In this document: positions 1-64,000 of the stretch, piece after piece
How the letters are laid out: each line of letters begins with the position of its first letter
Numbering within the stretch: the first letter of the stretch is position 1
IMG/VR virus record: IMGVR_UViG_3300042691_042003
Location: 62,001 to 126,000 of that record
DNA length: 64,000 nucleotides
Reading direction: 5' to 3' (one strand)
Program-made: the position numbers and the translations under genes
The notes under the pieces: model-generated
The model's input: the letters and a program-made list of their open reading frames with translations, nothing else
Database searches by the model: none
What the model was told of the DNA's origin: nothing

Positions 1-1351
1 AGATGGAGTAGTTCCTTTTTGTAAAATTTACGATTCAACAATTCTTGCAACTAGTCAAGGTTCAGTAAGAAGAGGTGCCGCTTCTGTTAATATTGATATC
101 GAACATGGAGATTTTTGGGAATGGTTAGAAATTCGTGAACCAAAAGGTGATGTTAATAGACAATCTTTAAATCTTCATCAATGTGTTGTAGTTTCTGATT
201 CATTTATGCAAAAAGTTGAAGCAGGTGATAAAGAAGCTAGAGCAAGATGGACAGCCGTTCTTCGTAAACGTAGAACAACTGGAGAACCTTATATTATGTT
301 TAAAGGAAATGTAAATAGAAATAATCCAGAACCTTATAAGAATTCAGGATTAAAAGTTTACATGACTAATATTTGTTCAGAAATTACTCTACATACTGAC
401 GAATCTCATTCTTTTGTTTGTTGTCTTTCTTCTATTAATCTAGCTAAGTATGATGAATGGAAAGACACAGATCTTATCTATACTTCTACTTGGTTTTTAG
501 ATGGTGTAATGGAAGAATTTATTCAGAAAGCAAAATATATGAGTGGTTTTGGTAATTCTGTTAGATCTGCTGAAAAAGGAAGAGCTTTAGGTTTAGGAGT
601 TCTAGGTTGGCATACTTATCTTCAAGAAAATGGAATTCCTTTTGAAGGACTTCTTGCTCAATATGAAACTCGTAAAATCTTTTCACAAATTAAGCTAGAA
701 TGTGAAAGGGCAAGTAGAGATATGGCAAGAGAATATGGTGAACCTCTTTGGTGTGTAGGAACCGGAATGAGAAATACACATACTCGAGCAATTGCACCTA
801 CAGTCTCTAATTCAAAGCTTTCAGGTAATATTTCACCTGGAATCGAACCTTGGGCAGCTAATGTATTTACTGAACAAACTGCAAAAGGAACTTTTATCCG
901 TAAAAATCCTACTTTGAAGAAATATCTTAAGAAAATGAAAATGGATAATGAAACTGTTTGGAATCAAATTCTTTCCGATGGAGGTTCTGTTCAAGGATTA
1001 GATTTTCTAGATAAATGGTTCTTTGTAGACGGTAAGCTAATTGAAATTATTGATGATTCTGTTAATTTCGATGATAAAATTCCTTTTAAAGAAGTTTTCA
1101 AAACATTCAAAGAAATTAATCAATTAGACCTTGTAAAACAAGCAGGATTAAGGCAACAATATGTAGATCAATCAGTTTCACTTAATTTAGCCTTTCCTAC
1201 AGAAGCTTCTCCTAAATTTATAAACCAAGTTCATATGGAAGCATATAAACAAGGAATTAAAACACTTTATTACATGAGAACTGAATCTGTTCTTCGAGGC
1301 GATATTGCTCAAAAAGCTCTCGATCCGGATTGTCTTTCATGTGATGGCTAA
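1..1351 (+). CDS. nrdA: Ribonucleotide reductase class I alpha subunit, 5'-truncated by the window edge
   Basis: Frame open from position 2 (DGVVPFCKIYDST...RRGAASV); catalytic TNICSEI motif, APTVSNS, YYMR and C-terminal CLSCDG cysteine pair. Confidence 0.95.
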   Translation, partial: DGVVPFCKIYDSTILATSQGSVRRGAASVNIDIEHGDFWEWLEIREPKGDVNRQSLNLHQCVVVSDSFMQKVEAGDKEARARWTAVLRKRRTTGEPYIMFKGNVNRNNPEPYKNSGLKVYMTNICSEITLHTDESHSFVCCLSSINLAKYDEWKDTDLIYTSTWFLDGVMEEFIQKAKYMSGFGNSVRSAEKGRALGLGVLGWHTYLQENGIPFEGLLAQYETRKIFSQIKLECERASRDMAREYGEPLWCVGTGMRNTHTRAIAPTVSNSKLSGNISPGIEPWAANVFTEQTAKGTFIRKNPTLKKYLKKMKMDNETVWNQILSDGGSVQGLDFLDKWFFVDGKLIEIIDDSVNFDDKIPFKEVFKTFKEINQLDLVKQAGLRQQYVDQSVSLNLAFPTEASPKFINQVHMEAYKQGIKTLYYMRTESVLRGDIAQKALDPDCLSCDG

Positions 1352-1385
1352 GATATCCTTTCGCCGTATACGAAGGTATAAAAAA

Positions 1386-1440
1386 TGTTAATAATTTTTT
1401 ACCCGAGATTTTTTTATCTCGGGTTTTTTTATTATATTAG
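1386..1440 (+). promoter_or_regulatory. Host-type (Bacteroidota-like) early promoter with upstream TGTTAATAA element
   Basis: TGTTAATAA at 1386 and TATATTAG (variant of TAnnTTTG) at 1433; same architecture at 28259, 33683, 62127. Confidence 0.65.
1401..1430 (+). terminator. Rho-independent terminator after nrdA, embedded in the promoter element
   Basis: ACCCGAGAT...ATCTCGGGT stem followed by a T tract. Confidence 0.75.
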
Positions 1441-1461
1441 CTTATCAAACATATAATATAT

Positions 1462-1866
1462 ATGACTACAAACGAAAAATATGCAATGAATCGTACCATT
1501 GGTATATTCATGGGAGGTGAAATTATCGGTACAGAATCTTATGATAGAGGAGGATCCGAACTTGTTATTGAAAGATGGAAAGTTCCTCAAGGAATTGCTG
1601 CTTATGATGATAGTGCAAAAATAGGATATTTTCATTATGATCTTCATTGGGATCGTTTAATGTCGGTTATAGAAAAAATTGAAGAAATGGGACATTCAGT
1701 TATAATTTCTAGAACCACATGTAAAATTGTAGAAGATTTTAAAATCTATCCTATAATTGATAAGACTTCCGATGAGAAAATAGATGCTGTTTATTTAGCA
1801 ATCTGTGAATTTGTTAAGAAACATAACCATGAGCAATTTTTAGAAGATTTAAAAAATGAAAAATAG
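1462..1866 (+). CDS. Hypothetical phage protein (ABA-sandwich-like, WDxLMxVIEKIE motif)
   Basis: 134 aa ORF directly behind the promoter; HWDRLMSVIEKIE segment. Confidence 0.6.
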   Translation: MTTNEKYAMNRTIGIFMGGEIIGTESYDRGGSELVIERWKVPQGIAAYDDSAKIGYFHYDLHWDRLMSVIEKIEEMGHSVIISRTTCKIVEDFKIYPIIDKTSDEKIDAVYLAICEFVKKHNHEQFLEDLKNEK

Positions 1867-2017
1867 AATAACTCTTTCTGATATAATTCTAATGGATCGA
1901 AAAATCCGTAGAGATATTGAAATAGAAGCAGGAATGAATCGATCTTCCCTTCGAATTCATCGTTCTAAGAAAACTTATACAAGGAAAAACAAACATAAAT
2001 ATGGCGAAGCGATTTGA
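1856..2017 (+). CDS. Small basic protein, 53 aa, with ArfA-like C-terminal motif (not in ORF track)
   Basis: Manual translation MKNRITLSDIILMDRKIRRDIEIEAGMNRSSLRIHRSKKTYTRKNKHKYGEAI; fills the gap and overlaps both neighbours. Confidence 0.65.
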   Translation: MKNRITLSDIILMDRKIRRDIEIEAGMNRSSLRIHRSKKTYTRKNKHKYGEAI

Positions 2018-2249
2018 ATTTTACGTAGGAATTAGTAAAAGTGAAGAAAGTAAATTTTTTGATCTTTTAGAAGATATTAATCTAGATTCAGAATATTCTA
2101 TAGCTAAAATGATCGGATTTTTTGATGATCCTGATTCTTATTATACATTTGTTGTTGAAGGAACAATGGATGCTTATAAAAGATTCTATAGAGTGACTAA
2201 GGAAGGTAACTTAAGTTGGGTAAAATCTCTATATCATTATGAAGAGTGA
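2001..2249 (+). CDS. Hypothetical protein
   Basis: 82 aa ORF overlapping its neighbours. Confidence 0.65.
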   Translation: MAKRFEFYVGISKSEESKFFDLLEDINLDSEYSIAKMIGFFDDPDSYYTFVVEGTMDAYKRFYRVTKEGNLSWVKSLYHYEE

Positions 2250-2496
2250 AAAAATTTTACATATCTTAGAAAAGCCTAAAGCTAAAACCTATTATAAAAT
2301 CGTCGAGGATAAAGATGATCCTTGGTTTATATACATTCAGAAAATTGATAAAAAAACCAAAGAGATTCAAAAAAATTCAATGATAATTGCAAAAGATCTT
2401 GAAAGTCAATTAAAACTTATCAAATCCGATGGATGGGAGGAAACTTCCGAAGAACAACTTACATATAATATTAAAAATCAACAAGATAGAAAATGA
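2239..2496 (+). CDS. Hypothetical protein
   Basis: 85 aa ORF with ATGA overlap to next gene. Confidence 0.65.
   Translation: MKSEKILHILEKPKAKTYYKIVEDKDDPWFIYIQKIDKKTKEIQKNSMIIAKDLESQLKLIKSDGWEETSEEQLTYNIKNQQDRK
2458..2468 (+). promoter_or_regulatory. Candidate middle promoter CTTACATATAA upstream of clamp/polymerase operon
   Basis: Identical 11-mer at 5937 and 28973, near-identical at 49603, each just upstream of a replication gene. Confidence 0.55.
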
Positions 2497-3239
2497 AAAT
2501 ACAAGTAAAGAAAGTTTCTGTTCCTCATTTATCTTCTTTAATTAGAAGAATGTTGCTAATGGACACTTCAGTTTATCTGAACGTAGATTCAGAAAGAATT
2601 TGGTCCGATGTTTATACGCCAACAAAAGATGTAGTAAAATCAATATCTCTTCCTATTGATAATGTTCTACAATTTGATAAACCTCTTACCGAAACAATTA
2701 AGCTATCATTCTTTTCAGGCCAAAGACTTCTTGCTTGTTTAGGTTATTTTGATCCTCATAATCTTTCTGCTGAAATTAATGTTTTTAAAGATGAAGATGA
2801 TGGAATCCTTTATGCAGAAAAGATTATTTTTAAAGACAATCAGTTAAAAATTGAATTACATTGTCAAGATATTTCTCTTGGATTTACTTCAATGACTTCT
2901 GAACAAGTAAAACGAGCATTTGATCTTTCTACAAAAAATTATGAATTTAAGCTTTCTTCAGAAAATTTCTCTAAAGTTCTTTCTTTACAAACTCTCGATA
3001 AATCTGAATTGTTTACAATATACTCAGATAAATCAGGCGTACATATTAAATCGGATTCTTTCGACATTATTATAGACGACAATTATAAAAAAGTAGAAGA
3101 ACCAAGATCAATTTTTAAATCTTTCCTTCAAAGGATCGATAAAGAAACTTATACTGTTACCGTTTGTGAAAATAAAATGATTCTTGTTTCTGACGAATCA
3201 AATACGAATGTCGCATTAAATCTTGCAATCACAGAATGA
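2493..3239 (+). CDS. Probable DNA polymerase sliding clamp (gp45-like)
   Basis: 248 aa, two-domain alpha/beta pattern typical of clamp size; translationally coupled to polymerase; clamp loader present in window. Confidence 0.6.
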   Translation: MKIQVKKVSVPHLSSLIRRMLLMDTSVYLNVDSERIWSDVYTPTKDVVKSISLPIDNVLQFDKPLTETIKLSFFSGQRLLACLGYFDPHNLSAEINVFKDEDDGILYAEKIIFKDNQLKIELHCQDISLGFTSMTSEQVKRAFDLSTKNYEFKLSSENFSKVLSLQTLDKSELFTIYSDKSGVHIKSDSFDIIIDDNYKKVEEPRSIFKSFLQRIDKETYTVTVCENKMILVSDESNTNVALNLAITE

Positions 3240-4432
3240 TTAACGTAGAAAATCTCTCTTTAGATGAAATAAAAAACCTCGATTTAGCATCTCTTTCAGA
3301 TGAAGATATTAAAAACCTAAAGGAAGAATCTCTAAAATGTTATACTACCGAGCAAGCAATTAAGCTTGCGATTAATTCAATCTATGGTGCATTTGCAAAT
3401 GAATATTTTCACTTCTATAACGTCGCAATTGCAGAAACAGTAACTCTACAAGGTCAAGATGCCATTCGATTCACTGAAAAGATGGTTGACAAATACTTTA
3501 AGGAATTCTTCCATAAAGATAAACAACTTCATCAAGCTTTGAATGTAAAAGAAGATTGGGAAGTTAAACCAATCAAAGGCCAAGTTTGGAAATATACCGA
3601 TACCGATTCAGGTTACTTAATCTTTGAAGAAGTAATGGAATCAGTTAATTGGCAAGGATCCGTAAAAGATTTCGTTCTTGCTATTAATTCAAATCGACTT
3701 GCTTCTTATATTAAGAAGGTTTTAGATGATTATGCAAAACAAAGACATACCGACAATTATCTAGATTTTGAATTAGAAACTATTGCAGAAAACGCCATTT
3801 GGGTAGCAAAGAAAAAATATATTCAAAATATTATATGGAAAGATGGAAAAGATTATGACAATCTTTCTTATATTAAGACAACAGGTCTAGAAATTATTCA
3901 GTCTTCGACTCCTCCTTTCTGTCGACAAAAACTTATCGATGCTGTAAAATATATCTTTTCAAAAGTAAAAATTACAGCAAAGGATAATTCGGATTTAGTT
4001 AAATTGATTAAAGAAATCAAACGAGAATTTAAAGTTTCAAATATCGAAAAGATTTCTATGACTCGTAGTATTTCTGAATATTCTAAATTTATCATTAACG
4101 ATACTGATAAATTTGAAATGAAAGGTGGTTGTCCAATTCATGTTCGTGCAGGTGGATATCATAATTACCTTCTTAATCAAGAAACGAAGCTAAAAGGAAA
4201 ATACGAAATGATTCGTTCAGGTGATAAAATTAAATGGTATCATGCTTCAGATTCTTTTTGTGATGTATTTGCTTATAAAGCTGGAAATTATCCTTTCGAA
4301 TTTGCACCTAAAATGGATTTAGAAGTTCAATTTCAAAAAACAATTCTAGATCCTCTTAATCGAATTATTGTCCCTGCAGGTCTTCCTGCTCTACATCCTT
4401 CATTAGCTTATACTAGTGGAGCTCTATTTTAA
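3236..4432 (+). CDS. Family B DNA polymerase, C-terminal subunit of a split enzyme (gp43B-like)
   Basis: KLAINSIYG (motif B), YTDTDS (motif C), KKKY, TGLEIIQSSTP; no exonuclease domain or motif A. Confidence 0.9.
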   Translation: MINVENLSLDEIKNLDLASLSDEDIKNLKEESLKCYTTEQAIKLAINSIYGAFANEYFHFYNVAIAETVTLQGQDAIRFTEKMVDKYFKEFFHKDKQLHQALNVKEDWEVKPIKGQVWKYTDTDSGYLIFEEVMESVNWQGSVKDFVLAINSNRLASYIKKVLDDYAKQRHTDNYLDFELETIAENAIWVAKKKYIQNIIWKDGKDYDNLSYIKTTGLEIIQSSTPPFCRQKLIDAVKYIFSKVKITAKDNSDLVKLIKEIKREFKVSNIEKISMTRSISEYSKFIINDTDKFEMKGGCPIHVRAGGYHNYLLNQETKLKGKYEMIRSGDKIKWYHASDSFCDVFAYKAGNYPFEFAPKMDLEVQFQKTILDPLNRIIVPAGLPALHPSLAYTSGALF

Positions 4433-4443
4433 AAATAAAAATT

Positions 4444-5628
4444 ATGTCAAAAGAATTTTCAATTAATGAATTACAAAAGGAGTTGAAGAAAGTAAACCCT
4501 TTTGGAGATGTAATCAGTAAATCTGATTTCTCAAAAATTACTGAATGGATTGACACTGGAAATTATCATCTGAATGCAGTATTTTCAGGTGATCTTTTTG
4601 GTGGTATACCTAACAATCGTACAATCTGTCTTGCAGGTGAATCAGGTACAGGTAAAACATTCCTTCTTCTAAATATGTGTCGAGAAGCACAAAGAAAAGG
4701 ATATTATGTAATTTACTACGATACCGAAGGCGCAGTTGATGTAGATAATGTACAAAATTTTGGAATTGATCCAGAAAAATTTGACCATCAACCTATGTCT
4801 GATCTTGCAAAATTTAGAACTTCAGTTACAACTCTTTGTAAGAAAATGATGGAAGCCAAAGAAAAAGGTTATAAAACACCTAAAATTATGGTTTGTCTTG
4901 ATTCTCTAGGTATGCTTGCCACAACAAAAGAGATTGATGATGCTATGAGTGGTAATACAGCTGCAGATATGACTCGTGCTAAAATGGTTCGTTCTCTTTT
5001 CCGTATTATCACTTCGGATCTTACAGGTCTTGGAATTCCTTTTATTTTTACGAATCATACATATGCTTCTACTGGAATGTTTCCAACAATTAATCTTTCA
5101 GGAGGAGGTGGTCTTGTTTATTCTGCTTCTGTAATTCTTGCTCTTTCCAAAGCACAAATTAAAGAAGGAACTGTTCAAACAGGAATTATTGTATCGGTTA
5201 AAACCCTTAAAAATCGTTTCGGTAAACCTATTCCTATTAAGTTTCATATTCGTTGGGATCGAGGAATGAATCCTTACATTGGTATGGAAGAATACATTTC
5301 ATGGGACACTTGTGGAATTCAAAAAGGCAATATTATTTCTCAAAAAGATTATGATAAGCTTTCAGATAAAGATAAAGCTGAAGCAAGTCCTTTTCAAGCA
5401 AATGGAAATACTGTTTACTTCGTTCCTAAAGAAACAGCAAGGAATTTTATTGTAAAACATCTTGGTCGTGGAGTTTCACCTCAAGAATTCTTCACCCCTG
5501 AAGTATTTTCTACTGAAGTTTTAGAACAAATTAACGAAAAGAAAATTAAGCCGAGATTTAGTTACGGAACTGAACAATCCGATGTAGAAGAAATCGAAGC
5601 ATTCTTAATTGGTGGAGATGATGAATAA
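4444..5628 (+). CDS. uvsX: RecA-like recombinase
   Basis: DTGNYHLN, Walker A GESGTGKT, YYDTE, LDSLG, DMTRAK, TNHTY, SGGGG. Confidence 0.93.
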   Translation: MSKEFSINELQKELKKVNPFGDVISKSDFSKITEWIDTGNYHLNAVFSGDLFGGIPNNRTICLAGESGTGKTFLLLNMCREAQRKGYYVIYYDTEGAVDVDNVQNFGIDPEKFDHQPMSDLAKFRTSVTTLCKKMMEAKEKGYKTPKIMVCLDSLGMLATTKEIDDAMSGNTAADMTRAKMVRSLFRIITSDLTGLGIPFIFTNHTYASTGMFPTINLSGGGGLVYSASVILALSKAQIKEGTVQTGIIVSVKTLKNRFGKPIPIKFHIRWDRGMNPYIGMEEYISWDTCGIQKGNIISQKDYDKLSDKDKAEASPFQANGNTVYFVPKETARNFIVKHLGRGVSPQEFFTPEVFSTEVLEQINEKKIKPRFSYGTEQSDVEEIEAFLIGGDDE

Positions 5629-5935
5629 AGATTCGATTAAGATTAAATATCTTATCGGCTCTTTTCGTGATGAACCAAATTATCCAACTTATGAAGATTT
5701 TCTTTTTCTAATGGAAAATTGGTTTTATCATGAAGATGGAAAACATTTTATTCACACATATAGAGCCGTAGAAGAAACAGGTAATCCTTGTTTTACGAAT
5801 AATATCCTTCAGGAAAAGCTAAACGGAGACGAGAAGATCACAAAAGATCTTCTCGATTCTCTATTAAATGAAGGTAAAATTAGAGTAATTAAAGAGACTC
5901 GTTTCACGACATATTATGAAATCCTAAAAAATTGA
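5618..5935 (+). CDS. Hypothetical protein (possible winged-helix C-terminus)
   Basis: ORF overlapping the uvsX stop; ATG at 5618 or 5621 preferred over TTG at 5609. Confidence 0.6.
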   Translation: MMNKDSIKIKYLIGSFRDEPNYPTYEDFLFLMENWFYHEDGKHFIHTYRAVEETGNPCFTNNILQEKLNGDEKITKDLLDSLLNEGKIRVIKETRFTTYYEILKN

Positions 5936-5936
5936 T

Positions 5937-5947
5937 CTTACATATAA
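5937..5947 (+). promoter_or_regulatory. Candidate middle promoter CTTACATATAA upstream of helicase
   Basis: Exact repeat of the motif, 19 nt before the ATG. Confidence 0.55.
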
Positions 5948-5966
5948 AAAATAATCTAAATAAAAT

Positions 5967-7265
5967 ATGGTTGGATCTACAGAATTTGAAAAAATATTCT
6001 ATCTTTATACAAGACAGAATCCAAAATATCTTAAAACAGTAAATGAAGATTATTATGAAAATTCTGAAATAGGAACACTTCATTCGGTAACAAAACAATT
6101 CTTCGATAGATTTAATCAAGTTCCTTCTAAAGAACAACTTAAAGTTGTTTCGAAACAAGATAAATTTAAAGAAAGAATTTCTGATTCGATTATCGATATT
6201 ATTTTCGATGAACCTATCGAATCTTATGATACTGAATGGATTGAAGAAACCTGCCAATCTTGGATTCTTTGGAAATCTTTAGATAAATCTCTTGTAGATA
6301 CTCTTGAATACGTAAAGACTGTAAAAGTTACTCCTAACAATGTTAAAGATATTATTAATAAGGTTAAATCTCTTATTAATGATCGAAATAATATCACATT
6401 TAATCAAAACTTAGGAAAGAATTTTTTTGAAGTCGAATCACATATCCCAGAACAAAATTCTAAAATTACAACAGGACATCGATTTGTAGATCAATTCACA
6501 GGTGGATATCGAACAAAATCTCTTGTTGTTTATGCAGGTGAACAAAATATTGGTAAATCTATTTGGTTATCAAACGATGCAGTAAATTATGTTCGTGCTG
6601 GATTAGATGTTGCAGTCATTACTGCTGAAATGGCAGATATTGATTTTATTCATCGTATCGGTTCTAATTTGCTTAATATTCGACTTACTGAATATGAAAA
6701 GCTAAGTAAACAACCTAATTTTATTAAGACTCGTCTTTCATCTATAACCGATGGAATTATTCCTCCAGGGAATCTTTTTGTTAAAGAATATCCAACTTCA
6801 CAAGCAACAGTTCCTGATATCGAATCTTATTTAAAAGAGCTAGAAACTGTAAATGGGATAAAATTAAAAGTTATCGTCATTGACTATATAAATATTCTAT
6901 CGAATCATAGAAATCCAAATTCGGAAAATACTTATATGAAGATTAAGCAAATTGCAGAAGATCTTCGTGCTATGGCTGTTAGAAATGAATGGGTTGTTAT
7001 AACAGCAACTCAAATTAATCGAGGTGGATATGATTCAACAGAAATTACAATGAACCATATTGCTGAATCTGCAGGTCTTTCACATACTGCGGATATTATT
7101 TATGGAATTATACAAGACACTAATATGCATATGAATAATGAATATTGGTTAAAAATACTTAAAGTCAGAAACGGAACCGGTAAAAATAGTCGATGCATGT
7201 ATAATATCGATTATAATTACATGAGATTGATCGAATCCGATACAATCATAAACTCAACAATTTAA
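5967..7265 (+). CDS. Replicative DnaB-family helicase (gp41-like)
   Basis: AGEQNIGKS Walker A, ITAEM, KEYPT, IVIDYI, AEDLRAMA, TATQINR, AESAGL. Confidence 0.92.
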   Translation: MVGSTEFEKIFYLYTRQNPKYLKTVNEDYYENSEIGTLHSVTKQFFDRFNQVPSKEQLKVVSKQDKFKERISDSIIDIIFDEPIESYDTEWIEETCQSWILWKSLDKSLVDTLEYVKTVKVTPNNVKDIINKVKSLINDRNNITFNQNLGKNFFEVESHIPEQNSKITTGHRFVDQFTGGYRTKSLVVYAGEQNIGKSIWLSNDAVNYVRAGLDVAVITAEMADIDFIHRIGSNLLNIRLTEYEKLSKQPNFIKTRLSSITDGIIPPGNLFVKEYPTSQATVPDIESYLKELETVNGIKLKVIVIDYINILSNHRNPNSENTYMKIKQIAEDLRAMAVRNEWVVITATQINRGGYDSTEITMNHIAESAGLSHTADIIYGIIQDTNMHMNNEYWLKILKVRNGTGKNSRCMYNIDYNYMRLIESDTIINSTI

Positions 7266-7266
7266 T

Positions 7267-7731
7267 ATGAATGAAAATATAGAAGAATTCGAAGAAGAAG
7301 ATTACAGTGAAAAAAGAGATAAAATCTTCCAAAATCTATACGATGAAATTGAACTAGATTCAAGTGATATAACTTTTAAAGTAGATCCTTCATTTGAAGT
7401 AAAATCTTACGAATATACCTTAGATGAAAAAATGATTCTTGAAAAAATAGAAGAAATCATTTGTGATGTCGAAAGATTTGAAAGATTTAGAAATCCAGAT
7501 GAAAGTGGAACCTACATAAAAATGAGTAAAAGTGATATAAATGATGTTTATTTTCACGTAATCGAAAGGCTACCTAAAGAACCTAGAATAGAAATATTTT
7601 CGGTAATATCTTCTATGTTTGATATATCAGCGGATAAATTTTATGAATGTCTTTCAAATACATTTAAAACAGAATTGATTACTGAACTAAAATCAAGAGG
7701 ATATTTGTCGAATCGTAATTCCCTTTTTTAA
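7267..7731 (+). CDS. Hypothetical protein, candidate gp33-like late transcription coactivator
   Basis: Acidic N-terminus; C-terminal DISADKFYECLSNTFKTELITELKSRGYL..NSLF resembles the gp33 helical core plus a hydrophobic tail. Confidence 0.4.
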   Translation: MNENIEEFEEEDYSEKRDKIFQNLYDEIELDSSDITFKVDPSFEVKSYEYTLDEKMILEKIEEIICDVERFERFRNPDESGTYIKMSKSDINDVYFHVIERLPKEPRIEIFSVISSMFDISADKFYECLSNTFKTELITELKSRGYLSNRNSLF

Positions 7732-8819
7732 TGGAAATAAAAGCAAAAAGAGCTTTCATTGTATCTGATACTCATTTTGGTGCTAGATCTAATTCGGTAG
7801 AATGGTTAGATGTAATGAAAGATTGGTTTTATTCAGATTTTATTCCTAAAGTAAAATCTGAATATCAACCAGGTGATATACTTATTCATTGTGGAGATGT
7901 ATTTGATAATAGACAATCTGTAAATCTACTTGTTTTACATGAAGGGATACGTCTTTTTGAAGAGCTTTCTAAGATTTTTGTAGACGGGATATATGTAATT
8001 GCCGGAAATCATGACGTAATGAGAAAAACTTCTAATGATGTTTCTTCTCTTGATTGCTTAAAATATATTCCTAAGGTCAATATTTTAAAAGAACCTGTTA
8101 TTGCTGAAATAGGCAATACAAAATCTCTATTTATGCCATGGAGAACCGATACTGAAGAAGAACGTAAATGCCTATCTGAATTTAAAATAAAAAATCTTCA
8201 TTATCTTTTTTGTCATACTAATATCTCTCATCTTAAATTTGATAATAGTAGAGAAGTAGAAGAAGGAATTTCTATAAAAGAATTAAATAAATTTAGAAGA
8301 GTTTATTCAGGACATATTCATTGGGGACAAAGAAAGAAAAATGTTACAATGGTCGGTAATCCTTATCAAATGACTCGTTCGGATGCAGGAAATGAAAAGG
8401 GTTGGTATATTCTTGATTTTGAAAGTGGTGAAGAAAGATTTATAGAAAATACATATTCTCCTAAATTTGTTAGAATTTATTTAAATAAATTTTTAGATAA
8501 AACTATAGATGATCTAAAGAATGTATGCACGAATAACAGGGTTGACCTCTATGTGCCTTCTAGTTTTCTTTTAAGGTATCATATTAATCCTATTATTGAT
8601 GTCTTAAGTGAAATTACGAAGAAACTAGAAGTGATTCCTTTTGAAGATGATATAGATTCTAATGAAGATTACGTCGATGGAGATGAATCATTTAATATTT
8701 ACGGACTTTGTGAAAGATATGTAAAAAATCTTTCTTCTATGGATTCTATTTCTAAAGAAAAAGTCCTCACAAAAATTAATAACATTTATAACAATATCAT
8801 TAAAGAATCTAGAGAATGA
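7731..8819 (+). CDS. Recombination endonuclease subunit (gp47 / Mre11-SbcD family)
   Basis: SDTHFG, GDVFD, GNHD, SGHIH, GNPYQ metallophosphoesterase motifs. Confidence 0.93.
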   Translation: MEIKAKRAFIVSDTHFGARSNSVEWLDVMKDWFYSDFIPKVKSEYQPGDILIHCGDVFDNRQSVNLLVLHEGIRLFEELSKIFVDGIYVIAGNHDVMRKTSNDVSSLDCLKYIPKVNILKEPVIAEIGNTKSLFMPWRTDTEEERKCLSEFKIKNLHYLFCHTNISHLKFDNSREVEEGISIKELNKFRRVYSGHIHWGQRKKNVTMVGNPYQMTRSDAGNEKGWYILDFESGEERFIENTYSPKFVRIYLNKFLDKTIDDLKNVCTNNRVDLYVPSSFLLRYHINPIIDVLSEITKKLEVIPFEDDIDSNEDYVDGDESFNIYGLCERYVKNLSSMDSISKEKVLTKINNIYNNIIKESRE

Positions 8820-10486
8820 GAATAATCGATGTTCAATGGAAAAATTTTAATAGCTATGGAAATATTCTACAGCATATTAATTTTGAAGAAAATAAAGGAG
8901 ATCTTTATTTACTTTTAGGTTCAAATGGGAATGGGAAAAGTACTATTGCTGAAGTTATAACTTTTGCACTTTATGGAAGGATCGAAAGAAAAAATAAATC
9001 AGATCTTCCAAATCGTTTAAATAAAAATCTTTGGTGTAGAATTGTATTTAAATCTAAAAATAAAAAGATTGAAATCGTAAGAGGAGTTTCTCCTGGTCTA
9101 TTTGAAGTTATGATAGATGGAGTTCCTTACGAAACTGCAGGTAATTCTAATGTTCAAGATTATTTAGAAAACGAAATTTTTGACATTCCGTATCAGGTTT
9201 TTAAAAATATTATTGTTCTTTCAATTAATGATTTTCGATCTTTTCTTACTATGTCTCCAGGAGATAAAAGAAATATTATAGATAGACTTTTTGGATTTAC
9301 TATCATAAATCAAATGAAAGATCAAATCAAAAATGAAAGAAAAGAGATTAAAGATCAAATCAAAACTATAAACGATGAATTAGGAATTATCGAAGAATCT
9401 ATAATCTCTATAAATTCAAAAATAAAAAATTTGGAAGATTCTAAGAAAGAAGATAAAAGCAAGCTAATTCAAGAGTATAAAGAAAAGATTCTCGATCTTC
9501 TAAAAACAAAAAAGAGCACTGAAGAAAATCTAAATAAAATAAAAGAATTAGAGAAGAAAATACACACTTCCTTTGATGAAAAGAAAGAAGAATATTCTAA
9601 ATTAGGATATGAAATAAAAGGAATTGAAGAAAAAATTGATCTTTATAACAATTCTCAATGTCCTACATGTGGTTCTGATTTAGATACGGAACATCACCAT
9701 ACTGAAAAAAGTAATCTTTGTACAAAAAGAGATGAAATAAAAGAAACGATAGAGACCTTAAAAAATTATCTTTCAGAAAATCAATCTAAAATTAAATCAA
9801 TAGGCGATAAAATAAAAGAAACAGAAAATTCTATTATTCGAATTAATCTAACGGTAGGACAATATAAAAATGAGATAGAGAAAGCCGTTAATGAAAATAA
9901 AGAAATGGATTCTAATTATCTTCAAGACTTAATAAATGAAAATGTTAAGAAGAAAGAGGAAAGGAAAAAATCTCATACTGAAAAAAGCTTAGAAGATACA
10001 TTTTTAGATGTAGTAGAAAATGTTTTAGGAGAAGATGGAGTTAAAAATCTTGCAGTAAAAACTATCCTTCCTTCTCTTAATCAAAATATTTCTAATATGT
10101 CTAAACAAATGCATCTTCCTTATTCAATTAAATTTAACGATAAATTTGATTGTGTAATAAATGCTTTAGGGGAAGAAATAAATCCTCGAACTATGTCAAC
10201 TGGAGAAAGAAAAAAAGCAGATTTTATTATTATCATTGCTCTTCTTAAACTTCTAAAAATTCGTTATCCTTCTCTAAATATTCTTTTTCTTGACGAAATA
10301 TTTTCTTCTGTAGATTCAGGAGGAGTTTATGAAATTATTAAGATTTTAAGAGAAATTTCTAAAGAAAATTTATTGAATACCTGGGTAATTAATCATACCG
10401 AGCTACCAATGGAACTTTTTGATAAAAAAGTTGAAGTTCAAAAAGAAGGAGGATTTTCTAGAATAACTTTAGAAAACATAACGTAA
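8816..10486 (+). CDS. Recombination ATPase subunit (gp46 / Rad50-SbcC family)
   Basis: GSNGNGKST Walker A, coiled coil with CPTCG zinc hook, MSTGE signature, LFLDE Walker B. Confidence 0.94.
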   Translation: MRIIDVQWKNFNSYGNILQHINFEENKGDLYLLLGSNGNGKSTIAEVITFALYGRIERKNKSDLPNRLNKNLWCRIVFKSKNKKIEIVRGVSPGLFEVMIDGVPYETAGNSNVQDYLENEIFDIPYQVFKNIIVLSINDFRSFLTMSPGDKRNIIDRLFGFTIINQMKDQIKNERKEIKDQIKTINDELGIIEESIISINSKIKNLEDSKKEDKSKLIQEYKEKILDLLKTKKSTEENLNKIKELEKKIHTSFDEKKEEYSKLGYEIKGIEEKIDLYNNSQCPTCGSDLDTEHHHTEKSNLCTKRDEIKETIETLKNYLSENQSKIKSIGDKIKETENSIIRINLTVGQYKNEIEKAVNENKEMDSNYLQDLINENVKKKEERKKSHTEKSLEDTFLDVVENVLGEDGVKNLAVKTILPSLNQNISNMSKQMHLPYSIKFNDKFDCVINALGEEINPRTMSTGERKKADFIIIIALLKLLKIRYPSLNILFLDEIFSSVDSGGVYEIIKILREISKENLLNTWVINHTELPMELFDKKVEVQKEGGFSRITLENIT

Positions 10487-10496
10487 AATTGAGATA

Positions 10497-10505
10497 GATA
10501 TATAA
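10497..10505 (+). promoter_or_regulatory. Candidate late promoter, consensus RATAWATA
   Basis: GATATATAA; the motif recurs at 11624, 16594, 18272, 19930, 21814, 23584, 29953, 37439, 42980, 46389, 53827, 62799 before structural genes. Confidence 0.6.
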
Positions 10506-10517
10506 TAAATCTCAATT

Positions 10518-11618
10518 ATGGCTGTATACGATTTACATTTTAATAAGGATGATGTAGCAATTAGAAACATCATTATCGGTCTTTTAGCAACTTTATCTGA
10601 TAACATCTATTGGTATAATCAAATAGGAACAAAAAAAGATGAAGTAAGAAAAATAAACGTCCCTTTTTATTTTAGTACTACAGGAACAGAAAGATATTTA
10701 CAAGATAATTTCTTGAATAATATCGATTTTGATCCTGAAATGCTTCAGGCTGAAACTTTTTATAATAAGATTCCGAGAGGAATCGTTAATTTTGAAGCTT
10801 TTTCTATTGAAACACAAGCCATAGTTAATAAGTATGTTAGAATGAATCATTTAAAGCAAGAGCTTGATGGTACACTTAATACTTATAATTCAGAAGCTTT
10901 TATGGTCCCTATTATTATGGACATAAATACAGAAATTCATGTTGATTCTATTCTAGATCAAATGAAATGTTCTGAGGCTATAATCCGAACCTTCTATAAA
11001 GCGAAAGCTTATCAAGTCGATATAGCATATACTAGAATTCCTTGCCTTATAACATTTCCGGATGATTATACTAGTGAAAGGACTGTTGAATTTTCCTTTA
11101 GTGATAAAAAGGAATTTAAAGTTAATTTTTCTCTACAAGTTAAATCCCATATACCTGTATTTAAAGAAGGAACTGAAATATTTGCAGGAACTAATATGGG
11201 AGCTTTTCAAGCAGGAACTTTTATTCCTCCTTCAATAGGTAATGTTTCTAAATCTACTAATTCTTCTGCCAAAGTAGGAGTAGATGGAAGTCCTATTAAT
11301 AACTCTAATACAGGATCTAATACAGGATCTAATACAGGGTCTGGTAATGGATCTGATAATGGATCCAGTAATGGATCAAATAATTCTAATCAAGGAATAT
11401 CACCAAATACAGGTTTAGGGGGTGGAGGAGATTCTATGTATTCAAATACTAATTCTTCTGTTTCATCCTTATCTGCTCCAAGAGGAGAAACCGGATCTTC
11501 TAGTACTGTAGGTTATAATCCAGGAAAGACTGGATCCACTTATGATGGTATATCCGGTAACGATCCTTCATGGCCTATAAATCCTAGGACCGATTTTCCT
11601 CCTAGGCCTTCTAATTAA
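10518..11618 (+). CDS. Tail terminator / sheath stabiliser (gp15-like) with G/S/N-rich C-terminal extension
   Basis: IRNIIIGLL..L, INVPFYF, IPRG, VPIIMD..., DQMKCSEAI follow the gp15 pattern; last ~130 aa low complexity. Confidence 0.7.
   Translation: MAVYDLHFNKDDVAIRNIIIGLLATLSDNIYWYNQIGTKKDEVRKINVPFYFSTTGTERYLQDNFLNNIDFDPEMLQAETFYNKIPRGIVNFEAFSIETQAIVNKYVRMNHLKQELDGTLNTYNSEAFMVPIIMDINTEIHVDSILDQMKCSEAIIRTFYKAKAYQVDIAYTRIPCLITFPDDYTSERTVEFSFSDKKEFKVNFSLQVKSHIPVFKEGTEIFAGTNMGAFQAGTFIPPSIGNVSKSTNSSAKVGVDGSPINNSNTGSNTGSNTGSGNGSDNGSSNGSNNSNQGISPNTGLGGGGDSMYSNTNSSVSSLSAPRGETGSSSTVGYNPGKTGSTYDGISGNDPSWPINPRTDFPPRPSN
11304..11339 (+). repeat. 3 x 12-bp tandem repeat (TCTAATACAGGA) encoding SNTG
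   Basis: Read directly from the sequence. Confidence 0.9.
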
Positions 11619-11652
11619 AACAAGATATATAAATTAAATAAAATTTTAGTCG

Positions 11653-12441
11653 ATGGGACTTATTAAATCGTACGATGAATTTATTAATGAGAATTTGTAT
11701 GGACAATATTCATATTATGGTGCAGGTTCTCTTTATCCAATCGTTAGTAAATTAGCAACTGAAGGAAAAAATCCTCAACAAATTTATCTTTATCTTACTA
11801 CTTTAGGTATTGATGAAGAAAGAAAAAGAAAAGTTATTACTCAAGTTTTTTTAAATGAATCTATAGATTTCGATTCTATTCAAGAAAAGGGAGGACTTTA
11901 TGAGGATGATGTAGAAGATATTCTTAAGGCAGATACAAAAGATCTTGAAAAGGGTATTGAACCTTCAAAAGCTAAATCTGAAAAAGATGAAGAAATAAAG
12001 AAAATTTTAGATACTTCTAAGTCTGATGAAGATGATGAAGAGAAAGAAGAAGAGAATGTAGAAAAGGATAAAGAAGACGTTTCTACGAAAGTTTCTGCTA
12101 TACAATCAGTTCTTAAAGATGCTCAAAAATTAGAAAAAATTAAGAAAATCCTTTCTGAATCTATGGGATTCGATATAGATGGAGTTGATGATGAAGTTTT
12201 AATGAATATTTTTAATTATCATAAAGTTATTGAAGCTCTTACTCCAGCAGAAAAAGATAAATTAAAACCTTCTGATTTTATATTTCCTGATAAAAGATCT
12301 TGGCCAATCCATGATGAAAAGCATGCTAAAACTGCTTTAGTTTGGGCTACTTGGCCTCAATATAAAAATATAAAAAATGAGGTAGTTTCTGCAGTTATTA
12401 AAAGATATCCACAACTAAAAGGAATAGGAGCTTCTAAATAA
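11653..12441 (+). CDS. Putative head internal protein with capsid-targeting-like leader and C-terminal DUF6582-like domain
   Basis: MGLIKSYDEFINE leader; LTPAEKDKLKPSDFIFPDKRSWPIHDEKHAKTAL domain after VIE/A. Confidence 0.6.
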   Translation: MGLIKSYDEFINENLYGQYSYYGAGSLYPIVSKLATEGKNPQQIYLYLTTLGIDEERKRKVITQVFLNESIDFDSIQEKGGLYEDDVEDILKADTKDLEKGIEPSKAKSEKDEEIKKILDTSKSDEDDEEKEEENVEKDKEDVSTKVSAIQSVLKDAQKLEKIKKILSESMGFDIDGVDDEVLMNIFNYHKVIEALTPAEKDKLKPSDFIFPDKRSWPIHDEKHAKTALVWATWPQYKNIKNEVVSAVIKRYPQLKGIGASK

Positions 12442-12469
12442 AAAGATTATAATAAAAAAATCCATAAAA

Positions 12470-14029
12470 ATGTCTAAACTTAAAACAAGTTACAGTACAA
12501 TCTCTTTAAGAGATAATCTTTCTAATCTATACAAAGATTTAGATAAAAACACTTTGTACTCTTCTATTTTATCACTTCGCCTTAATACAGTTTTAGAAAT
12601 GCAAAAAAATGAAATACATTCTTCTATTTTTTCTGATTCTGACGAAGATAAAGGATTTATTTCTCGTCTTTCTATTGTAGAAAATTTGATTAAAGATTTG
12701 AAGATGTATAATTTTGTTCCTTCTATTAAGAAATTTATAGAAGAAAATGAACAAATCTTAGAAGAAAATAAATTAGAAATAGCTGTAGAGAAAACTTTGC
12801 ATTCTCTTAAAAATGATAAAAATACAAAATTCTACGAAAAAGCTATAATTGATCTAAAGGAATCTTTTGAAACAGAAAATCCTTTATTTTCTATCGTAGA
12901 AAATATGAAACAGCACGTTTGGATTCCTTCTATTAAAAATCTTTATGAATTTGCTAAATTTCAAAAAGGATCTATTACTGAAGTAAACCCTAATTTTAGA
13001 GTAACTAAAATTTATTCTCCAGTAGAACCTATAAATGAAAATTCATTTAATTTTTATTCTTCAGGAAAGGTTCTTAATTATAATGACGGTGAAATTACTG
13101 AATCAGAATCTAAAACTTCGGAAGATTTTAATTTCTTAGTTTCTATTGTTGAATCTGCTAAAATTACAGATAATAATATTAGATTCCTATTTAATAATTC
13201 AATTCTTGATATTAAATTAGGAGAGGATAAAAAAGCCTTAGTAAATCATAAAATTGTTGAATCTAAAAATTTAAGAGATTATCTTCTTTCAACTGCTTTA
13301 GTTCCTTATTCAGAAAAAAATAAAGTAGCTATTTTCGAAAGAGCTCTCGAAAAAGGATCAGATATTAAAGAAATCGATCTTGGATATAAAGTTACTTCTA
13401 ATATATATGAAGGTCTTTCTTGTTCTATATTTAATTCAAATAACAGAATTTTTATTCAGAAAGTAAATAAAGGAATGAAAGAAAATTCTATAGTTGAAGC
13501 TGAATCTCCTTCTGATGCAGTTAATATTGTTAAGAATTTTATGAATTTTGATATTTCTGAATCTATTAAGGATTTAATTGTAACAGAATCTATTGAAATT
13601 GCTAAAAGAAAAGAAGAAACTGAAAAAATTAAAAATCGAATTGCTTTCTTAATGGAAAAGCTTGCTGAAGTAGAATCAGTTGAATCAGAAATTGGGAAGA
13701 ATCCTAGAATTTTAGAAGCTAAAAAACTTCTTGAAGATCAAATAATTGCTCAAAATAAAAAATTAAGTGTAATTGAAGGTGTAGAAATTCCTTTCACTCC
13801 TTCTATGGGAGGTCCTAAAGTAGGAACCGCTAAGATTGCAACAAAAAATGATTTAAAAGCTGGCAAAGAATACACATTAAATGGAAAAGGAGGATATATT
13901 TTCCAGGGTGTTGCCGATGATATTTATATTTTTAATCATAAAGATGAAACCGATCCTTCACCTATTCATATGAATAATGTAGAGGTAGAAAATTCTATCT
14001 CAAAAGGAGAAATCACTGAATGTTATTAA
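12470..14029 (+). CDS. Putative virion/prohead protein
   Basis: 519 aa in late operon; many (I/V)xE-S/G sites; C-terminal module shared with 16620..17015. Confidence 0.55.
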   Translation: MSKLKTSYSTISLRDNLSNLYKDLDKNTLYSSILSLRLNTVLEMQKNEIHSSIFSDSDEDKGFISRLSIVENLIKDLKMYNFVPSIKKFIEENEQILEENKLEIAVEKTLHSLKNDKNTKFYEKAIIDLKESFETENPLFSIVENMKQHVWIPSIKNLYEFAKFQKGSITEVNPNFRVTKIYSPVEPINENSFNFYSSGKVLNYNDGEITESESKTSEDFNFLVSIVESAKITDNNIRFLFNNSILDIKLGEDKKALVNHKIVESKNLRDYLLSTALVPYSEKNKVAIFERALEKGSDIKEIDLGYKVTSNIYEGLSCSIFNSNNRIFIQKVNKGMKENSIVEAESPSDAVNIVKNFMNFDISESIKDLIVTESIEIAKRKEETEKIKNRIAFLMEKLAEVESVESEIGKNPRILEAKKLLEDQIIAQNKKLSVIEGVEIPFTPSMGGPKVGTAKIATKNDLKAGKEYTLNGKGGYIFQGVADDIYIFNHKDETDPSPIHMNNVEVENSISKGEITECY

Positions 14030-14030
14030 A

Positions 14031-14387
14031 ATGTACGTAAAACCTAAAGAATTCTATGAGGAAATTTGTATTTCCCTAGAACAAAAAAAGTTAACCAAAA
14101 AGGCACAGGATATGCTTATCCTTATTGCCTATAGAGCTAATACTAAGCTGACTTATGAAAACCCTATGGATAGGGAAGATTGTATTTCTTTTGCCCTTTT
14201 GGACCTTTTTAAATATTGGGATCGATTTAAACCTGAAAAAACAAAAAATGCGTTTGCTTTTTTTACACAAGTAGCAAAGAATGGTTATGCTAAAGGTTGG
14301 AATAAATTAAGACCTGGAAAATACAAAGGAACCATTTCTCTTAGTGGAAAAAGCAATGCAGATTCCGATGGAATATATTCTGTATAA
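14031..14387 (+). CDS. Late-transcription sigma factor (gp55-like)
   Basis: YVKPKEFYEEI start; REDCISFALLDLFKYWDRFKPEKTKNAFAFFTQVAKN matches the gp55 region-2 pattern. Confidence 0.8.
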   Translation: MYVKPKEFYEEICISLEQKKLTKKAQDMLILIAYRANTKLTYENPMDREDCISFALLDLFKYWDRFKPEKTKNAFAFFTQVAKNGYAKGWNKLRPGKYKGTISLSGKSNADSDGIYSV

Positions 14388-14839
14388 TGAAGAATCTTCT
14401 TACATACGATCAATTTAATGAACAATACCTTCCTTATTTTGGAGTAAAACAAGCCTTAGATGATTCTAAGAATTTCATTACGAATGAGGAAAAAATGTCT
14501 GATTTTCATAGAATTTATACTATGAGTCCTACTTGGTGGATTGCTTGGAAAAGAGAAAATGGAGAAGATTATGGAATTAAACAAGATGCATTTTCTAAAA
14601 CTTATTCGGTTTCTAAAGGAGGAAAAGTTTCTTTTATTTTTGATTATGGTAGAAATAAAGTTTTTACTAATGAATCTCCTGAAATTTTAAAGTTAAAAAA
14701 AGATTTATCTCAAAAAGAATTCGATAAAATAAAAGATAAAGCCGAAGGGGTTGGAAAACCCAAAGAAGATAAAGGAGAAAAGAAAGAAAAAAAGAAAGAA
14801 AAAGGAGCAGATGACATCATGTCATCATTAGGAATATAA
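14387..14839 (+). CDS. Putative head internal protein (leader MKNLLTYDQFNE)
   Basis: Shared N-terminal leader; charged C-terminus. Confidence 0.6.
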   Translation: MKNLLTYDQFNEQYLPYFGVKQALDDSKNFITNEEKMSDFHRIYTMSPTWWIAWKRENGEDYGIKQDAFSKTYSVSKGGKVSFIFDYGRNKVFTNESPEILKLKKDLSQKEFDKIKDKAEGVGKPKEDKGEKKEKKKEKGADDIMSSLGI

Positions 14840-14860
14840 AAAAAAATAAAAAAATAAAAA

Positions 14861-15778
14861 ATGAAAAATATTTTAACATTTGAAAACTTTATTAATGAAT
14901 CTTCGGATTTTAATGGCTTCGATAAAGACGACAATGATTTAATTTATGAATTAAATTACATGTATAATTTATTTGGATCCGGAAGGGATAACAGAAAAAC
15001 CAGGACATATGAATCTAATTTATTGTCTATTTATGAGTACTTTATGGAAAGTAACGAAGAATTTAGTCAATCTATCCTTGATAATTTACTTTTTGAAGCA
15101 GATGAAGAGAAAGAATTAAAAAAAGATATGCAAGCTAGAGATGAATTGGAAATGGGAGATAAATCACTTCCTATGAAAGTAGCTAGACTTATAACATGGA
15201 TTCCCCCTTTTACTCCAGTTAGAATAGGTTATGAACTTCTTAAAATTGTTGATAAAAAAGAAAAGATTAAGAAGCTTTTGAAAAATGTTCCTGAAGGTCC
15301 AAAAAAAGAAAAATTAAGAGCAGAATTAAATAATCTAAAACATAGTCAAGTTAATGCAGTTGCTCAATTAAAGAAAGCTAGAGTAACTAAAGAAGTAGGA
15401 ATTAGATATTCAAAACCTGATCAAGTTGTTCGTCAAGAAGTTAAACAAGTAAAGGATTCTTACAATTATGAAAACGACGAGGATATTCTAGAAAATATTT
15501 ATTTTGAAGGTCTTTCTAAGATTGTTAATATACTTGAAGCAAAAGGAAAAATTAGTGCTGAACAGAAAGAGAAAATTATGAAGCAAGCTGAATCTAAAGG
15601 TAAGGCCGAAGGAAAATCTTTAGCTTCAAAAGCTCAAAGTATTGCAAAGAAAATTTCTCAAAACCCTGATAAAAAGGCTGAAGCTTTAGACTCTTTAAAA
15701 CAAAAAGCAGAATCTGAAAAGGAAGCTTGGAAGAAATTAAAGCAAAAAGCAGAAGAAAAAGGAATTACTTTAGGATAA
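14861..15778 (+). CDS. Putative head internal protein (leader MKNILTFENFINE)
   Basis: Shared leader; internal LFE/A and ILE/A sites; Lys-rich helical segments. Confidence 0.6.
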   Translation: MKNILTFENFINESSDFNGFDKDDNDLIYELNYMYNLFGSGRDNRKTRTYESNLLSIYEYFMESNEEFSQSILDNLLFEADEEKELKKDMQARDELEMGDKSLPMKVARLITWIPPFTPVRIGYELLKIVDKKEKIKKLLKNVPEGPKKEKLRAELNNLKHSQVNAVAQLKKARVTKEVGIRYSKPDQVVRQEVKQVKDSYNYENDEDILENIYFEGLSKIVNILEAKGKISAEQKEKIMKQAESKGKAEGKSLASKAQSIAKKISQNPDKKAEALDSLKQKAESEKEAWKKLKQKAEEKGITLG

Positions 15779-16593
15779 TGAAGAATTTGAAAACATACGA
15801 AGAATTTTTAAATGAATCGATTCCTTCTTACTCTTTTGATGGAAATCAAATTGAAGTGGGATCTTCGGTTCAGTCTTTGGATGGATTTTCAGGCATTATA
15901 ATTTCAAAAGAAATTTCTAACGGTAAAGTTTCTTTTAGAGATAATAAAGGAATTATTCACATCTGTGAATCAAAAGATCTTATTATCGATGATTTAAATG
16001 AGGGATTAAAATGGTGGGATATAGCTAAAGGTATTGTTGCTTCAGATGCTATTAAAACCGGACCTAATTTTAAGAACGGAAGTATTCTTTCTACTTTAAT
16101 TTCTTTAGCATGGAGAGATAAAATTACAAATAAAATTGAATCTATAAGAAATAAGCCAGGTTATGATGAAATGAAAGATGTTGCTTTTACTCTAGCTGAT
16201 AAATTAAGTAACGATCCTAGAATGTATGGGTTAGTTAACAAATTAGCTAGTCATCCTAGAATAACTACAATTTTTACTCCTTCTCAAAAAGAAAAAATAA
16301 AAGCTGCTAAAGTTAATTTAGAAAGACAACAAATTATTAAAGATATTTCTAGTTATATCAATGATTCTTTAACTCCTGAAGAAAAGAAATTTTTTGATGA
16401 TATAAATAATTTAATTAAAATAAAAAACCCAGAATCCGAAGAAATAGAAGAAGATGTTACAACCGATCCTAACAGAACAGTCGGAACCGGAACATACACA
16501 ACTACACATTCGGATCCAAATGTTTTAACTAAAGGATATTCTAATACTACCGATTCTGGATCTAATGGAAGCTATCCGGTTTATATAGGCTAA
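15778..16593 (+). CDS. Putative head internal protein (leader MKNLKTYEEFLNE)
   Basis: ATG at 15778 (TAATG overlap) preferred over TTG 15727; second LNE/G site inside. Confidence 0.65.
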   Translation: MKNLKTYEEFLNESIPSYSFDGNQIEVGSSVQSLDGFSGIIISKEISNGKVSFRDNKGIIHICESKDLIIDDLNEGLKWWDIAKGIVASDAIKTGPNFKNGSILSTLISLAWRDKITNKIESIRNKPGYDEMKDVAFTLADKLSNDPRMYGLVNKLASHPRITTIFTPSQKEKIKAAKVNLERQQIIKDISSYINDSLTPEEKKFFDDINNLIKIKNPESEEIEEDVTTDPNRTVGTGTYTTTHSDPNVLTKGYSNTTDSGSNGSYPVYIG

Positions 16594-16619
16594 GATAAAT
16601 ATAAAAAAATAAATTTTAA

Positions 16620-17015
16620 ATGAAAAATTTACTCTCTTTTGAAGAATACATTAATGAAAATTACATCCAAGAAGCCACAGATGCTGATGGGTTTGATCCT
16701 GCTAAAGGAAATGTAACAGATCCTGAAAAAGGTGATATTAAAGCAACTACTGGGAAAAATAATGACCCTGGATTTACTTCGGATCAAGCTCCTGATAAAA
16801 TTGCAAGTCCTGTTTCTACTATTTCTGATATGAAACCAGGTAAAGAATATGTTCTTACCGTAGATGGTAAAAAACATACTGATATGCTTTATCAAGGTGT
16901 TACTGATGGAGTTCATATTTTTAACGGAGAAGATAAGGCTCATGATATCACTTTTACCGATTCTGATTTATCCTCTGTTATCTCTAAAGGTGGTGTAGTA
17001 GAAGTTGCCGAATAA
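16620..17015 (+). CDS. Putative head internal protein (leader MKNLLSFEEYINE)
   Basis: Shared leader; preceded by GATAAATA; C-terminal module shared with 12470..14029. Confidence 0.65.
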   Translation: MKNLLSFEEYINENYIQEATDADGFDPAKGNVTDPEKGDIKATTGKNNDPGFTSDQAPDKIASPVSTISDMKPGKEYVLTVDGKKHTDMLYQGVTDGVHIFNGEDKAHDITFTDSDLSSVISKGGVVEVAE

Positions 17016-17033
17016 TTTCTACTTATATTACTT

Positions 17034-17513
17034 ATGCATTCAATAAAGAATAATAAACCTTCTAAGAAATCAGGATTTCAACAAGGTTATTTTCCTATAA
17101 ACGAATGTAAGAAATATCAAGGTAAAGGTCCTATAATTTATAGATCTTCTTGGGAGAAAAAATTTTGTTTATATTGTGAAAGGAATCCGGCGATCGTATC
17201 TTGGTCGTCGGAATCTTTCGTTATAAGGTATTTTAATCCTCTTGATAATAAATATCATAATTATTTCCCTGATTACGTTTTAAAATTAGAAAGCGGAGAA
17301 ATTTTTATAGTTGAAGTAAAACCTAAAGCTCAATTAATAAAACCGGATCCTCCAAAGAAAAAAACTCCTAAGGCTTTAAAGTCTTATAAATGGCTTTATG
17401 AAACTTGGGTTACAAATATGTGTAAAAAGGCTGCTGCCGAAGAATTTGCTAAAGAAAGAGGATGGAAGTTTCTTCTCGTAACTGAAGATTTTTTTAAAGT
17501 TAGATCAGAATAA
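17034..17513 (+). CDS. Head completion protein (gp4-like, TnsA-type nuclease fold)
   Basis: KYQG, YRSSWE, WSSE, YFPD, VEVKP, K..AA..F...GW.F...TE. Confidence 0.9.
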   Translation: MHSIKNNKPSKKSGFQQGYFPINECKKYQGKGPIIYRSSWEKKFCLYCERNPAIVSWSSESFVIRYFNPLDNKYHNYFPDYVLKLESGEIFIVEVKPKAQLIKPDPPKKKTPKALKSYKWLYETWVTNMCKKAAAEEFAKERGWKFLLVTEDFFKVRSE

Positions 17514-18259
17514 TGAAATTAATATCTAATTTTTTAGAATATATAATAGATCTTTTAAATCTTCAGCTTAGTACTTCTACTGAAGGAGAGAAAGAAGAAA
17601 TTATTACGGCAAAAAATGCTTATGAATGGTTTCTTAAAGAATCCGAAGATAAGAATAGTAAAAGAGTTGAAATAAATAAAGATCCTCTTTTATATCCTGG
17701 TAAAATTTATGTTTTTAAATATAATGCAAAATACAAAAACGTTTTAGATTATTGGGATAAACATCCAATAGTTCTAGTTTTAGGAAATTTACAAGGGGAA
17801 AAAGGGAAAATCGTTTTAGGTCTTAATATTAGTTGGTATCCTCCTGCAGCTAGAAAGTATATTGTTGAAACAATCAGGAAAATATATTCCTCAAAATATA
17901 AAGAGGCTATTATGAAAAAAAGTTATCAAGCTAATTCTCAAGCCCCTGTTTATTTAGATTTATACCAACTTAAAAATTTTTTAGATCAATATGGATTTTC
18001 TTTTGCTTTGAGATCTTATATTCCTGGTCAGATAATAGCTCCTAAATATTGTATATGCTATGAAGATTGGGACAAAGCAGTTTTACTAGATCAACCTAGG
18101 ATTTTCCCTGAATTAGAAGTTAATGATCCTTTTTATTCTCTAAGAAATATTTATGAAGAATTTAAGAATCATATAAAATATCAAAGAAATAATAAATCTG
18201 ATTTAAAAATAAAAAGAGACGAAGCAAAAGCTAAAGGAAAATATAAATTTACTAAGTAA
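17513..18259 (+). CDS. DNA end protector protein (gp2-like)
   Basis: PGKIYVFKYNAKYK..LDYWDKHP.VL, GLNISWYPP..R. Confidence 0.8.
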   Translation: MKLISNFLEYIIDLLNLQLSTSTEGEKEEIITAKNAYEWFLKESEDKNSKRVEINKDPLLYPGKIYVFKYNAKYKNVLDYWDKHPIVLVLGNLQGEKGKIVLGLNISWYPPAARKYIVETIRKIYSSKYKEAIMKKSYQANSQAPVYLDLYQLKNFLDQYGFSFALRSYIPGQIIAPKYCICYEDWDKAVLLDQPRIFPELEVNDPFYSLRNIYEEFKNHIKYQRNNKSDLKIKRDEAKAKGKYKFTK

Positions 18260-18297
18260 GTTTTTTATTCGAATATATAATATAATAATAGAAAAAT

Positions 18298-19911
18298 ATG
18301 GCCGGTTTTGTAAATCGAGACGAAACTTCACAAGGAGCACCGACTCCTGCTGCAAGAAATTTAGTCAGTAAAGCATTAAAATCTCTTTCATCATTTGGAA
18401 TGATGTATGATGATATGGTGCTTAAAAATTCTAAAGCTATTGGTATTAATGAAGATCGATATGGTTGGAGGATGGATCCTCGAAATGTTGCAGGAGGAGA
18501 ATATGACGATTATGCACTTTTTGCTAATCTTTCAATGACTGATATCAATCTTAGAAAATCGATTTCTATTTTTGATAAATCATATCCAAAGAAAAGAGAA
18601 GATTTAAGAAAATTCGCTATCCAAGATGAAATTGAAGAAATTCTAGATACCCTTTGTGATGAAGCAATTGTTTATGACGATAAAAATTATTTTTGTTTCC
18701 CTCTCGCTTTTGATGATGAAACTCTTGAACCTGGAACTCTTGAAGCAATAAAAATTGCTCTTGATACTAATTTTAAAAGAATTTATCAGTATTTTGGATT
18801 TAATAATGATATAGCTGGATGGTCTTATTTCCGTAAATGGTTAGTTGATGGTTATCTTGCTTTTGAAATTATCTACAATAAAGATCAAACAAGAATTATT
18901 GGATTTAAAGAACTTGATCCTATTTATCTTGAGCCGGGTCTCGATAAAGAAGGAAAGAAAATTTGGAAACAATTTAAAGGTCAACCTAACAAAGAAAGAC
19001 TTATTTATGATTCACAAGTAATTTATATTTCATATGCAAACGTAAATACTGTTAATCGAGTTTCTTATGTTGAAAGATTAATTCGTTCTTTTAACCTTTT
19101 AAGGATTATGGAACATTCTAGAGTTATTTGGGCAACTGTTAACTCTTCATTTAAGACTAAATTTGTTATTCCAGTTGGAGGAAAATCAAAAACTCGAGCT
19201 AAACAATCTCTTGGAGTTCTTATGCAGAATTACAGAGAACAAATTGATTTTGATACTGATTCAGGAGAACTAAAAGTTAATGGTAAACCAATGATGCCTT
19301 TCAATAAAGAATATTGGTTACCTTCCGGTGAAGCTGGAGAACCAACTATTGAAACAATCGGCAATGATGGACCTGATCTTTCAGATACTGAAGCTCTTAA
19401 ATATTTTAGAGAGAAGCTGATTAAGGTTTCTAAAATCCCCCTTTCAAGATTTGATATGGAATCTCCTCCTTCTTGGGAAATGAATGCTGAAGGGATGACT
19501 AGAGATGAAATTAAATTTGGTCGTTTTATTACTCGTCTTCGTTCTGTATTCCAAGAAATTCTAGTAAAACCTCTTTGGATTCAAATGTGTTTAGATTTCC
19601 CTGAATTGAAAGATGATGATGCGTTTAAAGCACAAATTGGAGTAAAATATCATAAATATAATATTTTTGAAGAAATGAAAGAAATTGAAATTCTTCAAAA
19701 AAGATTAGATTTTGTAACTTCAATGAAAGATGGCCTAGTTGAAACCGATGCAAATATGAATGAAATTAAATATTTTGCTTCTGAATTCTTAATACAAAGA
19801 TTCTTAGGTCTTACTCCGGATGATCTAAGAGTTAATAGAAAACTTAAAGAAATTGAAGATCGAGAAAAGATAGAATTAGCTAAAAAATCAGCTGAAGCTA
19901 CTGGAATATAA
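18298..19911 (+). CDS. Portal protein (gp20)
   Basis: WLVDG, ELDP, SYVER, EYWLP, SKIPLSR, TRDEIKFGRFITRLR. Confidence 0.95.
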   Translation: MAGFVNRDETSQGAPTPAARNLVSKALKSLSSFGMMYDDMVLKNSKAIGINEDRYGWRMDPRNVAGGEYDDYALFANLSMTDINLRKSISIFDKSYPKKREDLRKFAIQDEIEEILDTLCDEAIVYDDKNYFCFPLAFDDETLEPGTLEAIKIALDTNFKRIYQYFGFNNDIAGWSYFRKWLVDGYLAFEIIYNKDQTRIIGFKELDPIYLEPGLDKEGKKIWKQFKGQPNKERLIYDSQVIYISYANVNTVNRVSYVERLIRSFNLLRIMEHSRVIWATVNSSFKTKFVIPVGGKSKTRAKQSLGVLMQNYREQIDFDTDSGELKVNGKPMMPFNKEYWLPSGEAGEPTIETIGNDGPDLSDTEALKYFREKLIKVSKIPLSRFDMESPPSWEMNAEGMTRDEIKFGRFITRLRSVFQEILVKPLWIQMCLDFPELKDDDAFKAQIGVKYHKYNIFEEMKEIEILQKRLDFVTSMKDGLVETDANMNEIKYFASEFLIQRFLGLTPDDLRVNRKLKEIEDREKIELAKKSAEATGI

Positions 19912-19956
19912 TATTCTCAGTTAACCCTTGATATATATAAAAAAATAGAAGCCTAA

Positions 19957-21801
19957 ATGAGCAATTATTTACTTGTACTAGAAAGATCTGAAGGTAATCT
20001 TGCAGTTTCGAAAGAAGGCGATAAGTATGTCCTAGAAGGAATTTTTACTGAAATCGGAGTAAAGAATAAAAATAATAGAATTTACGACGAAAAAGAATTA
20101 CTTCCACATATTGAAGAGCTACAAACAAAATTAAAAGGAAATAAACTTCTTGGAGAACTAGATCATCCTAAATCTTTTGATATTTCTCTTAGAAATGCAT
20201 CACATGTAATAGAAGATATTAGCTATGATAAAGGGTCTAAGAAAGTTACTGGTAGAATTCGTTTACTTAATACGGATGCCGGTAAACAAGCTATGGCTCT
20301 TGTTGACGCTGGAGTTCCTCTTCATATTTCTAGTAGAGCTGCTGGTGTTGTTGAAGGTAATGGTCATGTAAAAATTAAGAAAATGTTTACTTATGATTTA
20401 GTTGCAGATCCTGGATTTGCTAACGCTGAATTAAAAAGAGTAAACGAATCTTTTGGATTTTCTGATGACGATTTAATTCAAATATTTGAAATTCCTAGCA
20501 CAATAGACGAATCATTTGTTGATGATAAATATACAAAACAAACAAAAAAAGAAGAAATGGATTCTAATCAATACATCAAGGTTGAGGATTTCAATGAATA
20601 TACCAAGCATTTAAAAGAAGAAATCGACGGATTGAAAAAATCTTTAACCGAATCTAAAAATTCAAACGATTCTGAAATCAATGAAGGTTTAGTTCGTTAT
20701 GCTGAAGAAACAGCAAAGAGAGTAAATCAAATCCAAGAATATGTTGGAAAACTTGCCGAATCGGTTGATGGTCTTATTTCACATAACGATTATATCGTTG
20801 AAAATCTAGAAAAAGTTAAAGATTATGCTGAAATGGTTGGAGAAAGATCTAATCAAGGTATTAATTATGCTGAGAAGCTTGCTGAATCGGTAGATCATCT
20901 TATCGAATATACCAAGATAATTGCTGAGAAAGCTGATCAAGGTATCGAATACACTAAGCATATTGCTGAAATGACAGATAATAATATCGAATACACAAAG
21001 CACGTTGCTTTAAAAGCTGATCAAGGTATCGAATACACTAAGTATATCGCTAATGAAAATTCTAATCGTTGGAATTATCAAACCTATATGAATGAGCAAC
21101 TTGATAATGTAATTTCTCATAACGATTATATCGTTGAAGGAACTTCTTCTATTATTGAATATACTGAATATCTCAAAGAACAAACCGAAAATCTTGCTAA
21201 TTACATGAACCATGTGGTTGAAAAGATTAATGAAGGATTTGTTCCTAATTCTTTTGAACCTAAAGATGATTTTGAAAAAGAAATTTCTGAAAAAATCGGA
21301 TCTATTTTAGAATCAGTTAAAGAAGAGGTTTCTTTTGAAAAGAAAGATAATAATTTGAATTTCTTAAATTTCCTTTCTGAAAGTAAAAGAAATCAATTCC
21401 ATTCTCTTAACGATGATATGAAAGAAAGAGTTATTTCTACATTTGAATCTAATAAATATTATGGTTCTGCTGATGCAGAAAAGCTTTTCGAATCTATCTT
21501 TATTATTCAAGCCCCTGTAATGAATTGGCTATCTAATATGCCTTCTAAATACAGAGAAGCATGGAACGGACTTAATGAATCTCAGAAAAATGCAATCAAA
21601 GCTCAAGCTTCTGTTAGAAATCTTGATACTCAATACAAAATTGACGATTTCTGGTCTACAAGAGATTTAAGAACTGTTAAAGTTGAAACTCCTCTTACTG
21701 AATCTAATGAAACAGTAATTGAAGAATCCCCTAAATATGTAACTCCTTCTACATATATGCAAACAGTTGAAGACGAATTAAGAAGGAGATTTAAAAGATA
21801 A
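19957..21801 (+). CDS. Prohead protease (gp21) fused to a scaffold/core domain
   Basis: LEGIF, NKNNRIY, GELDHP, ISSRAAG, YDLVADPGF in the first ~160 aa; then ~450 aa acidic coiled coil. Confidence 0.9.
   Translation: MSNYLLVLERSEGNLAVSKEGDKYVLEGIFTEIGVKNKNNRIYDEKELLPHIEELQTKLKGNKLLGELDHPKSFDISLRNASHVIEDISYDKGSKKVTGRIRLLNTDAGKQAMALVDAGVPLHISSRAAGVVEGNGHVKIKKMFTYDLVADPGFANAELKRVNESFGFSDDDLIQIFEIPSTIDESFVDDKYTKQTKKEEMDSNQYIKVEDFNEYTKHLKEEIDGLKKSLTESKNSNDSEINEGLVRYAEETAKRVNQIQEYVGKLAESVDGLISHNDYIVENLEKVKDYAEMVGERSNQGINYAEKLAESVDHLIEYTKIIAEKADQGIEYTKHIAEMTDNNIEYTKHVALKADQGIEYTKYIANENSNRWNYQTYMNEQLDNVISHNDYIVEGTSSIIEYTEYLKEQTENLANYMNHVVEKINEGFVPNSFEPKDDFEKEISEKIGSILESVKEEVSFEKKDNNLNFLNFLSESKRNQFHSLNDDMKERVISTFESNKYYGSADAEKLFESIFIIQAPVMNWLSNMPSKYREAWNGLNESQKNAIKAQASVRNLDTQYKIDDFWSTRDLRTVKVETPLTESNETVIEESPKYVTPSTYMQTVEDELRRRFKR
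20860..21060 (+). repeat. 42-bp (14-aa) period degenerate repeat in the scaffold domain
   Basis: ADQGIEYTKHIAEM / TDNNIEYTKHVALK / ADQGIEYTKYIANE; AGCTGATCAAGGTATCGAATACACTAAG at 20931 and 21015. Confidence 0.85.
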
Positions 21802-21894
21802 TCTAATCAAATAGATATATACTATAACGCAAAATCTGCTAAGACACAAAAAGCAAAAGGCGTAAATTAAAAACAAACAAAAATAAAATTAATT

Positions 21895-23529
21895 ATGTAT
21901 TTAATTAACGAACAAGAAGTTTTCGGTAAATGGGCTCCAATTATCGAATCAACTACCGGCATTCAGGATCGTTCTAAAGTTGAATGGATGTCTAAGTACT
22001 GTCATTATCATGAATTGTACGAAAATAATAACCTCGCTCAACTTGGTGCTGTAAATGGCATGGGAGCTACTCGTTTCCCTGGAGATCCAGGAACTCAAAG
22101 TCAGTTCTTCTCTCAAGAAACTGGTTCTGGTGATAAGGCTCACACTCTTCTTCCTCTTGCTATGCAAGTTGCAGCTCAGACTGTAGGTCTTGATCTAGTT
22201 CCTGTTGTACCTATGCCTGGTCCTATGGGTGTTCTTACCTATCTTGACTTCGTATATGGTGGTGGTAAAACTAATGGTACTGGTGCTAACATTCCTCTCC
22301 TTGTAAAAGTTGATGTAGGATCTACTGCTGCTCCTGGTGCTGCTGGAACTACTGGAGGTATTACTTATACTTATGTAGGACCTTCTCGTATTGACGGTAA
22401 TGCTATATTCCATATTACTGGTTCTCTTACTACTGGTACTATTCTTTCTAATATGTATGCTTCTGCTGGTTCTACTAACCTTAACAATGTTAAATATACT
22501 GGAGCTGTTACTAAGGTTGAATTAGTTAAAGCTCTCGAAGATCATATTACTGGTTTCTCTGGAGATTCTCTTCGTGCTGGAATTTATGCAGATACTGCTA
22601 ATAATGGTGTTAATGATCCTCTTTCTCGTTTTGATGGTGAAGGAACTCAAGATAACATCATGAACTTAAGCCTTTTCAACAAATCTGTTGAAGCTAAAAC
22701 TTTCCAAGTTGCTGCTGCTGTTACTCGTGAGCAAGTTCAGGATCTTAAGCAATTTGGAGTTGATGCTGTTTCTCAGGTTGAATCTGTTCTTATTAACGAA
22801 CTTACTCAATCTATCAACAAGAACATTCTTTCTAGAATCTTCGCTCTTGGTGAAAGAAACCACTCTCAAGTTATTTCTACTCAAGGTCTTAACTTCTTCT
22901 TGAACCTTGGTTCTATTCCTAGATTAGTATCTTATGCTTCTGTTACTAACGCTCCTTATACTGCTTTTGCTTCTTATCTTAGCAGCAATTACAGTAATTT
23001 AACAGGTGCTACAATGAACGCAACTGAAAATTCTTCTTCACCTGCTGAAAACCTTTCTACTCGTCAGCGTAAGATCATGTCTAAGATCCTTGCAATTGCT
23101 AACCTAATTGCTATCCGTGGTCGTCGTGGTCCTGCTACTTTCGTAGTAACTAACGGTCAAGTATGTTCTGCTCTTCAGGATGTAGCTGGTTTCGTACCTG
23201 CTCCTATGGCTAACACCATCAATCAGATGAGCGGTTCTCTTTACCCAATCGGTACCCTTGCTGGTCTTGCTATCTACAACGATCCTAACATGGCTTGGAA
23301 CGATACTCGTTTCTGTGTAGGTCGTAAAGGTGATGGTAATTCTCCAGGACTCGTATTTATGCCTTACTTGATGGCTGAATCTGTTCAGACTATCGCTGAA
23401 GGTACTATGGCTCCTAAGGTTGCTGTTAAGTCTCGTTATGCTCTCGTTGAAGCTGGTTTCCACCCACAAACCATGTATTTAACTTCCGGAGTTCATATCG
23501 ATTCTCTTATCGCTGGAGGTTTAGTATAA
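21895..23529 (+). CDS. Major capsid protein (gp23)
   Basis: KWAPIIE, VVPMPGP.G, EQVQDLK, LINE....IN, RRG...FVV, FMPY, P...VKSRYAL. Confidence 0.95.
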   Translation: MYLINEQEVFGKWAPIIESTTGIQDRSKVEWMSKYCHYHELYENNNLAQLGAVNGMGATRFPGDPGTQSQFFSQETGSGDKAHTLLPLAMQVAAQTVGLDLVPVVPMPGPMGVLTYLDFVYGGGKTNGTGANIPLLVKVDVGSTAAPGAAGTTGGITYTYVGPSRIDGNAIFHITGSLTTGTILSNMYASAGSTNLNNVKYTGAVTKVELVKALEDHITGFSGDSLRAGIYADTANNGVNDPLSRFDGEGTQDNIMNLSLFNKSVEAKTFQVAAAVTREQVQDLKQFGVDAVSQVESVLINELTQSINKNILSRIFALGERNHSQVISTQGLNFFLNLGSIPRLVSYASVTNAPYTAFASYLSSNYSNLTGATMNATENSSSPAENLSTRQRKIMSKILAIANLIAIRGRRGPATFVVTNGQVCSALQDVAGFVPAPMANTINQMSGSLYPIGTLAGLAIYNDPNMAWNDTRFCVGRKGDGNSPGLVFMPYLMAESVQTIAEGTMAPKVAVKSRYALVEAGFHPQTMYLTSGVHIDSLIAGGLV

Positions 23530-23547
23530 TATACTTCATTCCTTATC

Positions 23548-23580
23548 AAAAAAGAGCTCTCTTTGGAGAGCTCTTTTTTT
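23548..23580 (+). terminator. Rho-independent terminator after major capsid gene
   Basis: AAAAAAGAGCTCTC-TTTG-GAGAGCTCTTTTTTT. Confidence 0.9.
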
Positions 23581-23612
23581 GTAGATATATAATTAAATTA
23601 GTCTAACTAAAT

Positions 23613-24179
23613 ATGGTATTTGTACAACCTATTAACGTTCTTCGTATACAAGAAGAGCTTAAAAAATATCAAGATCTTTGTAATCAATATAATCATACTC
23701 CTATAAAGAAGGAATTTGAAGATATTGTAAATTTTATTCTTCTTCATAGCGGTACTTCAGGGGATATATTTGAATGTAATTCTTCTACAATAGATTTCCT
23801 ATATGAAGATTTTATCCAAAAAATAAATGAAGCTCACGCTGAAGCAGGTGGAGAAGCTCAATGGGACAATGCAGTAGATGCTGCTACAAACGTTGCAAAA
23901 GGAGTAATGAAAGGTTTAGCAGTAGGAGCTGCTTTAACTGCAGTTTATATTGCATTTCTTTTTAAAAGAGGTAAATTAAAAGCTTCTTTAGATAATGAAA
24001 AGAAAATAGAAATGGATAAACTTAATGCATTTAAGAAAATTATTGATCTTTCTATTCAAGTTTCAAAAATAAAAGGAGAACCACCTCCTAAATTAACATC
24101 TTTAACCCAACCTTCTACAACAGAAGAGCCGGGAATGCCTGAAAAACCTGATAGTCCAGGATCATCTGATCAAAACTAA
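23613..24179 (+). CDS. Hypothetical late protein with a hydrophobic segment
   Basis: Preceded by GATATATAA; INE/A site; GLAVGAALTAVYIAFLF. Confidence 0.65.
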   Translation: MVFVQPINVLRIQEELKKYQDLCNQYNHTPIKKEFEDIVNFILLHSGTSGDIFECNSSTIDFLYEDFIQKINEAHAEAGGEAQWDNAVDAATNVAKGVMKGLAVGAALTAVYIAFLFKRGKLKASLDNEKKIEMDKLNAFKKIIDLSIQVSKIKGEPPPKLTSLTQPSTTEEPGMPEKPDSPGSSDQN

Positions 24180-24187
24180 TCATCAAT

Positions 24188-25285
24188 ATGAAAGATTTAA
24201 ATTCTATAAAAGATTTATATTTGTATAAATTATACGAAGAAAATCTAATAAGTTCATTAGAAGAAATTTTAAATGAAGAAGATTCTAAGGAAGGAGAAAA
24301 AAAATCTCTTATCGATAAGATAAGAGATAAGATAAGGTCTTTGAGAGAAAAGATGCCAGAAAATCCTGATAATAAACCTGCTATTACTAAAAAAAGAGAA
24401 GCTATTTCAAATAAAATTGATACTCTTAAAGACCAAGTAGAAAAAGAGGAAAAAAAGGAGGAATCTAATGATAAAAAAATTAAAAGATTAGAAGAAGAAT
24501 ACAAAAAGGCTAAAGAAAATTATGAATCTCAGTATGCCGATTTAGTAGAAGCTGGTAAAAGTGCTAGAGAAGCTACTCATAAAATTCTTGAAAGTGGATT
24601 TTTTGGAAGAGTGAATTTTTTTGCTTGGTTATTTGTTAGTAGTAGAAGAGCTAAAACTAGGGTTGAATTTCTAGAAGGTCTTTCTAAAATGATTCCTAAT
24701 CAAGAAAAAGCTAAAATGGTTGATGATCAGCTTAATAAAGCTAAAGAAATCGCTGATTCTTTAACAAAACAAATGGATGAAGCTGAAGAAAGGGGAGAAG
24801 AATCTGCTAAGAAAACAGATCCAAAAAAATTAGAAAAAGCACAATCTTCTGAAACTCCTGAAGAAACTCCTGAAGAAACTCCTGAAGAAACTCCTGAAGA
24901 AACTCCAGAAAAAGGAGATGAAGAAAGGCAAAATTTAATGGGTTCCGGAAGTTCAGAAGAACCTAAAGAAGATGATCTAAAAAAAGAAGAACCTAAAGAA
25001 GATACAGAAGATGAGAAGAAAAAAATTGAATCTCAAATAGACGAATTAAAATCTAAATTAGAAGATGTTAAAAAATCGGCTGAAGAGAAAAAATCAGAAG
25101 GTGATGAAGAATCTTATAAATCAATAATGGATAACGTTGAAAAAATTCAAAATGTTATTAAAGAATTAGAAGATAAAAAATCAACATTAGAATCTTTTGA
25201 TGAAGATAGCTCTAAAATTTGGGCAATTAATTGGTTATTAAATGATCTTCAAAATAGAATTAATCTAGGAGAACTAAATGGTTGA
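24188..25285 (+). CDS. Highly charged coiled-coil protein, putative head internal protein
   Basis: E/K-rich; LYE/E, LNE/E and LE/S sites; ETPE repeats. Confidence 0.65.
   Translation: MKDLNSIKDLYLYKLYEENLISSLEEILNEEDSKEGEKKSLIDKIRDKIRSLREKMPENPDNKPAITKKREAISNKIDTLKDQVEKEEKKEESNDKKIKRLEEEYKKAKENYESQYADLVEAGKSAREATHKILESGFFGRVNFFAWLFVSSRRAKTRVEFLEGLSKMIPNQEKAKMVDDQLNKAKEIADSLTKQMDEAEERGEESAKKTDPKKLEKAQSSETPEETPEETPEETPEETPEKGDEERQNLMGSGSSEEPKEDDLKKEEPKEDTEDEKKKIESQIDELKSKLEDVKKSAEEKKSEGDEESYKSIMDNVEKIQNVIKELEDKKSTLESFDEDSSKIWAINWLLNDLQNRINLGELNG
24851..24910 (+). repeat. 5 x 12-bp tandem repeat (GAAACTCCTGAA) encoding ETPE
   Basis: Read directly from the sequence. Confidence 0.92.
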
Positions 25286-25766
25286 AATTCGTAGACAAAA
25301 TGCAGGCAAAACACCTACAAAATACGGAATAGTTACAAAAGGTCTAAAACCTAGATATAAAAAAGTTCTTAATGAAAATCCGGTTATTAAGAAATATTCG
25401 GATGATGATAGGTTCATACAGGCCATCTTCAGGATTGAAGATGAGAAGATAAGATTATCCCATTTACAAAGGCCGTTTGTTCACCCTGTGTCAAAAGAGA
25501 TATACACGTTTGAATGTATTAAAGACTCTTATAAAATATTTAATTGGGAATGTGCTTATTGTAAAATTCCAATACAATCGAGAATAGATAGATTTAGTCC
25601 TGATAATTTTACATGTGAAAAATGCTATAAGTACTATATTAAAGATTCTAAAAAAATAAATCAAAGAATTATTGAGTCTTCACTTTCTTTTACCGAAAAA
25701 TGTAAGAGGATGATGATAGATAATCAGAAATCATTCTTAAAATATCTAAAGAAAAATGAAAAATAG
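25278..25766 (+). CDS. Hypothetical zinc-finger protein
   Basis: CAYC...CEKC; basic. Confidence 0.6.
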   Translation: MVEIRRQNAGKTPTKYGIVTKGLKPRYKKVLNENPVIKKYSDDDRFIQAIFRIEDEKIRLSHLQRPFVHPVSKEIYTFECIKDSYKIFNWECAYCKIPIQSRIDRFSPDNFTCEKCYKYYIKDSKKINQRIIESSLSFTEKCKRMMIDNQKSFLKYLKKNEK

Positions 25767-27231
25767 GTTCGATTATTTTGATCAATTTGTTTTAAATGAA
25801 GCTAAGAAAAATAAAACCCCTAAGATTAAGGTTCTTATGCTCTCAAATATTAGTGAAGAATCTTATACTGTTCCTGCAGTTGAAGCCGAATGTAAAAAGA
25901 GGGGGATAGTTTTCCGTATTATCGATATTAACACTTGCTCTTTAATTAAAGATAAGAAAGGAGACGGTTATATTATAAATGATAAAACTAAGGTTCCTTT
26001 TAAAATAGATTCTGAAGACACAGCTATACTTACTAGAAGAGGAGTCGTTAGAAGTACTATGACGAGAGATCTTATTTCTCAATTAGAGGATGCCAATTTC
26101 TTTGTTGTTAATACTCTTGAATCTATTCTTGCTTGTGAGAATAAATTTGTCACTTCAAAAATTCTTATGAATGCTGGAATTCCAGTTCCTAAAATGGCAA
26201 TTGTTGATGGTGAAGAATCTATCGATTCAGCTCTAAAAGAAATAGGTGGTCAATTTCCTATAGTTCTTAAAATGCTTTCAGGATCTCATGGTATTGGAGT
26301 TTCTATTATTGAATCTCTCGCTTCTCTTAAATCGGTTTTACAAACTATGTGGAAAATCGATCCAAATATCGAAACTCTTATTCAAGAAAAAATTGATTCT
26401 GATTACGATCTAAGAATCCACGTTCTTACTAAAAGATTTAATTCTCCTTCTCCGGATGAAACCGATTCAGTTCTCCTTGGTTATATGAGACGTAATAGAG
26501 TTAAAAAAGATTTCAGAACTAATTATTCTCTTGGAGGAACGGTTGAAAAAACTAAGGTTACTCCTGAACAAGAAAAAATTGCGATTGAGGCTGCTAAAGC
26601 TGTAGGTTGTAATTGGTGCGGTGTTGATCTGATCGTTGATAAGAAAACGAAGAAAAATTATGTTCTTGAAGTTAATTCTTCTCCAGGAACACAAGGTTTG
26701 AAAAAAGCTACAGGAGTCGACGTAGTAAAAGATATAGTTGATTTTCTTTCGGATAAAAAGAATTGGATTAGATCTCGTAGAGTTATAGGTTTTAGAGAGG
26801 TAATAACAATTCCAGAAATAGGTGATGTTATTGCTAAATTTGATACTGGTAACGGAGCTATGTCTTGCTCATTAACTTACGATACTGCAGAATTAATTGA
26901 TGGAGATAAATTTATCGAATGGGAATTAGGAGGTAAAAAATTCAAAAGTAAAGTAGTAGGATTTTCTACTGCTGAAGTCGGTCCTAAAACACACGAAAGG
27001 CCTACTATTCTTATGGACATATCTTTTGCAGGTAAAACTTATAAAGATGTTGAAGTTTCTCTAGTAGACCGTAAAGAAAAATCTACTAAATTCTTAGTAA
27101 ATAGAAAATTCATGGAAAGAATAGGATGTTCTGTTTCTCCTTATAAAACATTTATGATTACTTCTTTTGATGGAGAATATTCAGCAAGAGATGCAAAAGG
27201 AGATCCACATGCAGGAATAAAATTTATATAA
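25756..27231 (+). CDS. rimK: RimK-family ATP-grasp ligase fused to a C-terminal retropepsin-like (RimB-type) protease, with capsid-targeting-like leader
   Basis: GIPVPK, FPIVLK, GSHGIGV, IQEKI, DLRIHV, FRTNYSLGG, GVDL, LEVNSSPG; then IGFRE...AKFDTGNG...RP....LVDR...LVNR. Confidence 0.88.
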   Translation: MKNRFDYFDQFVLNEAKKNKTPKIKVLMLSNISEESYTVPAVEAECKKRGIVFRIIDINTCSLIKDKKGDGYIINDKTKVPFKIDSEDTAILTRRGVVRSTMTRDLISQLEDANFFVVNTLESILACENKFVTSKILMNAGIPVPKMAIVDGEESIDSALKEIGGQFPIVLKMLSGSHGIGVSIIESLASLKSVLQTMWKIDPNIETLIQEKIDSDYDLRIHVLTKRFNSPSPDETDSVLLGYMRRNRVKKDFRTNYSLGGTVEKTKVTPEQEKIAIEAAKAVGCNWCGVDLIVDKKTKKNYVLEVNSSPGTQGLKKATGVDVVKDIVDFLSDKKNWIRSRRVIGFREVITIPEIGDVIAKFDTGNGAMSCSLTYDTAELIDGDKFIEWELGGKKFKSKVVGFSTAEVGPKTHERPTILMDISFAGKTYKDVEVSLVDRKEKSTKFLVNRKFMERIGCSVSPYKTFMITSFDGEYSARDAKGDPHAGIKFI

Positions 27232-27233
27232 AT

Positions 27234-27485
27234 ATGAAAAAGCTAAAAAATATTCAATCAATTGAAGAATATTTAGGAGAAGCAGCAGGTTCTCCTAATA
27301 CAGAAAATTATATGTTTTTTGAAAATCTAAAAACTATAAAACAAAGTATAGAAGAACTTATGACCCTTGATCCTATTATGGTAGATCAAATTCTTCAAGA
27401 TGGTCATGATTGGGCAGAAGATCATATTGCAACTGCTAAGGAATCAATCGATCAGGTTACTCACTTTTTTATGAACAAAAAATAA
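27234..27485 (+). CDS. Small helical protein with leader-like N-terminus (IQSIEEYLGE)
   Basis: 83 aa; GHDWAEDHIATAKE. Confidence 0.65.
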   Translation: MKKLKNIQSIEEYLGEAAGSPNTENYMFFENLKTIKQSIEELMTLDPIMVDQILQDGHDWAEDHIATAKESIDQVTHFFMNKK

Positions 27486-27493
27486 AGGTCAAT

Positions 27494-27802
27494 TTATCGA
27501 CCTTTTTTCATTTTTATAATCATTAGAATTGATAGAAGAATCGAAGTGCTCATAAATCCATATGCAATGAATTTTGGAATTTGTGAATGAAATTCATGAA
27601 GCATCCAAAATATATTCATAAAAATCCAAGAAGTAACGGTTAAATTTTCTAATCTATTTTCTTTCTCGGTCCATAACATATAAAGAGAGAAAAAGATTGT
27701 TGGAACCGTCATTATTTTTGCAAGGAGAGATAATTGAAGGCACCATAATGAATCTTTAATTACCCAAGAAATAATATGCAGCTTATTAGAAATTTCTTTC
27801 AT
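27494..27802 (-). CDS. Small membrane protein
   Basis: Three to four hydrophobic segments; start overlaps the speD stop. Confidence 0.7.
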   Translation of the reverse strand: MKEISNKLHIISWVIKDSLWCLQLSLLAKIMTVPTIFFSLYMLWTEKENRLENLTVTSWIFMNIFWMLHEFHSQIPKFIAYGFMSTSILLSILMIIKMKKGR

Positions 27803-28227
27803 TAGTATTCAGAATTATTATAGCTGCTATGATCTCTTTCAATAGTTTCAGATCCATTAGACACTACATGTAAACCTTTATTTCGATCGATCATCATCCA
27901 ATCATAACTAACAAGTTCCATCATATCTAAATGATCTATAACTGTTTGAAGTTCATATTTTTTACATGAATAAATATCAAATTGTAACATAGGAACTTCT
28001 AAAGCATCCCATATATGAATTGAAGCATGAGATGTTGCTAAGGTAACAGTTCCAGTGATTCCTTCATTACCTTCTTCATCAACATAAACCGATGTAGGTC
28101 CAGCAACTACGACCATTCCAACTTTTTCTACTAAATCTCTAAACCATTTATTTAAGATTTCTTCTGATTTAATAGGTTTTTTACAAAAAGCTTTTACCAA
28201 CAAATGTTGATGATAGGGTATGAACAT
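27802..28227 (-). CDS. speD: Pyruvoyl-dependent S-adenosylmethionine decarboxylase family proenzyme
   Basis: HQHLLV, GITG...LATSHASIHIW (self-cleavage serine), FDIYSCK. Confidence 0.88.
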   Translation of the reverse strand: MFIPYHQHLLVKAFCKKPIKSEEILNKWFRDLVEKVGMVVVAGPTSVYVDEEGNEGITGTVTLATSHASIHIWDALEVPMLQFDIYSCKKYELQTVIDHLDMMELVSYDWMMIDRNKGLHVVSNGSETIERDHSSYNNSEY

Positions 28228-28258
28228 TTCTTTAAATTTTTGTTTATTTATTCTTAAA

Positions 28259-28313
28259 TGTTAATAAAAAATGTAAAAAAATTTTTTTATTTAGAGATTT
28301 TTTATTATATTTG
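28259..28313 (+). promoter_or_regulatory. Host-type early promoter
   Basis: TGTTAATAA 28259; TATATTTG (TAnnTTTG) 28306-28313. Confidence 0.72.
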
Positions 28314-28334
28314 TATAAATCAAATTAGTAAAAT

Positions 28335-28532
28335 ATGATAAAAATTCCTAAGTACTTGCTTCACATTCTTGGTGCTCTGTTTTTTGCTGCACTTTCCATC
28401 ACAACTATGTTTGGAATTCTTCAGCAATATCTCTACTTCGAAAATGTGTTTAGTGAAATTTTCTTTTGTTCTCTTATGGCAATGACAAGTTTCGTCTTTT
28501 CTATATCCGCTTACACACTTAAAATTCGTTAA
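28335..28532 (+). CDS. Small two-helix membrane protein
   Basis: 65 aa hydrophobic ORF right after the promoter. Confidence 0.65.
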   Translation: MIKIPKYLLHILGALFFAALSITTMFGILQQYLYFENVFSEIFFCSLMAMTSFVFSISAYTLKIR

Positions 28533-28533
28533 T

Positions 28534-28971
28534 ATGCAAATACAAAATTTATCATCTAGAAGGATTTCGGTTTATATCCGTAAAGCTAATCGTCTCCTTA
28601 AGAAAACAATCGAAGGAAAAGATCAAGATCTAAACGAAGTTCAAATTTCTTCTTATTCTCTTATTAAGAAGCTGATAAAGCATGACGATTCAGATTTGAT
28701 TTATTCTCCTATTTCAAACACATATTACATCGAAAATGGAGATTATTACGTTCGATTTACAAATAATTCTTTGACCGTCACGAATGGTAAATTTTCATAT
28801 TACGTTTGGTTACCGGACAAAAAAATGGAATCTCTACAATCCCTTTTTCATGCTAAACTTGAATCGAAAAAAGAAGTTTTAGATAAGAAGTACGATCGAA
28901 ATACTCTTAAAAGTTTCGAAGAAATTCATCAATCTCTTGAAAATAGAAGCTTCTTTGATACGGTGAAATAA
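28534..28971 (+). CDS. Hypothetical protein
   Basis: 145 aa ORF. Confidence 0.7.
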   Translation: MQIQNLSSRRISVYIRKANRLLKKTIEGKDQDLNEVQISSYSLIKKLIKHDDSDLIYSPISNTYYIENGDYYVRFTNNSLTVTNGKFSYYVWLPDKKMESLQSLFHAKLESKKEVLDKKYDRNTLKSFEEIHQSLENRSFFDTVK

Positions 28972-28972
28972 T

Positions 28973-28983
28973 CTTACATATAA
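28973..28983 (+). promoter_or_regulatory. Candidate middle promoter CTTACATATAA upstream of clamp loader
   Basis: Exact motif copy, 6 nt before the ATG. Confidence 0.55.
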
Positions 28984-28989
28984 TAAAAT

Positions 28990-29943
28990 ATGAATCCTAA
29001 AAAAGCACTTTGGACTGAAAGATATCGTCCTACTGATCTTGATGAACTTATAGTTCCTCAACGAGTTTACAATAAACTAAAAAATGGTGTTTATCAGAAT
29101 CTACTTCTTTATGGTGGTCCTGGTTCAGGTAAAACTTCTTCGGCTAAAATTCTAGCTAAAGATCATCCATCAATGTATATCAATTGTTCTTCTGAAACCG
29201 GTGTTGATACGGTAAGAACTAAAATTACAGAATTTTGTTCTTCTCTTTCTGTTATCGATGGTGAACGTAAACTTAAAGTTGTAATTCTTGATGAATTTGA
29301 TGGTGTTTCCGATGCTTATATGAAAGCACTACGTGGAACTATCGAACAATTTGAAAAAACTGCTCGTTTCGTAGCTACATGTAATTATTTTAATAAGATT
29401 CCAGATAATATTCAATCTCGTTTCGAATGTATTAATTTCGATTTCACTGAAGAAGAAGAAAAAGAAATCGAAGTAAAATACTTCAAACGAATCTATGAAA
29501 TCGTTAAAAACGAAGGAATGGAAATCGAAAAAGATGCTCTCGTTGAATTAGTTCGACGTAAATTTCCTGATCTTCGTTCTACAATTAATGTTCTTCAAGG
29601 ATACTTTGCCGAAGGAAAACTGAAAATTACTTCTGAAGATGTTAAAAAATTCCATGGTGTCTTTAAAGATCTTTATGAACATATTTTTAATCCTTCAAAC
29701 GACGAAGTAAAGAATTATCAATATCTCGTTTCAAATTATTCTTCTAAAGTCGAAGATGTTATTCAATCTTTAGGAACTGATTTTATCGAATATATTCAAA
29801 TGGAAAGACCTCAGCTTATGCGTAAAGTAGGTGAAATCTGTTACGAAGTAAACAAACATTCATTCGAATTACGTTTTGTAGTTGATCCTGTGATTACTAT
29901 GCTGTCTCTCGTTTATCGAATTCAAACAATCATCAGAAGCTAA
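28990..29943 (+). CDS. Clamp loader ATPase subunit (gp44 / RFC family)
   Basis: LWTERYRP, GGPGSGKTS, ILDEFD, ALRG.IE, TCN, IQSRF, FPDLR. Confidence 0.94.
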   Translation: MNPKKALWTERYRPTDLDELIVPQRVYNKLKNGVYQNLLLYGGPGSGKTSSAKILAKDHPSMYINCSSETGVDTVRTKITEFCSSLSVIDGERKLKVVILDEFDGVSDAYMKALRGTIEQFEKTARFVATCNYFNKIPDNIQSRFECINFDFTEEEEKEIEVKYFKRIYEIVKNEGMEIEKDALVELVRRKFPDLRSTINVLQGYFAEGKLKITSEDVKKFHGVFKDLYEHIFNPSNDEVKNYQYLVSNYSSKVEDVIQSLGTDFIEYIQMERPQLMRKVGEICYEVNKHSFELRFVVDPVITMLSLVYRIQTIIRS

Positions 29944-29952
29944 GTTATCGAA

Positions 29953-29960
29953 GATAAATA
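29953..29960 (+). promoter_or_regulatory. Candidate late promoter driving the internal-protein array
   Basis: GATAAATA 16 nt before the ATG at 29977. Confidence 0.55.
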
Positions 29961-29976
29961 ATAAAAAAGTTTTCGC

Positions 29977-30231
29977 ATGAAAAATTTCCCTTCTTATGAA
30001 GAATTCTTAAATGAAGGAAATTGGTCTCAAATGATGAAAGGTGTAAGAACTGGTTCGGTCCCTTACACTATTGTTGCTATCGATAGAGTAGCTAAAAAAG
30101 TCGTAGGCCAAGAAATCGTTAGTATTCGTGATGCAGTTCCTGCTTATTACGAAGATATGAAACGTAGATTCTCTAAGTTTCATTTACATATTGAAGATTC
30201 TACTGGAAAGGTAGTTTGGTCAGAAAAATAA
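29977..30231 (+). CDS. Leader-tagged putative internal protein 1 (MKNFPSYEEFLNE)
   Basis: Shared leader. Confidence 0.7.
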   Translation: MKNFPSYEEFLNEGNWSQMMKGVRTGSVPYTIVAIDRVAKKVVGQEIVSIRDAVPAYYEDMKRRFSKFHLHIEDSTGKVVWSEK

Positions 30232-30239
30232 AATCAGAA

Positions 30240-30617
30240 ATGAACACACATATTAAATCATTTAATGAATTCCTTAATGAAAGTGTAAATGATCCTGTTC
30301 TCGTTGCTTTACGTGCTGCTAAAGAAGATCGTAAAAAGATGATGATGGATAAGAAAGAAAGAATGAAAAGGCGAGTTTACGGTGCAAAACGTGAACAAAT
30401 GGAAGCTGAGCTAGATAAAATCTGGCAAGAAATTAAGGATAATAAGCAGCAACAATCTGATCTTTGGAGAGAAATGGAAGCCGAGGCCGGTGATAAGAGC
30501 CCAAACTTTTCAGATGCAGATGGCAACCGTTATGGTCAAAAATTCAACGATCTTGATGATGAATTAGAAAAGCTTTATCGTCGTCGTTCTGAATTAGAAA
30601 CAAAATTAGCATATTAA
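30240..30617 (+). CDS. Leader-tagged putative internal protein 2 (MNTHIKSFNEFLNE), coiled coil
   Basis: ATG 30240 preferred over TTG 30216; shared leader. Confidence 0.7.
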   Translation: MNTHIKSFNEFLNESVNDPVLVALRAAKEDRKKMMMDKKERMKRRVYGAKREQMEAELDKIWQEIKDNKQQQSDLWREMEAEAGDKSPNFSDADGNRYGQKFNDLDDELEKLYRRRSELETKLAY

Positions 30618-30618
30618 G

Positions 30619-30870
30619 ATGAATCATATTCCTTCATTTGAAGAATTTTTAAACGAAAGTTCTCATTATAAAATTGACGATTTCCAAGTTGGAGATGTTA
30701 TTCACTTTAAAGATGGTGAAGCTTGGAAAGTTGTTAAAGTTAATAATATAAGAGATTTAATCTCAGTATTTCCTCATAATAAGTTAGCAAAAGATAAAAA
30801 CGTTAGCATAACGATAGAATTAAGACTTAAATATCTTAATGATAACGTAACAAAAATTGAAAAGTCTTAA
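30619..30870 (+). CDS. Leader-tagged putative internal protein 3 (MNHIPSFEEFLNE), SH3-like body
   Basis: Shared leader; FQVGDVIHF..G..WKVV. Confidence 0.7.
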   Translation: MNHIPSFEEFLNESSHYKIDDFQVGDVIHFKDGEAWKVVKVNNIRDLISVFPHNKLAKDKNVSITIELRLKYLNDNVTKIEKS

Positions 30871-30871
30871 T

Positions 30872-31699
30872 ATGAAAAATATCCCTTCTTTTGAAGAATT
30901 CGTAAACGAAAGTTTGAACGAATCTCTTAGCTTAACTCTTAGGGATGTTCCTAAAATCGTTAAGGATTTCGTTTCGAGGACTAAATATATCAAAAATCTT
31001 AAAGAAAAAGATTGGTTAACTGCATCGGAAATTATCATAGTAACTGATAAAGATTTTGATATAAAAGGTAAATCAACAACTGGCAATTATATGTTGCTAG
31101 GACTTTATAAAACTTATGGACCTGTTTATAAAGTTGAATGGGCATCCGTAAGACCTGATATGAAATATCCTGCTAATGCTGGAATCTATAATAAAGAGAT
31201 TGATAAAGCCACATGGGAAAAACTAAAAAATGCCCATGAAAGAAAAATGATCGATCCAAAAAGTCTTACGGCTAATGATATTAAAAACACAGGAGATCTT
31301 TTAGGTAAATTCATAACCGATGAAATTAATACATCTTCGGTTCCTGTTAAAGGTCAATTTGATCCAACAAATTCAGGATCAATTAAAATGGAAATTGAAA
31401 GTGCTTATAAAGATTCAGAAGTTAGTATCGTTAGAGGAGATAATGTAAGAGTAGATTTCTACTTTAAACGTGCTGGTGATGGCCGTAATGTTGCTAAAAC
31501 TAATCTATTCTTTATCATAGATCCTTCTCAACAATCGGTAGAATTTAAAAATCCTGATGTTAGTGGTCTTAGTAGAGCAAACTACAGAAATATGAGAGAT
31601 ATTTCAGCATTCTTTAAGAGTTCTATTCAAGCTTGGAAGGATGAAGATAAGAGAAGATCAGATGCTATGCAACAAACAGCATTTAGTCAAGATAGATAA
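30872..31699 (+). CDS. Leader-tagged putative internal protein 4 (MKNIPSFEEFVNESLNE)
   Basis: ATG 30872 preferred over TTG 30857; shared leader. Confidence 0.7.
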   Translation: MKNIPSFEEFVNESLNESLSLTLRDVPKIVKDFVSRTKYIKNLKEKDWLTASEIIIVTDKDFDIKGKSTTGNYMLLGLYKTYGPVYKVEWASVRPDMKYPANAGIYNKEIDKATWEKLKNAHERKMIDPKSLTANDIKNTGDLLGKFITDEINTSSVPVKGQFDPTNSGSIKMEIESAYKDSEVSIVRGDNVRVDFYFKRAGDGRNVAKTNLFFIIDPSQQSVEFKNPDVSGLSRANYRNMRDISAFFKSSIQAWKDEDKRRSDAMQQTAFSQDR

Positions 31700-31714
31700 A
31701 AAAATAAAACAATA

Positions 31715-32014
31715 ATGAATAATCATATTCCATCATTTGATGAATTTTTAAATGAAAGTTCTCTTCAAGGAACTCCTAAATTTCTTCCAGGTAAAGCTGC
31801 TATTGCTTATGGTGATGAAGAAGGTAAAATCGTAGCTGCTGAATTTGCTAAAGATTGGAAGAAACTTAAGAAATACGACGAAACCGGTTGGTTAGATCCT
31901 ACTGAAATGAAAAACATGGGAATCGAACCTACAGATATTCTCGTAGCCTTCAAAGATTCTGAAGGAGGAATTAATGTATACACTTACGGTGAAGGAGGTG
32001 TAGAGCTAAAATAA
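31715..32014 (+). CDS. Leader-tagged putative internal protein 5 (MNNHIPSFDEFLNE)
   Basis: Shared leader. Confidence 0.7.
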   Translation: MNNHIPSFDEFLNESSLQGTPKFLPGKAAIAYGDEEGKIVAAEFAKDWKKLKKYDETGWLDPTEMKNMGIEPTDILVAFKDSEGGINVYTYGEGGVELK

Positions 32015-32025
32015 AAAATTAAAAA

Positions 32026-32583
32026 GTGAAACATATACAATCGTTCGACGAATTCATTAATGAATCAGAAGATCAGAATCTTCCTCTTAATGAAAATAAT
32101 TTAGTTTATATTAAAGATAAGAAATTTAAATCTTCACAAGATATTATGAATTTCTTTCAGAAAAATGCAGGTTCCGCTTTTGAAAAATTTATTTCTGATA
32201 AAATGGGAGTGAAAGCTAAAGCTGTAACTGGAGTTTCCAGAAGAGGTGATGCTGTTAATATTTCTACACAACCAATTTCTAAAAAAGATTTAGGAATTTT
32301 TGGATTTGTTTTTAGTGAAGTATCTATCGATTCTTTTGGTGGAGGTATAATTGAACATCAAATGGTAAATAATATGCAATTTGAATTTTGTCCTGCTATC
32401 TTCTTTAGATTACATGTTAGTTATAAACATATAGGAGGTGGTTCTAACGGTGCCGATATTGTACTTCCTAGTAATGATCCTTACAATACTCTTATTATGT
32501 ACGATATCGTAGAAAATCGTTTTCTAGATCAGGCCGAAGCTAAAGCTTCTAAAACTAAATATTGGGTCGAAGGATCTTGGTAA
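32026..32583 (+). CDS. Leader-tagged putative internal protein 6 (MKHIQSFDEFINE)
   Basis: GTG start; shared leader; second LNE/N site. Confidence 0.7.
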   Translation: MKHIQSFDEFINESEDQNLPLNENNLVYIKDKKFKSSQDIMNFFQKNAGSAFEKFISDKMGVKAKAVTGVSRRGDAVNISTQPISKKDLGIFGFVFSEVSIDSFGGGIIEHQMVNNMQFEFCPAIFFRLHVSYKHIGGGSNGADIVLPSNDPYNTLIMYDIVENRFLDQAEAKASKTKYWVEGSW

Positions 32584-32599
32584 AAATAAAATTTAAATA

Positions 32600-33427
32600 G
32601 TGAAACATATAAAATCATTTGACGAATTTTTAAACGAAGGTCTTAACGAGGCTAATATCTCATTCTATAAAAATGTAGTTCAGCAAGCTATTAAAGATGC
32701 TTTAGGGCATGATGTAAAACAATCTGATGTTAAAGTAGGAGCAAAAAAGCAAAGTGGAGGATATGATTTGATTACTCTTAATGGAAAACTTCTTTGCTCT
32801 TCTTCTCAACACGATGAAATGCTTCGTTCTGCAACTAATGCAATTAAAGAAGATCCTGCTAAGTATGGTTTGAAAGAATCTGCAATGAACGAAGCAATGA
32901 CTTTCGATGATGCTGTAAAGCAATTTACTGCAAATCCTTATGGAATTGGTGCTAGTCGAGTTCATGTTGTAGGAGATGAAGAACATCATGTTAAAGGTCA
33001 TAGAATTCTTAAATTCTTTCATTCAACTGCTTTCGATAGAGATAAAACTATGGCTAAACTAAAAACTCTAGGTTTTAGCGCAAAGAACATGACAAAGAAC
33101 ATGACCGATAAAGGATATATGTTCAGATATTATATAAGCCTTTTTGAAGGAGCAGTAAATGAAGATTCTATTGATGAAGCTGCTAAATGGCCTCTAACCG
33201 ATAAAATTGACAGTAAAACTTTTTATGATATGTGGGCTTCTTTAGATGTTGCTACTCAAAATCTCAGTGATTATATGGATGAAGCAAATAAAGGAAAAGA
33301 AAGTGATGCTCTATTCTCTTTGAAAGTTGCTTATGATGAGCTAACTGATTTAATGAAAAGTAAGACAATCGAAAAGCAGCTAAAAGCTATTGCAGAAGAG
33401 CTAAAAGATAAAAATGCACTTAAATAA
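32600..33427 (+). CDS. Leader-tagged putative internal polyprotein 7 (MKHIKSFDEFLNEGLNE)
   Basis: GTG start; shared leader; clustered internal sites LKE/SAMNE/A and LFE/GAVNE/DSIDE/A. Confidence 0.7.
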   Translation: MKHIKSFDEFLNEGLNEANISFYKNVVQQAIKDALGHDVKQSDVKVGAKKQSGGYDLITLNGKLLCSSSQHDEMLRSATNAIKEDPAKYGLKESAMNEAMTFDDAVKQFTANPYGIGASRVHVVGDEEHHVKGHRILKFFHSTAFDRDKTMAKLKTLGFSAKNMTKNMTDKGYMFRYYISLFEGAVNEDSIDEAAKWPLTDKIDSKTFYDMWASLDVATQNLSDYMDEANKGKESDALFSLKVAYDELTDLMKSKTIEKQLKAIAEELKDKNALK

Positions 33428-33429
33428 TT

Positions 33430-33669
33430 ATGAAGAATATTCCCTCTTTCGAAGAATTCTTAAATGAAGCTGCAAGAGTCGATACATTTCCTTACAAAGC
33501 TTCACATTCTAAAGATCCTAAAGGTTTTGGACTTTGGTATTTTAGTTTCAGTAAAGATGGTTCCGATTCCTTTTCCCCTGAAAAATCTATGAGTTACGGA
33601 GATGCTTTGAAATGGGCACAAGCTCAAGCAAAAGAAAAGAAACAATCTGTTATTTATGTAATGGGATAA
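33430..33669 (+). CDS. Leader-tagged putative internal protein 8 (MKNIPSFEEFLNE)
   Basis: Shared leader. Confidence 0.7.
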   Translation: MKNIPSFEEFLNEAARVDTFPYKASHSKDPKGFGLWYFSFSKDGSDSFSPEKSMSYGDALKWAQAQAKEKKQSVIYVMG

Positions 33670-33682
33670 AAAAATTTAAAAT

Positions 33683-33738
33683 TGTTAATAATTTTTTGGC
33701 TCGGCATTTTTTTATGTCGAGCTTTTTTATTATATTTG
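33683..33738 (+). promoter_or_regulatory. Host-type early promoter
   Basis: TGTTAATAA 33683; TATATTTG 33731-33738. Confidence 0.72.
33699..33728 (+). terminator. Rho-independent terminator ending the array, embedded in the promoter
   Basis: GCTCGGCAT...ATGTCGAGC stem followed by TTTTTT. Confidence 0.75.
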
Positions 33739-33783
33739 TACTATACTCATTTAAAAAGCATATAATTAAAAAATCATTGTATA

Positions 33784-35037
33784 ATGACTGGTAAGTACAC
33801 ATTAATCTTCGACGGTAACTTTTGGTTACACAAAACCTATTTTATAGGTCAAAAAATCAAGCAAGGCAAACCCTTCAATTTCATCGACGAACCGGATCAA
33901 GATAAAAATCTTCTTCTTTGGAAACTCTCTGTCGACTTCGCTGCTGAAATCAAACGCTTCGAAGGAATCACTAATCGAATTGTTTATACAGTCGATTCTT
34001 CTTCTTGGCGAAAAACATTTCATCCTGAATCCGAATATAAAGCTAATCGAGTAAAATCTTCGGAAATCAATTGGTCTCTTATTTACGATGTCCATAACGA
34101 ATTTATCCAATCTCTTGAAAAGATGGGCATCATTATTTCTCGTGTTCGAAATGCCGAAGCCGACGATCTTATCTTTGCTTGGTCTTCTCATCTAAATCAA
34201 CAAGGACAAAATGCACTTATTATCTCAGGTGATAACGATCTTCTACAACTCGTAAATCACGATAAATCTTCAGGTGCAAACACTCTTTATTACAATAAAT
34301 TCGATAAAGATCTACACGTTTTCTCGGGTTTTCAAAATTGGCTCGATATCGAAGAAATCACTAACGATATCTTCAATCTTCCCGTCGATCTCGTTTCTAA
34401 TACAAAAACTCATCTTCGTCAAATTATTAAAACCAATAAAATGAAAATCGACGAAGTCAATACAAACGAATTTATTTTTAAGAAAATTCTTCTAGGTGAT
34501 TCAGGCGATAACGTTTCTCCTCTTCATGTTACTATTAAAGAAACAAAATCAGGTCCTAAACGATTTGCCGTAACAGAAAATCATTCTAATCTAATTCTTA
34601 ATGAATTTAAAACCGATAAGGTTTTCGTAAATCAATCTCATCTATTCAACGAAGAATACATCAATCAAATCTGCGAAATTGCTAAGCGAGTAATTAAAAT
34701 CGAAAAGCCTATCGAAGAAATTCGTACTAAATGGGAACTTAATCGTAATCTTGTCTTTCTTCATAAAAAATGTATTCCTGAATCAGTTCTTACTTCAATG
34801 TTCGAACAAATCGAAGGATGTAATTTAACTCATTTTTCTGCTCTTGAATTACATAATCTTATGAATAAGGACGAAATTCTTAAAGGAACCACTTACGTAA
34901 AAGAAAAAGTCGATTCTTTTAATGAATCAGGAATTTTTAAATCTTCTATGAAGAAAGAATCTCCAATTGAAAATGTAAAAATAGTCGAAAAACAAAGTGG
35001 ATTCGATGATTCATTTTGGAAAGACCTCTTAAAATAA
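33784..35037 (+). CDS. rnh: 5'-3' exonuclease / T4 RNase H (FEN family)
   Basis: LIFDGN, SWRK, YKANR, EADD, SGDNDLLQL, GDSGDNV. Confidence 0.9.
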   Translation: MTGKYTLIFDGNFWLHKTYFIGQKIKQGKPFNFIDEPDQDKNLLLWKLSVDFAAEIKRFEGITNRIVYTVDSSSWRKTFHPESEYKANRVKSSEINWSLIYDVHNEFIQSLEKMGIIISRVRNAEADDLIFAWSSHLNQQGQNALIISGDNDLLQLVNHDKSSGANTLYYNKFDKDLHVFSGFQNWLDIEEITNDIFNLPVDLVSNTKTHLRQIIKTNKMKIDEVNTNEFIFKKILLGDSGDNVSPLHVTIKETKSGPKRFAVTENHSNLILNEFKTDKVFVNQSHLFNEEYINQICEIAKRVIKIEKPIEEIRTKWELNRNLVFLHKKCIPESVLTSMFEQIEGCNLTHFSALELHNLMNKDEILKGTTYVKEKVDSFNESGIFKSSMKKESPIENVKIVEKQSGFDDSFWKDLLK

Positions 35038-35038
35038 T

Positions 35039-35263
35039 ATGTTAGAATTCTCAAAAACTCGAACAGGCAAGAAATTTATCGAAAACGATATTCCTGCTTT
35101 AGTCCTAGCTTTAAGTAAGCTTACTGAATCAATTAACGAATCGAATAAAATCGAAGAAAAAAAATTAGTCTTAGAACAGAAACGTTATATAACAGAAAAA
35201 AATGCCGGAATTACCAGAAGTAGCGAGGACGACAATATCGCTGAACAATCGATTACAGAATAA
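35039..35263 (+). CDS. Hypothetical protein
   Basis: 74 aa; EFSKTRTGKKFIENDIP.L; overlaps the fpg start. Confidence 0.55.
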   Translation: MLEFSKTRTGKKFIENDIPALVLALSKLTESINESNKIEEKKLVLEQKRYITEKNAGITRSSEDDNIAEQSITE

Positions 35264-36020
35264 GGAAATTTCTGAAGTTATCATACATTCGGGTCGCTAT
35301 ATGAGACATGGCGACCCGATTGGTTTAGATAGGTTTCGATTAGATCTTCCTGCAAAAGTAGACTCTGTAAATTTCTATGGAAAATTTATTCTTTTCGAAT
35401 TAACTAGTAGAGAAGGAAAAAAATGGTGGATTTGGAATACTTTAGGAATGTCAGGTGGATGGAGAAATGAACATTCTAAGCATGGACATGTCGAATTAAA
35501 ATCAGAAGGATTCTCTGTATTTTTTACCGATGCAAGGAATTTCGGAACAATGAAATTTATAGATTCAAAATCTTTAACTGAAAGAAAAATTTCTTCAATA
35601 GGACCAAATCATCTCGCTAATGATATTTCAGATGAACTTTTCGAACAAAGATTAATGAAATATCCTGAATCTACTATGCCTCAGGTTTTAATGAATCAAA
35701 ATCTTATTGGAGGGATAGGTAATTATATTAAAGCTGAAATCCTTTACAGAGCAGGTGTTTCCCCTCATCGGAAAGTAAAAGAACTTACTAAAGAAGAATT
35801 TTCAAAATTAAATAAAGCTACTGCTGAAGTTGTTAGAAGCTCTTTCGTTAATGGAGGAGCTTCTTTTCATTCTTACTTTGGAATGGATTGGGAAGAAGGT
35901 AAATTTCCTTTTTATTTTAAGGTTTATGGAAGAGATGTTTGCGAACGAGGATATAAAGTCGTAAGAGAAAATACTCTTGATGGAAGAGCAACTTGGTGGG
36001 TTCCTGAAATACAAAAATAA
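35202..36020 (+). CDS. Fpg/Nei family DNA glycosylase-AP lyase, no C4 zinc finger
   Basis: MPELPEV catalytic start, GK, LGMSG, DARNFG, H2TH LMNQ...GIGNYIKAEILY; C-terminal GRATWWVP. Confidence 0.92.
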   Translation: MPELPEVARTTISLNNRLQNKEISEVIIHSGRYMRHGDPIGLDRFRLDLPAKVDSVNFYGKFILFELTSREGKKWWIWNTLGMSGGWRNEHSKHGHVELKSEGFSVFFTDARNFGTMKFIDSKSLTERKISSIGPNHLANDISDELFEQRLMKYPESTMPQVLMNQNLIGGIGNYIKAEILYRAGVSPHRKVKELTKEEFSKLNKATAEVVRSSFVNGGASFHSYFGMDWEEGKFPFYFKVYGRDVCERGYKVVRENTLDGRATWWVPEIQK

Positions 36021-36021
36021 A

Positions 36022-36351
36022 ATGAAAAGAACAAAAGCTCTACATAGAAAAATCATTAAAGAATATAAAGACGCTACACCATTTGAAATATGGGAAGGAC
36101 TAAGAGATAATTTTACTTTTGGATTTATCGGTGCTACTCTTGTAGTTTTTATCTCTACAAAAACAGATTTAGGAGTTTTATTTGGTTATTTAGCTTATTA
36201 CTTCTTTATGGGAAAAATAGTAAATAGGCCTAAGTATGTTACGGATTTAGGAAAATTAATTGTTTTTCCGATTCCTTCGGCTTTAGGAGCATTTACCGGA
36301 TATAAGGTCTCTTCATATCTGATAGAAACATTCATTCACAGTTTAAAATAA
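36022..36351 (+). CDS. Membrane protein
   Basis: ATG 36022; three hydrophobic segments. Confidence 0.7.
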   Translation: MKRTKALHRKIIKEYKDATPFEIWEGLRDNFTFGFIGATLVVFISTKTDLGVLFGYLAYYFFMGKIVNRPKYVTDLGKLIVFPIPSALGAFTGYKVSSYLIETFIHSLK

Positions 36352-36366
36352 TAGCATATAATATTT

Positions 36367-36777
36367 ATGGAACTATTCGATTTTACAAAAGTAATTTTTA
36401 CAAACCCAAAGGAATATACTAAAACAAAAAATTCTGAAAAGGCTAAACATTTTTTTATGATTCAAAGGTTTTTTAGTATAAAATTTCCTACAACCGCACA
36501 GTCTCTTAATAGAAATGGAATTAATCCTTGGGCTGTTATGGATCTTTGGCATATTGTAGGATCTCGTTTCCAGAAAGTGCCAGGGTGGATATATACAAAG
36601 ACAAAAAAAGTACAAACAGAAAAAACTTGGAAACCTAATCCAGAAATTTCTAGAATTTGGAAAGAAAGAAATGGATTAGGAGAAAGAGAACTTCAATTTG
36701 CAATTAAGTTTAATCCAGAAGAAATGAAGAAAAGTTTTTCACTGTTGGAAAAACAAATTATTATGGATGATAAGTGA
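36367..36777 (+). CDS. Probable clamp loader small subunit (gp62-like)
   Basis: ELFDF..., FMIQRFFS..F...AQSLN pattern and size. Confidence 0.55.
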   Translation: MELFDFTKVIFTNPKEYTKTKNSEKAKHFFMIQRFFSIKFPTTAQSLNRNGINPWAVMDLWHIVGSRFQKVPGWIYTKTKKVQTEKTWKPNPEISRIWKERNGLGERELQFAIKFNPEEMKKSFSLLEKQIIMDDK

Positions 36778-37438
36778 TGAGAATGAAGAGCTTGGAGAAT
36801 ACTTTTTTATGATAGAACCAATAATTTTAGAGATATACCTAAATAAGAATAATTATAAGGAAAGACTTCTGATAAATGATTTAAAGAAAAGTGCTAGAAC
36901 TATTAAAATAGATCATATTACTGAAGATTCTTCTTTCTTTGTTAACGCTTCAGAGGTAGAAGATATTCTTTATTCTAAGTATAAAAAAGAAATAAATAAT
37001 TTCGATTCTACTCATCCTAATCGTCTTTTAAATACTACAAATTCTATTTTCTTCTTAGAATCTGCTATTAGGGGATTTCAAAATCTAAGATATTTTAGAA
37101 TTCATGTTTCAGAAGATGAAGAGTTAGCAAAATCTAAGGGATCTATAGATTATAAAATAATGCATTCAAAAATAGATTTAGGAAAAAATCTAACTCCTGA
37201 ATTTTACGAAAAATGTATTTATGTTTTTAAGAAAATAGGTCTTTACGATCCTTCATTTTTAAATCCAAAACCTTATGTAGAAATTAATACAAGAGAGTTA
37301 TTCTTTCATCTTTATAAATACCAATCAGAATTTGAAGAAGAAGAGGAAGAATTTCATATTGTAGAAGACATTATTTCAATTTTTGGTCCTAAATTAGAAG
37401 CAGATAATTCTATGATATTAATTATTCTAGAAAAGTAG
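36767..37438 (+). CDS. Hypothetical protein
   Basis: 223 aa ORF. Confidence 0.7.
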   Translation: MISDENEELGEYFFMIEPIILEIYLNKNNYKERLLINDLKKSARTIKIDHITEDSSFFVNASEVEDILYSKYKKEINNFDSTHPNRLLNTTNSIFFLESAIRGFQNLRYFRIHVSEDEELAKSKGSIDYKIMHSKIDLGKNLTPEFYEKCIYVFKKIGLYDPSFLNPKPYVEINTRELFFHLYKYQSEFEEEEEEFHIVEDIISIFGPKLEADNSMILIILEK

Positions 37439-37465
37439 AATAAATATATAAATATAGTATTTTTA

Positions 37466-37858
37466 ATGGCTTTAGATGAAAAGAGGATTGAAGAAATTTT
37501 TAATACCCTAGAGGTAATTAAAACCAAGCTTCCTAATGGAGAATTAGAGAGCATTAAAATATCCATAGATTCTTTAAGATCCGATCAAAAAATTATTAAA
37601 GAAGATTTAGAATATTTTAAGAAAAGACTATTTAATCCCGATGATGGTATTATTGTTAAAGTAAATAAAAATACCGATCTAATAAATCAATTTAACGACG
37701 AATTAGAAGAAATTCCTGATCTAATTAATCGGATAGAGACTTTAGAAAGATGGAAAGCCTCGGTAAATAAAGCTTCTTGGTTTATATTCACTACTATAGG
37801 TGGTCTCGTTGCTGCTTTATTGACCTCTTTATTTCAAGGAATAAAGTTGATAAAATAA
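37466..37858 (+). CDS. Coiled-coil protein with C-terminal transmembrane helix (holin/XhlA-like)
   Basis: RIETLERWK followed by WFIFTTIGGLVAALLTSLF; late-type motif upstream. Confidence 0.5.
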   Translation: MALDEKRIEEIFNTLEVIKTKLPNGELESIKISIDSLRSDQKIIKEDLEYFKKRLFNPDDGIIVKVNKNTDLINQFNDELEEIPDLINRIETLERWKASVNKASWFIFTTIGGLVAALLTSLFQGIKLIK

Positions 37859-37868
37859 AGAATTATGA

Positions 37869-39710
37869 ATGAGATTCGATTACCAAATTATTTCTAATAA
37901 TATCACTTATAATACAGGTGATACTCTACTTATAGATTTTTCAAATCATTTTCCTTATGTAAAATCTATTGATTCTATAGATTTAGATTTTTCTCCTTTA
38001 GAGACGGATTTAGATGGACATGATATCTACATAAGATGGTCTTATGATATAGAACAGATAGATCGAGCAACAGGAAAACCTCATGTTATTTGGTCTGCTT
38101 GGGTACAATTACCTGGAGAAAAAATTACAGATTCTTCAGTATTTTCTAAAATAATCAGAAACGAATCCGATTCTTTCGATCTACAATTTAAGCTAGTTAG
38201 AAGAGGATCTCTATCAGGAGCTAGAAGAGTAGAAAGAATTGTTATCGAATATACTGAAGGAACTATTCCTGAATCGGTATCGGTTCCTCCTATAAAAAGA
38301 GAGCTATGTAAAGCCAATGCTTGTCCTACTACTAATTTTGCAACAGGGATTACAGTTAAATGTGATTCGAATCTTTTTAGACCTTATGATGTAATTAATC
38401 CTGCGATAAAGCTTTATCAAGAAATTTCTTGTGCAGTTTCCGATATGTTTGGACATTGCGTTAGATATTTTAAAACTCAAGCAAAAATTGAATCTGCAGA
38501 TCCAGTTCTTAAAGAATATTCTCTTTTTGATGTTACCGCGGTAAAAGACATTAAAGTTCTTGTTCCAGATAATCAATTTCCAGATAATGCTATTCGATTT
38601 CTTCCTTATGATATGGATTTTGGTGATGGTCTAGAAGTTCATATAGTTAAAGAACATTTCGAAAGAGCTTTTGGATATGATGATCTTCCTGAACAGAAAG
38701 ATTATATTTATTTTCCTCTTATAGATCGTATATTCGAAGTTAATTCTGCTTATCTTTTTAGGGATTTTATGGCTAACGAATCTTATTATAAAGTTATGCT
38801 TTATAAATGGCAAGATAAGCTTAACGTTATGCGTGAAAATCCTGAAATTGATGAGTATGTTAATAATTTACATGAAAGTCTTGATGAGGTTTTAGGTCCT
38901 GAAATTCAAAAAGAATACATTGAAATAACAAAACCTATGCAATATCAAACTATTGCTATCGGAGGTTACGATCATGTTAGAAGTCATATTAATCAAAATC
39001 TTGTTATAGAGAATAGAGATCTAACAAATTATTTTACGATAGTTGGAAAATATTTTTATGATATGACTAAAGGGATGAATTGGAATGATATTGCTGTACA
39101 ATATAAACTTAAAGTTAATAGAGATTCAAATTCTAATACAGCATTTACTATGTGGTTTAAACCCCAACATACTACAACTAGCACAAATGTTTATGATACC
39201 CTTCTTGACGGATATGATTTACAAAATCAAAAAGGTTTTCATCTTTCTTTAGATTATGTTAGTGCTACAGGACCTTCTAAATCAATAACATTAAGATCCA
39301 ATTCACAAGTTCTAACTTTTGATAAGAATTTTCCGATTCTTTCTAATAATGATTGGTATGCTCTTGTTGTTAATCATATGAATGAATTCGGTCAAGCTTC
39401 AGTTCATATTTGGAAAATGAAATATAATTCTTCTCTTCCACCTAACGGTCAACAGAGAACAACAGATCTCCAACTTATATTTAGTCAAGTTCTTAATATG
39501 AATTCAGAAGCTATTAATCCTACCGATACTATATTCCAATTAAGAGCCGGAACTCTTTATCAAACAAATATTAGAATATGGTCAGAATCTATGGAAGAAG
39601 AAGTACAACCTGTAACACTTAATCAATACGTTGTTAGAGAACAAGACTTAGCACTTCTCATTGATAATGCTGTCAATCCTTTGCGTCTCGTGAAGGAATA
39701 TGTAAGATAA
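37869..39710 (+). CDS. Neck protein (gp14-like core) with N-terminal beta domain and C-terminal LamG-like domain
   Basis: DMFGHCVRYF, F.RAFG...P..KDYIYFP...RIFEV; C-terminal AFTMWFKP, DWYALVV, IRIW. Confidence 0.65.
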   Translation: MRFDYQIISNNITYNTGDTLLIDFSNHFPYVKSIDSIDLDFSPLETDLDGHDIYIRWSYDIEQIDRATGKPHVIWSAWVQLPGEKITDSSVFSKIIRNESDSFDLQFKLVRRGSLSGARRVERIVIEYTEGTIPESVSVPPIKRELCKANACPTTNFATGITVKCDSNLFRPYDVINPAIKLYQEISCAVSDMFGHCVRYFKTQAKIESADPVLKEYSLFDVTAVKDIKVLVPDNQFPDNAIRFLPYDMDFGDGLEVHIVKEHFERAFGYDDLPEQKDYIYFPLIDRIFEVNSAYLFRDFMANESYYKVMLYKWQDKLNVMRENPEIDEYVNNLHESLDEVLGPEIQKEYIEITKPMQYQTIAIGGYDHVRSHINQNLVIENRDLTNYFTIVGKYFYDMTKGMNWNDIAVQYKLKVNRDSNSNTAFTMWFKPQHTTTSTNVYDTLLDGYDLQNQKGFHLSLDYVSATGPSKSITLRSNSQVLTFDKNFPILSNNDWYALVVNHMNEFGQASVHIWKMKYNSSLPPNGQQRTTDLQLIFSQVLNMNSEAINPTDTIFQLRAGTLYQTNIRIWSESMEEEVQPVTLNQYVVREQDLALLIDNAVNPLRLVKEYVR

Positions 39711-39863
39711 TTATCTACATATTATGTCTCTCATTTATAATAGTTTTTTCATTTATTTGAAACTCATCCCTTTTAAAAGTCATATAACCATTACAAGGAT
39801 TTCAGGTAAAGAAGAATATAGTAATTCAAGCCTCTTCTGAGATCATCCCAAAAAAATCAATTT

Positions 39864-40490
39864 ATGGATTCAGAGAACAAAGATAATCCTGCAAGAAGAT
39901 CTATAGAAGATCTACTTAATGAAGAAAACAATTTACCTACTCAATCAAGTAGTCTCCCTGCCTTTCAATTGAATGAGCCAGTAGATTATGATGAAATGAA
40001 AGCTTCTTCGATAAATAAATCAAAGAAGCTAATGAATTCTCTTCTTAAATTTTATCTCTCTCAAGAGCTAATAGATAATAATGAATATATTCAAGCTAAA
40101 GCAAAGCTTGAGATGATGACTCTTTCTAATTTAGTCAATCAAATGCAAATTGCTGAAAGAGCTATTACAACATTAATGAGAACTATCGATACAGGAGAAG
40201 TTACTCCTCGAATGTTTGAGGTTCTTGCAGGTCTTCAAAAGACAATGCTAGATATTATGAAACATCAAACTCTTCATATGATGGCTGCTGAAGAAAATAT
40301 GAAGAAGCTAAAAAGAGATATTGATGTTTATTCAAATACAATAGAAATTAAACCGAACCAAAAAATAGAATCAGGAAACGTTTCAAGAGGAACAAGAAAT
40401 TTAATGAAAGAGATTCAAGCTGAATTAGGAAATGAAGAAGACTCGGATGATCCTAATGATTTTGATTCTGATTCTCAAAATGAACTATGA
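39864..40490 (+). CDS. Terminase small subunit (gp16-like)
   Basis: PRMFEVLAGL helix and C-terminal GTRNLMKEI; position upstream of terL. Confidence 0.75.
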   Translation: MDSENKDNPARRSIEDLLNEENNLPTQSSSLPAFQLNEPVDYDEMKASSINKSKKLMNSLLKFYLSQELIDNNEYIQAKAKLEMMTLSNLVNQMQIAERAITTLMRTIDTGEVTPRMFEVLAGLQKTMLDIMKHQTLHMMAAEENMKKLKRDIDVYSNTIEIKPNQKIESGNVSRGTRNLMKEIQAELGNEEDSDDPNDFDSDSQNEL

Positions 40491-41173
40491 AAAATATAAA
40501 TACTTCTTTTAAATTTTTAAAATTTGGAGATTTTCAAAGAAAAGGACATAACGATAAAGAAATGGATCCTAGACATATAAAAAGAATAGAAGGGGAAAAA
40601 GTCATATATTTAACTTTCGATATGTGTCCTTCTTCTAAATTAGATTCTGATATTATTGATTATCTTAAGAAGAGTAGATATGAAGCTTCATTTTTTGTTT
40701 GTGTAGATTGGATCGAAAAAAATCAAGGAGGAGTTGATTTTTCATTTTTAGATGATCCTTCTTTTACGATAGGAGGGCATGGATATCATCACGTAGATCC
40801 TTTAAAGCAATCTGATGATGAGCAATTAGAAGATTTAAATAAAGCTCTTAATTATTGGATTGATTCTGGTAAAAAAATTCATTGGTATAGAACACCTTTC
40901 GGACATCCTACTGAAACAACTTTTTCTTTTTTGAAAAAGAATGGAATTAAATGTGCTTCTTGGTCAGGTCCAGTTTTTGATAAAAAAGACGGAGGTGTTA
41001 ATTATAATCCAAACGATGCAGCTAAATTTTATATCGAAAATTCTTTAAGAGATGGAGATATTGTTTTAATGCATGCTAATGGACAAGGAATTAATACTCT
41101 TAAAATCCTAAAAGAATTTACTTACGAATTATCTAAGCAAGGATATAAATTCAAAAAACTACCTAATGTTTAA
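40487..41173 (+). CDS. Polysaccharide deacetylase (NodB / CE4 family)
   Basis: YLTFD, ASFFV, GGHGYHH, YRTPFG, GDIVLMH. Confidence 0.88.
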   Translation: MKNINTSFKFLKFGDFQRKGHNDKEMDPRHIKRIEGEKVIYLTFDMCPSSKLDSDIIDYLKKSRYEASFFVCVDWIEKNQGGVDFSFLDDPSFTIGGHGYHHVDPLKQSDDEQLEDLNKALNYWIDSGKKIHWYRTPFGHPTETTFSFLKKNGIKCASWSGPVFDKKDGGVNYNPNDAAKFYIENSLRDGDIVLMHANGQGINTLKILKEFTYELSKQGYKFKKLPNV

Positions 41174-42971
41174 AGTAAAGGAATATCAAGAAGAAAAAGA
41201 AGAAGATGATGGTAAGGTAATTTGGACCTCTAAAAAAGTAGAAGATCTTCTTCGATCGATGGAAGAAGGATATCAAGCCGTACATCATCCTTTCTATGAA
41301 GGAGATCCTAATTATAAGAAAGGAAATATAGTTTTTGAATATACAGATCACGAATTTTCAGAAATAAAACGTTGTGCGAAAGATATTATTTATTTTGCAA
41401 ATACTTATTGTCAAGTAATGACCGATGAAGGTTATCAAAAAATAACACTTCGTCCTTATCAAGAAAGAGTTCTTAAATCTTATCAAGAGAATCGATGGAA
41501 TATATTTATGGCATCGAGACAGATCGGTAAAACAATTACTTCTTCTATTTTTCTCACTTGGTATCTTCTTTTCCATTTCGATAAAAACGTTCTCCTTATG
41601 GCTAATAAAGGTGCTACTACAAAGGAGATAATGGATAAAATCAAAGCAGTTGTAGAAGGTCTTCCTTTCTTCCTAAAACCTGGAGTTGCAAAGAAAGATG
41701 TAATGACTATGATATTCGATAATCGTTGTCGAATTATAGGACAAAACACAACTAAAACAGGAGGTATCGGTTTTACAATACACCTTTTATTCCTAGACGA
41801 ATTTGCACATATTCAAGAAAATATTAAGAGACCTTTTTACGAAAACGTTTATCCTACACTTTCTTCTTCTAAGATTTCGAGAGTAATTATTACAAGTACT
41901 CCAAACGGATATGATCTTTTTCACGATCTCTATCAAGGTGCTGTTGATGGAATGAATGAATATACACCTATTCGAGTCGATTGGTGGGAAGTCCCTGGAA
42001 GAGATGAAGAATGGAAATTGAGAGAAATAGCTAATTTAGGTTCTGAAGAGGCATTTAATCAACAATATGGTTGTCAATTCCTTAATTCATCTTCTCTTCT
42101 CCTTTCATCTGAACATATACTTAGATTAGAAGGAGATCAAAAAGATTTTATTTTTCAGGAAATAGATGATTTAGATGACCTTTTTATTGATTATTCTCAG
42201 CTTAAATGGGATCCAGATTTTGATCTTTTAGAAATAGAGGATGAAAAGAATTTTTTCCTTCTTTCTGTAGATCTTGCAGAAGGAATAGGTCGAGATTTCT
42301 CAATAATCAATATATTTAAGATAAAAACTATTAAAGATTATGATATAGAGAAACTTACATCTCCTGGAAATATATCAGAATTTTTTGGTATAGAGCAAAT
42401 AGGTATTTTCAGATCTAATGTTCATAATTTAGATGATTTTTCTAAAATTTTATACACTTTATGTGTAAAAGTTTTTGATCAAGAAAATTTAAGAATGGTA
42501 GTTGAATATAACACTTATGGATCAGAATTAATTAAAAATCTTATTTCTCTATATCCAGCTAGTAACGATTTTGATGAAGAAGTTATTGTTCGATATCATC
42601 ATAGAATAACATCAAAAATTAAAAGTTTAGGTCTTCGTCTTAATAAAGAAAATAAAATTCTTTATTGTGAAAAAATGAAAAAATGTGTAGGAGCCGGTCA
42701 AATTTTAATTAAAGATCGAAGAACAGTTGATGAAGCAAAAACTTTTTCTAGAAATCCTAATGGATCTTATTCAGCTCAATCGGGTAATGATGATTGTATT
42801 ATGTCATGTATTACTGCTTCTTCATTTTTTGATACTTTAGATTTTATAGAAATAGTCGAAGAACTTTTTGATAATATTGATACTGACACTCAAAAGCTAA
42901 TTGATAAAATGATAGAAAGTTCCGATACAGGAGATTCAACCGATTATTCTAGTTATGATTATATTTTTTAA
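41166..42971 (+). CDS. Terminase large subunit (gp17)
   Basis: LRPYQ, ASRQIGKT, LFLDEFAH, ITSTPNG, FNQQYGC.F, VDLAEG.G.DFS, NDDCIM. Confidence 0.96.
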   Translation: MFKVKEYQEEKEEDDGKVIWTSKKVEDLLRSMEEGYQAVHHPFYEGDPNYKKGNIVFEYTDHEFSEIKRCAKDIIYFANTYCQVMTDEGYQKITLRPYQERVLKSYQENRWNIFMASRQIGKTITSSIFLTWYLLFHFDKNVLLMANKGATTKEIMDKIKAVVEGLPFFLKPGVAKKDVMTMIFDNRCRIIGQNTTKTGGIGFTIHLLFLDEFAHIQENIKRPFYENVYPTLSSSKISRVIITSTPNGYDLFHDLYQGAVDGMNEYTPIRVDWWEVPGRDEEWKLREIANLGSEEAFNQQYGCQFLNSSSLLLSSEHILRLEGDQKDFIFQEIDDLDDLFIDYSQLKWDPDFDLLEIEDEKNFFLLSVDLAEGIGRDFSIINIFKIKTIKDYDIEKLTSPGNISEFFGIEQIGIFRSNVHNLDDFSKILYTLCVKVFDQENLRMVVEYNTYGSELIKNLISLYPASNDFDEEVIVRYHHRITSKIKSLGLRLNKENKILYCEKMKKCVGAGQILIKDRRTVDEAKTFSRNPNGSYSAQSGNDDCIMSCITASSFFDTLDFIEIVEELFDNIDTDTQKLIDKMIESSDTGDSTDYSSYDYIF

Positions 42972-43007
42972 GATTCGAAGATATATAATTAAAAAATTAG
43001 ACAAAAA

Positions 43008-46000
43008 ATGGCAATTTCTCCTAGTCTACAACAATTTAAGTCTTCTGGTGTCTATCGATTAGAATTCGATAAAAGTCAGATTACTAATATCCCTTCAGAG
43101 ACTATCCGATTGATTATTGGATTTTCTAAAAAGGGACCTTTTAACACTCCTGTATTTGTTCAGGATAATGTCTTTTTTAAGGCTGTTTTCGGTGATATCG
43201 ATCCAGTATTAGAAAGAAAAGGATCTTTCTTCCATAGAACTGCTTTAACATGCTTAACAAGAGGTCCTGTTATCGTTCTAAATCTTCTTAATTTAGATGA
43301 CGATCAAGATACTTCTCAATACGTTTCTGTATCTACTTCTGCAACTGAAATAAATTCTCCTGTAGATTCTGCTCCAGTTTCTAAATATTTTAATACAGAT
43401 AAATTCTGGTTCGTTGATCCTAATGAATTATTAAATGTTGCTAATTTAGGAGCTTATCAATCTGCTTTTGCTACTAGATTAATTAATTTTGCTAATGTAG
43501 GAAGGAAACCAGTTTCAGTTATTACAAGAAGATCTGATCTTCTTGGTTATGATGTACTTGCTAAAGAATGGTTTAGTGCAGGAGCAGTACCTTTCTTTAT
43601 GAATGAAAATGATTACATTTCTGATTATTTAATTGATGTAATTATTCTTGAAGGTGATTTTACTAATTATACTAATCTTTCAATCGATCCTATTTTTGGT
43701 AATTATTTTAATACTACTGGTCTTAAAAAGACAATTATCGACGAATATGGCTTTGAAAGAGATGGTTTAAATACTTTCCTTGCTCTTCCTCAAGTAAATG
43801 TTTTAGGTGTTTATTCAGGTTCTATAATTCCTGATTTCCAAGATCAAAATAATAATAATATTTTTGTTCAGGATCTAGTTAATCTTGAAACTTCTAAAAC
43901 TGGTGTTCTTATGGCTATCAATAGAGATGCCTTCGACAATGATACTTATCAAATGGGAGGAGTAGCTGGAAGAGTTATTTCAGCTGATATCGTTGATTTA
44001 GTAGGACATACCGTAGAATCTGAACAACCAGGTATAATTAATTTCCTTTCTTATTATGGATCTATTATACAAGATTTAAATTATGCAAATAAATCCGGTA
44101 ATCCTTCTATCTATGCTACTAGTATCGTAGGATCTCCTGTTGCGGGAACTACTGCTAATGCACTTCTTCAAGCTTCTACTTCTCTTCAAGGAGTTGCTGG
44201 ATATACTACTGTAGGAGCTACTGGATATTTCGATAAAATTATAATTTACGGTCCTTCTGCAACTAGACCAGCAACCTTTACTTCTGCTTTCGCAACTAAG
44301 GCTGATCTTACTACTTTTGCAGATTCTATTTCTGCCGGTAATTCTTTTATTAAAGTAGATTTAAAGAGAACTTCTGGACCTACAGGTTCTGTTAATTTTG
44401 CAGCTGTAACTTCTAAAGATTATGATTCTACAGCTGAAACTTTAACTCTTCAAACTCAGTTAATATTAGATCCTTCTTCTACTTATTCTAATTTTATAAC
44501 AGGACCTACTAATGCTGATTATGCATTCTTCCATATTTCTGCTCCAGGAGTTTCTGCTAATGGAGGAACTTCTACAATAGGAATCATTAAAAATAATGAT
44601 TGGATTTTCCAAGAAGGAGGTTTAGTATATGGAGGACCTAATTCTGGAGTAAATACTGCATTTTTAGATGGTATAATTTCTGATGGTGATAGAATTTCTA
44701 TAAACGGTTTAACTGGATCTTCAGGAGTTTATAAATACATAGATTTTACTAATTCTATCACTAATGATTTTTCAGGAAGTACATTTAATGGAAGTACTAA
44801 AGCATTTCCTTCTGGATTAGCTCCAATTTTTAATAAAAATCTAAGCTATACTTTTATTAGTGCTTATGATACTGCTGATTTCATTGGATTTACTGCAATT
44901 TCTGCAACTGCTTCATTCCCTATTAAAACCTTAACTGATAATATTAATGAATCGTTAGAAGTAGATTCATCTATCACTCCTAATAATCCTACTAATGTTG
45001 TTTACTTTGATAATTCAGCTGCTGGTCCTTTAGGATTAGCTGGATTCTTAAGTTCTACTGAGAAAAAAATAATCAAAGGAGATTATTTAGTACAAAATTT
45101 CGGAGGAACTGATGCCCCTAACTATTTAGATACTTCTAAAACCGGTAAATCTAGATTAACTAAAGTTACTTCAGTTATAGAATTTACCGATCCTCTTTCA
45201 CCTTATTATCAAAAAATTAAGGTAACCACTAACGATCCTATTTATATAGATCCTGTAGATGGTACTGTAGAAAGATATAAGGATATCAGAAGCTTCTTCT
45301 CTTATTATCGTCCTGTAGCCCTTAACGGATATTCTTTAAGAGATGCTCAAATGCCAAATGGATCAGTTACTAGACAAAATCAGATTCTAGATGTAATGTA
45401 TAATTCTAATCTTGCTAACGCACTTACTGATAGAGAATTAATTACATTCCGTTATATTATCGATTCCTTTGAAGGAACTATTGAACCAGGAACTAAGGTT
45501 CGTCTTTCTAGACTTGCTAAAAATCGTCAGTCAGCATTAGCAATTTGCAATATGCCTTCGGTTAAACAATTCAAGAATAGTTCTAACCCAATATTTAAGT
45601 TCACTCCTACTTCATCTTTCGATGCAAAATATATTGCTACTGGAGGTAATCTTGATCTAGCTCCTTCTAACATATTCTCTTTACCAGGAATCGCTGATGG
45701 ATCTAACTTTGCCGCTTACTATGGACCTAATTTGATAATTAGAGAAAATGGTGCAAATGTTTCAGTTCCTCCTGCAGCTCACGTTTCTAATTTGTACATT
45801 GATAAGTATAATTTAGCACTTCCTTATTCAATCGTTGCAGGTCCACGTAGAGGAGTTGTAACTGGAACTGGATTAGTTGGAGTTGAATTTGCATTCGATA
45901 GAAATGATCTTGATTCAATCGAACCATTTGGTTATAATGCAATTCTTAATAAGAGAGGATTTGGATTAGTTATTAACGCTAATCAAACTGCTCAACAGAA

Positions 46001-46343
46001 TGTTAAATCTGCTCTTTCTCAAATACATGTTCGTGAATTAGTAATTTACATCCAAGACGGTATCGAGGCAATTCTTAAGAATTATCGTTGGGAATTCAAT
46101 AATGCTCAAAATCGTCTTGAAATTAAGACTCTTGCAGATAATTTCTTATCTCAGATTCTTACTGATGGAGGACTCTATGATTATCAAAACATCATGGATA
46201 CCACTAATAATACAAACGAAATTATTGATAGTAACATAGGTATTCTCGATACTTACATCGAGCCTGCTAGAGGAATGGGTATACTTGTACATCGTACAAC
46301 TATTCTTAGAACTGGAACTATCGCTACTGGTAATTTCCTATAA
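43008..46343 (+). CDS. Contractile tail sheath protein (gp18) with large central insertion
   Basis: SSGVYRLEFD, GFSKKGP.NTP, VPPA, AGPRRG, SALSQIHVREL, FNN...R. Confidence 0.92.
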   Translation: MAISPSLQQFKSSGVYRLEFDKSQITNIPSETIRLIIGFSKKGPFNTPVFVQDNVFFKAVFGDIDPVLERKGSFFHRTALTCLTRGPVIVLNLLNLDDDQDTSQYVSVSTSATEINSPVDSAPVSKYFNTDKFWFVDPNELLNVANLGAYQSAFATRLINFANVGRKPVSVITRRSDLLGYDVLAKEWFSAGAVPFFMNENDYISDYLIDVIILEGDFTNYTNLSIDPIFGNYFNTTGLKKTIIDEYGFERDGLNTFLALPQVNVLGVYSGSIIPDFQDQNNNNIFVQDLVNLETSKTGVLMAINRDAFDNDTYQMGGVAGRVISADIVDLVGHTVESEQPGIINFLSYYGSIIQDLNYANKSGNPSIYATSIVGSPVAGTTANALLQASTSLQGVAGYTTVGATGYFDKIIIYGPSATRPATFTSAFATKADLTTFADSISAGNSFIKVDLKRTSGPTGSVNFAAVTSKDYDSTAETLTLQTQLILDPSSTYSNFITGPTNADYAFFHISAPGVSANGGTSTIGIIKNNDWIFQEGGLVYGGPNSGVNTAFLDGIISDGDRISINGLTGSSGVYKYIDFTNSITNDFSGSTFNGSTKAFPSGLAPIFNKNLSYTFISAYDTADFIGFTAISATASFPIKTLTDNINESLEVDSSITPNNPTNVVYFDNSAAGPLGLAGFLSSTEKKIIKGDYLVQNFGGTDAPNYLDTSKTGKSRLTKVTSVIEFTDPLSPYYQKIKVTTNDPIYIDPVDGTVERYKDIRSFFSYYRPVALNGYSLRDAQMPNGSVTRQNQILDVMYNSNLANALTDRELITFRYIIDSFEGTIEPGTKVRLSRLAKNRQSALAICNMPSVKQFKNSSNPIFKFTPTSSFDAKYIATGGNLDLAPSNIFSLPGIADGSNFAAYYGPNLIIRENGANVSVPPAAHVSNLYIDKYNLALPYSIVAGPRRGVVTGTGLVGVEFAFDRNDLDSIEPFGYNAILNKRGFGLVINANQTAQQNVKSALSQIHVRELVIYIQDGIEAILKNYRWEFNNAQNRLEIKTLADNFLSQILTDGGLYDYQNIMDTTNNTNEIIDSNIGILDTYIEPARGMGILVHRTTILRTGTIATGNFL

Positions 46344-46349
46344 AAAATT

Positions 46350-46378
46350 AAGAGCCGGTCTTACGGCCGGCTCTTTTT
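46350..46378 (+). terminator. Rho-independent terminator after sheath gene
   Basis: AAGAGCCGGTC-TTAC-GGCCGGCTCTTTTT. Confidence 0.88.
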
Positions 46379-46422
46379 AATGACTTTAGATAAATAATTA
46401 AATTAAAAAAAGAAGATAAAAA

Positions 46423-46974
46423 ATGCCAGGTTTACCTCATTTTCTAAACAGTAAAGCAGCTACTAAGTTTTACGAACCGTATTATCAAAACCTATTTGAG
46501 GTTACTGTAATTCCTCCAGCAGTTGTTTCCGGAGGATCTATCCTCATCGAACATGTTAATAAGATTTCTGGTCTTAATCAAGACAGAGGAACCGAAATAA
46601 TTACTCAGAAATTTAAATTTGCTGAAAGGAATTATGCTTCTGGTGTTCCTACTGGTACTAGTACTGATTTAAAGATAGAATTCTCTATGAACTTTAACGA
46701 TGCAAATGAATTCTATGTTTATAAAACTCTTAGAGATTGGTGGAGATTAGTTTATAATCCTCTTACTGGTGAGCAAGGATTAAAGAAAGATTATATCGGT
46801 ACTGTTGTTGTTACAAACTTCAATCGTAAAGGAGATATTTGGTGGCAGAGAACTTTCTATAATTGCATTCCTATGTCAGATATTCCTGAATTAACTCACG
46901 ATTACGGTGGTGGTGAAACTCAAGCTCTAGAATTTGGATGGAAATCCGACTACTGGTCTGAGAATATAGTATAA
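46423..46974 (+). CDS. Tail tube protein (gp19)
   Basis: NLFEV, LRDW..LVYNPLTG, KKDY, FYNCIP, DYW; follows the sheath. Confidence 0.88.
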   Translation: MPGLPHFLNSKAATKFYEPYYQNLFEVTVIPPAVVSGGSILIEHVNKISGLNQDRGTEIITQKFKFAERNYASGVPTGTSTDLKIEFSMNFNDANEFYVYKTLRDWWRLVYNPLTGEQGLKKDYIGTVVVTNFNRKGDIWWQRTFYNCIPMSDIPELTHDYGGGETQALEFGWKSDYWSENIV

Positions 46975-46991
46975 TTCTAAAATGATAATAT

Positions 46992-47017
46992 AAAAGGACT
47001 CTCTCGAGTCCTTTTTT
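46992..47017 (+). terminator. Rho-independent terminator after tube gene
   Basis: AAAAGGACTC-TCTC-GAGTCCTTTTTT. Confidence 0.88.
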
Positions 47018-47045
47018 CTTTTTAAATCATATAAAAAAGAAAATA

Positions 47046-48170
47046 ATGAAACCAAATCCAAAACCGGTCACTGGATATAGATTGCTTGTTTCTGAACCTT
47101 CGATGAATGATAGCACTGAACAATTCATTCAGGATATAAATGAAGTTTGGAATTCAAGATATCTTACAAATGGCGGACCTAAAGTAATACAATTCCAAGA
47201 AAGATTAAAAGAAAAATATGGATTTCCTAATATATCAGTAGTTGTAAATGGAACTGTAGCTTTACAATCTGCTATTAGATCTCTAAATCTCCCTAAAGGA
47301 GGGAATATTATTACAACACCTTTTACTTGGATATCTACAACATCTTCTATTATTTGGGAAGGATATAAACCTAGATTTGTTGATATAGATCCTTTTACTT
47401 TTAATATTGATCCTAAAAAAATAGAAGAAGCAATTGATGAAGATACGGTTGCTATTCTTGCTGTTCATGTTTTCTCTAATCCTTGTGCTATAGAAGAAAT
47501 TCGTACAATAGCTAATAAGCATGATCTGAAAGTTATATATGATGCCGCTCATGCCTTTGGTGTTCAATATAAAGGAAAAGATGTTTCTCTTTATGGAGAT
47601 ATTTCTATCCATTCTTATCATGCAACAAAAGTTTTTAATACAGGAGAAGGAGGAGCTGTAATTACTTCTGATCGTAAACTATGGGAAAGAATTGAACAAA
47701 TTAAAACTTGTGGTCTTAATGAAAAGAAAGAAATTGTAAGAATTGGTACTAATGCAAAAATTCATGAAATCACTGCTTGTATAGGACTAACTAATTTAGA
47801 AATTGTAGATAAATCAATTCAATACAGAAAAGAACTTTTCGAAAAATATTACGAAAATCTTAAAGACCTTGAAAAAGAAGGAAAAATACAATTTCAAAAA
47901 TTTAATAAAAGCTCTTATAATTTTTCTTATTTACCTATTGTTTTCAAAGATGAAGAAACCGTTATTAAGATAGATAAATCTCTACGAGAAGAACTAATTA
48001 TGTGTAGGAGATATTTTTATCCTTCTTTAAGTAGTCTTAAATGGGCTTATGGACAATCATGTCCTATATCTGAGGATATTTCAAAAAGAATCCTTTGTTT
48101 TCCTTCTCATGATAGAGTTACAAATGAAGATATAAAAATAATTTGTTCAAAAATTAAAGAATGTTTATGA
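47046..48170 (+). CDS. DegT/DnrJ/EryC1/StrS PLP-dependent sugar aminotransferase (VioA-like)
   Basis: LTNGGP, NGTVAL, ITTPFT, FVDID, YDAAHAFG, SYHATKVFNTGEGGA, GTNAK, RRYFYP. Confidence 0.93.
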   Translation: MKPNPKPVTGYRLLVSEPSMNDSTEQFIQDINEVWNSRYLTNGGPKVIQFQERLKEKYGFPNISVVVNGTVALQSAIRSLNLPKGGNIITTPFTWISTTSSIIWEGYKPRFVDIDPFTFNIDPKKIEEAIDEDTVAILAVHVFSNPCAIEEIRTIANKHDLKVIYDAAHAFGVQYKGKDVSLYGDISIHSYHATKVFNTGEGGAVITSDRKLWERIEQIKTCGLNEKKEIVRIGTNAKIHEITACIGLTNLEIVDKSIQYRKELFEKYYENLKDLEKEGKIQFQKFNKSSYNFSYLPIVFKDEETVIKIDKSLREELIMCRRYFYPSLSSLKWAYGQSCPISEDISKRILCFPSHDRVTNEDIKIICSKIKECL

Positions 48171-48589
48171 AAAAATTTTTATTTCTACTTCTCTTCTTAA
48201 TTCCTTTTTCTTCTTTTTCACAAGAAAAAACAGATTCGATTCTAAAGGGATTTTATTCTAGGGTTGATCCAAATAGAACTCTTCAATGTTGTGATAGCTC
48301 AAAAACTCTAGAAGAGATTAAAGTTTCTTTTCTTCTCCCTGAAGGAGTTTATCCTAAACATGATTTTAGCCTTAATCGATATTATGAAGAAAATTTAAGT
48401 CCTTCAATCATCGATGAAGTTACTACAAAATTGGTTTCTACTTATTATCGTAAATTTTCAGATAAAAAAACAAAAAAATTTAAAAATAGTTGTTATAACG
48501 TTTTTATCTCTAATAATGTACAAGATGATATTACTTGTGATGTAATATTTATTGTAGGGAGAGTTCATATTGAAATAAAATTTGAATAA
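48167..48589 (+). CDS. Secreted hypothetical protein
   Basis: MKKFLFLLLFLIPFSSFS/Q signal peptide with Gln at +1, a pattern typical of Bacteroidota secreted proteins. Confidence 0.65.
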   Translation: MKKFLFLLLFLIPFSSFSQEKTDSILKGFYSRVDPNRTLQCCDSSKTLEEIKVSFLLPEGVYPKHDFSLNRYYEENLSPSIIDEVTTKLVSTYYRKFSDKKTKKFKNSCYNVFISNNVQDDITCDVIFIVGRVHIEIKFE

Positions 48590-48594
48590 AAATT

Positions 48595-48624
48595 TTTTTC
48601 TTTGCGAAATTTTTATTATATTTG
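48595..48624 (+). promoter_or_regulatory. Host-type promoter upstream of guaC (no TGTTAATAA element)
   Basis: TTTTATTATATTTGTA with TATATTTG at 48617-48624. Confidence 0.62.
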
Positions 48625-48642
48625 TAATATCATCAATCTAAA

Positions 48643-49587
48643 ATGAAATTTGATTATCAAGACATTAATTTAGTACCTAGGAAGTGTTCAGTTAACTCAC
48701 GAAATGAATGTGATACTTCTTGCACTTTAGGGAATCATACATTTAAACTTCCTATAGTCCCTGCAAATATGGAATGTGTAATAACTCCTGCAATGGCTAT
48801 TGAATTTTCAAAAAGAGGATATTTTTATATCTTACACAGGTTCATCTCTTCTAATGAAATTATCCATTTCGTTAGATATATGAATGAAAATCGACTTATT
48901 TCTTCAATTTCTTTAGGAGTTAATGATGATTCAAAACAATTAGTTGAAGATTTAATAACAGAAGGATTAACAGTTGATTTTATTACTGTAGATATTGCTC
49001 ATGGTCATTCTATTAAAATGGAAAAGATGCTTAAATTTCTAAAGAAAAGAATGCCAGAATCTTTTATTATTGCAGGTAATATTTCTACCGAAGATGCAGT
49101 ATACGATTTAGAAGAATGGGGAGCTGATGCAATAAAAGTAGGAATAGGTCCGGGATCTGCTTGTACAACATATCCTTCAACCGGTTTTGGGTCAAGAAAT
49201 TGTCAAGCTTCTATCGTTCAAGAATGTTCTAATGTTTCAAATATTCCTATTATAGCAGATGGAGGAATATCTAATCCAGGAGATATTTCTAAAGCCCTTG
49301 TTTTAGGAGCTTCAATGGTTATGATTGGTGGTATGCTCTCTGGTTTCACTGATTCACCAGGAGACACTGTAGAAAAAGAAAATGGATTATATAAGCAATT
49401 TTGGGGCAGTGCATCTAGTTATCAATCTGGAAAAAGTTCGAGAATTGAAGGGAAATTAAATCTTATTCCTTTAAAAAATCGATCTATTTTTGATGAACTT
49501 GTATATATTGAAGAATGTTTACAATCTTCAATTTCTTATGCAGGAGGAAAAGATTTAAGTGCCTTTTTACAAGTCGATTGGATTTGA
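48643..49587 (+). CDS. guaC: GMP reductase
   Basis: FDYQDINLVP, PIVPANM, DIAHGHS, KVGIGPGSACTT, IIADGGI, SSISYAGG; no CBS domains. Confidence 0.92.
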   Translation: MKFDYQDINLVPRKCSVNSRNECDTSCTLGNHTFKLPIVPANMECVITPAMAIEFSKRGYFYILHRFISSNEIIHFVRYMNENRLISSISLGVNDDSKQLVEDLITEGLTVDFITVDIAHGHSIKMEKMLKFLKKRMPESFIIAGNISTEDAVYDLEEWGADAIKVGIGPGSACTTYPSTGFGSRNCQASIVQECSNVSNIPIIADGGISNPGDISKALVLGASMVMIGGMLSGFTDSPGDTVEKENGLYKQFWGSASSYQSGKSSRIEGKLNLIPLKNRSIFDELVYIEECLQSSISYAGGKDLSAFLQVDWI

Positions 49588-49602
49588 TCCAAAATTTCAA
49601 TT

Positions 49603-49619
49603 CTTACATATTATAAATA
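49603..49619 (+). promoter_or_regulatory. Candidate middle promoter (CTTACATATTA) overlapping a TATAAATA box
   Basis: Upstream of the topoisomerase large subunit gene. Confidence 0.5.
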
Positions 49620-49632
49620 ATCAATTCAATAG

Positions 49633-51468
49633 ATGGAGACTGTAGAAATAAGTAAGAAGTATTCTCTACTAAACGAAATAGAACACGTTCTTAAAAGGCC
49701 AGGAATGTATGTGGGATCAACAAAACCACATGCTTCTTCTGAATTTCTTTTTAATAGAGAACGATTTGAAAAGAAAGAAGTTCAATACAATCCAGGATTC
49801 CTTAAACTTTTCGACGAAATTGTTTCTAATTCAGTAGATGAATCAAAAAGAAATTCTAATCTAAATTACATTCATGTAACTCTTAATGAGAAAACAGGAG
49901 AAATTTCAGTATGGGATAACGGTGGAATTCCTGTTATTATTCATACTGAACATAATATTTGGATTCCAGAACTGATTTTTTCTAATCTACGAGCAGGTTC
50001 TAATTTTGATGATACTCAATCAAGGACAGTTGCAGGAACAAATGGTGTAGGTGCTTCTCTTACTAATATTTTTTCTAAAAGATTTACAATTAAAACTGCA
50101 GACGGTAAAAATCAATTTGTTCAAACATTTTCAGAAAATATGTCTGAAAGAACAAAACCGAAAATTATCGAATCTGATAAAAAATTCACAGAAATTTCTT
50201 ATATAACCGATTTTAAACAATTCGGTATGGATCAAATCGATGAAACCCATATCGATATGATTCGTAAAAGACTTATAGATATTGCAGCTTGCAATCCTCA
50301 TCTAAAAGTACAATTTAATAACGAGAAATTTCGATTTAAAACATTTAAAGAATATGCTGATCTTTATGGTGAAGGCACATTCTATGAAAGATCTGAAAAT
50401 TGGGAAATTGCCTTTTGCCCGTCTAATTCAGGATTTCAATCAATTTCATTTGTAAATTCGATTGAGACAAAAGATGGTGGGACTCATGTAAACTTTATCA
50501 TGGGTCAGACAATTGATAAACTTCGTCATATGATTTGGAAAAAACATAAGGTTGATATTAAGCCTTCTGATATTAAAAATCACATAACGATTTTTATCAA
50601 TTGTACCGTCATCAATCCTTCTTTTTCTTCTCAAACTAAAGAAAAACTTATTACTGAAGTAAAAGATTTTGGATCTACTCATGTTATTTCTGATAAGCTA
50701 ATTAAAATTCTTTTTCAATCAGAAATTGTTGCTTCTATACTCGATTGGATTGAAAGAAAAAAACTTGCAGAAGAACGAGCTCAGTTAAGAAAATTAAATA
50801 AAGATCTTAATACAAGCAAGATTTTAAAGCTAATCGATGCAAAATCTAGAACAGAACGAGATAAATGTGTTTTAGGTATATTTGAAGGTGATTCAGCTAA
50901 ATCAGCAGTAAGACAATATCGAGATCCTCAAATATTTGGTGCTTTTCCTCTTAAAGGAAAATTTCTAAATGTTTCGGAAATGAAAAATACTGATGTAATA
51001 AAAAACGAAGAAGTTGTTAATCTTATGGGTTCTATAGGTCTTCGATTAGGTGAAGAACCTACAAATCTTCGTTATGGTAAAATTCTTATATTTACTGATG
51101 CTGATCCCGATGGTGATGCTATCGCTGCTCTTCTTCTAAATTTTTTCAATCGTTATTGGCCTGAACTTTTCGATCGAGGAATGATTTATCGAGTTCTTAC
51201 TCCTCTTGTTGTTGCAAAGAAAGGTAAATCAGTACAACAATTCTATTCAAAAGAAGAATATGTAGAATGGGAAAAGAAAACCGATACAAAAGGTTGGAAT
51301 GTAGAATACAAGAAAGGACTCGCTGCTCTTGAAGATGACGAGTATCAACAAATCATAACAAATCCTAAAACCGTTCAAATAAAGAATGATCCTCTTTTTA
51401 GAGAATCCCTTGATGCATGGTTTGGTGGAGATTCAAATAAACGTAAAACAAGACTTCTTAAATTTTAA
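49633..51468 (+). CDS. Type IIA DNA topoisomerase large subunit (gp39+gp60, GyrB-like)
   Basis: EHVLKRPGMYVGS, DEIVSNSVD, GTNGVG, EGDSA, PLKGK, TDADPDG, YKKGL. Confidence 0.96.
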   Translation: METVEISKKYSLLNEIEHVLKRPGMYVGSTKPHASSEFLFNRERFEKKEVQYNPGFLKLFDEIVSNSVDESKRNSNLNYIHVTLNEKTGEISVWDNGGIPVIIHTEHNIWIPELIFSNLRAGSNFDDTQSRTVAGTNGVGASLTNIFSKRFTIKTADGKNQFVQTFSENMSERTKPKIIESDKKFTEISYITDFKQFGMDQIDETHIDMIRKRLIDIAACNPHLKVQFNNEKFRFKTFKEYADLYGEGTFYERSENWEIAFCPSNSGFQSISFVNSIETKDGGTHVNFIMGQTIDKLRHMIWKKHKVDIKPSDIKNHITIFINCTVINPSFSSQTKEKLITEVKDFGSTHVISDKLIKILFQSEIVASILDWIERKKLAEERAQLRKLNKDLNTSKILKLIDAKSRTERDKCVLGIFEGDSAKSAVRQYRDPQIFGAFPLKGKFLNVSEMKNTDVIKNEEVVNLMGSIGLRLGEEPTNLRYGKILIFTDADPDGDAIAALLLNFFNRYWPELFDRGMIYRVLTPLVVAKKGKSVQQFYSKEEYVEWEKKTDTKGWNVEYKKGLAALEDDEYQQIITNPKTVQIKNDPLFRESLDAWFGGDSNKRKTRLLKF

Positions 51469-51710
51469 TGAAAACTTACGTACCAGATAAATCTATGAGA
51501 TCTAATCCTCTTTCTAGAACTGAAGGAGGATCTACAATTAAAGTAGTATATCAACATATGGATAAAAATCCTTTTGAAGTGATTTACGAAAATATCAAAT
51601 ATCCACAAAAATATATTGATAGAATAATGAAAGAAAATGTAGGAAACGGGAAAAGTATTTTACAAATTTTTATAAACAACGAAATAACATGGGAAGCAAA
51701 TTCAAAATAG
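51468..51710 (+). CDS. Hypothetical protein
   Basis: 80 aa, coupled by TAATG; RSNPLS...GG, YENIKYP..YI. Confidence 0.65.
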   Translation: MKTYVPDKSMRSNPLSRTEGGSTIKVVYQHMDKNPFEVIYENIKYPQKYIDRIMKENVGNGKSILQIFINNEITWEANSK

Positions 51711-51862
51711 GTGATAAAGTATTTAAACCAAAAGGATATAAATTTCCAGGAATTGTTGTTTCTGTTTTTACAAACACTTCAGGTGATATCCGAATTGTAG
51801 CAGAAATGGAAGATAATGGAATGTTACATATTTTTAGTGAATCCCAGTTAGAATTAAGATAA
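51689..51862 (+). CDS. Small SH3-like protein, 57 aa, R67/DfrB-fold-like (not in ORF track)
   Basis: Manual translation MGSKFKIGDKVFKPKGYKFPGIVVSVFTNTSGDIRIVAEMEDNGMLHIFSESQLELR; stop overlaps the next ATG (TAATG). Confidence 0.7.
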   Translation: MGSKFKIGDKVFKPKGYKFPGIVVSVFTNTSGDIRIVAEMEDNGMLHIFSESQLELR

Positions 51863-53205
51863 TGCAAAAAACTGTTACTGAATATTTAGATAATGAATAT
51901 GCCGCTTATGGCATGTATACTATCGAAAACCGTGCTATTCCTTCCGTGATCGATGGATTTAAACCAACACAAAGGAAAATTATTCACGTTGCAAATAACG
52001 TTTGGAAAGGTTCAAATGATAAACCTACTAAAGTTTTTCAATTTGCAGGTAGAATTGCAGCCGATGCACATTATCATCATGGTGATGCTAGTCTTAATGC
52101 TGCAATTATCGGAATGGCACAATCATTTAAAAATTCAATGCCTCTTCTTGATGGTATAGGACAATTTGGTTCTCTCAGATCTCCTGAACCAGGTGCAGCT
52201 CGTTATATTTCAACAAAATTAAATGGAAACTTTAGGCTATTATACAAAGATTTTGAACTACTCGAAAAGCAAGAGGAAGAGGGTAATGAAATTGAACCGA
52301 GATTTTTTCTACCAATCATTCCTACCGTTTTGCTCAACGGTTCTTCCGGCATTGCTGTGGGCTTTGCTACTAACATACTTAATCGTAACCCAATAGATCT
52401 TATTGATGCTTGTCTTCTTTCTTTAGAAGGTAAAAAATTCGAAGAACCCCTTCCTTGGTGGAAAGATTTTAACGGTATTGTTCAAAAAGTTGAAGGATCT
52501 AATTCATATCTAATTAGTGGATCTTATAATGTTGCAAATACAACTACGGTAGAAATATCAGAATTACCTCCTTCAATGACATATCAAAAATTCGAAGGAC
52601 TTCTTAATTCTCTGCAAGAAAAAGGTCATATTCAGTATTACGACGATAACTGTACGAAGAATGAAATTAAATATATTGTAAAATTTCAAAGAGCAATCCT
52701 TGCAGAAAAGATTAAAAGAGAAATTCTTGAAAATATGTTTAAGATTAATGAATCTGAAACAGAAAATCTTACTTGTCTCGATGAAAAAGGAAAGCTAATT
52801 ATATTTAAAAATGTTACAGAGCTAATTCAATATTTCGTTAAATTTCGTCTTTCATTTTACGATAAGAGAAAAGAATTCATTCTTTCTGATTTACAAAGAC
52901 AATCTAATATCCTAGATAATCGAGCCAAATTTATAAAGCTTATAGTTGAAAAGAAGATTCAAATCAATAATATCCCTAAATCTCAGATAATCGAATCAAT
53001 AGAGAGCCACAAGATTGATAAGAAAGATGGATCTTTTGATTATCTTCTTTCAATGCCAATTTATTCTCTAACAAAAGAAAAATACGAGGAAATACAAAAA
53101 CAATTGGAATCTATTCTTTCTGAAATAGAAAAGACGAAAAAAATCAAACCAATTGATATGTATAAAACCGATCTAAAAGACCTAAGAAAAAAGCTAGTAA
53201 AATGA
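51862..53205 (+). CDS. Type IIA DNA topoisomerase medium subunit (gp52, GyrA-like)
   Basis: RAIPSVIDGFKPTQRK, YHHGD, GQFGS, AARYI catalytic Tyr, NGSSGIAVGFAT. Confidence 0.96.
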   Translation: MQKTVTEYLDNEYAAYGMYTIENRAIPSVIDGFKPTQRKIIHVANNVWKGSNDKPTKVFQFAGRIAADAHYHHGDASLNAAIIGMAQSFKNSMPLLDGIGQFGSLRSPEPGAARYISTKLNGNFRLLYKDFELLEKQEEEGNEIEPRFFLPIIPTVLLNGSSGIAVGFATNILNRNPIDLIDACLLSLEGKKFEEPLPWWKDFNGIVQKVEGSNSYLISGSYNVANTTTVEISELPPSMTYQKFEGLLNSLQEKGHIQYYDDNCTKNEIKYIVKFQRAILAEKIKREILENMFKINESETENLTCLDEKGKLIIFKNVTELIQYFVKFRLSFYDKRKEFILSDLQRQSNILDNRAKFIKLIVEKKIQINNIPKSQIIESIESHKIDKKDGSFDYLLSMPIYSLTKEKYEEIQKQLESILSEIEKTKKIKPIDMYKTDLKDLRKKLVK

Positions 53206-53798
53206 ATCATGTAGTAGTAGGTATTGGAGGACTTGCAAAGCAAGCTTTAAGCACTTTTAATAAAGAAAGGCCTCTTCTTTTTTATGTTAATATGGACATA
53301 GAAGATGATGAATTTTATGAGCACCCTATAATTAAATCTAAAGTAGATCTTCCTAAGACTTTTACTTTTTCCGTTTGTATAGGTGATCCTAAATGGCGTA
53401 AGAAATTCTATGAAGAAATGTCTTCTTTGGGAGGGGATCCTCTTAATACTTATGGAAATTATAATATAATTGAAAAGGTAGATATAGAGAAAGGTAATAT
53501 GTTTCTAAATTATGTTTTAGTAGAGCTAGGATCTAAAATAGGAAGTGGGAATCTTTTTAATTGTTATTCTTCGGTTTTTCATGATGTAGAAATAGGAGAT
53601 TTTAATGAAATAATGCCAGGAGCTAAAATTTTAGGTGGAGCTAAAATAGGTAATTCTTGTAGAATAGGAACTAATTCTGTAATTTTTCCTAAAGTCAAAA
53701 TTTGTGATAATGTTGTTATTGGTTCAGGATCAATTGTTAGAAAGGATATTAACGAATCAGGAACTTACGTAGGATCTCCTATAAGGAGGATAAAATAA
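53202..53798 (+). CDS. NeuD/PglD/VioB-like sugar N-acetyltransferase (left-handed beta-helix)
   Basis: GIGGLAK, IGDPKWR, HDVEIGD, hexapeptide repeats, YVGSP. Confidence 0.88.
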   Translation: MNHVVVGIGGLAKQALSTFNKERPLLFYVNMDIEDDEFYEHPIIKSKVDLPKTFTFSVCIGDPKWRKKFYEEMSSLGGDPLNTYGNYNIIEKVDIEKGNMFLNYVLVELGSKIGSGNLFNCYSSVFHDVEIGDFNEIMPGAKILGGAKIGNSCRIGTNSVIFPKVKICDNVVIGSGSIVRKDINESGTYVGSPIRRIK

Positions 53799-53848
53799 TC
53801 TAATATTAATTTATTATCTTATCATGGATATATAAAATAAAATAATCC

Positions 53849-54097
53849 ATGAACAAAGGGAACAAAGATGAAAAAATCCAAGTTCTCCTTTCTAATGAGG
53901 ATCATCATAAGCTAAAGAATATAATTCTTAATTATTCCATGATGAATGGAAAATTAATGACTTCATCAGCTTATGTTAGGGAATTAATACTTAATCACAT
54001 TAGAGAATATGAAGGAGAACAAAATTCTTTTGTAAACGAAAGGATAAAAGAAATAATACAAAAAACAAAATTTGAAAAAAATATAACACATGAGTAA
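53849..54097 (+). CDS. Small ribbon-helix-helix-like DNA-binding protein
   Basis: KIQVLLS..DHHKL...SAYVRELI. Confidence 0.55.
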   Translation: MNKGNKDEKIQVLLSNEDHHKLKNIILNYSMMNGKLMTSSAYVRELILNHIREYEGEQNSFVNERIKEIIQKTKFEKNITHE

Positions 54098-55049
54098 TTT
54101 TGAAGATGCTGCAAAAAAAGATTTAGAAAAAAGAGAATTTCCTCCTATCCCAGAACAGAATGTTGAATCTAATGAAAAGGTAACTTCTTTAGGTAAAGCT
54201 AGTATGTTTGATGGACCAGAAACTGATGAACCGGTATTACTTCCTGGATATCATGAAATTTGGTCAGAAAATTTTCCGTCTAAAGGAATTTTTTATGCTT
54301 CTAATACTAGATTTTTTATTAGGCCAGCTGAAGTAAAAGAAATTAGACACTTTTCAACAATAGATGAACAAAATCCATTTTCTGTAGATGAAGCTTTAAA
54401 TGAAATTCTTAAATCTTGTTTAATGATCAGACAGCCTAATAAGCAAATGTCTTTTAAAGATCTTAAAGAAGAAGATAGGATTCATGTTATTCTTTCTATA
54501 AGAGAACTTACATTTTCTAAAGGCGAAAATCAACTAGCAATTAAACATACATGTGAAGAATGTGGACATGATAATGAAATTAAGATTGAAAATCGTTCTT
54601 TCCAAAGTAATGATTTAGATCCTAAAATTATGAAATATTTCGACGAAGAAAGCAGGATATTTCATGTTCAAACTAAATCTAATGGGATTATTAAAATGTC
54701 TCCTCCGTCTATAGGAACTATGATGGAAATTACAAAATACATTCAAAAGAAACAACAGGAAAATAAAAAGATAGATCAATCTTTTATTAAAGTTCTTCCT
54801 TATTTAGTTCAAGAATGGAGAGGATTTACTGAATCTACTATCTCAAATTTGGAGGTAGAATTTTTACAATGGTCATCTTCAAAATATCAAACAATGTACA
54901 TGCTTTCTGATATGTGTCGTGTAGGTGTAAAAGAGAAATTATATTCTACTTGCGAAAAATGTCATTCCGGCCTAGAGAGCCCAATAACCTTTCCCGGAGG
55001 CATCAAAAGTCTTTTCGTTGTTTCAGATCTCTCTGGAGAACTTCTTTAA
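54090..55049 (+). CDS. Baseplate hub assembly protein (gp26-like)
   Basis: FPSKG.FY, IRP..VKE, DR..VILSIR, two CxxC pairs (CEECG, CEKC). Confidence 0.75.
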   Translation: MSNFEDAAKKDLEKREFPPIPEQNVESNEKVTSLGKASMFDGPETDEPVLLPGYHEIWSENFPSKGIFYASNTRFFIRPAEVKEIRHFSTIDEQNPFSVDEALNEILKSCLMIRQPNKQMSFKDLKEEDRIHVILSIRELTFSKGENQLAIKHTCEECGHDNEIKIENRSFQSNDLDPKIMKYFDEESRIFHVQTKSNGIIKMSPPSIGTMMEITKYIQKKQQENKKIDQSFIKVLPYLVQEWRGFTESTISNLEVEFLQWSSSKYQTMYMLSDMCRVGVKEKLYSTCEKCHSGLESPITFPGGIKSLFVVSDLSGELL

Positions 55050-55314
55050 GACTAAAACTTATCTTCTCTATCATCTTAGATTACAACCATCTGAGATTGA
55101 AAAAATGCCTTATTACGAGTACGAATTTATCGTACAGAATTTGATAGATATATTAAAAGAGAAGCAAGAAGCAGAAGAAGGACAATCTAAACAATATTCA
55201 GATATGAATCCGAATTCTATGATGAAAAATGCTCAAAAATCTATGCCTAACATGGGTAATTTCAAAGCTCCTTCATTTAGTTTTCCTTCAATGCCTTCAT
55301 CTCTAAAAATATAA
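55018..55314 (+). CDS. Baseplate/tail assembly chaperone (gp51-like); start uncertain
   Basis: LENFFKT...L...PSEIEKMPYYEYE; only TTG start, overlapping gp26-like gene in the +1 frame. Confidence 0.6.
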   Translation: MFQISLENFFKTKTYLLYHLRLQPSEIEKMPYYEYEFIVQNLIDILKEKQEAEEGQSKQYSDMNPNSMMKNAQKSMPNMGNFKAPSFSFPSMPSSLKI

Positions 55315-55322
55315 TCTTATGA

Positions 55323-58300
55323 ATGGCCGTAAGACAAGAAGATGTTAATAGCGCTATGTTGTCCATCCTTAAAAAGATGGACAAGATGGTGCAGGCTTCA
55401 GCCGAATCTTATAATAATCAAAATACTATATTAACTTCTATAGAAAAAACTTTTAAAGTTGAAGTTTCTGTAGAATTAAAGAAGCAGACTAAATTACTTA
55501 CTTCTATAAATTCTTCTTTTCTAAAAGAAGAAAAAAGAAGTGAAGCTAGTGTTTTCGATTTTTTTAAAAGAAAATCTTCTGAAGATAGATGGAAAGATAG
55601 CGTATTAAGAAATTTAGAACATCATACTAGATTATTAATTTTAATAAAAAATAAAGAATCCGGAGGAAAGGGAAGTACTAATTTTAATATCCAAACTAAT
55701 CTAGATAAAGTTTTGCTAGCTTTACCAGAGGCTTTATTAAAATTATTAAAAGTTGTTGGAACAGCTTTTTTATTAGGACCAATACTAGAAGAAGGAGCTT
55801 TAGTTTTAACTAAAGTACTTAAAACTTTACTTAATTTTTCTAAAGATGTAAAAATATCTACTGCTCTAAAATCTGTAGTTTTTATAGCAGTTTTAGAAGC
55901 TTCAAAATTAAGAGACTTATTAAAATTATTTAAAGAAGTAGGTGGTATTTTTTCTATATTTACTCTAGGTGATATAGATGGAGGAGCAAAAAGAATTTCT
56001 AGAGCAATTACACATTTACTTTCAATAGGATTACCTACAAAAGAAAATCCGAAAGGATTGAATGTAGTGGATGCTGTATTTTCTTCTTTCGCTATCAATT
56101 TATTAGCAAATGCACCACTTAAAAATTTAATAGACGCTTTAGCAGATCCAATAGATTTTTGGTCCTTAATTGGAGTAGAAAAGGGGACAAAAGCTACAAA
56201 AGCCATGGTAGATTCTATTAGAGGATTATTAAAAATTTCCGAAGGAATTAGATGGCAAGATGTTCTTTGGTCAGTTTTAGCTATAAAATATCTAGCAGAA
56301 TCTCCTATAGGAGATCTAATAAATGCTTTAAAACCTGGATTTTTTGCTACTATGTTCTCTGCTTCTGGAGGAGGAGCAAAAATACAAAGGAGAGCTGAAG
56401 GTTTTGCAGGAGCGATAAGATCACTACTACTAGTATCCGAAGGAATAGAACCAGAAACAATAATTAGTAGTATTGTTTCTATAGGGATTCTAGCTTATAG
56501 TGTAGATGTTTTAATTAGTGCTATGAAAAGCGCTGCTATTTGGAATCCACTTCTAATTATTGGAGTAAAAATAACTAGAAAAATTATTAATACTCTAGTA
56601 GGAGGAATGTCAGAGGTTCTAAAAGATGGAGAAAATTTAGTTTATGCAGGAATTTACCTTGTTCTACTTTCATTCTCTTTAGGAACTATTATGACTATGA
56701 CTGTTGTTGCTGCTCTTTTAGCACCTTTAGTTATGATAGGAGGATTAGTTATTAGATTTACTATTAATCAGCTTTTATCTATTAAAAGATCGGTAGATAA
56801 AGAAAATCTAGATCAAGCGGTAATAACTAAATTTGAAACTTTAGGATTAATAGTTTCTGCTGTTATAGGTGCTATAGCTCTTCTTATAGCTCTTGATAAT
56901 AAAGCTCCTTTAACCGATGTTCTAATAAAAATAGGATTTTTTCTTGTTATTAGTAATGTTTTAACTTTCACAACTCTATTTTTAAGTAAGAAATTATCTA
57001 CTGCAAAACAAGGAGATTTTGACAAATTTGCTTTGATGGCAACAGGTATAACTAATATGATGAATGCAATATCTATAGTTATTCTTTCTAAAGCTTTAGA
57101 AAATCCAGCAGAATCTTTTAAAAGAGTTATTATGTTTGTTGTTCTTTTTGCAGCAATTTCATTTTCAACAATGTATACTGTAAGTCTTTTAACTAAGACT
57201 AAAAAAGGAAATTTTGATTCTTTAGCTTTACTTTCTACCGGTATAACAAATATTCTTAATGCTATAGCTGTTGTTATACTTTCAAAAGCTTTAGAAAATC
57301 CTCCAGATTCTTTTGCTAAAGTATTTATGTTTATTTTAATATTTGGAGCTTTAGTTCTGACTACGAGTTTAGCAGTAAAACAAATACAAAATGTTAAATT
57401 CCATTCTATTATTGCTTTTGGAGTATTAGTTATTTCTATGGTTGCAACCGTTGCATTAGTTATTCTATTTATGAATGCATATGGAACAGGGTCTATCCAA
57501 AATATTATAATGTTTTCTCTCCTATTAGGAGCTATTGCCTATGCTGCTTCTTTCTTTTCTAAAAAATTAGGAACAAAAAATGCATTTAATCAAATTTTAA
57601 AAGCTTCATTAGCAATAGTCATATTTTCGACTGCTATTACTTTAGTAGCTTTAATGATTAATAATTTTGTTTCTATGGTAGATCCTTTATCGGTTTTATC
57701 TCTTTTAGTAACTATATCAGCAATTTCATATATAGCTATGCATATAGGGAAAAAAGAAAAAGATATAATGAAAGGAGCTAAAGCTTTTGGAGCTATATCT
57801 TTATCGTTAACTCTATTTATTGCTCCTCTATATCTTTTTGCTAAATCAGGATTTGGATTAATGGAAGCTTTATCTCTAGGATTAATTCTTTTAGGAGTTA
57901 CGGGAGTATTTTTCTTAGCAGGAAAAAAAGAAAAAGATATAAAAAGCGGAGCTCTAGCTTTAGGACTAGCAGGATTAGCATTAATACCTATCTCATTTTC
58001 TTTATCCATTTTTGCTAAATCAGGATTTAGTATTGAAAATTCTATAGCTCTTTCTTTATCACTTATAGGAATGGCTTATGGATTTGCTTTAGCAGGGAAA
58101 AAATGGAAAGATGTTCTGAAAGGTGCTCTAGCTTTAAGTATTGCAGGATTAGCATTATTTGCAATCACTCCTTCTCTAATGAATTTTGCTAAATCTGGTT
58201 TTAGTATTGAAAATTCTATAGCACTCTCGATATCACTTATAGGAATGGCATTCGGATTTGCTTTAGCAGGAAAAATGTGGGTAAATGTTTTGAAAGGTGC

Positions 58301-60443
58301 TCTAGCTTTAAGTATTGCAGGATTAGCATTATTTGCAATCACTCCTGGATTAGCAGTATTTGCTATGTCGGGATTTGGAATTATGAGTGCTCTTTCATTA
58401 ACTCTTGTTCTTTTAGGTATGTCAGTAGGATTTGGTTTTGCAGGTATAATGTGGAAATCTATCATGAAAGGTGCTCTAGCTTTAACTATTGCAGGAATAT
58501 CTTTATTGCTAATAACACCAGGATTAGCAGTATTTGCTATTTCAGGTTTTGATCCTATGAGTGCTCTTTCATTAACTCTGGTTTTAATTGGTATGTCAAT
58601 AGGTTTTGGATTTGCTGGAATGATGTGGAAATCTATTATGAAAGGTTCTATCGCCTTAATTATTGCAGGAATATCTTTATTGCTAATAACACCAGGATTA
58701 GCAGTATTTGCTATGTCAGGATTTGGAATTATGAATGCTTTATCCCTTACCGTTGCTTTAATAGGTATATCAATCGGTTTTGGATTAGCTGGAATGATGT
58801 GGACTTCTATCATTAAAGGAGCTATTGCTTTAACTATAGCAGGATTATCTCTATGGCTAATAACACCTCCTTTAGTACTTTTTGCTAAATCTGGATTTAC
58901 TATAATGGATGGATTAACTCTAGCAGGAACTTTAGGATTAATAGCGGTAGTTTTTGGATTAACTGGAGTTTTCTTTGCCCCTGTTGCTTTAGGAGCAGTT
59001 GCTTTAGGACTTTCTGCAATTGCTATATGGCTAATGACTTATGCTTTAAAAGAATTCCAATCTCTTAATTGGACCGAAAAAGATAGCGATAAATTAACTT
59101 ATACTATAAAATCCGTATTAGGTGCTCTTTCTGGTACGAGTGATAAAAAAGGTATAATGGATAATATAACAGGAGCTGTAGGACAAGGCTTACAAGCTAT
59201 TATGGCTCTTCTTTCTGCAGGACCTCTTCTAGTAGGATCTGCTGCAATTTGGTTAATGTCTGTAGCATTAGAAAAATTCCAATCAATTAATTGGGGATCT
59301 TCTGATAATGAACATTTAGCTTTAACTATATCTGCAGTACTAGGAGCTCTTTCTGGAAGTGCTCCAAACATACCAAAAGCTAATGTAGCAACAAGGATGT
59401 TAGATACGATAATAGCCTTTATGGGAGCAGGAGCTTTAGTTGTAGGATCCGCTGCAATTTGGCTAATGTCTGAAGCTTTAATTAAATTTAAAACTGTCGG
59501 TTGGGATAAAACACAAAATTCAGTATTAGGAGATACTATTAGTTTACTTTTAGGTACTCTTTCTGGTAGTTCTCCTAGTGGAGCAGGAGCTGCTTCAGGG
59601 AAACGTGATATATTGGATATAATTATTTCATTAATGTCAGCTGGAGTTTTAGTATTCGCTGCTGCATCTATATGGTTACTTTCTGAAGCTTTACTTAAGT
59701 TTAAATCAGTTAAATGGACTGCTAACGATACTAAACAACTATCATTCACTATGAATGAAATCCTTTCGGTAATGACAGGAGCAGAAAAAGATGGTGGACT
59801 TTTCGGTGCAATTACAGGTGCAGCAAAAAGTCTTATAGGTTCTGTAGGTAGTGCAGGTAATGCTACATCTTTAGGACTTGCTTCTTTATCGATAATTAAA
59901 TTATCTGATGCTTTACTTAAATGGAAGAATTTAGGATGGGATAAAAATCAAACTAGTAATTTAAGAAATGCAATAGATCAAATTCTGCTTGCATTTAAAT
60001 CCAGCACTCCAGATGGATTGGAATCAGTTGCAGATAATTTTGACAAAATTCAAAATTCTATGAAGCTTCTTAAAGGTCATATAAATGATATGGATCTTAA
60101 GAAACTTACACTTACTGATTCAATGATGAGATCCATTGCTATGCTTTCTAAATCTCCTGAAGCTATAGGACAAAAAATAGCAGAATCTATCGATAAAGCT
60201 TTTGAAGATCTCGCTAAAGCTATCGCTGAATCTATTGGAGAAATTAAATCCGAAGGAGGAGGAGCCGCAGGAGCTGTAGAAACTACAGCTGCACCAGCCA
60301 AAGGATCTCCTGCTCCAGGTGCACCAGCTAAAGGATCTCCTGCTCCTCCTCAAGGTAAAATGCCTACCGCTTCAGAAATAGGCAATGCAGTTTCTAATGC
60401 TCTATTAGCATCAACATTAAAAGTAAGAGTAGTTACTCCTTAA
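55323..60443 (+). CDS. Tape measure protein
   Basis: 1706 aa Ala/Gly/hydrophobic helical repeats directly after hub chaperone genes. Confidence 0.75.
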   Translation: MAVRQEDVNSAMLSILKKMDKMVQASAESYNNQNTILTSIEKTFKVEVSVELKKQTKLLTSINSSFLKEEKRSEASVFDFFKRKSSEDRWKDSVLRNLEHHTRLLILIKNKESGGKGSTNFNIQTNLDKVLLALPEALLKLLKVVGTAFLLGPILEEGALVLTKVLKTLLNFSKDVKISTALKSVVFIAVLEASKLRDLLKLFKEVGGIFSIFTLGDIDGGAKRISRAITHLLSIGLPTKENPKGLNVVDAVFSSFAINLLANAPLKNLIDALADPIDFWSLIGVEKGTKATKAMVDSIRGLLKISEGIRWQDVLWSVLAIKYLAESPIGDLINALKPGFFATMFSASGGGAKIQRRAEGFAGAIRSLLLVSEGIEPETIISSIVSIGILAYSVDVLISAMKSAAIWNPLLIIGVKITRKIINTLVGGMSEVLKDGENLVYAGIYLVLLSFSLGTIMTMTVVAALLAPLVMIGGLVIRFTINQLLSIKRSVDKENLDQAVITKFETLGLIVSAVIGAIALLIALDNKAPLTDVLIKIGFFLVISNVLTFTTLFLSKKLSTAKQGDFDKFALMATGITNMMNAISIVILSKALENPAESFKRVIMFVVLFAAISFSTMYTVSLLTKTKKGNFDSLALLSTGITNILNAIAVVILSKALENPPDSFAKVFMFILIFGALVLTTSLAVKQIQNVKFHSIIAFGVLVISMVATVALVILFMNAYGTGSIQNIIMFSLLLGAIAYAASFFSKKLGTKNAFNQILKASLAIVIFSTAITLVALMINNFVSMVDPLSVLSLLVTISAISYIAMHIGKKEKDIMKGAKAFGAISLSLTLFIAPLYLFAKSGFGLMEALSLGLILLGVTGVFFLAGKKEKDIKSGALALGLAGLALIPISFSLSIFAKSGFSIENSIALSLSLIGMAYGFALAGKKWKDVLKGALALSIAGLALFAITPSLMNFAKSGFSIENSIALSISLIGMAFGFALAGKMWVNVLKGALALSIAGLALFAITPGLAVFAMSGFGIMSALSLTLVLLGMSVGFGFAGIMWKSIMKGALALTIAGISLLLITPGLAVFAISGFDPMSALSLTLVLIGMSIGFGFAGMMWKSIMKGSIALIIAGISLLLITPGLAVFAMSGFGIMNALSLTVALIGISIGFGLAGMMWTSIIKGAIALTIAGLSLWLITPPLVLFAKSGFTIMDGLTLAGTLGLIAVVFGLTGVFFAPVALGAVALGLSAIAIWLMTYALKEFQSLNWTEKDSDKLTYTIKSVLGALSGTSDKKGIMDNITGAVGQGLQAIMALLSAGPLLVGSAAIWLMSVALEKFQSINWGSSDNEHLALTISAVLGALSGSAPNIPKANVATRMLDTIIAFMGAGALVVGSAAIWLMSEALIKFKTVGWDKTQNSVLGDTISLLLGTLSGSSPSGAGAASGKRDILDIIISLMSAGVLVFAAASIWLLSEALLKFKSVKWTANDTKQLSFTMNEILSVMTGAEKDGGLFGAITGAAKSLIGSVGSAGNATSLGLASLSIIKLSDALLKWKNLGWDKNQTSNLRNAIDQILLAFKSSTPDGLESVADNFDKIQNSMKLLKGHINDMDLKKLTLTDSMMRSIAMLSKSPEAIGQKIAESIDKAFEDLAKAIAESIGEIKSEGGGAAGAVETTAAPAKGSPAPGAPAKGSPAPPQGKMPTASEIGNAVSNALLASTLKVRVVTP
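57740..58960 (+). repeat. About 7 tandem 174-bp (58-aa) repeats inside the tape measure gene
   Basis: FAxSGF...ALSL.L.L.GM..GF..AG..W..I.KGALAL.IAG unit; CTAAATCAGGATTT at 57841 and 58015. Confidence 0.85.
60291..60348 (+). repeat. 2 x 30-bp repeat encoding APAKGSPAP
   Basis: Read directly from the sequence. Confidence 0.85.
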
Positions 60444-60462
60444 AAACTAAAATAAAAAATTT

Positions 60463-61218
60463 ATGGCTAGAAAATCCAAATCTCTTTCTCAAGAAGAACA
60501 ACAAGAAATTTTTGATTCTATTATGAATCAACCTAATCAATCTCTTAAAAATGCAAAAATCGATTTAAAATTTAAAAATCCTAATCAAAAACTTTTTGCT
60601 GAGTATATAGAAGAAAAGGAGGTTATAATTTGTTCTGGACCTGCAGGAACCGGTAAAACTTATATTGCTTGTGCTCAAGCACTTAAGCTTCTTAAAAATG
60701 ATGAACGTTTTAAAAAGATTTATATTGTAAAATCAGTTACAACTCTTAAGGATGAAGAAATTGGTTATTTAAAAGGCTCTATGGAAGAAAAGATGGAGCC
60801 TTTTGTGTATTCTTTTATTCATAATTTTGAAAAGATCGTAGGTAAATCGGTTATTAATTCTATGAAAGAAAATGGCACAATACAAATTATGCCGATTGCT
60901 TATTTAAGAGGGATAAATTTTGATGATTGTATAGTTCTTATTGACGAATGTCAAAACATTACACCTGATAATATGCATACAATTATGACTCGTTTAGGAT
61001 CTAATTGTAAGATGATTTTTATGGGAGATGCTGCTCAGATAGATCTCAGAAATAAAAGAAATTCTTCTCTTCAGCTAATTATGGATCGTTTTTCTAGATT
61101 AACAGAATTTGGATGTATGAATTTTTCTAATCATGATATTGTTAGAAATCCTCTAATCAAGAAAATAGAAGAAATATTTAATAACATTTCTGAAACTAGT
61201 AAAAAGCCACAATCATAA
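60463..61218 (+). CDS. phoH: PhoH-family ATPase
   Basis: GPAGTGKT, IGYLKG, YLRG, DECQN, TRLG, GD..QID, DIVRNP. Confidence 0.94.
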   Translation: MARKSKSLSQEEQQEIFDSIMNQPNQSLKNAKIDLKFKNPNQKLFAEYIEEKEVIICSGPAGTGKTYIACAQALKLLKNDERFKKIYIVKSVTTLKDEEIGYLKGSMEEKMEPFVYSFIHNFEKIVGKSVINSMKENGTIQIMPIAYLRGINFDDCIVLIDECQNITPDNMHTIMTRLGSNCKMIFMGDAAQIDLRNKRNSSLQLIMDRFSRLTEFGCMNFSNHDIVRNPLIKKIEEIFNNISETSKKPQS

Positions 61219-61230
61219 AATTAAAAAAGC

Positions 61231-61740
61231 ATGAAAACATTTTTTACGAGTGATACTCTATTTGGGAGAAATTATATAGCTCTTGAAAGAGGATTTGAAT
61301 CTGAAGAAGAAATGGCTGATGCTTATATCACAAATTGGAATGAAAAAATTTCTAAAGAAGATATTGTCTATCATCTAGGAAATTTTTCTTGGGATCCGAT
61401 TTCTTGTGAAAGTACTATGTCCGTTTTAAATGGTAAAATCCATTTTATTATGGGACCTTACGATACACATCTTCCTCAAATGTCTATGATTAAATTAAAT
61501 AGACATGTAATTGTTCAAAATCAAATTTCTTACATACATAATAAAAAAGCAATTATTTCTCATTGGCCTCTTTTAGATTGGCCAGGTAAAGAAGAAGGAA
61601 TAATACATGTACATGGAGGTAATTTTGAAACCGAAGCAAAACTAAATTCTTTCCGATTTAATGCTAACATTAGCTCTTGGAATAGTGGACCTATTGAACT
61701 AGATTTTCTTTTAGATATCGTTAAATCATACAATTCATGA
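61231..61740 (+). CDS. Calcineurin-like metallophosphoesterase homologue with degenerate metal ligands
   Basis: FTSDTLFG, WNE.I...D.VYHLGNF, GPYD, SHWP, HVHGG. Confidence 0.75.
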   Translation: MKTFFTSDTLFGRNYIALERGFESEEEMADAYITNWNEKISKEDIVYHLGNFSWDPISCESTMSVLNGKIHFIMGPYDTHLPQMSMIKLNRHVIVQNQISYIHNKKAIISHWPLLDWPGKEEGIIHVHGGNFETEAKLNSFRFNANISSWNSGPIELDFLLDIVKSYNS

Positions 61741-62123
61741 AAAAAGATTTAATTCTTTTCCGAGGCTTACCTGGATCAGGTAAGTCTACTTTGGCATCTC
61801 TTCTTTGTGATGTTCATTATTCAGCTGATATGTTCTTCGAAAAAGACGGAGAATATAAATTTGATATTTCTCTTATTAAAGAAGCTCATGAATTTTGTAA
61901 AGAGAAAGTAGAAGAAGCTATGGCTGAAGGAGTAGGAACTATTGGTGTTGCTAATACATTTACTATGGATTGGGAAATGGATCCTTATTTCTTTCTAGCA
62001 GAATATTTCGGATATCAAATTCATACCGTAATAGTAGAAAATCGACACGGTTCCAAGAATATACATAATTGTCCTGAAGAAAAAATAAAGATGATGAAAG
62101 ACAGATTTAGCATTAATTTATAA
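61737..62123 (+). CDS. P-loop kinase (AAA_33 / polynucleotide-kinase-like)
   Basis: RGLPGSGKST, SADMFF, AHEFC, VANTF, NIHNCP. Confidence 0.88.
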   Translation: MKKDLILFRGLPGSGKSTLASLLCDVHYSADMFFEKDGEYKFDISLIKEAHEFCKEKVEEAMAEGVGTIGVANTFTMDWEMDPYFFLAEYFGYQIHTVIVENRHGSKNIHNCPEEKIKMMKDRFSINL

Positions 62124-62126
62124 AAA

Positions 62127-62181
62127 TGTTAATAACTTTTTCAAAACTATTTTTATTTTTGGAATATATTTATTATATTTG
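62127..62181 (+). promoter_or_regulatory. Host-type early promoter upstream of the phage sigma gene
   Basis: TGTTAATAA 62127; TATATTTG 62174-62181. Confidence 0.72.
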
Positions 62182-62198
62182 TATATCTTAAAATTCAT

Positions 62199-62807
62199 AT
62201 GGCAAAAAAACAAAAAACAGATTCTCTCAAAGATCTCGGCTATCAGTTTAAGCAAACTCGATCCGAAAAAGTATTTACCGAGCTTTATAATCGAATCAGA
62301 CCAGGACTTTATAATTACATTTTCCAAATCGTTAAGAATAATGACGATACCGAAAATCTAATTTCTCACGTAATGTCTACTGTCTATAACAAGATCGATA
62401 CATACGACCCTAAATGGCATATTTCAACTTGGATTTATCGAATTGCTTATACATGCGCTTGCATGGAATTACGCTTCCGTAAAGCAAGAAAAATCACTCA
62501 TATGTCTCAATTAGAACAATCAGAAAACAAAAATCTGATCTCTAAAATCGAATTCGAATCTCTTGAAACTTATAAAGATGATCTAATTCTTAACGAAGAA
62601 ATTCAAGAGAAAGAAAACGATACGAATCGTCTACATTCTATTATCAAAAATCTACCTGAAGAATATCGAATCGTAATTGAAGAAAAATTCTTTAACGATA
62701 TGAAATATGATGAAATTGCACAAAAGCTAAACATACCTCTTCATACTGTTAAAAACCGAATCTCTCGAGGAAAAAGAATTATTAAAGAGAAGTACGGGAA
62801 TATATAA
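62199..62807 (+). CDS. Sigma-70 family (ECF-like) RNA polymerase sigma factor
   Basis: Region 2 FTELYNR...YDP...STWIYRIA; region 4 LPEEYR....MKYDEIAQKLNIPLHTVKNRISRG. Confidence 0.92.
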   Translation: MAKKQKTDSLKDLGYQFKQTRSEKVFTELYNRIRPGLYNYIFQIVKNNDDTENLISHVMSTVYNKIDTYDPKWHISTWIYRIAYTCACMELRFRKARKITHMSQLEQSENKNLISKIEFESLETYKDDLILNEEIQEKENDTNRLHSIIKNLPEEYRIVIEEKFFNDMKYDEIAQKLNIPLHTVKNRISRGKRIIKEKYGNI

Positions 62808-62820
62808 ATAAAAAGGATTC

Positions 62821-63117
62821 ATGAAAAATACAAAACTTCCTTCTTTCAAAGAATTTAATAAGACTTTTGAAGATGTAAAAGTTGAAGAAGCTATGGGTGT
62901 TGCTTCTAAAAAGCTACAAAAGGCAACTGAAGAATTCCATAGTGCTCAATTAGAACTTCAAAAGCTACAAAAACAATTTGTAGGTCTTGCTAAAGATGAT
63001 TCAAAAAGAGAAAGCATGAAACAAAGCATCCTTAATCAGCATAAAATAGTAAAACAAAAGGAAGCAATATTTGCTAAAGCTCTCGGTGATGAAGATATTG
63101 AAGACCTTGAAATCTAA
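62821..63117 (+). CDS. Coiled-coil protein with leader-like N-terminus (MKNTKLPSFKEF)
   Basis: Late-type AATATATAA upstream; VEE/A site. Confidence 0.62.
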   Translation: MKNTKLPSFKEFNKTFEDVKVEEAMGVASKKLQKATEEFHSAQLELQKLQKQFVGLAKDDSKRESMKQSILNQHKIVKQKEAIFAKALGDEDIEDLEI

Positions 63118-63121
63118 ATTA

Positions 63122-63604
63122 ATGTGGTTTAATTTTTGGAAATGGCCTAAAGAACTAATTGACGATTATCGTCAATGGTCTGTAGTTAAAGAAGCTTTAC
63201 AAGAAGAAGATACAAAGCAGAAATTCGCAAATTTTAAATATGAAATGCGAATTGATAAAATAGGAAGAATATACACGGTTATTAATGTACCCGATGAACT
63301 TCTTCCTTTCGAATTTCGTAATCAAGTTTGGCCTTGGGTTTTAGATCAATTAAGAGAAATAGATGAACTTCTTCTTTCTTGTAGATTAAATGATTTAGTT
63401 TATCCTGAAGTACAAAAACTTGAAGAATATCCTGCATATTTAGTAGTTCTCACTCCTTCTACCGAATCTTTGGAGTGGGCCAAATTTTTTGGTTGGATTT
63501 TTAATTGTGTATTTACTTCTTCGTTTCTTTTCCTTACAAATAAGATAATTACAAAAACAACAGAAAAGTCTGCTATAGATTTTATTATATCTCTTTTTAA
63601 TTGA
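63122..63604 (+). CDS. Hypothetical protein with C-terminal hydrophobic segment
   Basis: ATG 63122; RIDKIGRIYTVINVP. Confidence 0.68.
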   Translation: MWFNFWKWPKELIDDYRQWSVVKEALQEEDTKQKFANFKYEMRIDKIGRIYTVINVPDELLPFEFRNQVWPWVLDQLREIDELLLSCRLNDLVYPEVQKLEEYPAYLVVLTPSTESLEWAKFFGWIFNCVFTSSFLFLTNKIITKTTEKSAIDFIISLFN

Positions 63605-64000
63605 AAACGACAGTTGGAGACCACGGCAAAGGACGTTACTACGTGGTTGATGAAGACAGGAACATTAAGCTCCCTTCCGTAACGACAATACTTACCGAAA
63701 CTTCGGATAAATCAGCATTGGATGCTTGGGTAAAGCGTATAGGACAAGCTGAAGCCGATAAAATATCCACATTTTCTGCAAATCGAGGAACGTTCATGCA
63801 TTCACTTCATGAACATTACCTTTCTGCTAGATTTATTGAAAATCTAGAAAATCCCTTACAAATTTGTTTTAAAAGAGCTATTGAAGAATGCTCTTCTCTT
63901 ACTAAAGAAGAAATGGAAGTAGGGAAAAATCTTTTTCTTAATTTCCATAATAGCTCAGATTTTTATGAAAATGTAAAAGAAATTGCATTTCAAGAAGAAC
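63601..64000 (+). CDS. PD-(D/E)XK exonuclease (phage exonuclease / Cas4-like), 3'-truncated by the window edge
   Basis: Manual translation from TTG 63601: GRYY...LPSVTTIL...L.AW..RIG..EA..IS...ANRGTFMH...E. Confidence 0.8.
   Translation, partial: MKTTVGDHGKGRYYVVDEDRNIKLPSVTTILTETSDKSALDAWVKRIGQAEADKISTFSANRGTFMHSLHEHYLSARFIENLENPLQICFKRAIEECSSLTKEEMEVGKNLFLNFHNSSDFYENVKEIAFQEE

What the first reader, a model, noticed from the sequence alone, without database searches (positions are those of the whole stretch)
1386..62181. Early promoters carry a TGTTAATAA box at a fixed 47-48 nt spacing, and two double as terminators
Seen: TGTTAATAA starts 47, 47, 48 and 47 nt before the TATATT(T/A)G box at 1386, 28259, 33683 and 62127, with a T-rich TTTTAT element between them. 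At 1401 and 33699 the spacer is a stem-loop plus T tract that ends the upstream operon. Known: TAnnTTTG is the -7 element of the Bacteroidota primary sigma. Inference: the upstream 9-mer is a binding site for an activator or alpha-CTD; its reverse complement TTATTAACA resembles the DnaA box (TTATCCACA), so a host or packaged protein may gate early transcription.
Basis: partly seen in the sequence, partly recalled or inferred. Interest (0 to 1): 0.6.

Follow-up and report, generated by a model that had tools for sequence, protein, structure and literature searches.

The report
Phased upstream box in phage promoters
A giant phage of Bacteroidota starts its replication-gene operons with a compact promoter that has a conserved 10-12-bp box one fixed number of helix turns upstream (sometimes with a terminator hairpin folded inside it), and the same box at the same distances also sits in front of chromosomal genes of the host phylum, so it looks like an undescribed host-read promoter element that the phage copies.

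Summary
TGTTAATAA lies 47/47/48/47 nt before TATATT(T/A)G at window 1386, 28259, 33683 and 62127 (0 such composites in 100 shuffles), and two spacers are real + strand intrinsic terminators. The window is part of a 246-kb T4-like jumbo phage; the whole genome has 6 exact and 3 degenerate copies, all intergenic, 16-46 nt before start codons of DNA-metabolism genes and of a phage sigma factor. Related phages carry 21-26 copies each (TGTTAATAAC, strand bias 21:1 and 26:0). Box-to-(-7) distances fall in classes 47-48, 57-58 and 68-70 nt, i.e. whole helix turns. In 401 Bacteroidales genomes the 12-mer TGTTAATAACTT followed by TAnnTTTG occurs 148 times against 38 for a reversed control, piled at offsets 38, 48-49 and 58-60, before gyrB/parE, dnaB, dnaX, nrdD, tdk, uvrD, mraZ and others. 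So the 9-mer is the core of a host-type, helically phased upstream promoter element (centre about -55), most likely a site for a host protein that contacts RNA polymerase. "Early" is only partly right (pre-late, mainly replication genes; ORFan genes use a variant box; structural genes use a T4-late-like motif). The DnaA idea is neither proven nor excluded. No RNA data could be obtained.

The parts
1386..1440 (+). Cassette 1: box 1386-1394, terminator hairpin 1401-1424 with the T7 run (1409-1415) in its loop, T tail 1425-1431, -7 box TATATTAG 1433-1440; precedes ORF 1462-1866 (134 aa, unknown), follows RNR large subunit (ends 1351)
28259..28313 (+). Cassette 2: box 28259-28267, T7 run 28282-28288, -7 box TATATTTG 28306-28313; no hairpin; upstream genes are on the minus strand; precedes 65-aa and 145-aa ORFs and the gp44-like clamp loader (28990-29943)
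33683..33738 (+). Cassette 3: box 33683-33691, terminator hairpin 33698-33723 (two G.U pairs, T7 run 33707-33713 in the loop), T tail, -7 box TATATTTG 33731-33738; precedes 5'-3' exonuclease/RNase H-like gene 33784-35037
62127..62181 (+). Cassette 4: box 62127-62135 (TGTTAATAAC), T-rich middle, -7 box TATATTTG 62174-62181; no strong hairpin; precedes the phage sigma-70-family gene 62199-62807
48570..48624 (+). Fifth core promoter of the same type (T7 run plus TTATTATATTTG) with a degenerate upstream box; precedes IMPDH/GMP-reductase-like gene 48643-49587 and topoisomerase II large subunit 49633-51468
38858..38866 (+). Stray copy of the 9-mer inside ORF 37869-39710, no -7 box downstream: chance occurrence, not part of the system
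46554..46562 (+). Stray copy of the 9-mer inside the tail-tube-like ORF 46423-46974, no -7 box downstream: chance occurrence

Best explanation
The 9-mer is the core of a 10-12-bp upstream promoter element, TGTTAATAAC(TT), flanked by an A-run and a T-run, that belongs to the promoter grammar of Bacteroidota and is used heavily by a clade of T4-like jumbo phages. The full cassette reads: box (about -59 to -51 if TAnnTTTG lies at -12 to -5), a T5-7 run at the place of the -33 element, a T-rich stretch, then TATTATATT(T/A)G as the -7 box, with the start codon 16-46 nt further on. Host RNA polymerase with its primary sigma reads the -7/-33 part; the box is bound on one face of the helix by a protein already present in the uninfected cell (a sequence-specific host activator, or less likely the alpha C-terminal domain itself), which contacts polymerase and raises recruitment to the phage's pre-late promoters. 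Because only the box, the T-run and the -7 box are contacted, the spacer arms are free, and in about 4 of 10 cassettes they form a GC-rich hairpin whose loop is the T-run and whose U-tail is the T-rich stretch before the -7 box: an intrinsic terminator for the upstream operon nested inside the next promoter. Shown: sequence anatomy, spacing classes, orientation, conservation, host occurrence, hairpin thermodynamics. Inferred: transcription start, activation, identity of the binding protein, timing.
For: Composite is non-random. Genome-wide 6 exact + 3 degenerate copies, all + strand, all intergenic, 16-46 nt before ATG. Relatives: TGTTAATAAC 21 (+) vs 1 (-) in a 129-kb record and 26 vs 0 in a 254-kb record, at orthologous genes (NAD ligase, clamp loader, topo II, endonuclease, primase/helicase) while spacers differ. 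Spacing classes 47-48 (37 sites), 57-58 (9), 68-70 (4); tandem boxes 11-12 bp apart. At least 95 further distinct sites in other IMG/VR contigs, 58 with the same spacing. Host: 86 hits of 12-mer+TTATATTTG in species genomes, about 70 in Bacteroidota, 46 independent groups peaked at N=35-36; in 401 Bacteroidales genomes 148 matches vs 38 reversed controls with peaks at offsets 38, 48-49, 58-60; same three phases in Flavobacteriales. Orthologous host promoters (parE/gyrB-like in 9 species, gyrB in 5-6 Flavobacteriales, bcp, PadR) keep the box but not the spacer. TAnnTTTG at -12 to -5 in Flavobacterium (PMC9723704). Hairpins: 16 of 41 cassettes <= -9.6 kcal/mol, z <= -4.6, T tails, 13 G.U pairs, weaker on the minus strand in 10 of 15. 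Cassette 2 follows minus-strand genes, so the box there cannot be a 3'-UTR signal. No Shine-Dalgarno signal, A-rich leaders: Bacteroidota-type host.
Against: The plain 9-mer is not enriched in five host genomes and the 10-mer with any TAnnTTTG was at control level in a phylum-wide sample; the signal appears only with the 12-mer and in the offset distribution. The -33 position holds TTTT rather than the consensus TTTG, and one -7 box is TATATTAG, so recognition by the host primary sigma is inferred from similarity only. The binding protein is unidentified. The host of this phage is not known.
Confidence: 0.7

Rival explanations
1. The box is a DnaA-type box and host DnaA (ATP-DnaA level, i.e. 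replication status) gates these promoters, tying phage replication genes to the host's replication-gene regulon.
For: Reverse complement TTATTAACA differs from the relaxed DnaA box TTATNCACA at one base; with the flanking C it matches 8 of 10 of TGTGGATAAC. In the same 401 genomes the variants TGTG[N]ATAACTT, including 12 perfect TGTGGATAAC, fall into the same three phased windows. Host genes behind the box include gyrB/parE, dnaB, dnaX, uvrD/pcrA, nrdD, tdk, mraZ; phage genes are clamp loader, topo II, primase/helicase, ligase, RNase H. Local clusters of 7-8 TGTT(G/A)ATAA boxes exist in two host loci.
Against: The preferred sequence has A where DnaA boxes keep C6; TGTTAATAACTT is about 4-fold over control whereas the DnaA-type variants together are at control level. 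dnaA promoters of four Bacteroidota carry TT(A/G)TTCACA, keeping the CACA half, and a Prevotella origin was located with E. coli-type boxes (PMC4755523). The box is strictly oriented and helically phased, which DnaA boxes need not be. No origin-like cluster in five complete genomes. Many host targets are unrelated to replication (bcp, PadR, XRE, NlpC/P60, malate dehydrogenase, transposases).
Confidence: 0.18
2. The box is an UP-element-like site read directly by the alpha C-terminal domains of host RNA polymerase, without any extra factor.
For: Position about -55, A-run before and T-run after the box, tandem copies 11-12 bp apart as for the two UP subsites, presence in strong-looking phage promoters and in host housekeeping promoters.
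Against: Invariant G and C in a 10-12-bp asymmetric word suggest base-specific major-groove reading rather than the A-tract minor-groove reading known for alpha-CTD; the element also works near -44 and -66 to -77; host targets are not the ribosomal/rRNA promoters where UP elements are typical (one search found no rRNA or tRNA directly behind 18 host sites).
Confidence: 0.15
3. The box is the site of a phage-encoded (or virion-packaged) activator, making these 'middle' promoters in the manner of T4 MotA.
For: In this genome the exact box marks replication/nucleotide genes and the sigma gene, while ORFan genes at 163-215 kb use another upstream word; T4 has the same three-tier logic.
Against: The same 12-mer at the same phased offsets stands before chromosomal housekeeping genes in many Bacteroidota; in the two relatives nearly all pre-late promoters, including those of small ORFs, carry the box; the box sits at -55, not in place of the -33 element.
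Confidence: 0.06
4. The conservation reflects a mobile or recombining regulatory cassette (PeSL-like homology patch) or an RNA-level 3'-end signal, not a transcription-factor site.
For: Cassettes resemble PeSLs, which are thought to mediate modular shuffling (PMC4122927); hairpin stems share a CTCGA core; one host IS-like element is flanked by inverted boxes.
Against: Within each genome the spacers differ while the box is invariant; helical phasing and fixed orientation relative to the -7 box are not expected from recombination; cassette 2 has no upstream + strand gene.
Confidence: 0.05

Closest known systems
PeSL (promoter-early stem-loop) cassettes of T4-like phages RB49/phi1, PST/T4, nt-1/KVP40 (PMC2839356, PMC4122927)
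   Same: Small intergenic cassettes in T4-like phages that combine a strong host-type promoter with a stem-loop terminator, an AT-rich upstream part and a short leader; many copies per genome; a parallel set with a different upstream word exists (PmSL there, class 2 here).
   Different: In PeSLs the stem-loop lies just upstream of the -35 box of a sigma-70 promoter; here it is nested between the upstream box and the -7 box with the -33 T-run as its loop. The promoter grammar is Bacteroidota (-33/-7). The -55 box has no PeSL counterpart. A role in shuffling was not tested here.
UP elements and class I activator sites (e.g. CRP at -61.5, -72.5, -82.5) of E. coli promoters; extended T4 early promoters
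   Same: Upstream element about one to three helix turns above the core promoter, active only on one face of the helix, raising polymerase recruitment; used by phage early promoters to outcompete the host (established knowledge).
   Different: Different phylum, different word with invariant G and C, asymmetric single site, reader unknown.
T4 middle promoters (MotA box TGCTT at -30 with AsiA)
   Same: A short asymmetric box plus a normal downstream element in front of replication genes and of the late sigma gene of a T4-like phage.
   Different: MotA box replaces the -35 element and is read by a phage protein; here the box is at -55, the -33 T-run is kept, and host chromosomes use the same box.
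DnaA box (TTATNCACA) acting as a transcription operator
   Same: 9-mer similar in 8 of 9 relaxed positions; canonical boxes occupy the same slots in some host promoters; targets include replication and nucleotide genes.
   Different: Departs at the conserved C6; oriented and phased; no origin clusters found.

Membership tests
Bacteroidota primary-sigma promoter (-33 TTTG / -7 TAnnTTTG) | -7 box TAnnTTTG | tested here: met
   TATATTTG at 28306, 33731, 62174; TATATTAG (one departure) at 1433; consensus from PMC9723704
Bacteroidota primary-sigma promoter (-33 TTTG / -7 TAnnTTTG) | -33 element TTTG/TTG about 19 bp upstream of the -7 box | tested here: inconclusive
   A run of 5-7 T covers that position (17 nt between its end and TA), giving TTTT not TTTG; TTTG occurs in some sites but only 12 nt upstream
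Bacteroidota primary-sigma promoter (-33 TTTG / -7 TAnnTTTG) | Mapped transcription start 5-8 nt after the box | not testable with these tools
PeSL composite promoter-terminator cassette | Strong host-type promoter joined to an effective stem-loop terminator in one short intergenic unit of a T4-like phage | tested here: met
   Hairpins with T tails in 4 of 9 cassettes of this genome and 16 of 41 in three genomes; T4-like clamp loader, topo II, portal, sheath
PeSL composite promoter-terminator cassette | Stem-loop placed just upstream of the -35 box | tested here: not met
   Hairpin lies between the box and the -7 box and encloses the -33 T-run (PMC4122927 Fig. 3 legend)
PeSL composite promoter-terminator cassette | Concentrated in hyperplastic regions and flanking indels between close relatives | not tested
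   Only noted that the variant class 2 cassettes lie among ORFans at genome 163-215 kb
UP element (alpha-CTD site) | A/T-only consensus at -38 to -59 read in the minor groove | tested here: not met
   Box has invariant G and C; also active-looking at offsets one turn nearer and one to two turns farther
DnaA box | Match to TTATNCACA | tested here: not met
   TTATTAACA: A instead of C at position 6; two mismatches to TTATCCACA (sequence)
DnaA box | Clusters at the replication origin / dnaA promoter of the host group | tested here: inconclusive
   dnaA promoters carry TT(A/G)TTCACA, not the box; no tandem clusters in five complete genomes; two loci with 7-8 boxes of unknown nature
DnaA box | Binding by DnaA | not testable with these tools
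   needs protein-DNA assay
T4-type middle promoter | Activator box replaces the -35 element and is read by a phage-encoded protein | tested here: not met
   Box at about -55 with the -33 T-run kept; same box in host chromosomes
Intrinsic (factor-independent) terminator | GC-rich stem, short loop, run of T on the transcribed strand | tested here: met
   1401-1424 + T7; 33698-33723 + T5; loops of 6-8 nt are longer than usual

The most novel reading that the evidence does not exclude
TGTTAATAAC(TT) is an undescribed, phylum-wide promoter element of Bacteroidota, read by one conserved host protein (a dedicated activator, or DnaA with a shifted preference) that couples gyrB/parE, dnaB, dnaX, nrdD, tdk and mraZ to one signal; jumbo T4-like phages place the same element, at the same helical phases, before their own replication modules and so plug them into the host's replication-gene circuit, while nesting terminators inside the promoters.
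Probability: 0.3. Interest if true: 0.8.

Novelty: new variant of a known kind. Interest (0 to 1): 0.64.

Why it matters
Promoters of Bacteroidota are described by two elements only (-33 and -7); no paper in the searched library holds this word together with Bacteroidota terms. A third, helically phased element shared by chromosomes and phages would (i) point to an unknown polymerase-contacting protein in a phylum that dominates gut and marine communities, (ii) give a handle for predicting pre-late genes in uncultured Bacteroidota phages, (iii) supply compact, strong promoter-terminator parts for engineering Bacteroides and Flavobacterium, and (iv) offer a testable case of a phage wiring its replication genes to a host regulator.

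Tried and rejected
Megablast of 8 kb and tblastn of the 1706-aa ORF against GenBank phages: no match; topo II tblastn gave only distant relatives (best 57%, uncultured megaphages). First viral pattern scan was too loose: most of 119 loci were chance hits. Literal motif searches in papers gave only unrelated hits; no paper combines TAnnTTTG with 'UP element'. Plain 9-mer count in five host genomes: at control level, no cluster seen. 10-mer + TAnnTTTG in a phylum-wide sample: at control level. Rfam on 18 host loci: no rRNA/tRNA directly behind the box, so 'mimic of rRNA promoters' was dropped. dnaA-region and tandem-box scans for an origin made of these boxes: nothing convincing. Reading TGTTAA-N17-T-run as a second, sigma-like promoter was considered and dropped: the T-run is not conserved in one relative and nothing supports a start inside the hairpin. 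My count of offsets was made by hand from the listed coordinates.


Full report
WHAT IS THERE. The composite TGTTAATAA-N36-42-TATATTWG occurs four times in the window, all on the + strand, at 1386, 28259, 33683 and 62127, with distances of 47, 47, 48 and 47 nt from box start to TATATT; none of 100 dinucleotide-preserving shuffles gave a single match. The 9-mer alone is only mildly over-represented (6 against 2.1 expected); its two other copies (38858, 46554) lie inside ORFs without a -7 box. A run of 5-7 T starts 23 nt after the box start. The terminator scanner reports + strand stem-loops with T tails at 1401-1424 and 33698-33723, with folding energies of -14.7 and -15.1 kcal/mol and z-scores of -10.5 and -8.6.

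CONTEXT. The window is bases 62001-126000 of a 246,081-bp virus record with direct terminal repeats. Of about 321 ORF-called genes, 312 are on the + strand. The window holds T4-like replication and nucleotide genes (RNR large subunit, gp44-like clamp loader, 5'-3' exonuclease, topoisomerase II, Fpg-like glycosylase, IMPDH/GMP reductase) and structural genes (portal, prohead protease, major head, terminase, sheath, tube). Shine-Dalgarno cores are depleted before start codons (7% against 13.5% in random windows) and leaders are A-rich, as in Bacteroidota. No close relative is in GenBank phages.

THE CASSETTE FAMILY. Genome-wide there are six exact composites and three more with the same core but a degenerate box; all are intergenic, on the + strand, with the G of the -7 box 16-46 nt before an ATG. 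The genes behind them are: an unknown 134-aa ORF, the clamp-loader operon, the exonuclease, IMPDH/topo II, a sigma-70-family factor (regions 2 and 4), an endonuclease, a primase/helicase piece, NAD-dependent ligase and one unknown. A second class of 11 or more cassettes at genome 163-215 kb shares the T-run and TTTGTATTATATTAGCT but has ATGTAATATCCGTGTA upstream, that is two TGTA words 10-11 bp apart, the proximal one at the very position of TGT in the box; these precede small ORFs without any PHROG match. A third motif, (A/G)ATATAA(T/A)A close to the start codon, precedes portal, protease, sheath and tube genes. The partition by gene function resembles the early / middle / late scheme of T4, but timing itself is untested.

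RELATIVES. A pattern scan of viral contigs and whole-record searches found the same architecture in a 254-kb record (26 TGTTAATAAC on the + strand, none on the other), a 129-kb record (21 against 1), a 122-kb near-copy of the first and a 72-kb record. Box, T-run and -7 box are the conserved columns; the spacers are not. Orthologous genes (ligase, clamp loader, topo II, endonuclease phrog_8420, primase/helicase, DNA-binding phrog_624) carry the cassette in all genomes. Distances from box start to TATATT are 47-48 (37 sites), 57-58 (nine, counting a variant -7 box) and 68-70 (four); tandem boxes are 11-12 bp apart. A stricter scan found at least 95 further distinct sites in many other IMG/VR contigs, 58 with the same spacing.

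TERMINATORS INSIDE PROMOTERS. Folding the stretch between box and -7 box splits the cassettes in two groups: 16 of 41 have hairpins of -9.6 to -18 kcal/mol (z at or below -4.6) followed by a T tail, the rest have nothing. Stems differ by paired changes around a CTCGA core; 13 of 157 pairs are G.U on the + strand, and 10 of 15 hairpins are weaker when the minus strand is folded. The T-run forms the loop and the T-rich stretch before the -7 box is the tail. The cassette behind minus-strand genes (28259) has no hairpin. The closest described objects are the PeSL cassettes of T4-like phages, where the stem-loop lies upstream of the -35 box (PMC4122927); here it is nested in the promoter.

THE BOX IS A HOST-TYPE ELEMENT. 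A scan of one genome per species for TGTTAATAACTT-N32-40-TTATATTTG gave 86 hits, about 70 in Bacteroidota. They form 46 independent groups whose spacer lengths peak at 35-36 (13 and 12 groups; 0-7 elsewhere), the phage spacing. Orthologous promoters keep the box but not the spacer. In 401 genomes of the order of a Carboxylicivirga genome, TGTTAATAACTT-N20-50-TANNTTTG matched 148 times in 109 genomes against 38 for the reversed control; by my count from the coordinates the offsets pile at 38 (14), 47-50 (56) and 57-61 (41). In 151 Flavobacteriales genomes the total is near control (20 against 16) but the matches again sit at those three phases, including a gyrB promoter conserved in five or six genomes. 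Genes behind the host boxes, confirmed by Pfam, include GyrB/ParE-type subunits, DnaB, DnaX, UvrD/PcrA, NrdD, thymidine kinase and MraZ, beside bcp, PadR, XRE regulators, malate dehydrogenase, NlpC/P60 and transposases. With TAnnTTTG at -12 to -5 (PMC9723704), the 12-mer is centred near -44, -55 and -66. A fixed face of the helix, strict orientation and use in uninfected-cell promoters argue for a host protein that touches RNA polymerase.

WHO READS IT. This is open. Direct reading by alpha-CTD fits the position and the A/T flanks but not the invariant G and C. A phage activator is unlikely given host usage. DnaA stays possible: the variants TGTG[N]ATAACTT, twelve of them perfect TGTGGATAAC, fall in the same three windows, and the host and phage targets are rich in replication genes. 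Against it: these variants together are at control level while the T/A form is about four-fold enriched; dnaA promoters of four Bacteroidota keep the CACA half; a Prevotella origin was found with E. coli-type boxes (PMC4755523); five complete genomes show no origin-like cluster of the box. Two host loci with 7-8 boxes in 200 bp remain unexplained.

VERDICT. The cassette is a new variant of known kinds (PeSL-like promoter-terminator units; phased upstream activator sites); the box itself appears undescribed in the searched literature. All functional statements rest on sequence statistics and comparison; no transcript or binding data could be obtained.

Noticed in passing
window 62199-62807: Phage-encoded sigma-70-family factor (regions 2 and 4, 202 aa, ECF-like size) directly behind box promoter 4; a candidate late sigma, as gene 55 is in T4.
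   Followed up: partly
window about 18262-18297, 19915-19956, 42975-43007, 46350-46422: T4-late-like motif (A/G)ATATAA(T/A)A 10-35 nt before the start codons of portal, prohead protease, tail sheath and tail tube genes, often right after GC-rich hairpin terminators; 73 genes of the genome have such a word within 60 nt upstream.
   Followed up: partly
outside the window: genome 163353-214098 (L181-L184): Eleven or more copies of a roughly 110-bp cassette (ATGTAATATCCGTGTA, T-run, TTTGTATTATATTAGCT, then TATCAAATTAA leader) before small ORFs with no PHROG match: probably the true early, hyperplastic region; PeSL-like.
   Followed up: partly
window 55323-60443: 1706-aa ORF with no PHROG family and no tblastn match in GenBank phages.
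   Followed up: no
window 48643-49587, 47046-48170, 35202-36020: Metabolic or repair genes unusual for phages: IMPDH/GMP-reductase-like, aminotransferase-like, Fpg/Nei-type DNA glycosylase.
   Followed up: no
L445 about 2039-2240; L446 about 1959-2146: Two Bacteroidales loci with 7-8 TGTT(G/A)ATAA boxes in both orientations within 200 bp, in intergenic DNA or at a contig end; origin-like or a regulatory hub, nature unknown.
   Followed up: partly
L444 241-260 and 2387-2395: A 576-aa IS-like ORF in a Bacteroidales contig is flanked by inverted copies of the box (tandem TGTTAATAAC/TGTTGATAAC at one end, TTATCAACA at the other): the box may also ride on mobile elements as an outward or own promoter part.
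   Followed up: no
L306 about 985-1020, L304, L303 (dnaA upstream regions): dnaA promoters of Flavobacterium, Thalassobellus and Aureibaculum carry TT(A/G)TTCACA overlapping the -7 box after a T9-10 run: a likely DnaA autoregulation site.
   Followed up: partly
L308, L309, L318, L322, L336 and others: A separate group of roughly 30-kb viral contigs has the 12-mer 33 nt before TTATATTTG followed by an A-rich spacer and a conserved small gene: the box is used beyond the jumbo-phage clade.
   Followed up: no

What the first reader, a model, noticed from the sequence alone, without database searches (positions are those of the whole stretch)
11653..17015. Second cluster of leader-tagged proteins surrounding the gp55 gene
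Seen: 11653 (GLIKSYDEFINE), 14387 (KNLLTYDQFNE), 14861 (KNILTFENFINE), 15778 (KNLKTYEEFLNE) and 16620 (KNLLSFEEYINE) carry the same leader; weaker versions occur at 24188, 27234 and 62821. With the array and RimK this gives roughly 15-17 tagged genes in 64 kb, versus a handful in T4. Inference: the tag is a genome-wide packaging code, and this cluster inside the head module may be the conserved core set while 29977-33669 is the variable set.
Basis: partly seen in the sequence, partly recalled or inferred. Interest (0 to 1): 0.68.

Follow-up and report, generated by a model that had tools for sequence, protein, structure and literature searches.

The report
T4-style capsid-targeting leader, massively expanded
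About thirty unrelated proteins of this 246-kb T4-like phage start with the same 13-residue tag, which closely resembles the tag T4 uses to load proteins into its head and then cut off, so the phage probably ships a large, fast-changing set of proteins into its host together with its DNA.

Summary
The five genes at 11653, 14387, 14861, 15778 and 16620 all start with M-K-N-[LI]-x-[ST]-[FY]-[DE]-E-[FY]-[LIV]-N-E. A strict form of the motif occurs 13 times in the six-frame translation of the window, each time 5-6 residues after a start codon on the + strand, against 0 in 100 shuffles.

The whole genome (246,081 bp, about 326 ORFs) has 22 strict and about 12 weaker copies.

The best explanation is a T4-type capsid-targeting sequence with a prohead-protease cleavage site:
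- Its most conserved positions line up with T4 IPII/IPIII residues 4, 7, 8 and 10.
- A Peptidase_S77 (gp21-type) protease fused to the scaffold lies 3 kb downstream. It carries conserved [LIV]-N-E sites, one of them invariant at the domain junction.
- The mature proteins are unrelated to each other.
- Synonymous codons vary freely, so selection acts on the peptide.

The "conserved core" idea is only partly right. The gp55-gp4 slot is empty in the more distant relatives and holds 1-7 mostly tagged genes in closer ones. Only 11653 is broadly conserved, and 14861 is unique.

No proteomic evidence exists, and the complex prediction gave no answer. This is a new variant of a known kind.

The parts
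11653..12441 (+). Tagged gene, 262 aa. The leader is residues 1-13 (11653-11691). A second conserved FLNE site ends at residue 69. The protein is acidic and mostly helical. It is the only widely conserved member of the cluster.
   Evidence: (30/35 relatives). 142 metagenomic homologues, all hypothetical.
12470..14029 (+). Untagged conserved gene, 519 aa, function unknown. Its C-terminal ~65 aa are homologous to the C-terminal domain of 16620-17015.
   Evidence: 35/35 relatives; BLASTP E 2e-8. No Pfam or PHROG family.
14031..14387 (+). gp55-like late sigma factor. It forms the left border of the variable slot.
   Evidence: phrog_234 E 5e-11 and Sigma70_r2. Present in 35/35 relatives.
14387..14839 (+). 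Tagged gene, 150 aa. The leader is residues 1-12 (14387-14422), a variant without the [LIV] residue (..YDQFNE). The start overlaps the gp55 stop by one base.
   Evidence: 19/35 relatives. No family.
14861..15778 (+). Tagged gene, 305 aa. The leader is residues 1-13 (14861-14899). No orthologue in any relative sampled.
   Evidence: 0/35. No family.
15778..16593 (+). Tagged gene, 271 aa from the ATG at 15778. The leader is residues 1-13 (15778-15816). Of all the leaders, this one is the closest to T4 IPII/IPIII (KTYEEFLNE against KTYQEFIAE).
   Evidence: 18/35 relatives.
16620..17015 (+). Tagged gene, 131 aa. It consists of a leader helix, a disordered linker and a C-terminal SH3/Tudor-like beta-barrel (residues 60-131).
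   Evidence: helix 7-14; pLDDT about 90 for residues 60-131; best Z 6.6, a generic fold. 18/35 relatives.
17034..17513 (+). gp4-like head completion protein. It forms the right border of the variable slot.
   Evidence: phrog_218 E 2e-42. Present in 35/35 relatives.
19957..21801 (+). Prohead protease (residues ~1-164, Peptidase_S77) fused to a scaffold. VNE ending at residue 164 is invariant and sits at the domain junction. Further conserved sites of this type end at residues 380 (MNE in the window, [LIV]NE in most relatives), 426, 541 and 582 (LTE in the window). This is the proposed enzyme that removes the leader, and the proposed docking partner.
   Evidence: PF03420, E 3.6e-12; phrog_207, E 1e-39; T4 gp21 structure 5JBL, E 3.9e-6.
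21895..23529 (+). gp23-type major capsid protein. Its N-terminus, M-Y-L-I-N-E, carries the same site. The site is conserved in 29/29 relatives.
   Evidence: (PF07068, E 8e-36).
25756..27231 (+). RimK-like ATP-grasp enzyme with a leader one residue longer. The leader is kept across the whole clade.
   Evidence: (PF08443, E 3e-35).
27234..27485 (+). Small gene, 83 aa, with a degenerate leader (..SIEEYLGE). Its orthologues have canonical leaders.
29977..33669 (+). Array of eight consecutive tagged genes between the clamp loader and the RNase H/FEN gene. It belongs to the same tag system.
   Evidence: (0/38 orthologues for seven of the eight).
62821..63117 (+). Weak candidate, 98 aa, with the N-terminus MKNTKLPSFKEF.. 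and no [LIV]xE directly after it.
   Evidence: 7.3 bits. Not checked in relatives.

Best explanation
The shared N-terminus is a capsid-targeting and processing propeptide of the T4 kind.

**Proposed mechanism.**
- The 12-13 residues form a short amphipathic helix. Its two aromatic residues dock the protein onto the prohead core, most likely the scaffold part of the 614-aa protease-scaffold protein.
- After shell assembly, the gp21-type protease cuts behind the terminal [LIV]-x-E. Here that site is almost always [LIV]-N-E.
- Cutting releases the mature protein inside the head, from where it would be ejected into the host with the DNA.

**How the cargo set evolves.** The tag is modular. It has been placed on about 30-35 unrelated proteins in this genome, mostly small orphans but also enzymes. 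Tagged genes accumulate in a few plastic slots, one of which lies between gp55 and gp4 and holds four of the five genes flagged here.

**What is shown and what is inferred.**
- Shown: the motif, its strict N-terminal position, its modularity, peptide-level selection, the protease family, conserved matching sites in the scaffold and the major capsid protein, and the turnover of the slot.
- Inferred: binding to the core, cleavage, presence in virions and ejection.
For: 1. **Position and enrichment.** 13/13 strict hits in the window and 22/22 in the genome are N-terminal, against 0 in 100 shuffles.
2. **Conservation profile.** In 169 distinct tagged N-termini from this genome and 122 related loci, the profile is M-K-N-[LI]-x-[ST]-[FY]-[ED]-[EQ]-F-[VLI]-N-E. 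Conservation stops right after the E.
3. **Match to T4.** T4 IPII and IPIII start MKTYQEFIAE. According to the review PMC9026906, residues 4 and 7 carry targeting, residues 8 and 10 carry processing, and gp21 cuts after L/I-x-E. These four positions align with the aromatic, F, [VLI] and E of the leader. A DNA pattern derived from this leader finds ipII and ipIII at their N-termini in T4.
4. **T4-type head genes.** Peptidase_S77, phrog_207 and PDB 5JBL (gp21) match residues ~25-134 of 19957-21801. Portal_T4 and Gp23 also match.
5. **Distribution of [LIV]NE sites.** Conserved sites are found in the protease-scaffold (five, one invariant at the domain junction), at the major capsid protein N-terminus and in 11653. 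None is found in the portal, gp2, gp15-like, gp55 or 12470.
6. **Variants keep the cleavage rule.** In relatives the leader ends in FLFE, FLLE, FLVE, FLAE, FVSE or FLGE, so [LIV]-x-E holds.
7. **Tandem sites.** A second [LIV]NE lies within 12 residues after the leader in 32 of 164 N-termini, against 4.3 expected. Redundant sites are known from processed propeptides of giant phages.
8. **Unrelated cargo.** Only one similar pair exists among 34 mature parts. The cargo includes ATP-grasp, GT2, cytidylyltransferase-like, KTSC and DUF5856 folds.
9. **Peptide-level selection.** Synonymous codons vary freely, for example TTT 10 / TTC 10 and AAT 15 / AAC 6.
10. **Structure models.** AlphaFold2 puts a helix at residues 7-14 (16620) and 7-12 (11653), followed by a low-confidence stretch, which in 16620 is a long disordered linker.
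Against: - There are no proteomic, expression or structural data for this phage or any close relative. All 142 homologues of 11653 are metagenomic hypothetical proteins.
- The complex prediction of the leader with the protease-scaffold gave no answer.
- The match to T4 is only about 9 residues long and cannot prove common descent.
- The mature proteins are not uniformly small and basic like the T4 internal proteins. Their pI ranges from 4.3 to 10.2 and their length from 55 to 476 aa.
- Packaging metabolic-looking enzymes (GT2, cytidylyltransferase-like) is unusual.
- Tenacibaculum phages PTm1 and pT24, the nearest cultured relatives by major capsid protein, lack the motif. No cultured system is therefore at hand.
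Confidence: 0.7

Rival explanations
1. The tag is only a protease substrate site (a removable propeptide, for instance one that keeps the proteins inactive until late). It has no role in addressing proteins to the head.
For: The last three residues match the conserved sites in the scaffold. Tandem second sites follow many leaders.
Against: A cleavage site needs only [LIV]-x-E, yet ten residues upstream of it are conserved too. These include the two aromatic positions that carry targeting in T4. The gp21-type protease is active inside proheads, so a substrate has to get there first.
Confidence: 0.1
2. The tag addresses proteins to some other late structure or place (tail, baseplate, a replication or assembly compartment, or export) rather than to the capsid interior.
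For: Some cargo are enzymes (GT2, cytidylyltransferase-like, ATP-grasp) that are not obvious head contents. There are no virion data.
Against: The leader is acidic and not hydrophobic, so it is not a secretion signal. The same site is conserved at the major capsid protein N-terminus and in the scaffold, which are head components. The closest precedent, in T4, is capsid targeting.
Confidence: 0.08
3. The conserved element acts at the nucleic-acid level, for example as a translation-initiation or regulatory signal in the first 40 bases of the mRNA, or as a recombination site for cassette exchange.
For: All copies sit at the very start of genes. ATG-AAA-AAT starts are A-rich. Tagged genes pile up in plastic slots.
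Against: Synonymous codons vary freely while the amino acids are fixed. Leucine is spelled TTA, CTT or TTG, and the position also accepts I and V. Upstream regions share no motif. The T4 late-promoter word is not enriched in the window.
Confidence: 0.05
4. The tagged genes are one fast-diverging paralogous family, and the N-terminus is simply the part that has not yet diverged.
For: Eight of the genes are tandem neighbours (29977-33669).
Against: The mature parts show no similarity, with 1 similar pair among 34. Lengths range from 55 to 476 aa, and several belong to different, unrelated Pfam families.
Confidence: 0.03
5. The tag is a RiPP-type leader peptide recognised by the RimK-like ATP-grasp ligase, as in graspetides, and the tagged genes are precursor peptides.
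For: An ATP-grasp gene lies at 25756-27231, 2.7 kb upstream of the eight-gene array. Many precursors sharing one leader is a RiPP hallmark.
Against: The cargo is up to 476 aa long and includes folded enzymes. The ATP-grasp enzyme carries the leader itself. Tagged genes are spread over the whole 246 kb. The leader is only 13 residues long and ends in the protease site found in the scaffold.
Confidence: 0.03

Closest known systems
Capsid-targeting sequence (CTS) of the phage T4 internal proteins IPI, IPII and IPIII (Mullaney and Black 1996, as reviewed in PMC9026906 and PMC3012670)
   Same: - It lies directly at the N-terminus and is 10-19 residues long.
- It has an aromatic residue, two residues, F, an aliphatic residue, one residue, then E.
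- It ends in the L/I-x-E site of a gp21-family protease.
- It is the only part shared by otherwise unrelated proteins.
- The cargo genes lie in polymorphic loci.
- The phage has T4-type portal, protease and major capsid protein.
   Different: - The leader is three residues longer after M-K.
- Asn is nearly fixed at the position before the E, where T4 has Ala.
- About 30-35 tagged genes per genome (about 10% of ORFs), against a handful in T4.
- The cargo is not uniformly small and basic, and it includes enzymes.
- The protease and scaffold are one polypeptide.
- Nothing has been tested experimentally here.
Long N-terminal propeptides of head and ejection proteins in phiKZ-like giant phages (phiKZ gp175, SPN3US gp245; PMC5694885)
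   Same: - Many head proteins are processed behind Glu by a distant gp21 relative.
- Propeptides carry redundant cleavage sites.
- Paralogues share identical N-termini.
   Different: - Those propeptides are mostly 80-160 residues long and end in S/A-x-E.
- They are not one short leader shared by dozens of unrelated proteins.
- Those phages have no gp55 or T4-type gene order.
Variant leader in the 462-kb uncultured phage LR756500 (major capsid protein 55% identical)
   Same: The architecture is the same: M-K-Y-I-x-E-Y-E-E-F-[LIV]-x-E at 12 or more N-termini, with the same spacing from the start codon.
   Different: It has a different consensus in the first half, the position before E is often L or F, and the record is unannotated.

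Membership tests
T4-type capsid-targeting sequence / internal-protein system | Short propeptide located directly at the N-terminus of the precursor | tested here: met
   All strict hits start 5-6 residues after the start codon. 154 of 202 hits in relatives start exactly at a Met.
T4-type capsid-targeting sequence / internal-protein system | Aromatic residues at the two positions that carry targeting in T4 IPIII (residues 4 and 7) | tested here: met
   After alignment, F/Y occupies the first position (116 F, 53 Y) and F/Y/W the second (150, 10, 9) in 169 N-termini. The alignment was anchored on aromatic-x-x-aromatic, so these counts describe the set rather than test it. The independent strict regex gave the same result. 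The T4 reference sequence was read, and the roles of the residues come from PMC9026906.
T4-type capsid-targeting sequence / internal-protein system | Propeptide ends in the protease site L/I-x-E | tested here: met
   V, L or I in 155 of 169 and E in 150 of 169 at the matching positions. Variants in relatives keep [LIV]-x-E.
T4-type capsid-targeting sequence / internal-protein system | A gp21-family (Peptidase S77) prohead protease is encoded by the phage | tested here: met
   PF03420 E 3.6e-12, phrog_207 E 1e-39, PDB 5JBL E 3.9e-6. His70 and Ser125/126 are invariant in 25 relatives.
T4-type capsid-targeting sequence / internal-protein system | The tag is the only part shared by otherwise unrelated cargo proteins | tested here: met
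   All-against-all BLASTP of 34 mature parts gave one similar pair. The cargo falls in different Pfam families.
T4-type capsid-targeting sequence / internal-protein system | Cargo proteins are small and basic, like IPI-IPIII | tested here: not met
   pI 4.3-10.2 and 55-476 residues. All five proteins of the flagged cluster range from acidic to mildly basic. This feature describes the T4 cargo, not the tag itself.
T4-type capsid-targeting sequence / internal-protein system | Tagged proteins are incorporated into proheads, and the tag is removed in the mature virion | not testable with these tools
   There is no cultured relative and no proteome. The complex prediction gave no answer.
T4-type capsid-targeting sequence / internal-protein system | The tag alone suffices to load a foreign protein into the head | not testable with these tools
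   This needs a reporter fusion in a cultured phage or a prohead assembly system.
RiPP (graspetide-type) leader peptides | Short precursor peptides whose leader is read by a neighbouring ATP-grasp ligase that itself lacks the leader | tested here: not met
   The cargo is up to 476 aa and includes folded enzymes. The ATP-grasp enzyme itself carries the leader.

The most novel reading that the evidence does not exclude
A whole clade of uncultured T4-like jumbo and huge phages (about 200 to 460 kb) uses one short plug-in address tag to load around a tenth of its gene products into the capsid and inject them with the DNA. That cargo includes enzymes such as an ATP-grasp ligase and a glycosyltransferase. 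The cargo genes turn over rapidly in a few dedicated genomic slots. The result would be an exchangeable arsenal of first-strike host-takeover or anti-defence proteins, far larger than the T4 internal-protein set.
Probability: 0.4. Interest if true: 0.75.

Novelty: new variant of a known kind. Interest (0 to 1): 0.6.

Why it matters
If the tag works as in T4, it gives a sequence-only way to list the probable injected proteome of a large group of uncultured jumbo phages.
- The list would hold dozens of orphan proteins per genome that reach the host before any phage gene is expressed. These are prime candidates for anti-defence and takeover functions.
- It would show that the T4 capsid-targeting principle is old and scalable, running from 3-4 cargo proteins in T4 to about 30 here.
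- It would offer a second, divergent targeting peptide for protein packaging in engineered capsids.
- The gp55-gp4 slot, empty in some relatives and holding up to seven tagged genes in others, is a natural experiment in how such cargo is gained and lost.

Tried and rejected
- **Complex prediction.** The full protease-scaffold (alignment A2) was folded with residues 1-45 of the 16620 family (A1). The result was no answer, ipSAE 0.00 in both runs, and it is not used either way.
- **Fold search for 16620.** Foldseek found nothing at E <= 0.001. VIA-align gave only generic SH3/Tudor/Sm-like barrels, Z <= 6.6, so no function can be assigned.
- **AlphaFold2 model of 11653.** Mean pLDDT was 57, too weak for a fold search.
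- **Family scans.** Pfam and PHROGs on the five cluster proteins gave no family, apart from an uncharacterised PHROG on the C-terminus of 11653.
- **Word-indexed protein search with 11653.** It returned 142 relatives, all unnamed metagenomic proteins. The exhaustive profile search was not used.
- **T4 late-promoter word TATAAATA.** It is not enriched in the window (11 found, 14 expected), so no claim is made about timing of expression.
- **Cultured relatives.** Megablast of the head module against phage records found nothing. Tenacibaculum phages PTm1 and pT24 have no such leader, either near their head genes or genome-wide. The PTm1 virion paper is not in the library.
- **Paralogy, nucleic-acid signal and RiPP leader.** All three were considered and rejected.
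- They were not used.


Full report
**What the window is.** The window is bases 62,001-126,000 of a single-contig virus record of 246,081 bp with 31% G+C. It has a T4-type core:
- a gp46-like SbcC/Rad50-type ATPase (8816-10486)
- a gp55-like late sigma factor at 14031-14387 (phrog_234)
- gp4-like and gp2-like proteins
- a Portal_T4 portal at 18298-19911 and a Gp23 major capsid protein at 21895-23529
- a 614-aa protein at 19957-21801 whose first ~160 residues are a Peptidase_S77 (gp21) protease and whose remainder is a repetitive helical scaffold.

By major capsid protein, the nearest records are an uncultured 462-kb phage (LR756500, 55%), the Lak phages of Prevotella (40%) and Tenacibaculum phages pT24 and PTm1 (33-37%).

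**The observation.** The gene at 15778 starts at the ATG at 15778. The strict pattern [ST][FY][DEN][DENQ][FY].?NE occurs 13 times in the six-frame translation of the window: five times in this cluster and eight times in the array at 29977-33669. Every hit is on the + strand, 5-6 residues after a start codon, and none is internal. One hundred shuffles gave no hits.

In the whole genome there are 22 strict copies, all N-terminal. A profile built from them finds about 12 weaker N-terminal copies among about 326 ORFs.
- 27234 is genuine, because its orthologues carry canonical leaders.
- The RimK-like gene 25756 carries a one-residue-longer version that is kept across the clade.
- 62821 is weak and could not be checked.
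- 24188 has a different, longer N-terminal stretch that ends in ILNE.

**The tag is a peptide and it is modular.** Synonymous codons vary freely at the conserved positions: Phe TTT 10 / TTC 10, Asn AAT 15 / AAC 6, and Leu spelled three ways. Upstream DNA shares no motif. Selection therefore acts on the peptide.

The mature parts of 34 tagged proteins are unrelated to one another, with a single similar pair. They range from 55 to 476 residues and from pI 4.3 to 10.2. They include a RimK-like ATP-grasp enzyme, a family-2 glycosyltransferase, a cytidylyltransferase-like protein, a KTSC domain and DUF5856. The rest are orphans. This excludes simple paralogy.

**Comparison with T4.** T4 IPII and IPIII start MKTYQEFIAE, and IPI starts MKTFKEF and is cut later behind ITE. 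According to the review PMC9026906:
- the first ten residues of IPIII suffice for loading into the head
- residues 4 and 7 carry targeting and residues 8 and 10 carry processing
- gp21 cuts behind L/I-x-E.

In 169 distinct tagged N-termini from this genome and its relatives, the profile is M-K-N-[LI]-x-[ST]-[FY]-[ED]-[EQ]-F-[VLI]-N-E, and conservation ends right after the E. The four functionally defined T4 positions coincide with the aromatic, F, [VLI] and E of this leader. The leader at 15778 reads KTYEEFLNE, against KTYQEFIAE in T4. A DNA pattern derived from the leader finds ipII and ipIII at their N-termini when run on T4.

**The end of the leader looks like the protease site.** In an alignment of 25-42 protease-scaffold orthologues, VNE ending at residue 164 is invariant and sits exactly at the protease-scaffold junction. 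Four further sites of this type are conserved, ending at residues 380, 426, 541 and 582; at 380 and 582 the window itself reads MNE and LTE. The major capsid protein starts M-Y-L-I-N-E in all 29 relatives. The 11653 protein has a second conserved FLNE ending at residue 69. The portal, gp2, gp15-like, gp55 and 12470 proteins have no conserved site of this kind.

Leader variants in relatives end in FLFE, FLLE, FLVE, FLAE, FVSE or FLGE, which keeps [LIV]-x-E. A second [LIV]NE follows within 12 residues in 32 of 164 N-termini, against 4.3 expected. This recalls the redundant sites in the propeptides of giant phages. AlphaFold2 models put a short helix at residues 7-14 (16620) and 7-12 (11653), ahead of a low-confidence stretch that in 16620 is a long disordered linker.

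**Relatives and the "conserved core" idea.** A portal-anchored scan of IMG/VR gave 80 loci with 58-93% portal identity. The leader occurs 202 times in 53 of them, nearly always at a Met. A 294-kb relative has 34 pattern hits on its coding strand against 0-1 for the control. LR756500 has its own variant, M-K-Y-I-x-E-Y-E-E-F-[LIV]-x-E, at 12 or more N-termini. PTm1 and pT24 have none.

Orthologue counts in 35 relatives with enough flank:

| Gene | Relatives with an orthologue |
|---|---|
| 11653 | 30/35 |
| 12470 (untagged) | 35/35 |
| 14387 | 19/35 |
| 15778 | 18/35 |
| 16620 | 18/35 |
| 14861 | 0/35 |

The interval between gp55 and gp4 is 0-9 bp in the relatives with 58-71% portal identity. 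In closer relatives it is 0.9-3.5 kb and holds one to seven genes of changing identity, nearly all of them tagged. Four of the five flagged genes therefore sit in a plastic cargo slot, not in a conserved core.

The array at 29977-33669 is more extreme, with 0/38 orthologues for seven of its eight genes. Its slot, between the clamp loader and RNase H/FEN, is a general insertion hot spot of 45 bp to 7.1 kb with mixed content. The tagged proteins kept most widely are 11653 and the RimK-like enzyme.

**Most likely mechanism.** The leader docks the precursor onto the prohead core through its two aromatic residues. The gp21-type protease then removes it behind [LIV]-N-E, and the mature protein stays in the head and is ejected with the DNA. 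The first two paragraphs of evidence above are shown directly. Docking, cleavage, presence in virions and ejection are inferred from T4. I put this at about 0.7.

The rivals are a cleavage-only propeptide, targeting to another structure, a nucleic-acid signal, paralogy, and a RiPP-type leader for the ATP-grasp enzyme. Each conflicts with at least one result above.

**What failed or is missing.**
- The complex prediction gave no answer.
- Fold searches on the 16620 domain gave only a generic SH3/Tudor-like barrel.
- The 11653 model is of low confidence.
- All 142 homologues of 11653 are unnamed metagenomic proteins.
- The literature held in the library describes the T4 tag and the long propeptides of phiKZ-like phages. 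The papers found or opened show no leader family of this size in a T4-like jumbo phage.

**Verdict.**
- The packaging-tag reading is the best explanation but is untested.
- The core-versus-variable split is only partly right.
- The system is a new variant of a known kind: the T4 capsid-targeting principle with a slightly different tag, used on about a tenth of the genes of a jumbo phage clade.

Noticed in passing
L149:567-731 (T4 NC_000866 18966-19130, minus strand): T4 gp61.1 is a 54-aa hypothetical protein that starts MKTFKEFIKE followed by D. This is a capsid-targeting-like N-terminus, picked up by the pattern derived from this window. I do not know whether this has been reported.
   Followed up: partly
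window 13829-14026 and 16806-17012: The untagged conserved 519-aa protein (12470-14029) and the tagged 131-aa protein (16620-17015) share a ~65-residue C-terminal beta-barrel (BLASTP E 2e-8). The fold is SH3/Tudor-like. Some orthologues of 16620 carry the domain twice.
   Followed up: partly
window 20901-21051: There is a 42-bp (14-residue) tandem repeat, 3.6 copies, inside the scaffold part of the protease-scaffold gene. The copy number differs among relatives. This could relate to head size.
   Followed up: no
window 25756-27231: A RimK-like ATP-grasp enzyme keeps a leader in all relatives examined, down to 47% identity, where it reads MKHFENFQLITE followed by A. If packaged, it would be an injected peptide or glutamate ligase.
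   Followed up: partly
window 29944-33783: The interval between the clamp loader and the RNase H/FEN gene is a general insertion hot spot. It is 45 bp in many relatives and up to 7.1 kb in others, and only part of its content is tagged.
   Followed up: yes
L131-L148 (LR756500, 462 kb): This huge uncultured phage uses a variant leader, M-K-Y-I-x-E-Y-E-E-F-[LIV]-x-E, at 12 or more N-termini. Several lie in a cluster around 313-317 kb.
   Followed up: partly
window 10518-11618: The weakly gp15-like protein (PF16724, E 0.0017, below the Pfam cut-off) has a long Ser/Asn/Gly-rich low-complexity C-terminal half.
   Followed up: no
G000:C1:1-200 and 245882-246081: Both contig ends code for collagen-like G-x-y repeats and repeat each other. 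The record is probably a circularly closed or permuted assembly that breaks inside a repeat-rich gene.
   Followed up: no
window 14385-14389 and 15776-15780: gp55/14387 and 14861/15778 overlap by one base (TAATG stop-start). The tagged genes are therefore tightly packed behind gp55, which suggests co-transcription and coupled translation.
   Followed up: no

Follow-up and report, generated by a model that had tools for sequence, protein, structure and literature searches.

The gene at 25756..27231 on the plus strand of the 64-kb stretch of DNA analysed here (64,000 nucleotides, referred to below as the window) encodes a RimK-family glutamate ligase fused to a RimB-type retropepsin, with the ligase first and the protease last. 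The explanation that best accounts for it, to which we give a probability of about 55 %, is a bifunctional enzyme that is packaged in the head of a jumbo T4-like phage and ejected into the host. The assignment of the fusion gene draws on the ORF, on profiles and on a structural model. The frame is intact, opens with ATG, closes with TAA and specifies 491 aa, in agreement with the coordinates, strand and length of the original prediction. Sequence, profile and fold are also concordant in placing a RimK ligase and a RimB-type retropepsin in a single chain, as had been claimed.

The RimK module occupies residues 16-335 (25801..26760, +) and, according to profiles and fold, comprises a pre-ATP-grasp and an ATP-grasp domain. 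Within it, residues ~22-335 match the RimK-family alpha-L-glutamate ligases, to which this part of the protein belongs, with the corresponding activity being putative. The ATP-grasp motifs are intact, as anticipated: the protein passes both the NCBIfam model for the RimK family (TIGR00768, 160.1 bits vs a cutoff of 143.4) and the Pfam RimK model (PF08443, E=3e-35, 121.8 bits vs 21), and 49-51 relatives all share the ATP-grasp residues K130, K172, R246, R254, D291, E305 and N307. The metal/ATP motif GVDLIV...EVNSSPG is encoded at nt 26620-26688, and its G-V-D and E-V-N-S-S-P-G segments line up with the same motifs in RimK chains. The AF2 model has a mean pLDDT of 83, and in Foldseek it matches the RimK structures 7qys, 5zct, 7qyr and 4iwx with TM 0.85-0.89 and an rmsd of 2.7-3.2. 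The cutoff of the bS6--L-glutamate ligase equivalog NF007764, which denotes orthology to E. coli RimK, is not reached (88.6 bits vs 331), and bS6 specificity is thus not implied.

The runners-up in NCBIfam are MptN and LysX in second and third place and CofF in fourth, all far under their own cutoffs. They bring up the idea of a ligase that links glutamate to a small molecule or to nucleic acid, the acceptor being a cofactor, a carrier protein or the precursor of a hypermodified base. Two features of the Yersinia phage YerA41, which carries a homologue, fit in with this: a LysW-like ORF is found near the homologous gene, and thymidine is described as heavily modified (PMC9023294). However, the nearest solved relatives of the window protein, by sequence as well as by fold, are RimK proteins, and a ligase that is always fused to a protease of the polyglutamate type argues for a polyglutamate product. 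The features analysed here also give no hint of base hypermodification in the window phage, and we regard a role of this kind as very improbable.

Residues 336-491 (26761..27228, +), identified by profile and fold, are a divergent retropepsin-like domain of the RimB/RloA type and hence a putative protease. The motifs on which the original prediction had relied are all in place, with AKFDTGNG at aa 360-367 (nt 26833-26856), LVDR at aa 436-439 and LVNR at aa 447-450. The catalytic D363-T364-G365 (nt 26842-26850) is invariant in 51/51 aligned relatives, and D[TS]G stands at the corresponding position in all 120 of 120 close family members. The family profile A2 aligns over nearly the whole protease domain with 9g59 (RloA2, E=3.8e-9), 9g58 (RloA, 1.5e-7) and 2pma (4e-4). 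Among the curated RimB/RloA models scored (PF05618 and NF052261-4), the window protein by itself misses the cutoffs of PF05618 (14.6 vs 27), RloA2 (37.1 vs 250) and RimB (14.9 vs 200); the related ligase-first proteins P0150, P0269 and P0140 exceed that of PF05618. The domain does model as a retropepsin fold (pLDDT 89.6): its top PDB matches are RloA2, Lpg0085 and RloA with TM 0.67-0.78 (0.75-0.78 for RloA2), followed by the retropepsins of HIV, EIAV and Rickettsia. Three basic residues, K361 (two positions before the aspartate, like RloA K46), R415 in an R-P motif and R439 in a D-R motif, are conserved and aligned with the RloA2 motifs, and judging from the spacing they would correspond to K46, R114 and R137 of RloA, the residues by which that protein coordinates polyglutamate.

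The protein starts with a leader of 15 residues (25756..25800, +) in which an aromatic pair precedes L13-N14-E15 and cleavage is predicted ahead of A16; most of residues 1-19 have a pLDDT < 50 in the model. This leader looks like a capsid-targeting propeptide, since L-N-E|A is an L/I-x-E site of the type used by T4-type prohead proteases. It is of the same kind as that of other tagged proteins, as had been noticed from the outset, its motif being common to 10 other ORFs and found in none of them internally. In its strict form the motif occurs in 11/74 plus-strand ORFs of the window, always starting at residue 7-8, in 0/19 minus-strand ORFs and nowhere in 18,556 internal residues. Leader-bearing ORFs comprise one of 262 aa (11653..12441, +), four just upstream of the head genes (14387..17015, +; starts 14387, 14861, 15778 and 16620) and a further set downstream (29977..33669, +; starts 29977, 30240, 30619, 30872, 31715 and 33430). 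These proteins are otherwise unrelated, and PHROGs and Pfam scans found no function for the other tagged proteins of the window. The leader codons differ synonymously from one ORF to the next and the DNA upstream is not conserved, so that selection acts on the leader peptide. On the same grounds we reject DNA repeats or cassettes as an explanation of the leaders.

In the fusion protein one extra residue, V12, separates the aromatic pair from L-N-E and shifts the pair to -7/-4 rather than -6/-3; some orthologues have the canonical form lacking this insertion. An (L/V/I)-x-E site is retained by 118 of 120 orthologues, usually with A-K coming next, with L/V/I at P3 in 117/118, E at P1 in 118/118 and A at P1' in 101/118. 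Even among distant ligase-first representatives, 25/47 have leader-like N-termini, vs 2-8 % of control segments. One stand-alone RimB-like protein also has a leader-like N-terminus.

An enzyme predicted to cut such a site is encoded nearby. The ORF at 19957..21801 (+), two genes ahead of that for the capsid protein, combines a T4 gp21-type prohead protease (Peptidase_S77, aa 24-134, E=3.6e-12) with a scaffold-like C-terminal part, and the site type of this protease matches the end of the leader, L-N-E|A. In T4, the capsid-targeting sequence (CTS) of 10 residues relies on residues 4 and 7 for targeting and on residues 8 and 10 for processing, and gp21 cleaves at L/I-X-E (PMC9026906, PMC3012670). 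The window motif has its aromatics at -6/-3, its L at -2 and its E at 0, in correspondence with these targeting and processing positions.

The scaffold-like part contains 13 [LI]xE[SAG] sites, i.e., 2.86 per 100 aa vs a background of 0.38 (7.5-fold), a number reached by 0/5000 shuffles. Each L/I-x-E cut leaves a C-terminal Glu, which is the type of end that RimK extends on bS6, and the ligase could thus extend the Glu-ended fragments left by the prohead protease. This, together with the same capsid-address evidence that favours delivery to the host, would fit an enzyme working inside the prohead or head, which would add polyglutamate to phage proteins or their fragments and trim it with the protease domain, the acidic peptides helping to clear the scaffold or to adjust the ionic milieu within the head. 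We consider this improbable: the supply of ATP and glutamate in proheads and ligase activity there are hypothetical, and a search of the window ORFs for a phage-encoded substrate gave no run of >=8 consecutive Glu, the longest runs being EEEEEE in ORF 36767-37438 and EEEE in the clamp loader. Ends in E or EE occur in a few window ORFs, none of which is linked to the fusion gene.

The fusion gene lies downstream of the genes for a T4-type portal protein (gp20, profile match; 18298..19911, +) and the major capsid protein (Gp23 family; 21895..23529, +), the latter of which opens the co-directional run containing it. The description of an operon behind the major capsid gene holds insofar as all genes point the same way and the gaps or overlaps between them are tiny, but three ORFs intervene. 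The start of the fusion gene is overlapped by 11 nt by a 162-aa ORF with a CxxC...CxxC zinc-ribbon-like motif (25278..25766, +), a pairing that is retained in a 261-kb relative. Behind it, the final gene of the unit encodes an acidic protein of 83 aa whose N-terminus resembles the leader more loosely (…SIEEYLGE|A; 27234..27485, +), and a bidirectional terminator-like hairpin (27484..27505) closes the transcription unit. Matches to the T4 late promoter TATAAATA show no enrichment across the window (11 vs 14.3 expected) and are thus uninformative on late timing; a scan of the window for sigma-70-like promoters remained at chance level. Metatranscriptome runs contain only short, near-identical fragments of the gene, which are compatible with transcription but no proof of it. 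The resemblance of the capsid gene to that of Lak phages raised the question of stop-codon recoding, of which the window shows no sign, with TAA (57), TGA (15) and TAG (8) all used as stops and long intact ORFs.

Orthologues with 56-92 % identity are common in metagenomic contigs of jumbo T4-like phages, whose hosts are probably Bacteroidota, and these orthologues retain the leader. The gene copies of relatives sit in head or neck modules; three distant representatives (P0167, P0125 and P0122) come from contigs that are too short or too poorly annotated for their gene neighbourhoods to be classified. Among 149 representatives, 47 have the ligase-first order and a further 10 have an additional N-terminal domain before the ligase. 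LR756500.1 (462 kb), the nearest deposited phage by head-gene DNA, gave no tblastn match to the fusion protein.

Support for a capsid address also comes from a homologue but is weak. YerA41 g112 (473 aa) was found by LC-MS/MS in purified particles; the same list also calls polymerases, helicases and ribonucleotide reductase particle-associated, so that contamination is possible, and the N-terminus of g112 has no clear L/I-x-E site. That g112 is a "middle" gene, that the homologue of the Pelagibacter phage Mosig lies in the replication module and that several leader-bearing ORFs of the window adjoin replication genes would also suit an auxiliary enzyme which stays in the cytoplasm of the infected cell, where it would glutamylate and trim bS6 or another protein and thereby bias translation. 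Its N-terminal motif would then be a shared helix with another role, for example in folding, partner docking or the context of translation initiation. RimK homologues of cyanophages and Methylophilales phages are annotated as auxiliary or host-takeover proteins and lack the protease domain. We regard the cytoplasmic alternative as unlikely in view of a motif that is strictly N-terminal, ends in the site of the prohead protease and recurs in otherwise unrelated proteins, of the position of the relatives' gene within head and neck modules and of the homologue detected in particles.

Packaging followed by ejection is thus the reading that we favour. As the leader resembles the T4 head-loading signal, the enzyme is probably injected with the DNA. 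The fusion protein would be made late and drawn into the core of the assembling prohead by its 15-residue propeptide, and the gp21-type (S77) protease would cut after Glu15. The mature protein, which would then start at Ala16 and is calculated to be a basic ~53-kDa polypeptide (pI 8.9), would be retained in the head until it enters the host along with the DNA. There, the RimK module may attach L-glutamates in alpha linkage, at the expense of ATP, to the C-terminal Glu of a protein, ribosomal protein bS6 being the best-precedented target, or else polymerise free Glu. The C-terminal retropepsin would dimerise, bind polyglutamate via K361, R415 and R439 and cut it with D363, thereby setting the length of the tail and driving RimK turnover as Pseudomonas RimB does. 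To call RimB an eraser is therefore correct in that it cuts polyglutamate but too narrow, given this effect on RimK.

RimK and RimB polyglutamylate bS6 reversibly, a recently characterised means by which bacteria reprogram translation. If both activities are packaged and injected, viruses would take over this switch as soon as infection begins. It is conceivable, though we put it forward only tentatively, that an entire clade of jumbo T4-like phages infecting aquatic Bacteroidota packages a polyglutamylation machine and rewrites bS6 or some other Glu-terminated tail of the host before phage genes are expressed. Such an enzyme would be the first glutamylase delivered by a virion, a translational counterpart of the ADP-ribosylation of RNA polymerase by T4 Alt, and would add a new enzyme class to the few known ejected phage effectors. 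The leader would also provide a "cargo list" of this uncultured phage group that can be read from the sequence, with at least 11 proteins in the 64-kb window, and the fusion in its reversed order is predicted to couple, naturally and in compact form, a poly-alpha-glutamate synthase to a protease.

The precedent for a packaged and ejected host-modifying enzyme is T4 Alt (PMC9026906). The window protein resembles Alt and the T4 internal proteins in having a short propeptide at its N-terminus, with aromatic residues at two positions and an L/I-x-E|A site, and in the gp21-type protease encoded in the head module. In contrast, its leader has 13-15 residues as opposed to the 10 of the T4 CTS, its packaging is predicted, and the cargo is a glutamate ligase/protease rather than an ADP-ribosyltransferase or an anti-restriction protein. 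Closer in architecture are YerA41_066/g112 and Mosig_00005, both ligase-first and protease-last, with ~34 % identity and the FDTGN motif retained, but they belong to different phage lineages and lie in different gene neighbourhoods. Their records name them only "structural protein" and "putative glutathione synthetase", and the protease domain went unrecognised in both.

Among bacterial systems, the RimK and RimB proteins of the Pseudomonas RimABK operon and the RloA/RloA2 proteases (9g58, 9g59; PMC12239564) are similar in fold (TM 0.89 for RimK, 0.75-0.78 for RloA2), and the window protein has putative counterparts of their polyglutamate-binding K-x-D-T-G, R-P and D-R motifs. However, identity is only ~24-26 %, these are separate proteins of a bacterial operon, RloA is secreted and has signal peptides (PMC12239564), and no RimA or c-di-GMP control partner is present here. 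A writer and an eraser of glutamylation in one polypeptide are indeed present here but are not new, since bacterial RimBK hybrids, which have their protease at the N-terminus, have been published as biochemically active and are common in Flavobacteriales and Rhodobacterales (PMC11957791). The original interpretation is thus supported in part: the fusion and the leader stand, with a protease that would cut the leader and the particle homologue in their favour, and RimB as a mere eraser does not, while delivery into the host, bS6 as the target, modification of head proteins and polyanion synthesis in the prohead are proposals. The hybrid of Desulfotalea psychrophila (DP2392) likewise unites RimK and RimB in a single polypeptide and conserves the DTG aspartate and the ATP-grasp residues. 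The window protein differs from it by a divergent protease domain, which falls under the curated HMM cutoffs and aligns with gaps at the likely flap stretch, by the reversed order, with the protease at the C-terminus (aa 336-491) instead of RimB first, and by being phage-encoded and endowed with a capsid-targeting-like N-terminal propeptide. What is new here is the ligase-first order and the predicted capsid address.

The ORF at 25756-27231 (+) of the original prediction is real. It runs from ATG, the earliest start downstream of the preceding stop codon, over 491 aa to TAA, and the sequence motifs quoted for its product all lie where they had been placed. Its claimed position behind the capsid gene also holds, as it comes fourth after the Gp23-family major capsid gene (21895-23529). 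Upstream of the latter are a portal gene of T4 type (18298-19911) and an ORF (19957-21801, +) with a Peptidase_S77 (T4 gp21) prohead protease at its N-terminus. The preceding 162-aa ORF (25278-25766, +), which contains a zinc-ribbon-like CxxC...CxxC and a V-L-N-E/N site at aa 30-33, overlaps the fusion gene by 11 nt, appears translationally coupled to it and could encode a partner or substrate of the enzyme; the pairing is retained in a 261-kb relative (L003). An 83-aa ORF begins 2 bases past the fusion gene's stop and is followed by a bidirectional terminator-like hairpin (27484-27505). Convergent to this operon is an S-adenosylmethionine decarboxylase gene for polyamine synthesis (27802-28227, -; Pfam AdoMet_dc E=3.5e-12). 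The gene may matter for how the charge of packaged DNA is balanced, or its location may be coincidental. Freshwater metatranscriptome assemblies contain short contigs (near-)identical to 25767-25904, 26096-26240 and 26634-26981; in the same runs, relatives of the capsid gene are much commoner than fusion-gene fragments.

The two domains are very probably a RimK-family ligase and a RimB-type retropepsin. Residues ~22-335 match Pfam RimK (E=3e-35) and score 160.1 bits with NCBIfam TIGR00768 (RimK family alpha-L-glutamate ligase), above its cutoff of 143.4. The closest solved relatives by sequence are RimK of Pseudomonas and E. coli, and an AlphaFold2 model of the fusion protein built on 49 relatives (mean pLDDT 83) gives TM 0.85-0.89 when superposed on crystal structures of RimK. 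The module is a RimK-family ligase but falls short of the equivalog for bS6 ligases proper, scoring 88.6 bits against a cutoff of 331. That it is a small-molecule glutamate ligase we regard as very improbable.

The single-sequence scores of the protease module (residues 336-491) are weak and all under curated cutoffs (PF05618 E=0.03, RloA2 E=2e-9). A profile made from 33 family members and searched against crystal-structure sequences matches RloA2 (9g59, E=3.8e-9), RloA (9g58, 1.5e-7) and Lpg0085 (2pma, 4e-4) across nearly the entire domain, with the K-x-D-T-G, R-P and D-R motifs lined up. The original prediction would have been refuted had this domain not modelled as a retropepsin, but it does: the best structural matches of its model (pLDDT 89.6) are RloA2, RloA and Lpg0085 (TM 0.67-0.78), followed by the retropepsins of HIV-1, EIAV and Rickettsia. 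D363-T364-G365, R415 and R439 are invariant in all 51 aligned relatives, two of which are homologues from cultured phages, and K361 is conserved in at least 90 % of them. RloA grips polyglutamate via K46, two residues ahead of the catalytic D48, R114 and R137 (PMC12239564); judged by position and spacing, K361, R415 and R439 appear to be their counterparts. The longest poly-E run in the window, six Glu (aa 190-195) in a 223-aa ORF (36767-37438, +), is shorter than the 8 glutamates required by RloA in vitro.

The fusion protein's leader had been likened to those of other tagged proteins, and rightly so. A strict pattern (aromatic, two polar, aromatic, 0-1 residue, aliphatic, N, E, small/polar, within the first 25 residues) occurs in 11 of the 74 plus-strand ORFs of the window, always starting at residue 7-8, with none in its 19 minus-strand ORFs or in 18,556 internal residues; a looser form is present in three further ORFs. 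Behind the leader these proteins show no relation in length or charge. The leader codons differ synonymously and the upstream DNA is unconserved, so that selection acts on the peptide and not on a DNA repeat. Leader-bearing ORFs, at least 11 and perhaps 14, are found at 11653-12441, 14387-17015, 29977-33669 and 62821-63117 (predicted mature size 7-34 kDa, pI 4.5-9.6); none in the window other than the fusion gene has a Pfam or PHROG function, and together they probably constitute a sequence-readable list of head cargo.

In the fusion protein one extra residue, V12, separates the aromatic pair from L13-N14-E15. Spacers with 0, 1 or 2 extra residues are all present among 120 orthologue clusters, some of which have the exact canonical leader (e.g., …K-T-Y-D-E-F-L-N-E/A-K), while 118 have an (L/V/I)-x-E site and 101 have Ala at P1'. 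The first 19 residues are the sole long low-confidence stretch of the AlphaFold2 model, as would be expected of a propeptide.

The capsid targeting sequence (CTS) of T4 IPIII, M-K-T-Y-Q-E-F-I-A-E, fits the leader pattern of the window. In the 10-residue CTS of T4 internal proteins, positions 4 and 7 determine targeting and 8 and 10 processing, and the T4 prohead protease cleaves after L/I-X-E (PMC9026906; PMC3012670). Numbered back from the P1 Glu, these determinants stand at -6, -3, -2 and 0, where the window consensus has F/Y, F/Y, L/I/V and E. The leader is probably a propeptide of the CTS type, removed by cleavage and responsible for packaging the fusion protein. The S77 ORF joins its protease domain (aa 24-134) to ~450 aa of scaffold-like sequence, whereas T4 has separate genes 21 and 22. 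This C-terminal part (454 residues) has internal repeats, HNDYIVE and (Y)xEKLAE/SVD among them, and contains 13 [LI]xE[SAG] sites, i.e., 2.86 per 100 aa vs 0.38 in other genes, a number attained in 0 of 5000 shuffles; with so many sites it looks like a gp22-like scaffold meant for degradation. The fusion enzyme might act inside the prohead on Glu-terminated cleavage products, which such sites would supply; we consider this improbable.

The fusion-protein family comprises at least 120 clusters (56-92 % identity, full length) on metagenomic contigs of up to 261 kb. A 260,890-bp scaffold has the window's order of portal, S77, small tagged ORF, capsid, three ORFs, fusion gene and clamp loader, and in a 58 %-identical member the fusion gene is flanked by the gp13 neck gene and baseplate genes. 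Judged by head-gene DNA, the nearest phage deposited is uncultured and 462 kb long; Lak megaphages match a portion of the capsid gene. A profile of the protease domain, searched exhaustively, yielded 758 representative proteins at E<=1e-3, the best 149 of which comprise 47 ligase-first fusions, 10 with an additional N-terminal domain, 13 fragmentary fusions, 61 protease domains alone and 18 fused to something else. Of the 47 ligase-first fusions, 25 have a leader-like N-terminus, vs 2-8 % of control segments. The additional domain is cytidylyltransferase-like (Pfam CTP_transf_like/FAD_syn) in P0192, the only one of three representatives scanned (P0192, P0174, P0269) to give a Pfam match there. 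These three share an N-terminal G-R-F-x-P-P-x-x-G-H motif with P0234, P0239, P0246 and P0249, and in most of the seven (652-1202 aa) this domain precedes RimK and RimB-like modules. P0122, a stand-alone 163-aa RimB-like protease (L009:632-1123), has a canonical leader (…F-Y-E-F-V-N-E/S) directly ahead of the protease domain, which suggests that the protease can be head cargo even without a ligase.

Among 50,697 deposited phage genomes, the protease domain was found only in Yersinia phages YerA41 and GN1 and Pelagibacter phage Mosig, always fused behind RimK. The product of YerA41 g112, a middle gene (473 aa, 'putative ribosomal protein modification protein', now annotated 'structural protein'), was found by LC-MS/MS in purified particles; as a caveat, so were polymerases, helicases and ribonucleotide reductase. 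Middle-gene status could suit a cytoplasmic, non-packaged enzyme; with the leader and the recovery from particles to set against it, we hold this to be unlikely. We favour, at a probability of roughly 0.55, a ligase-protease that is packaged, processed and ejected and would modify a host protein; the support for such an injected glutamylation enzyme consists of sequence logic and one weak proteomic precedent, that of YerA41. That the packaged enzyme, once ejected, would act in the host on bS6 is a more doubtful proposal. One phage with a ligase-first fusion has an S1-domain protein within its structural module (L005:6684-7844) and another, Mosig, encodes ribosomal protein S21 (L002:503-712), which lends circumstantial support to the idea of a toolkit directed at translation.

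All seven matches in a species-representative genome collection are in MAGs binned as Bacteroidota, which points to Bacteroidota hosts. Two (L010, L015) are full-length 497-aa ligase-first proteins, that of L015 with a leader and on a low-GC contig of phage-like appearance. Four others (L012, L013, L014, L016; 393-403 aa, contigs of 50-57 % GC) have a degenerate, motif-less RimK-like part, no leader and a RimB-like domain 44-48 % identical to the phage domain; the seventh, L011, was assigned to neither group. In L012, the one contig whose neighbourhood was examined, the gene adjoins ordinary bacterial genes (fabD-like and polyprenyl synthase-like). The arrangement of a ligase-like region with the protease domain behind it thus also occurs outside phages, and these four proteins may record past phage-host exchange.

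RimK glutamylates bS6 and is able to make poly-alpha-glutamate, while RimB, a retropepsin-like endopeptidase, strips those glutamates and stimulates RimK. A hybrid 'RimBK' protein with an N-terminal protease is active, and 12 % of rim-positive bacterial genomes encode one, Flavobacteriales and Rhodobacterales above all (PMC11957791), so that writer and eraser in one chain are not new. In the literature searched, no description was found of the reversed, ligase-first order, nor of its occurrence in phages together with a propeptide of the capsid-targeting type. The finding is real, well defined and conserved: whereas bacterial RimBK begins with the protease, the phage protein has the ligase first and the protease last, and it unites RimK/RimB with T4-type cargo loading, each a known system.
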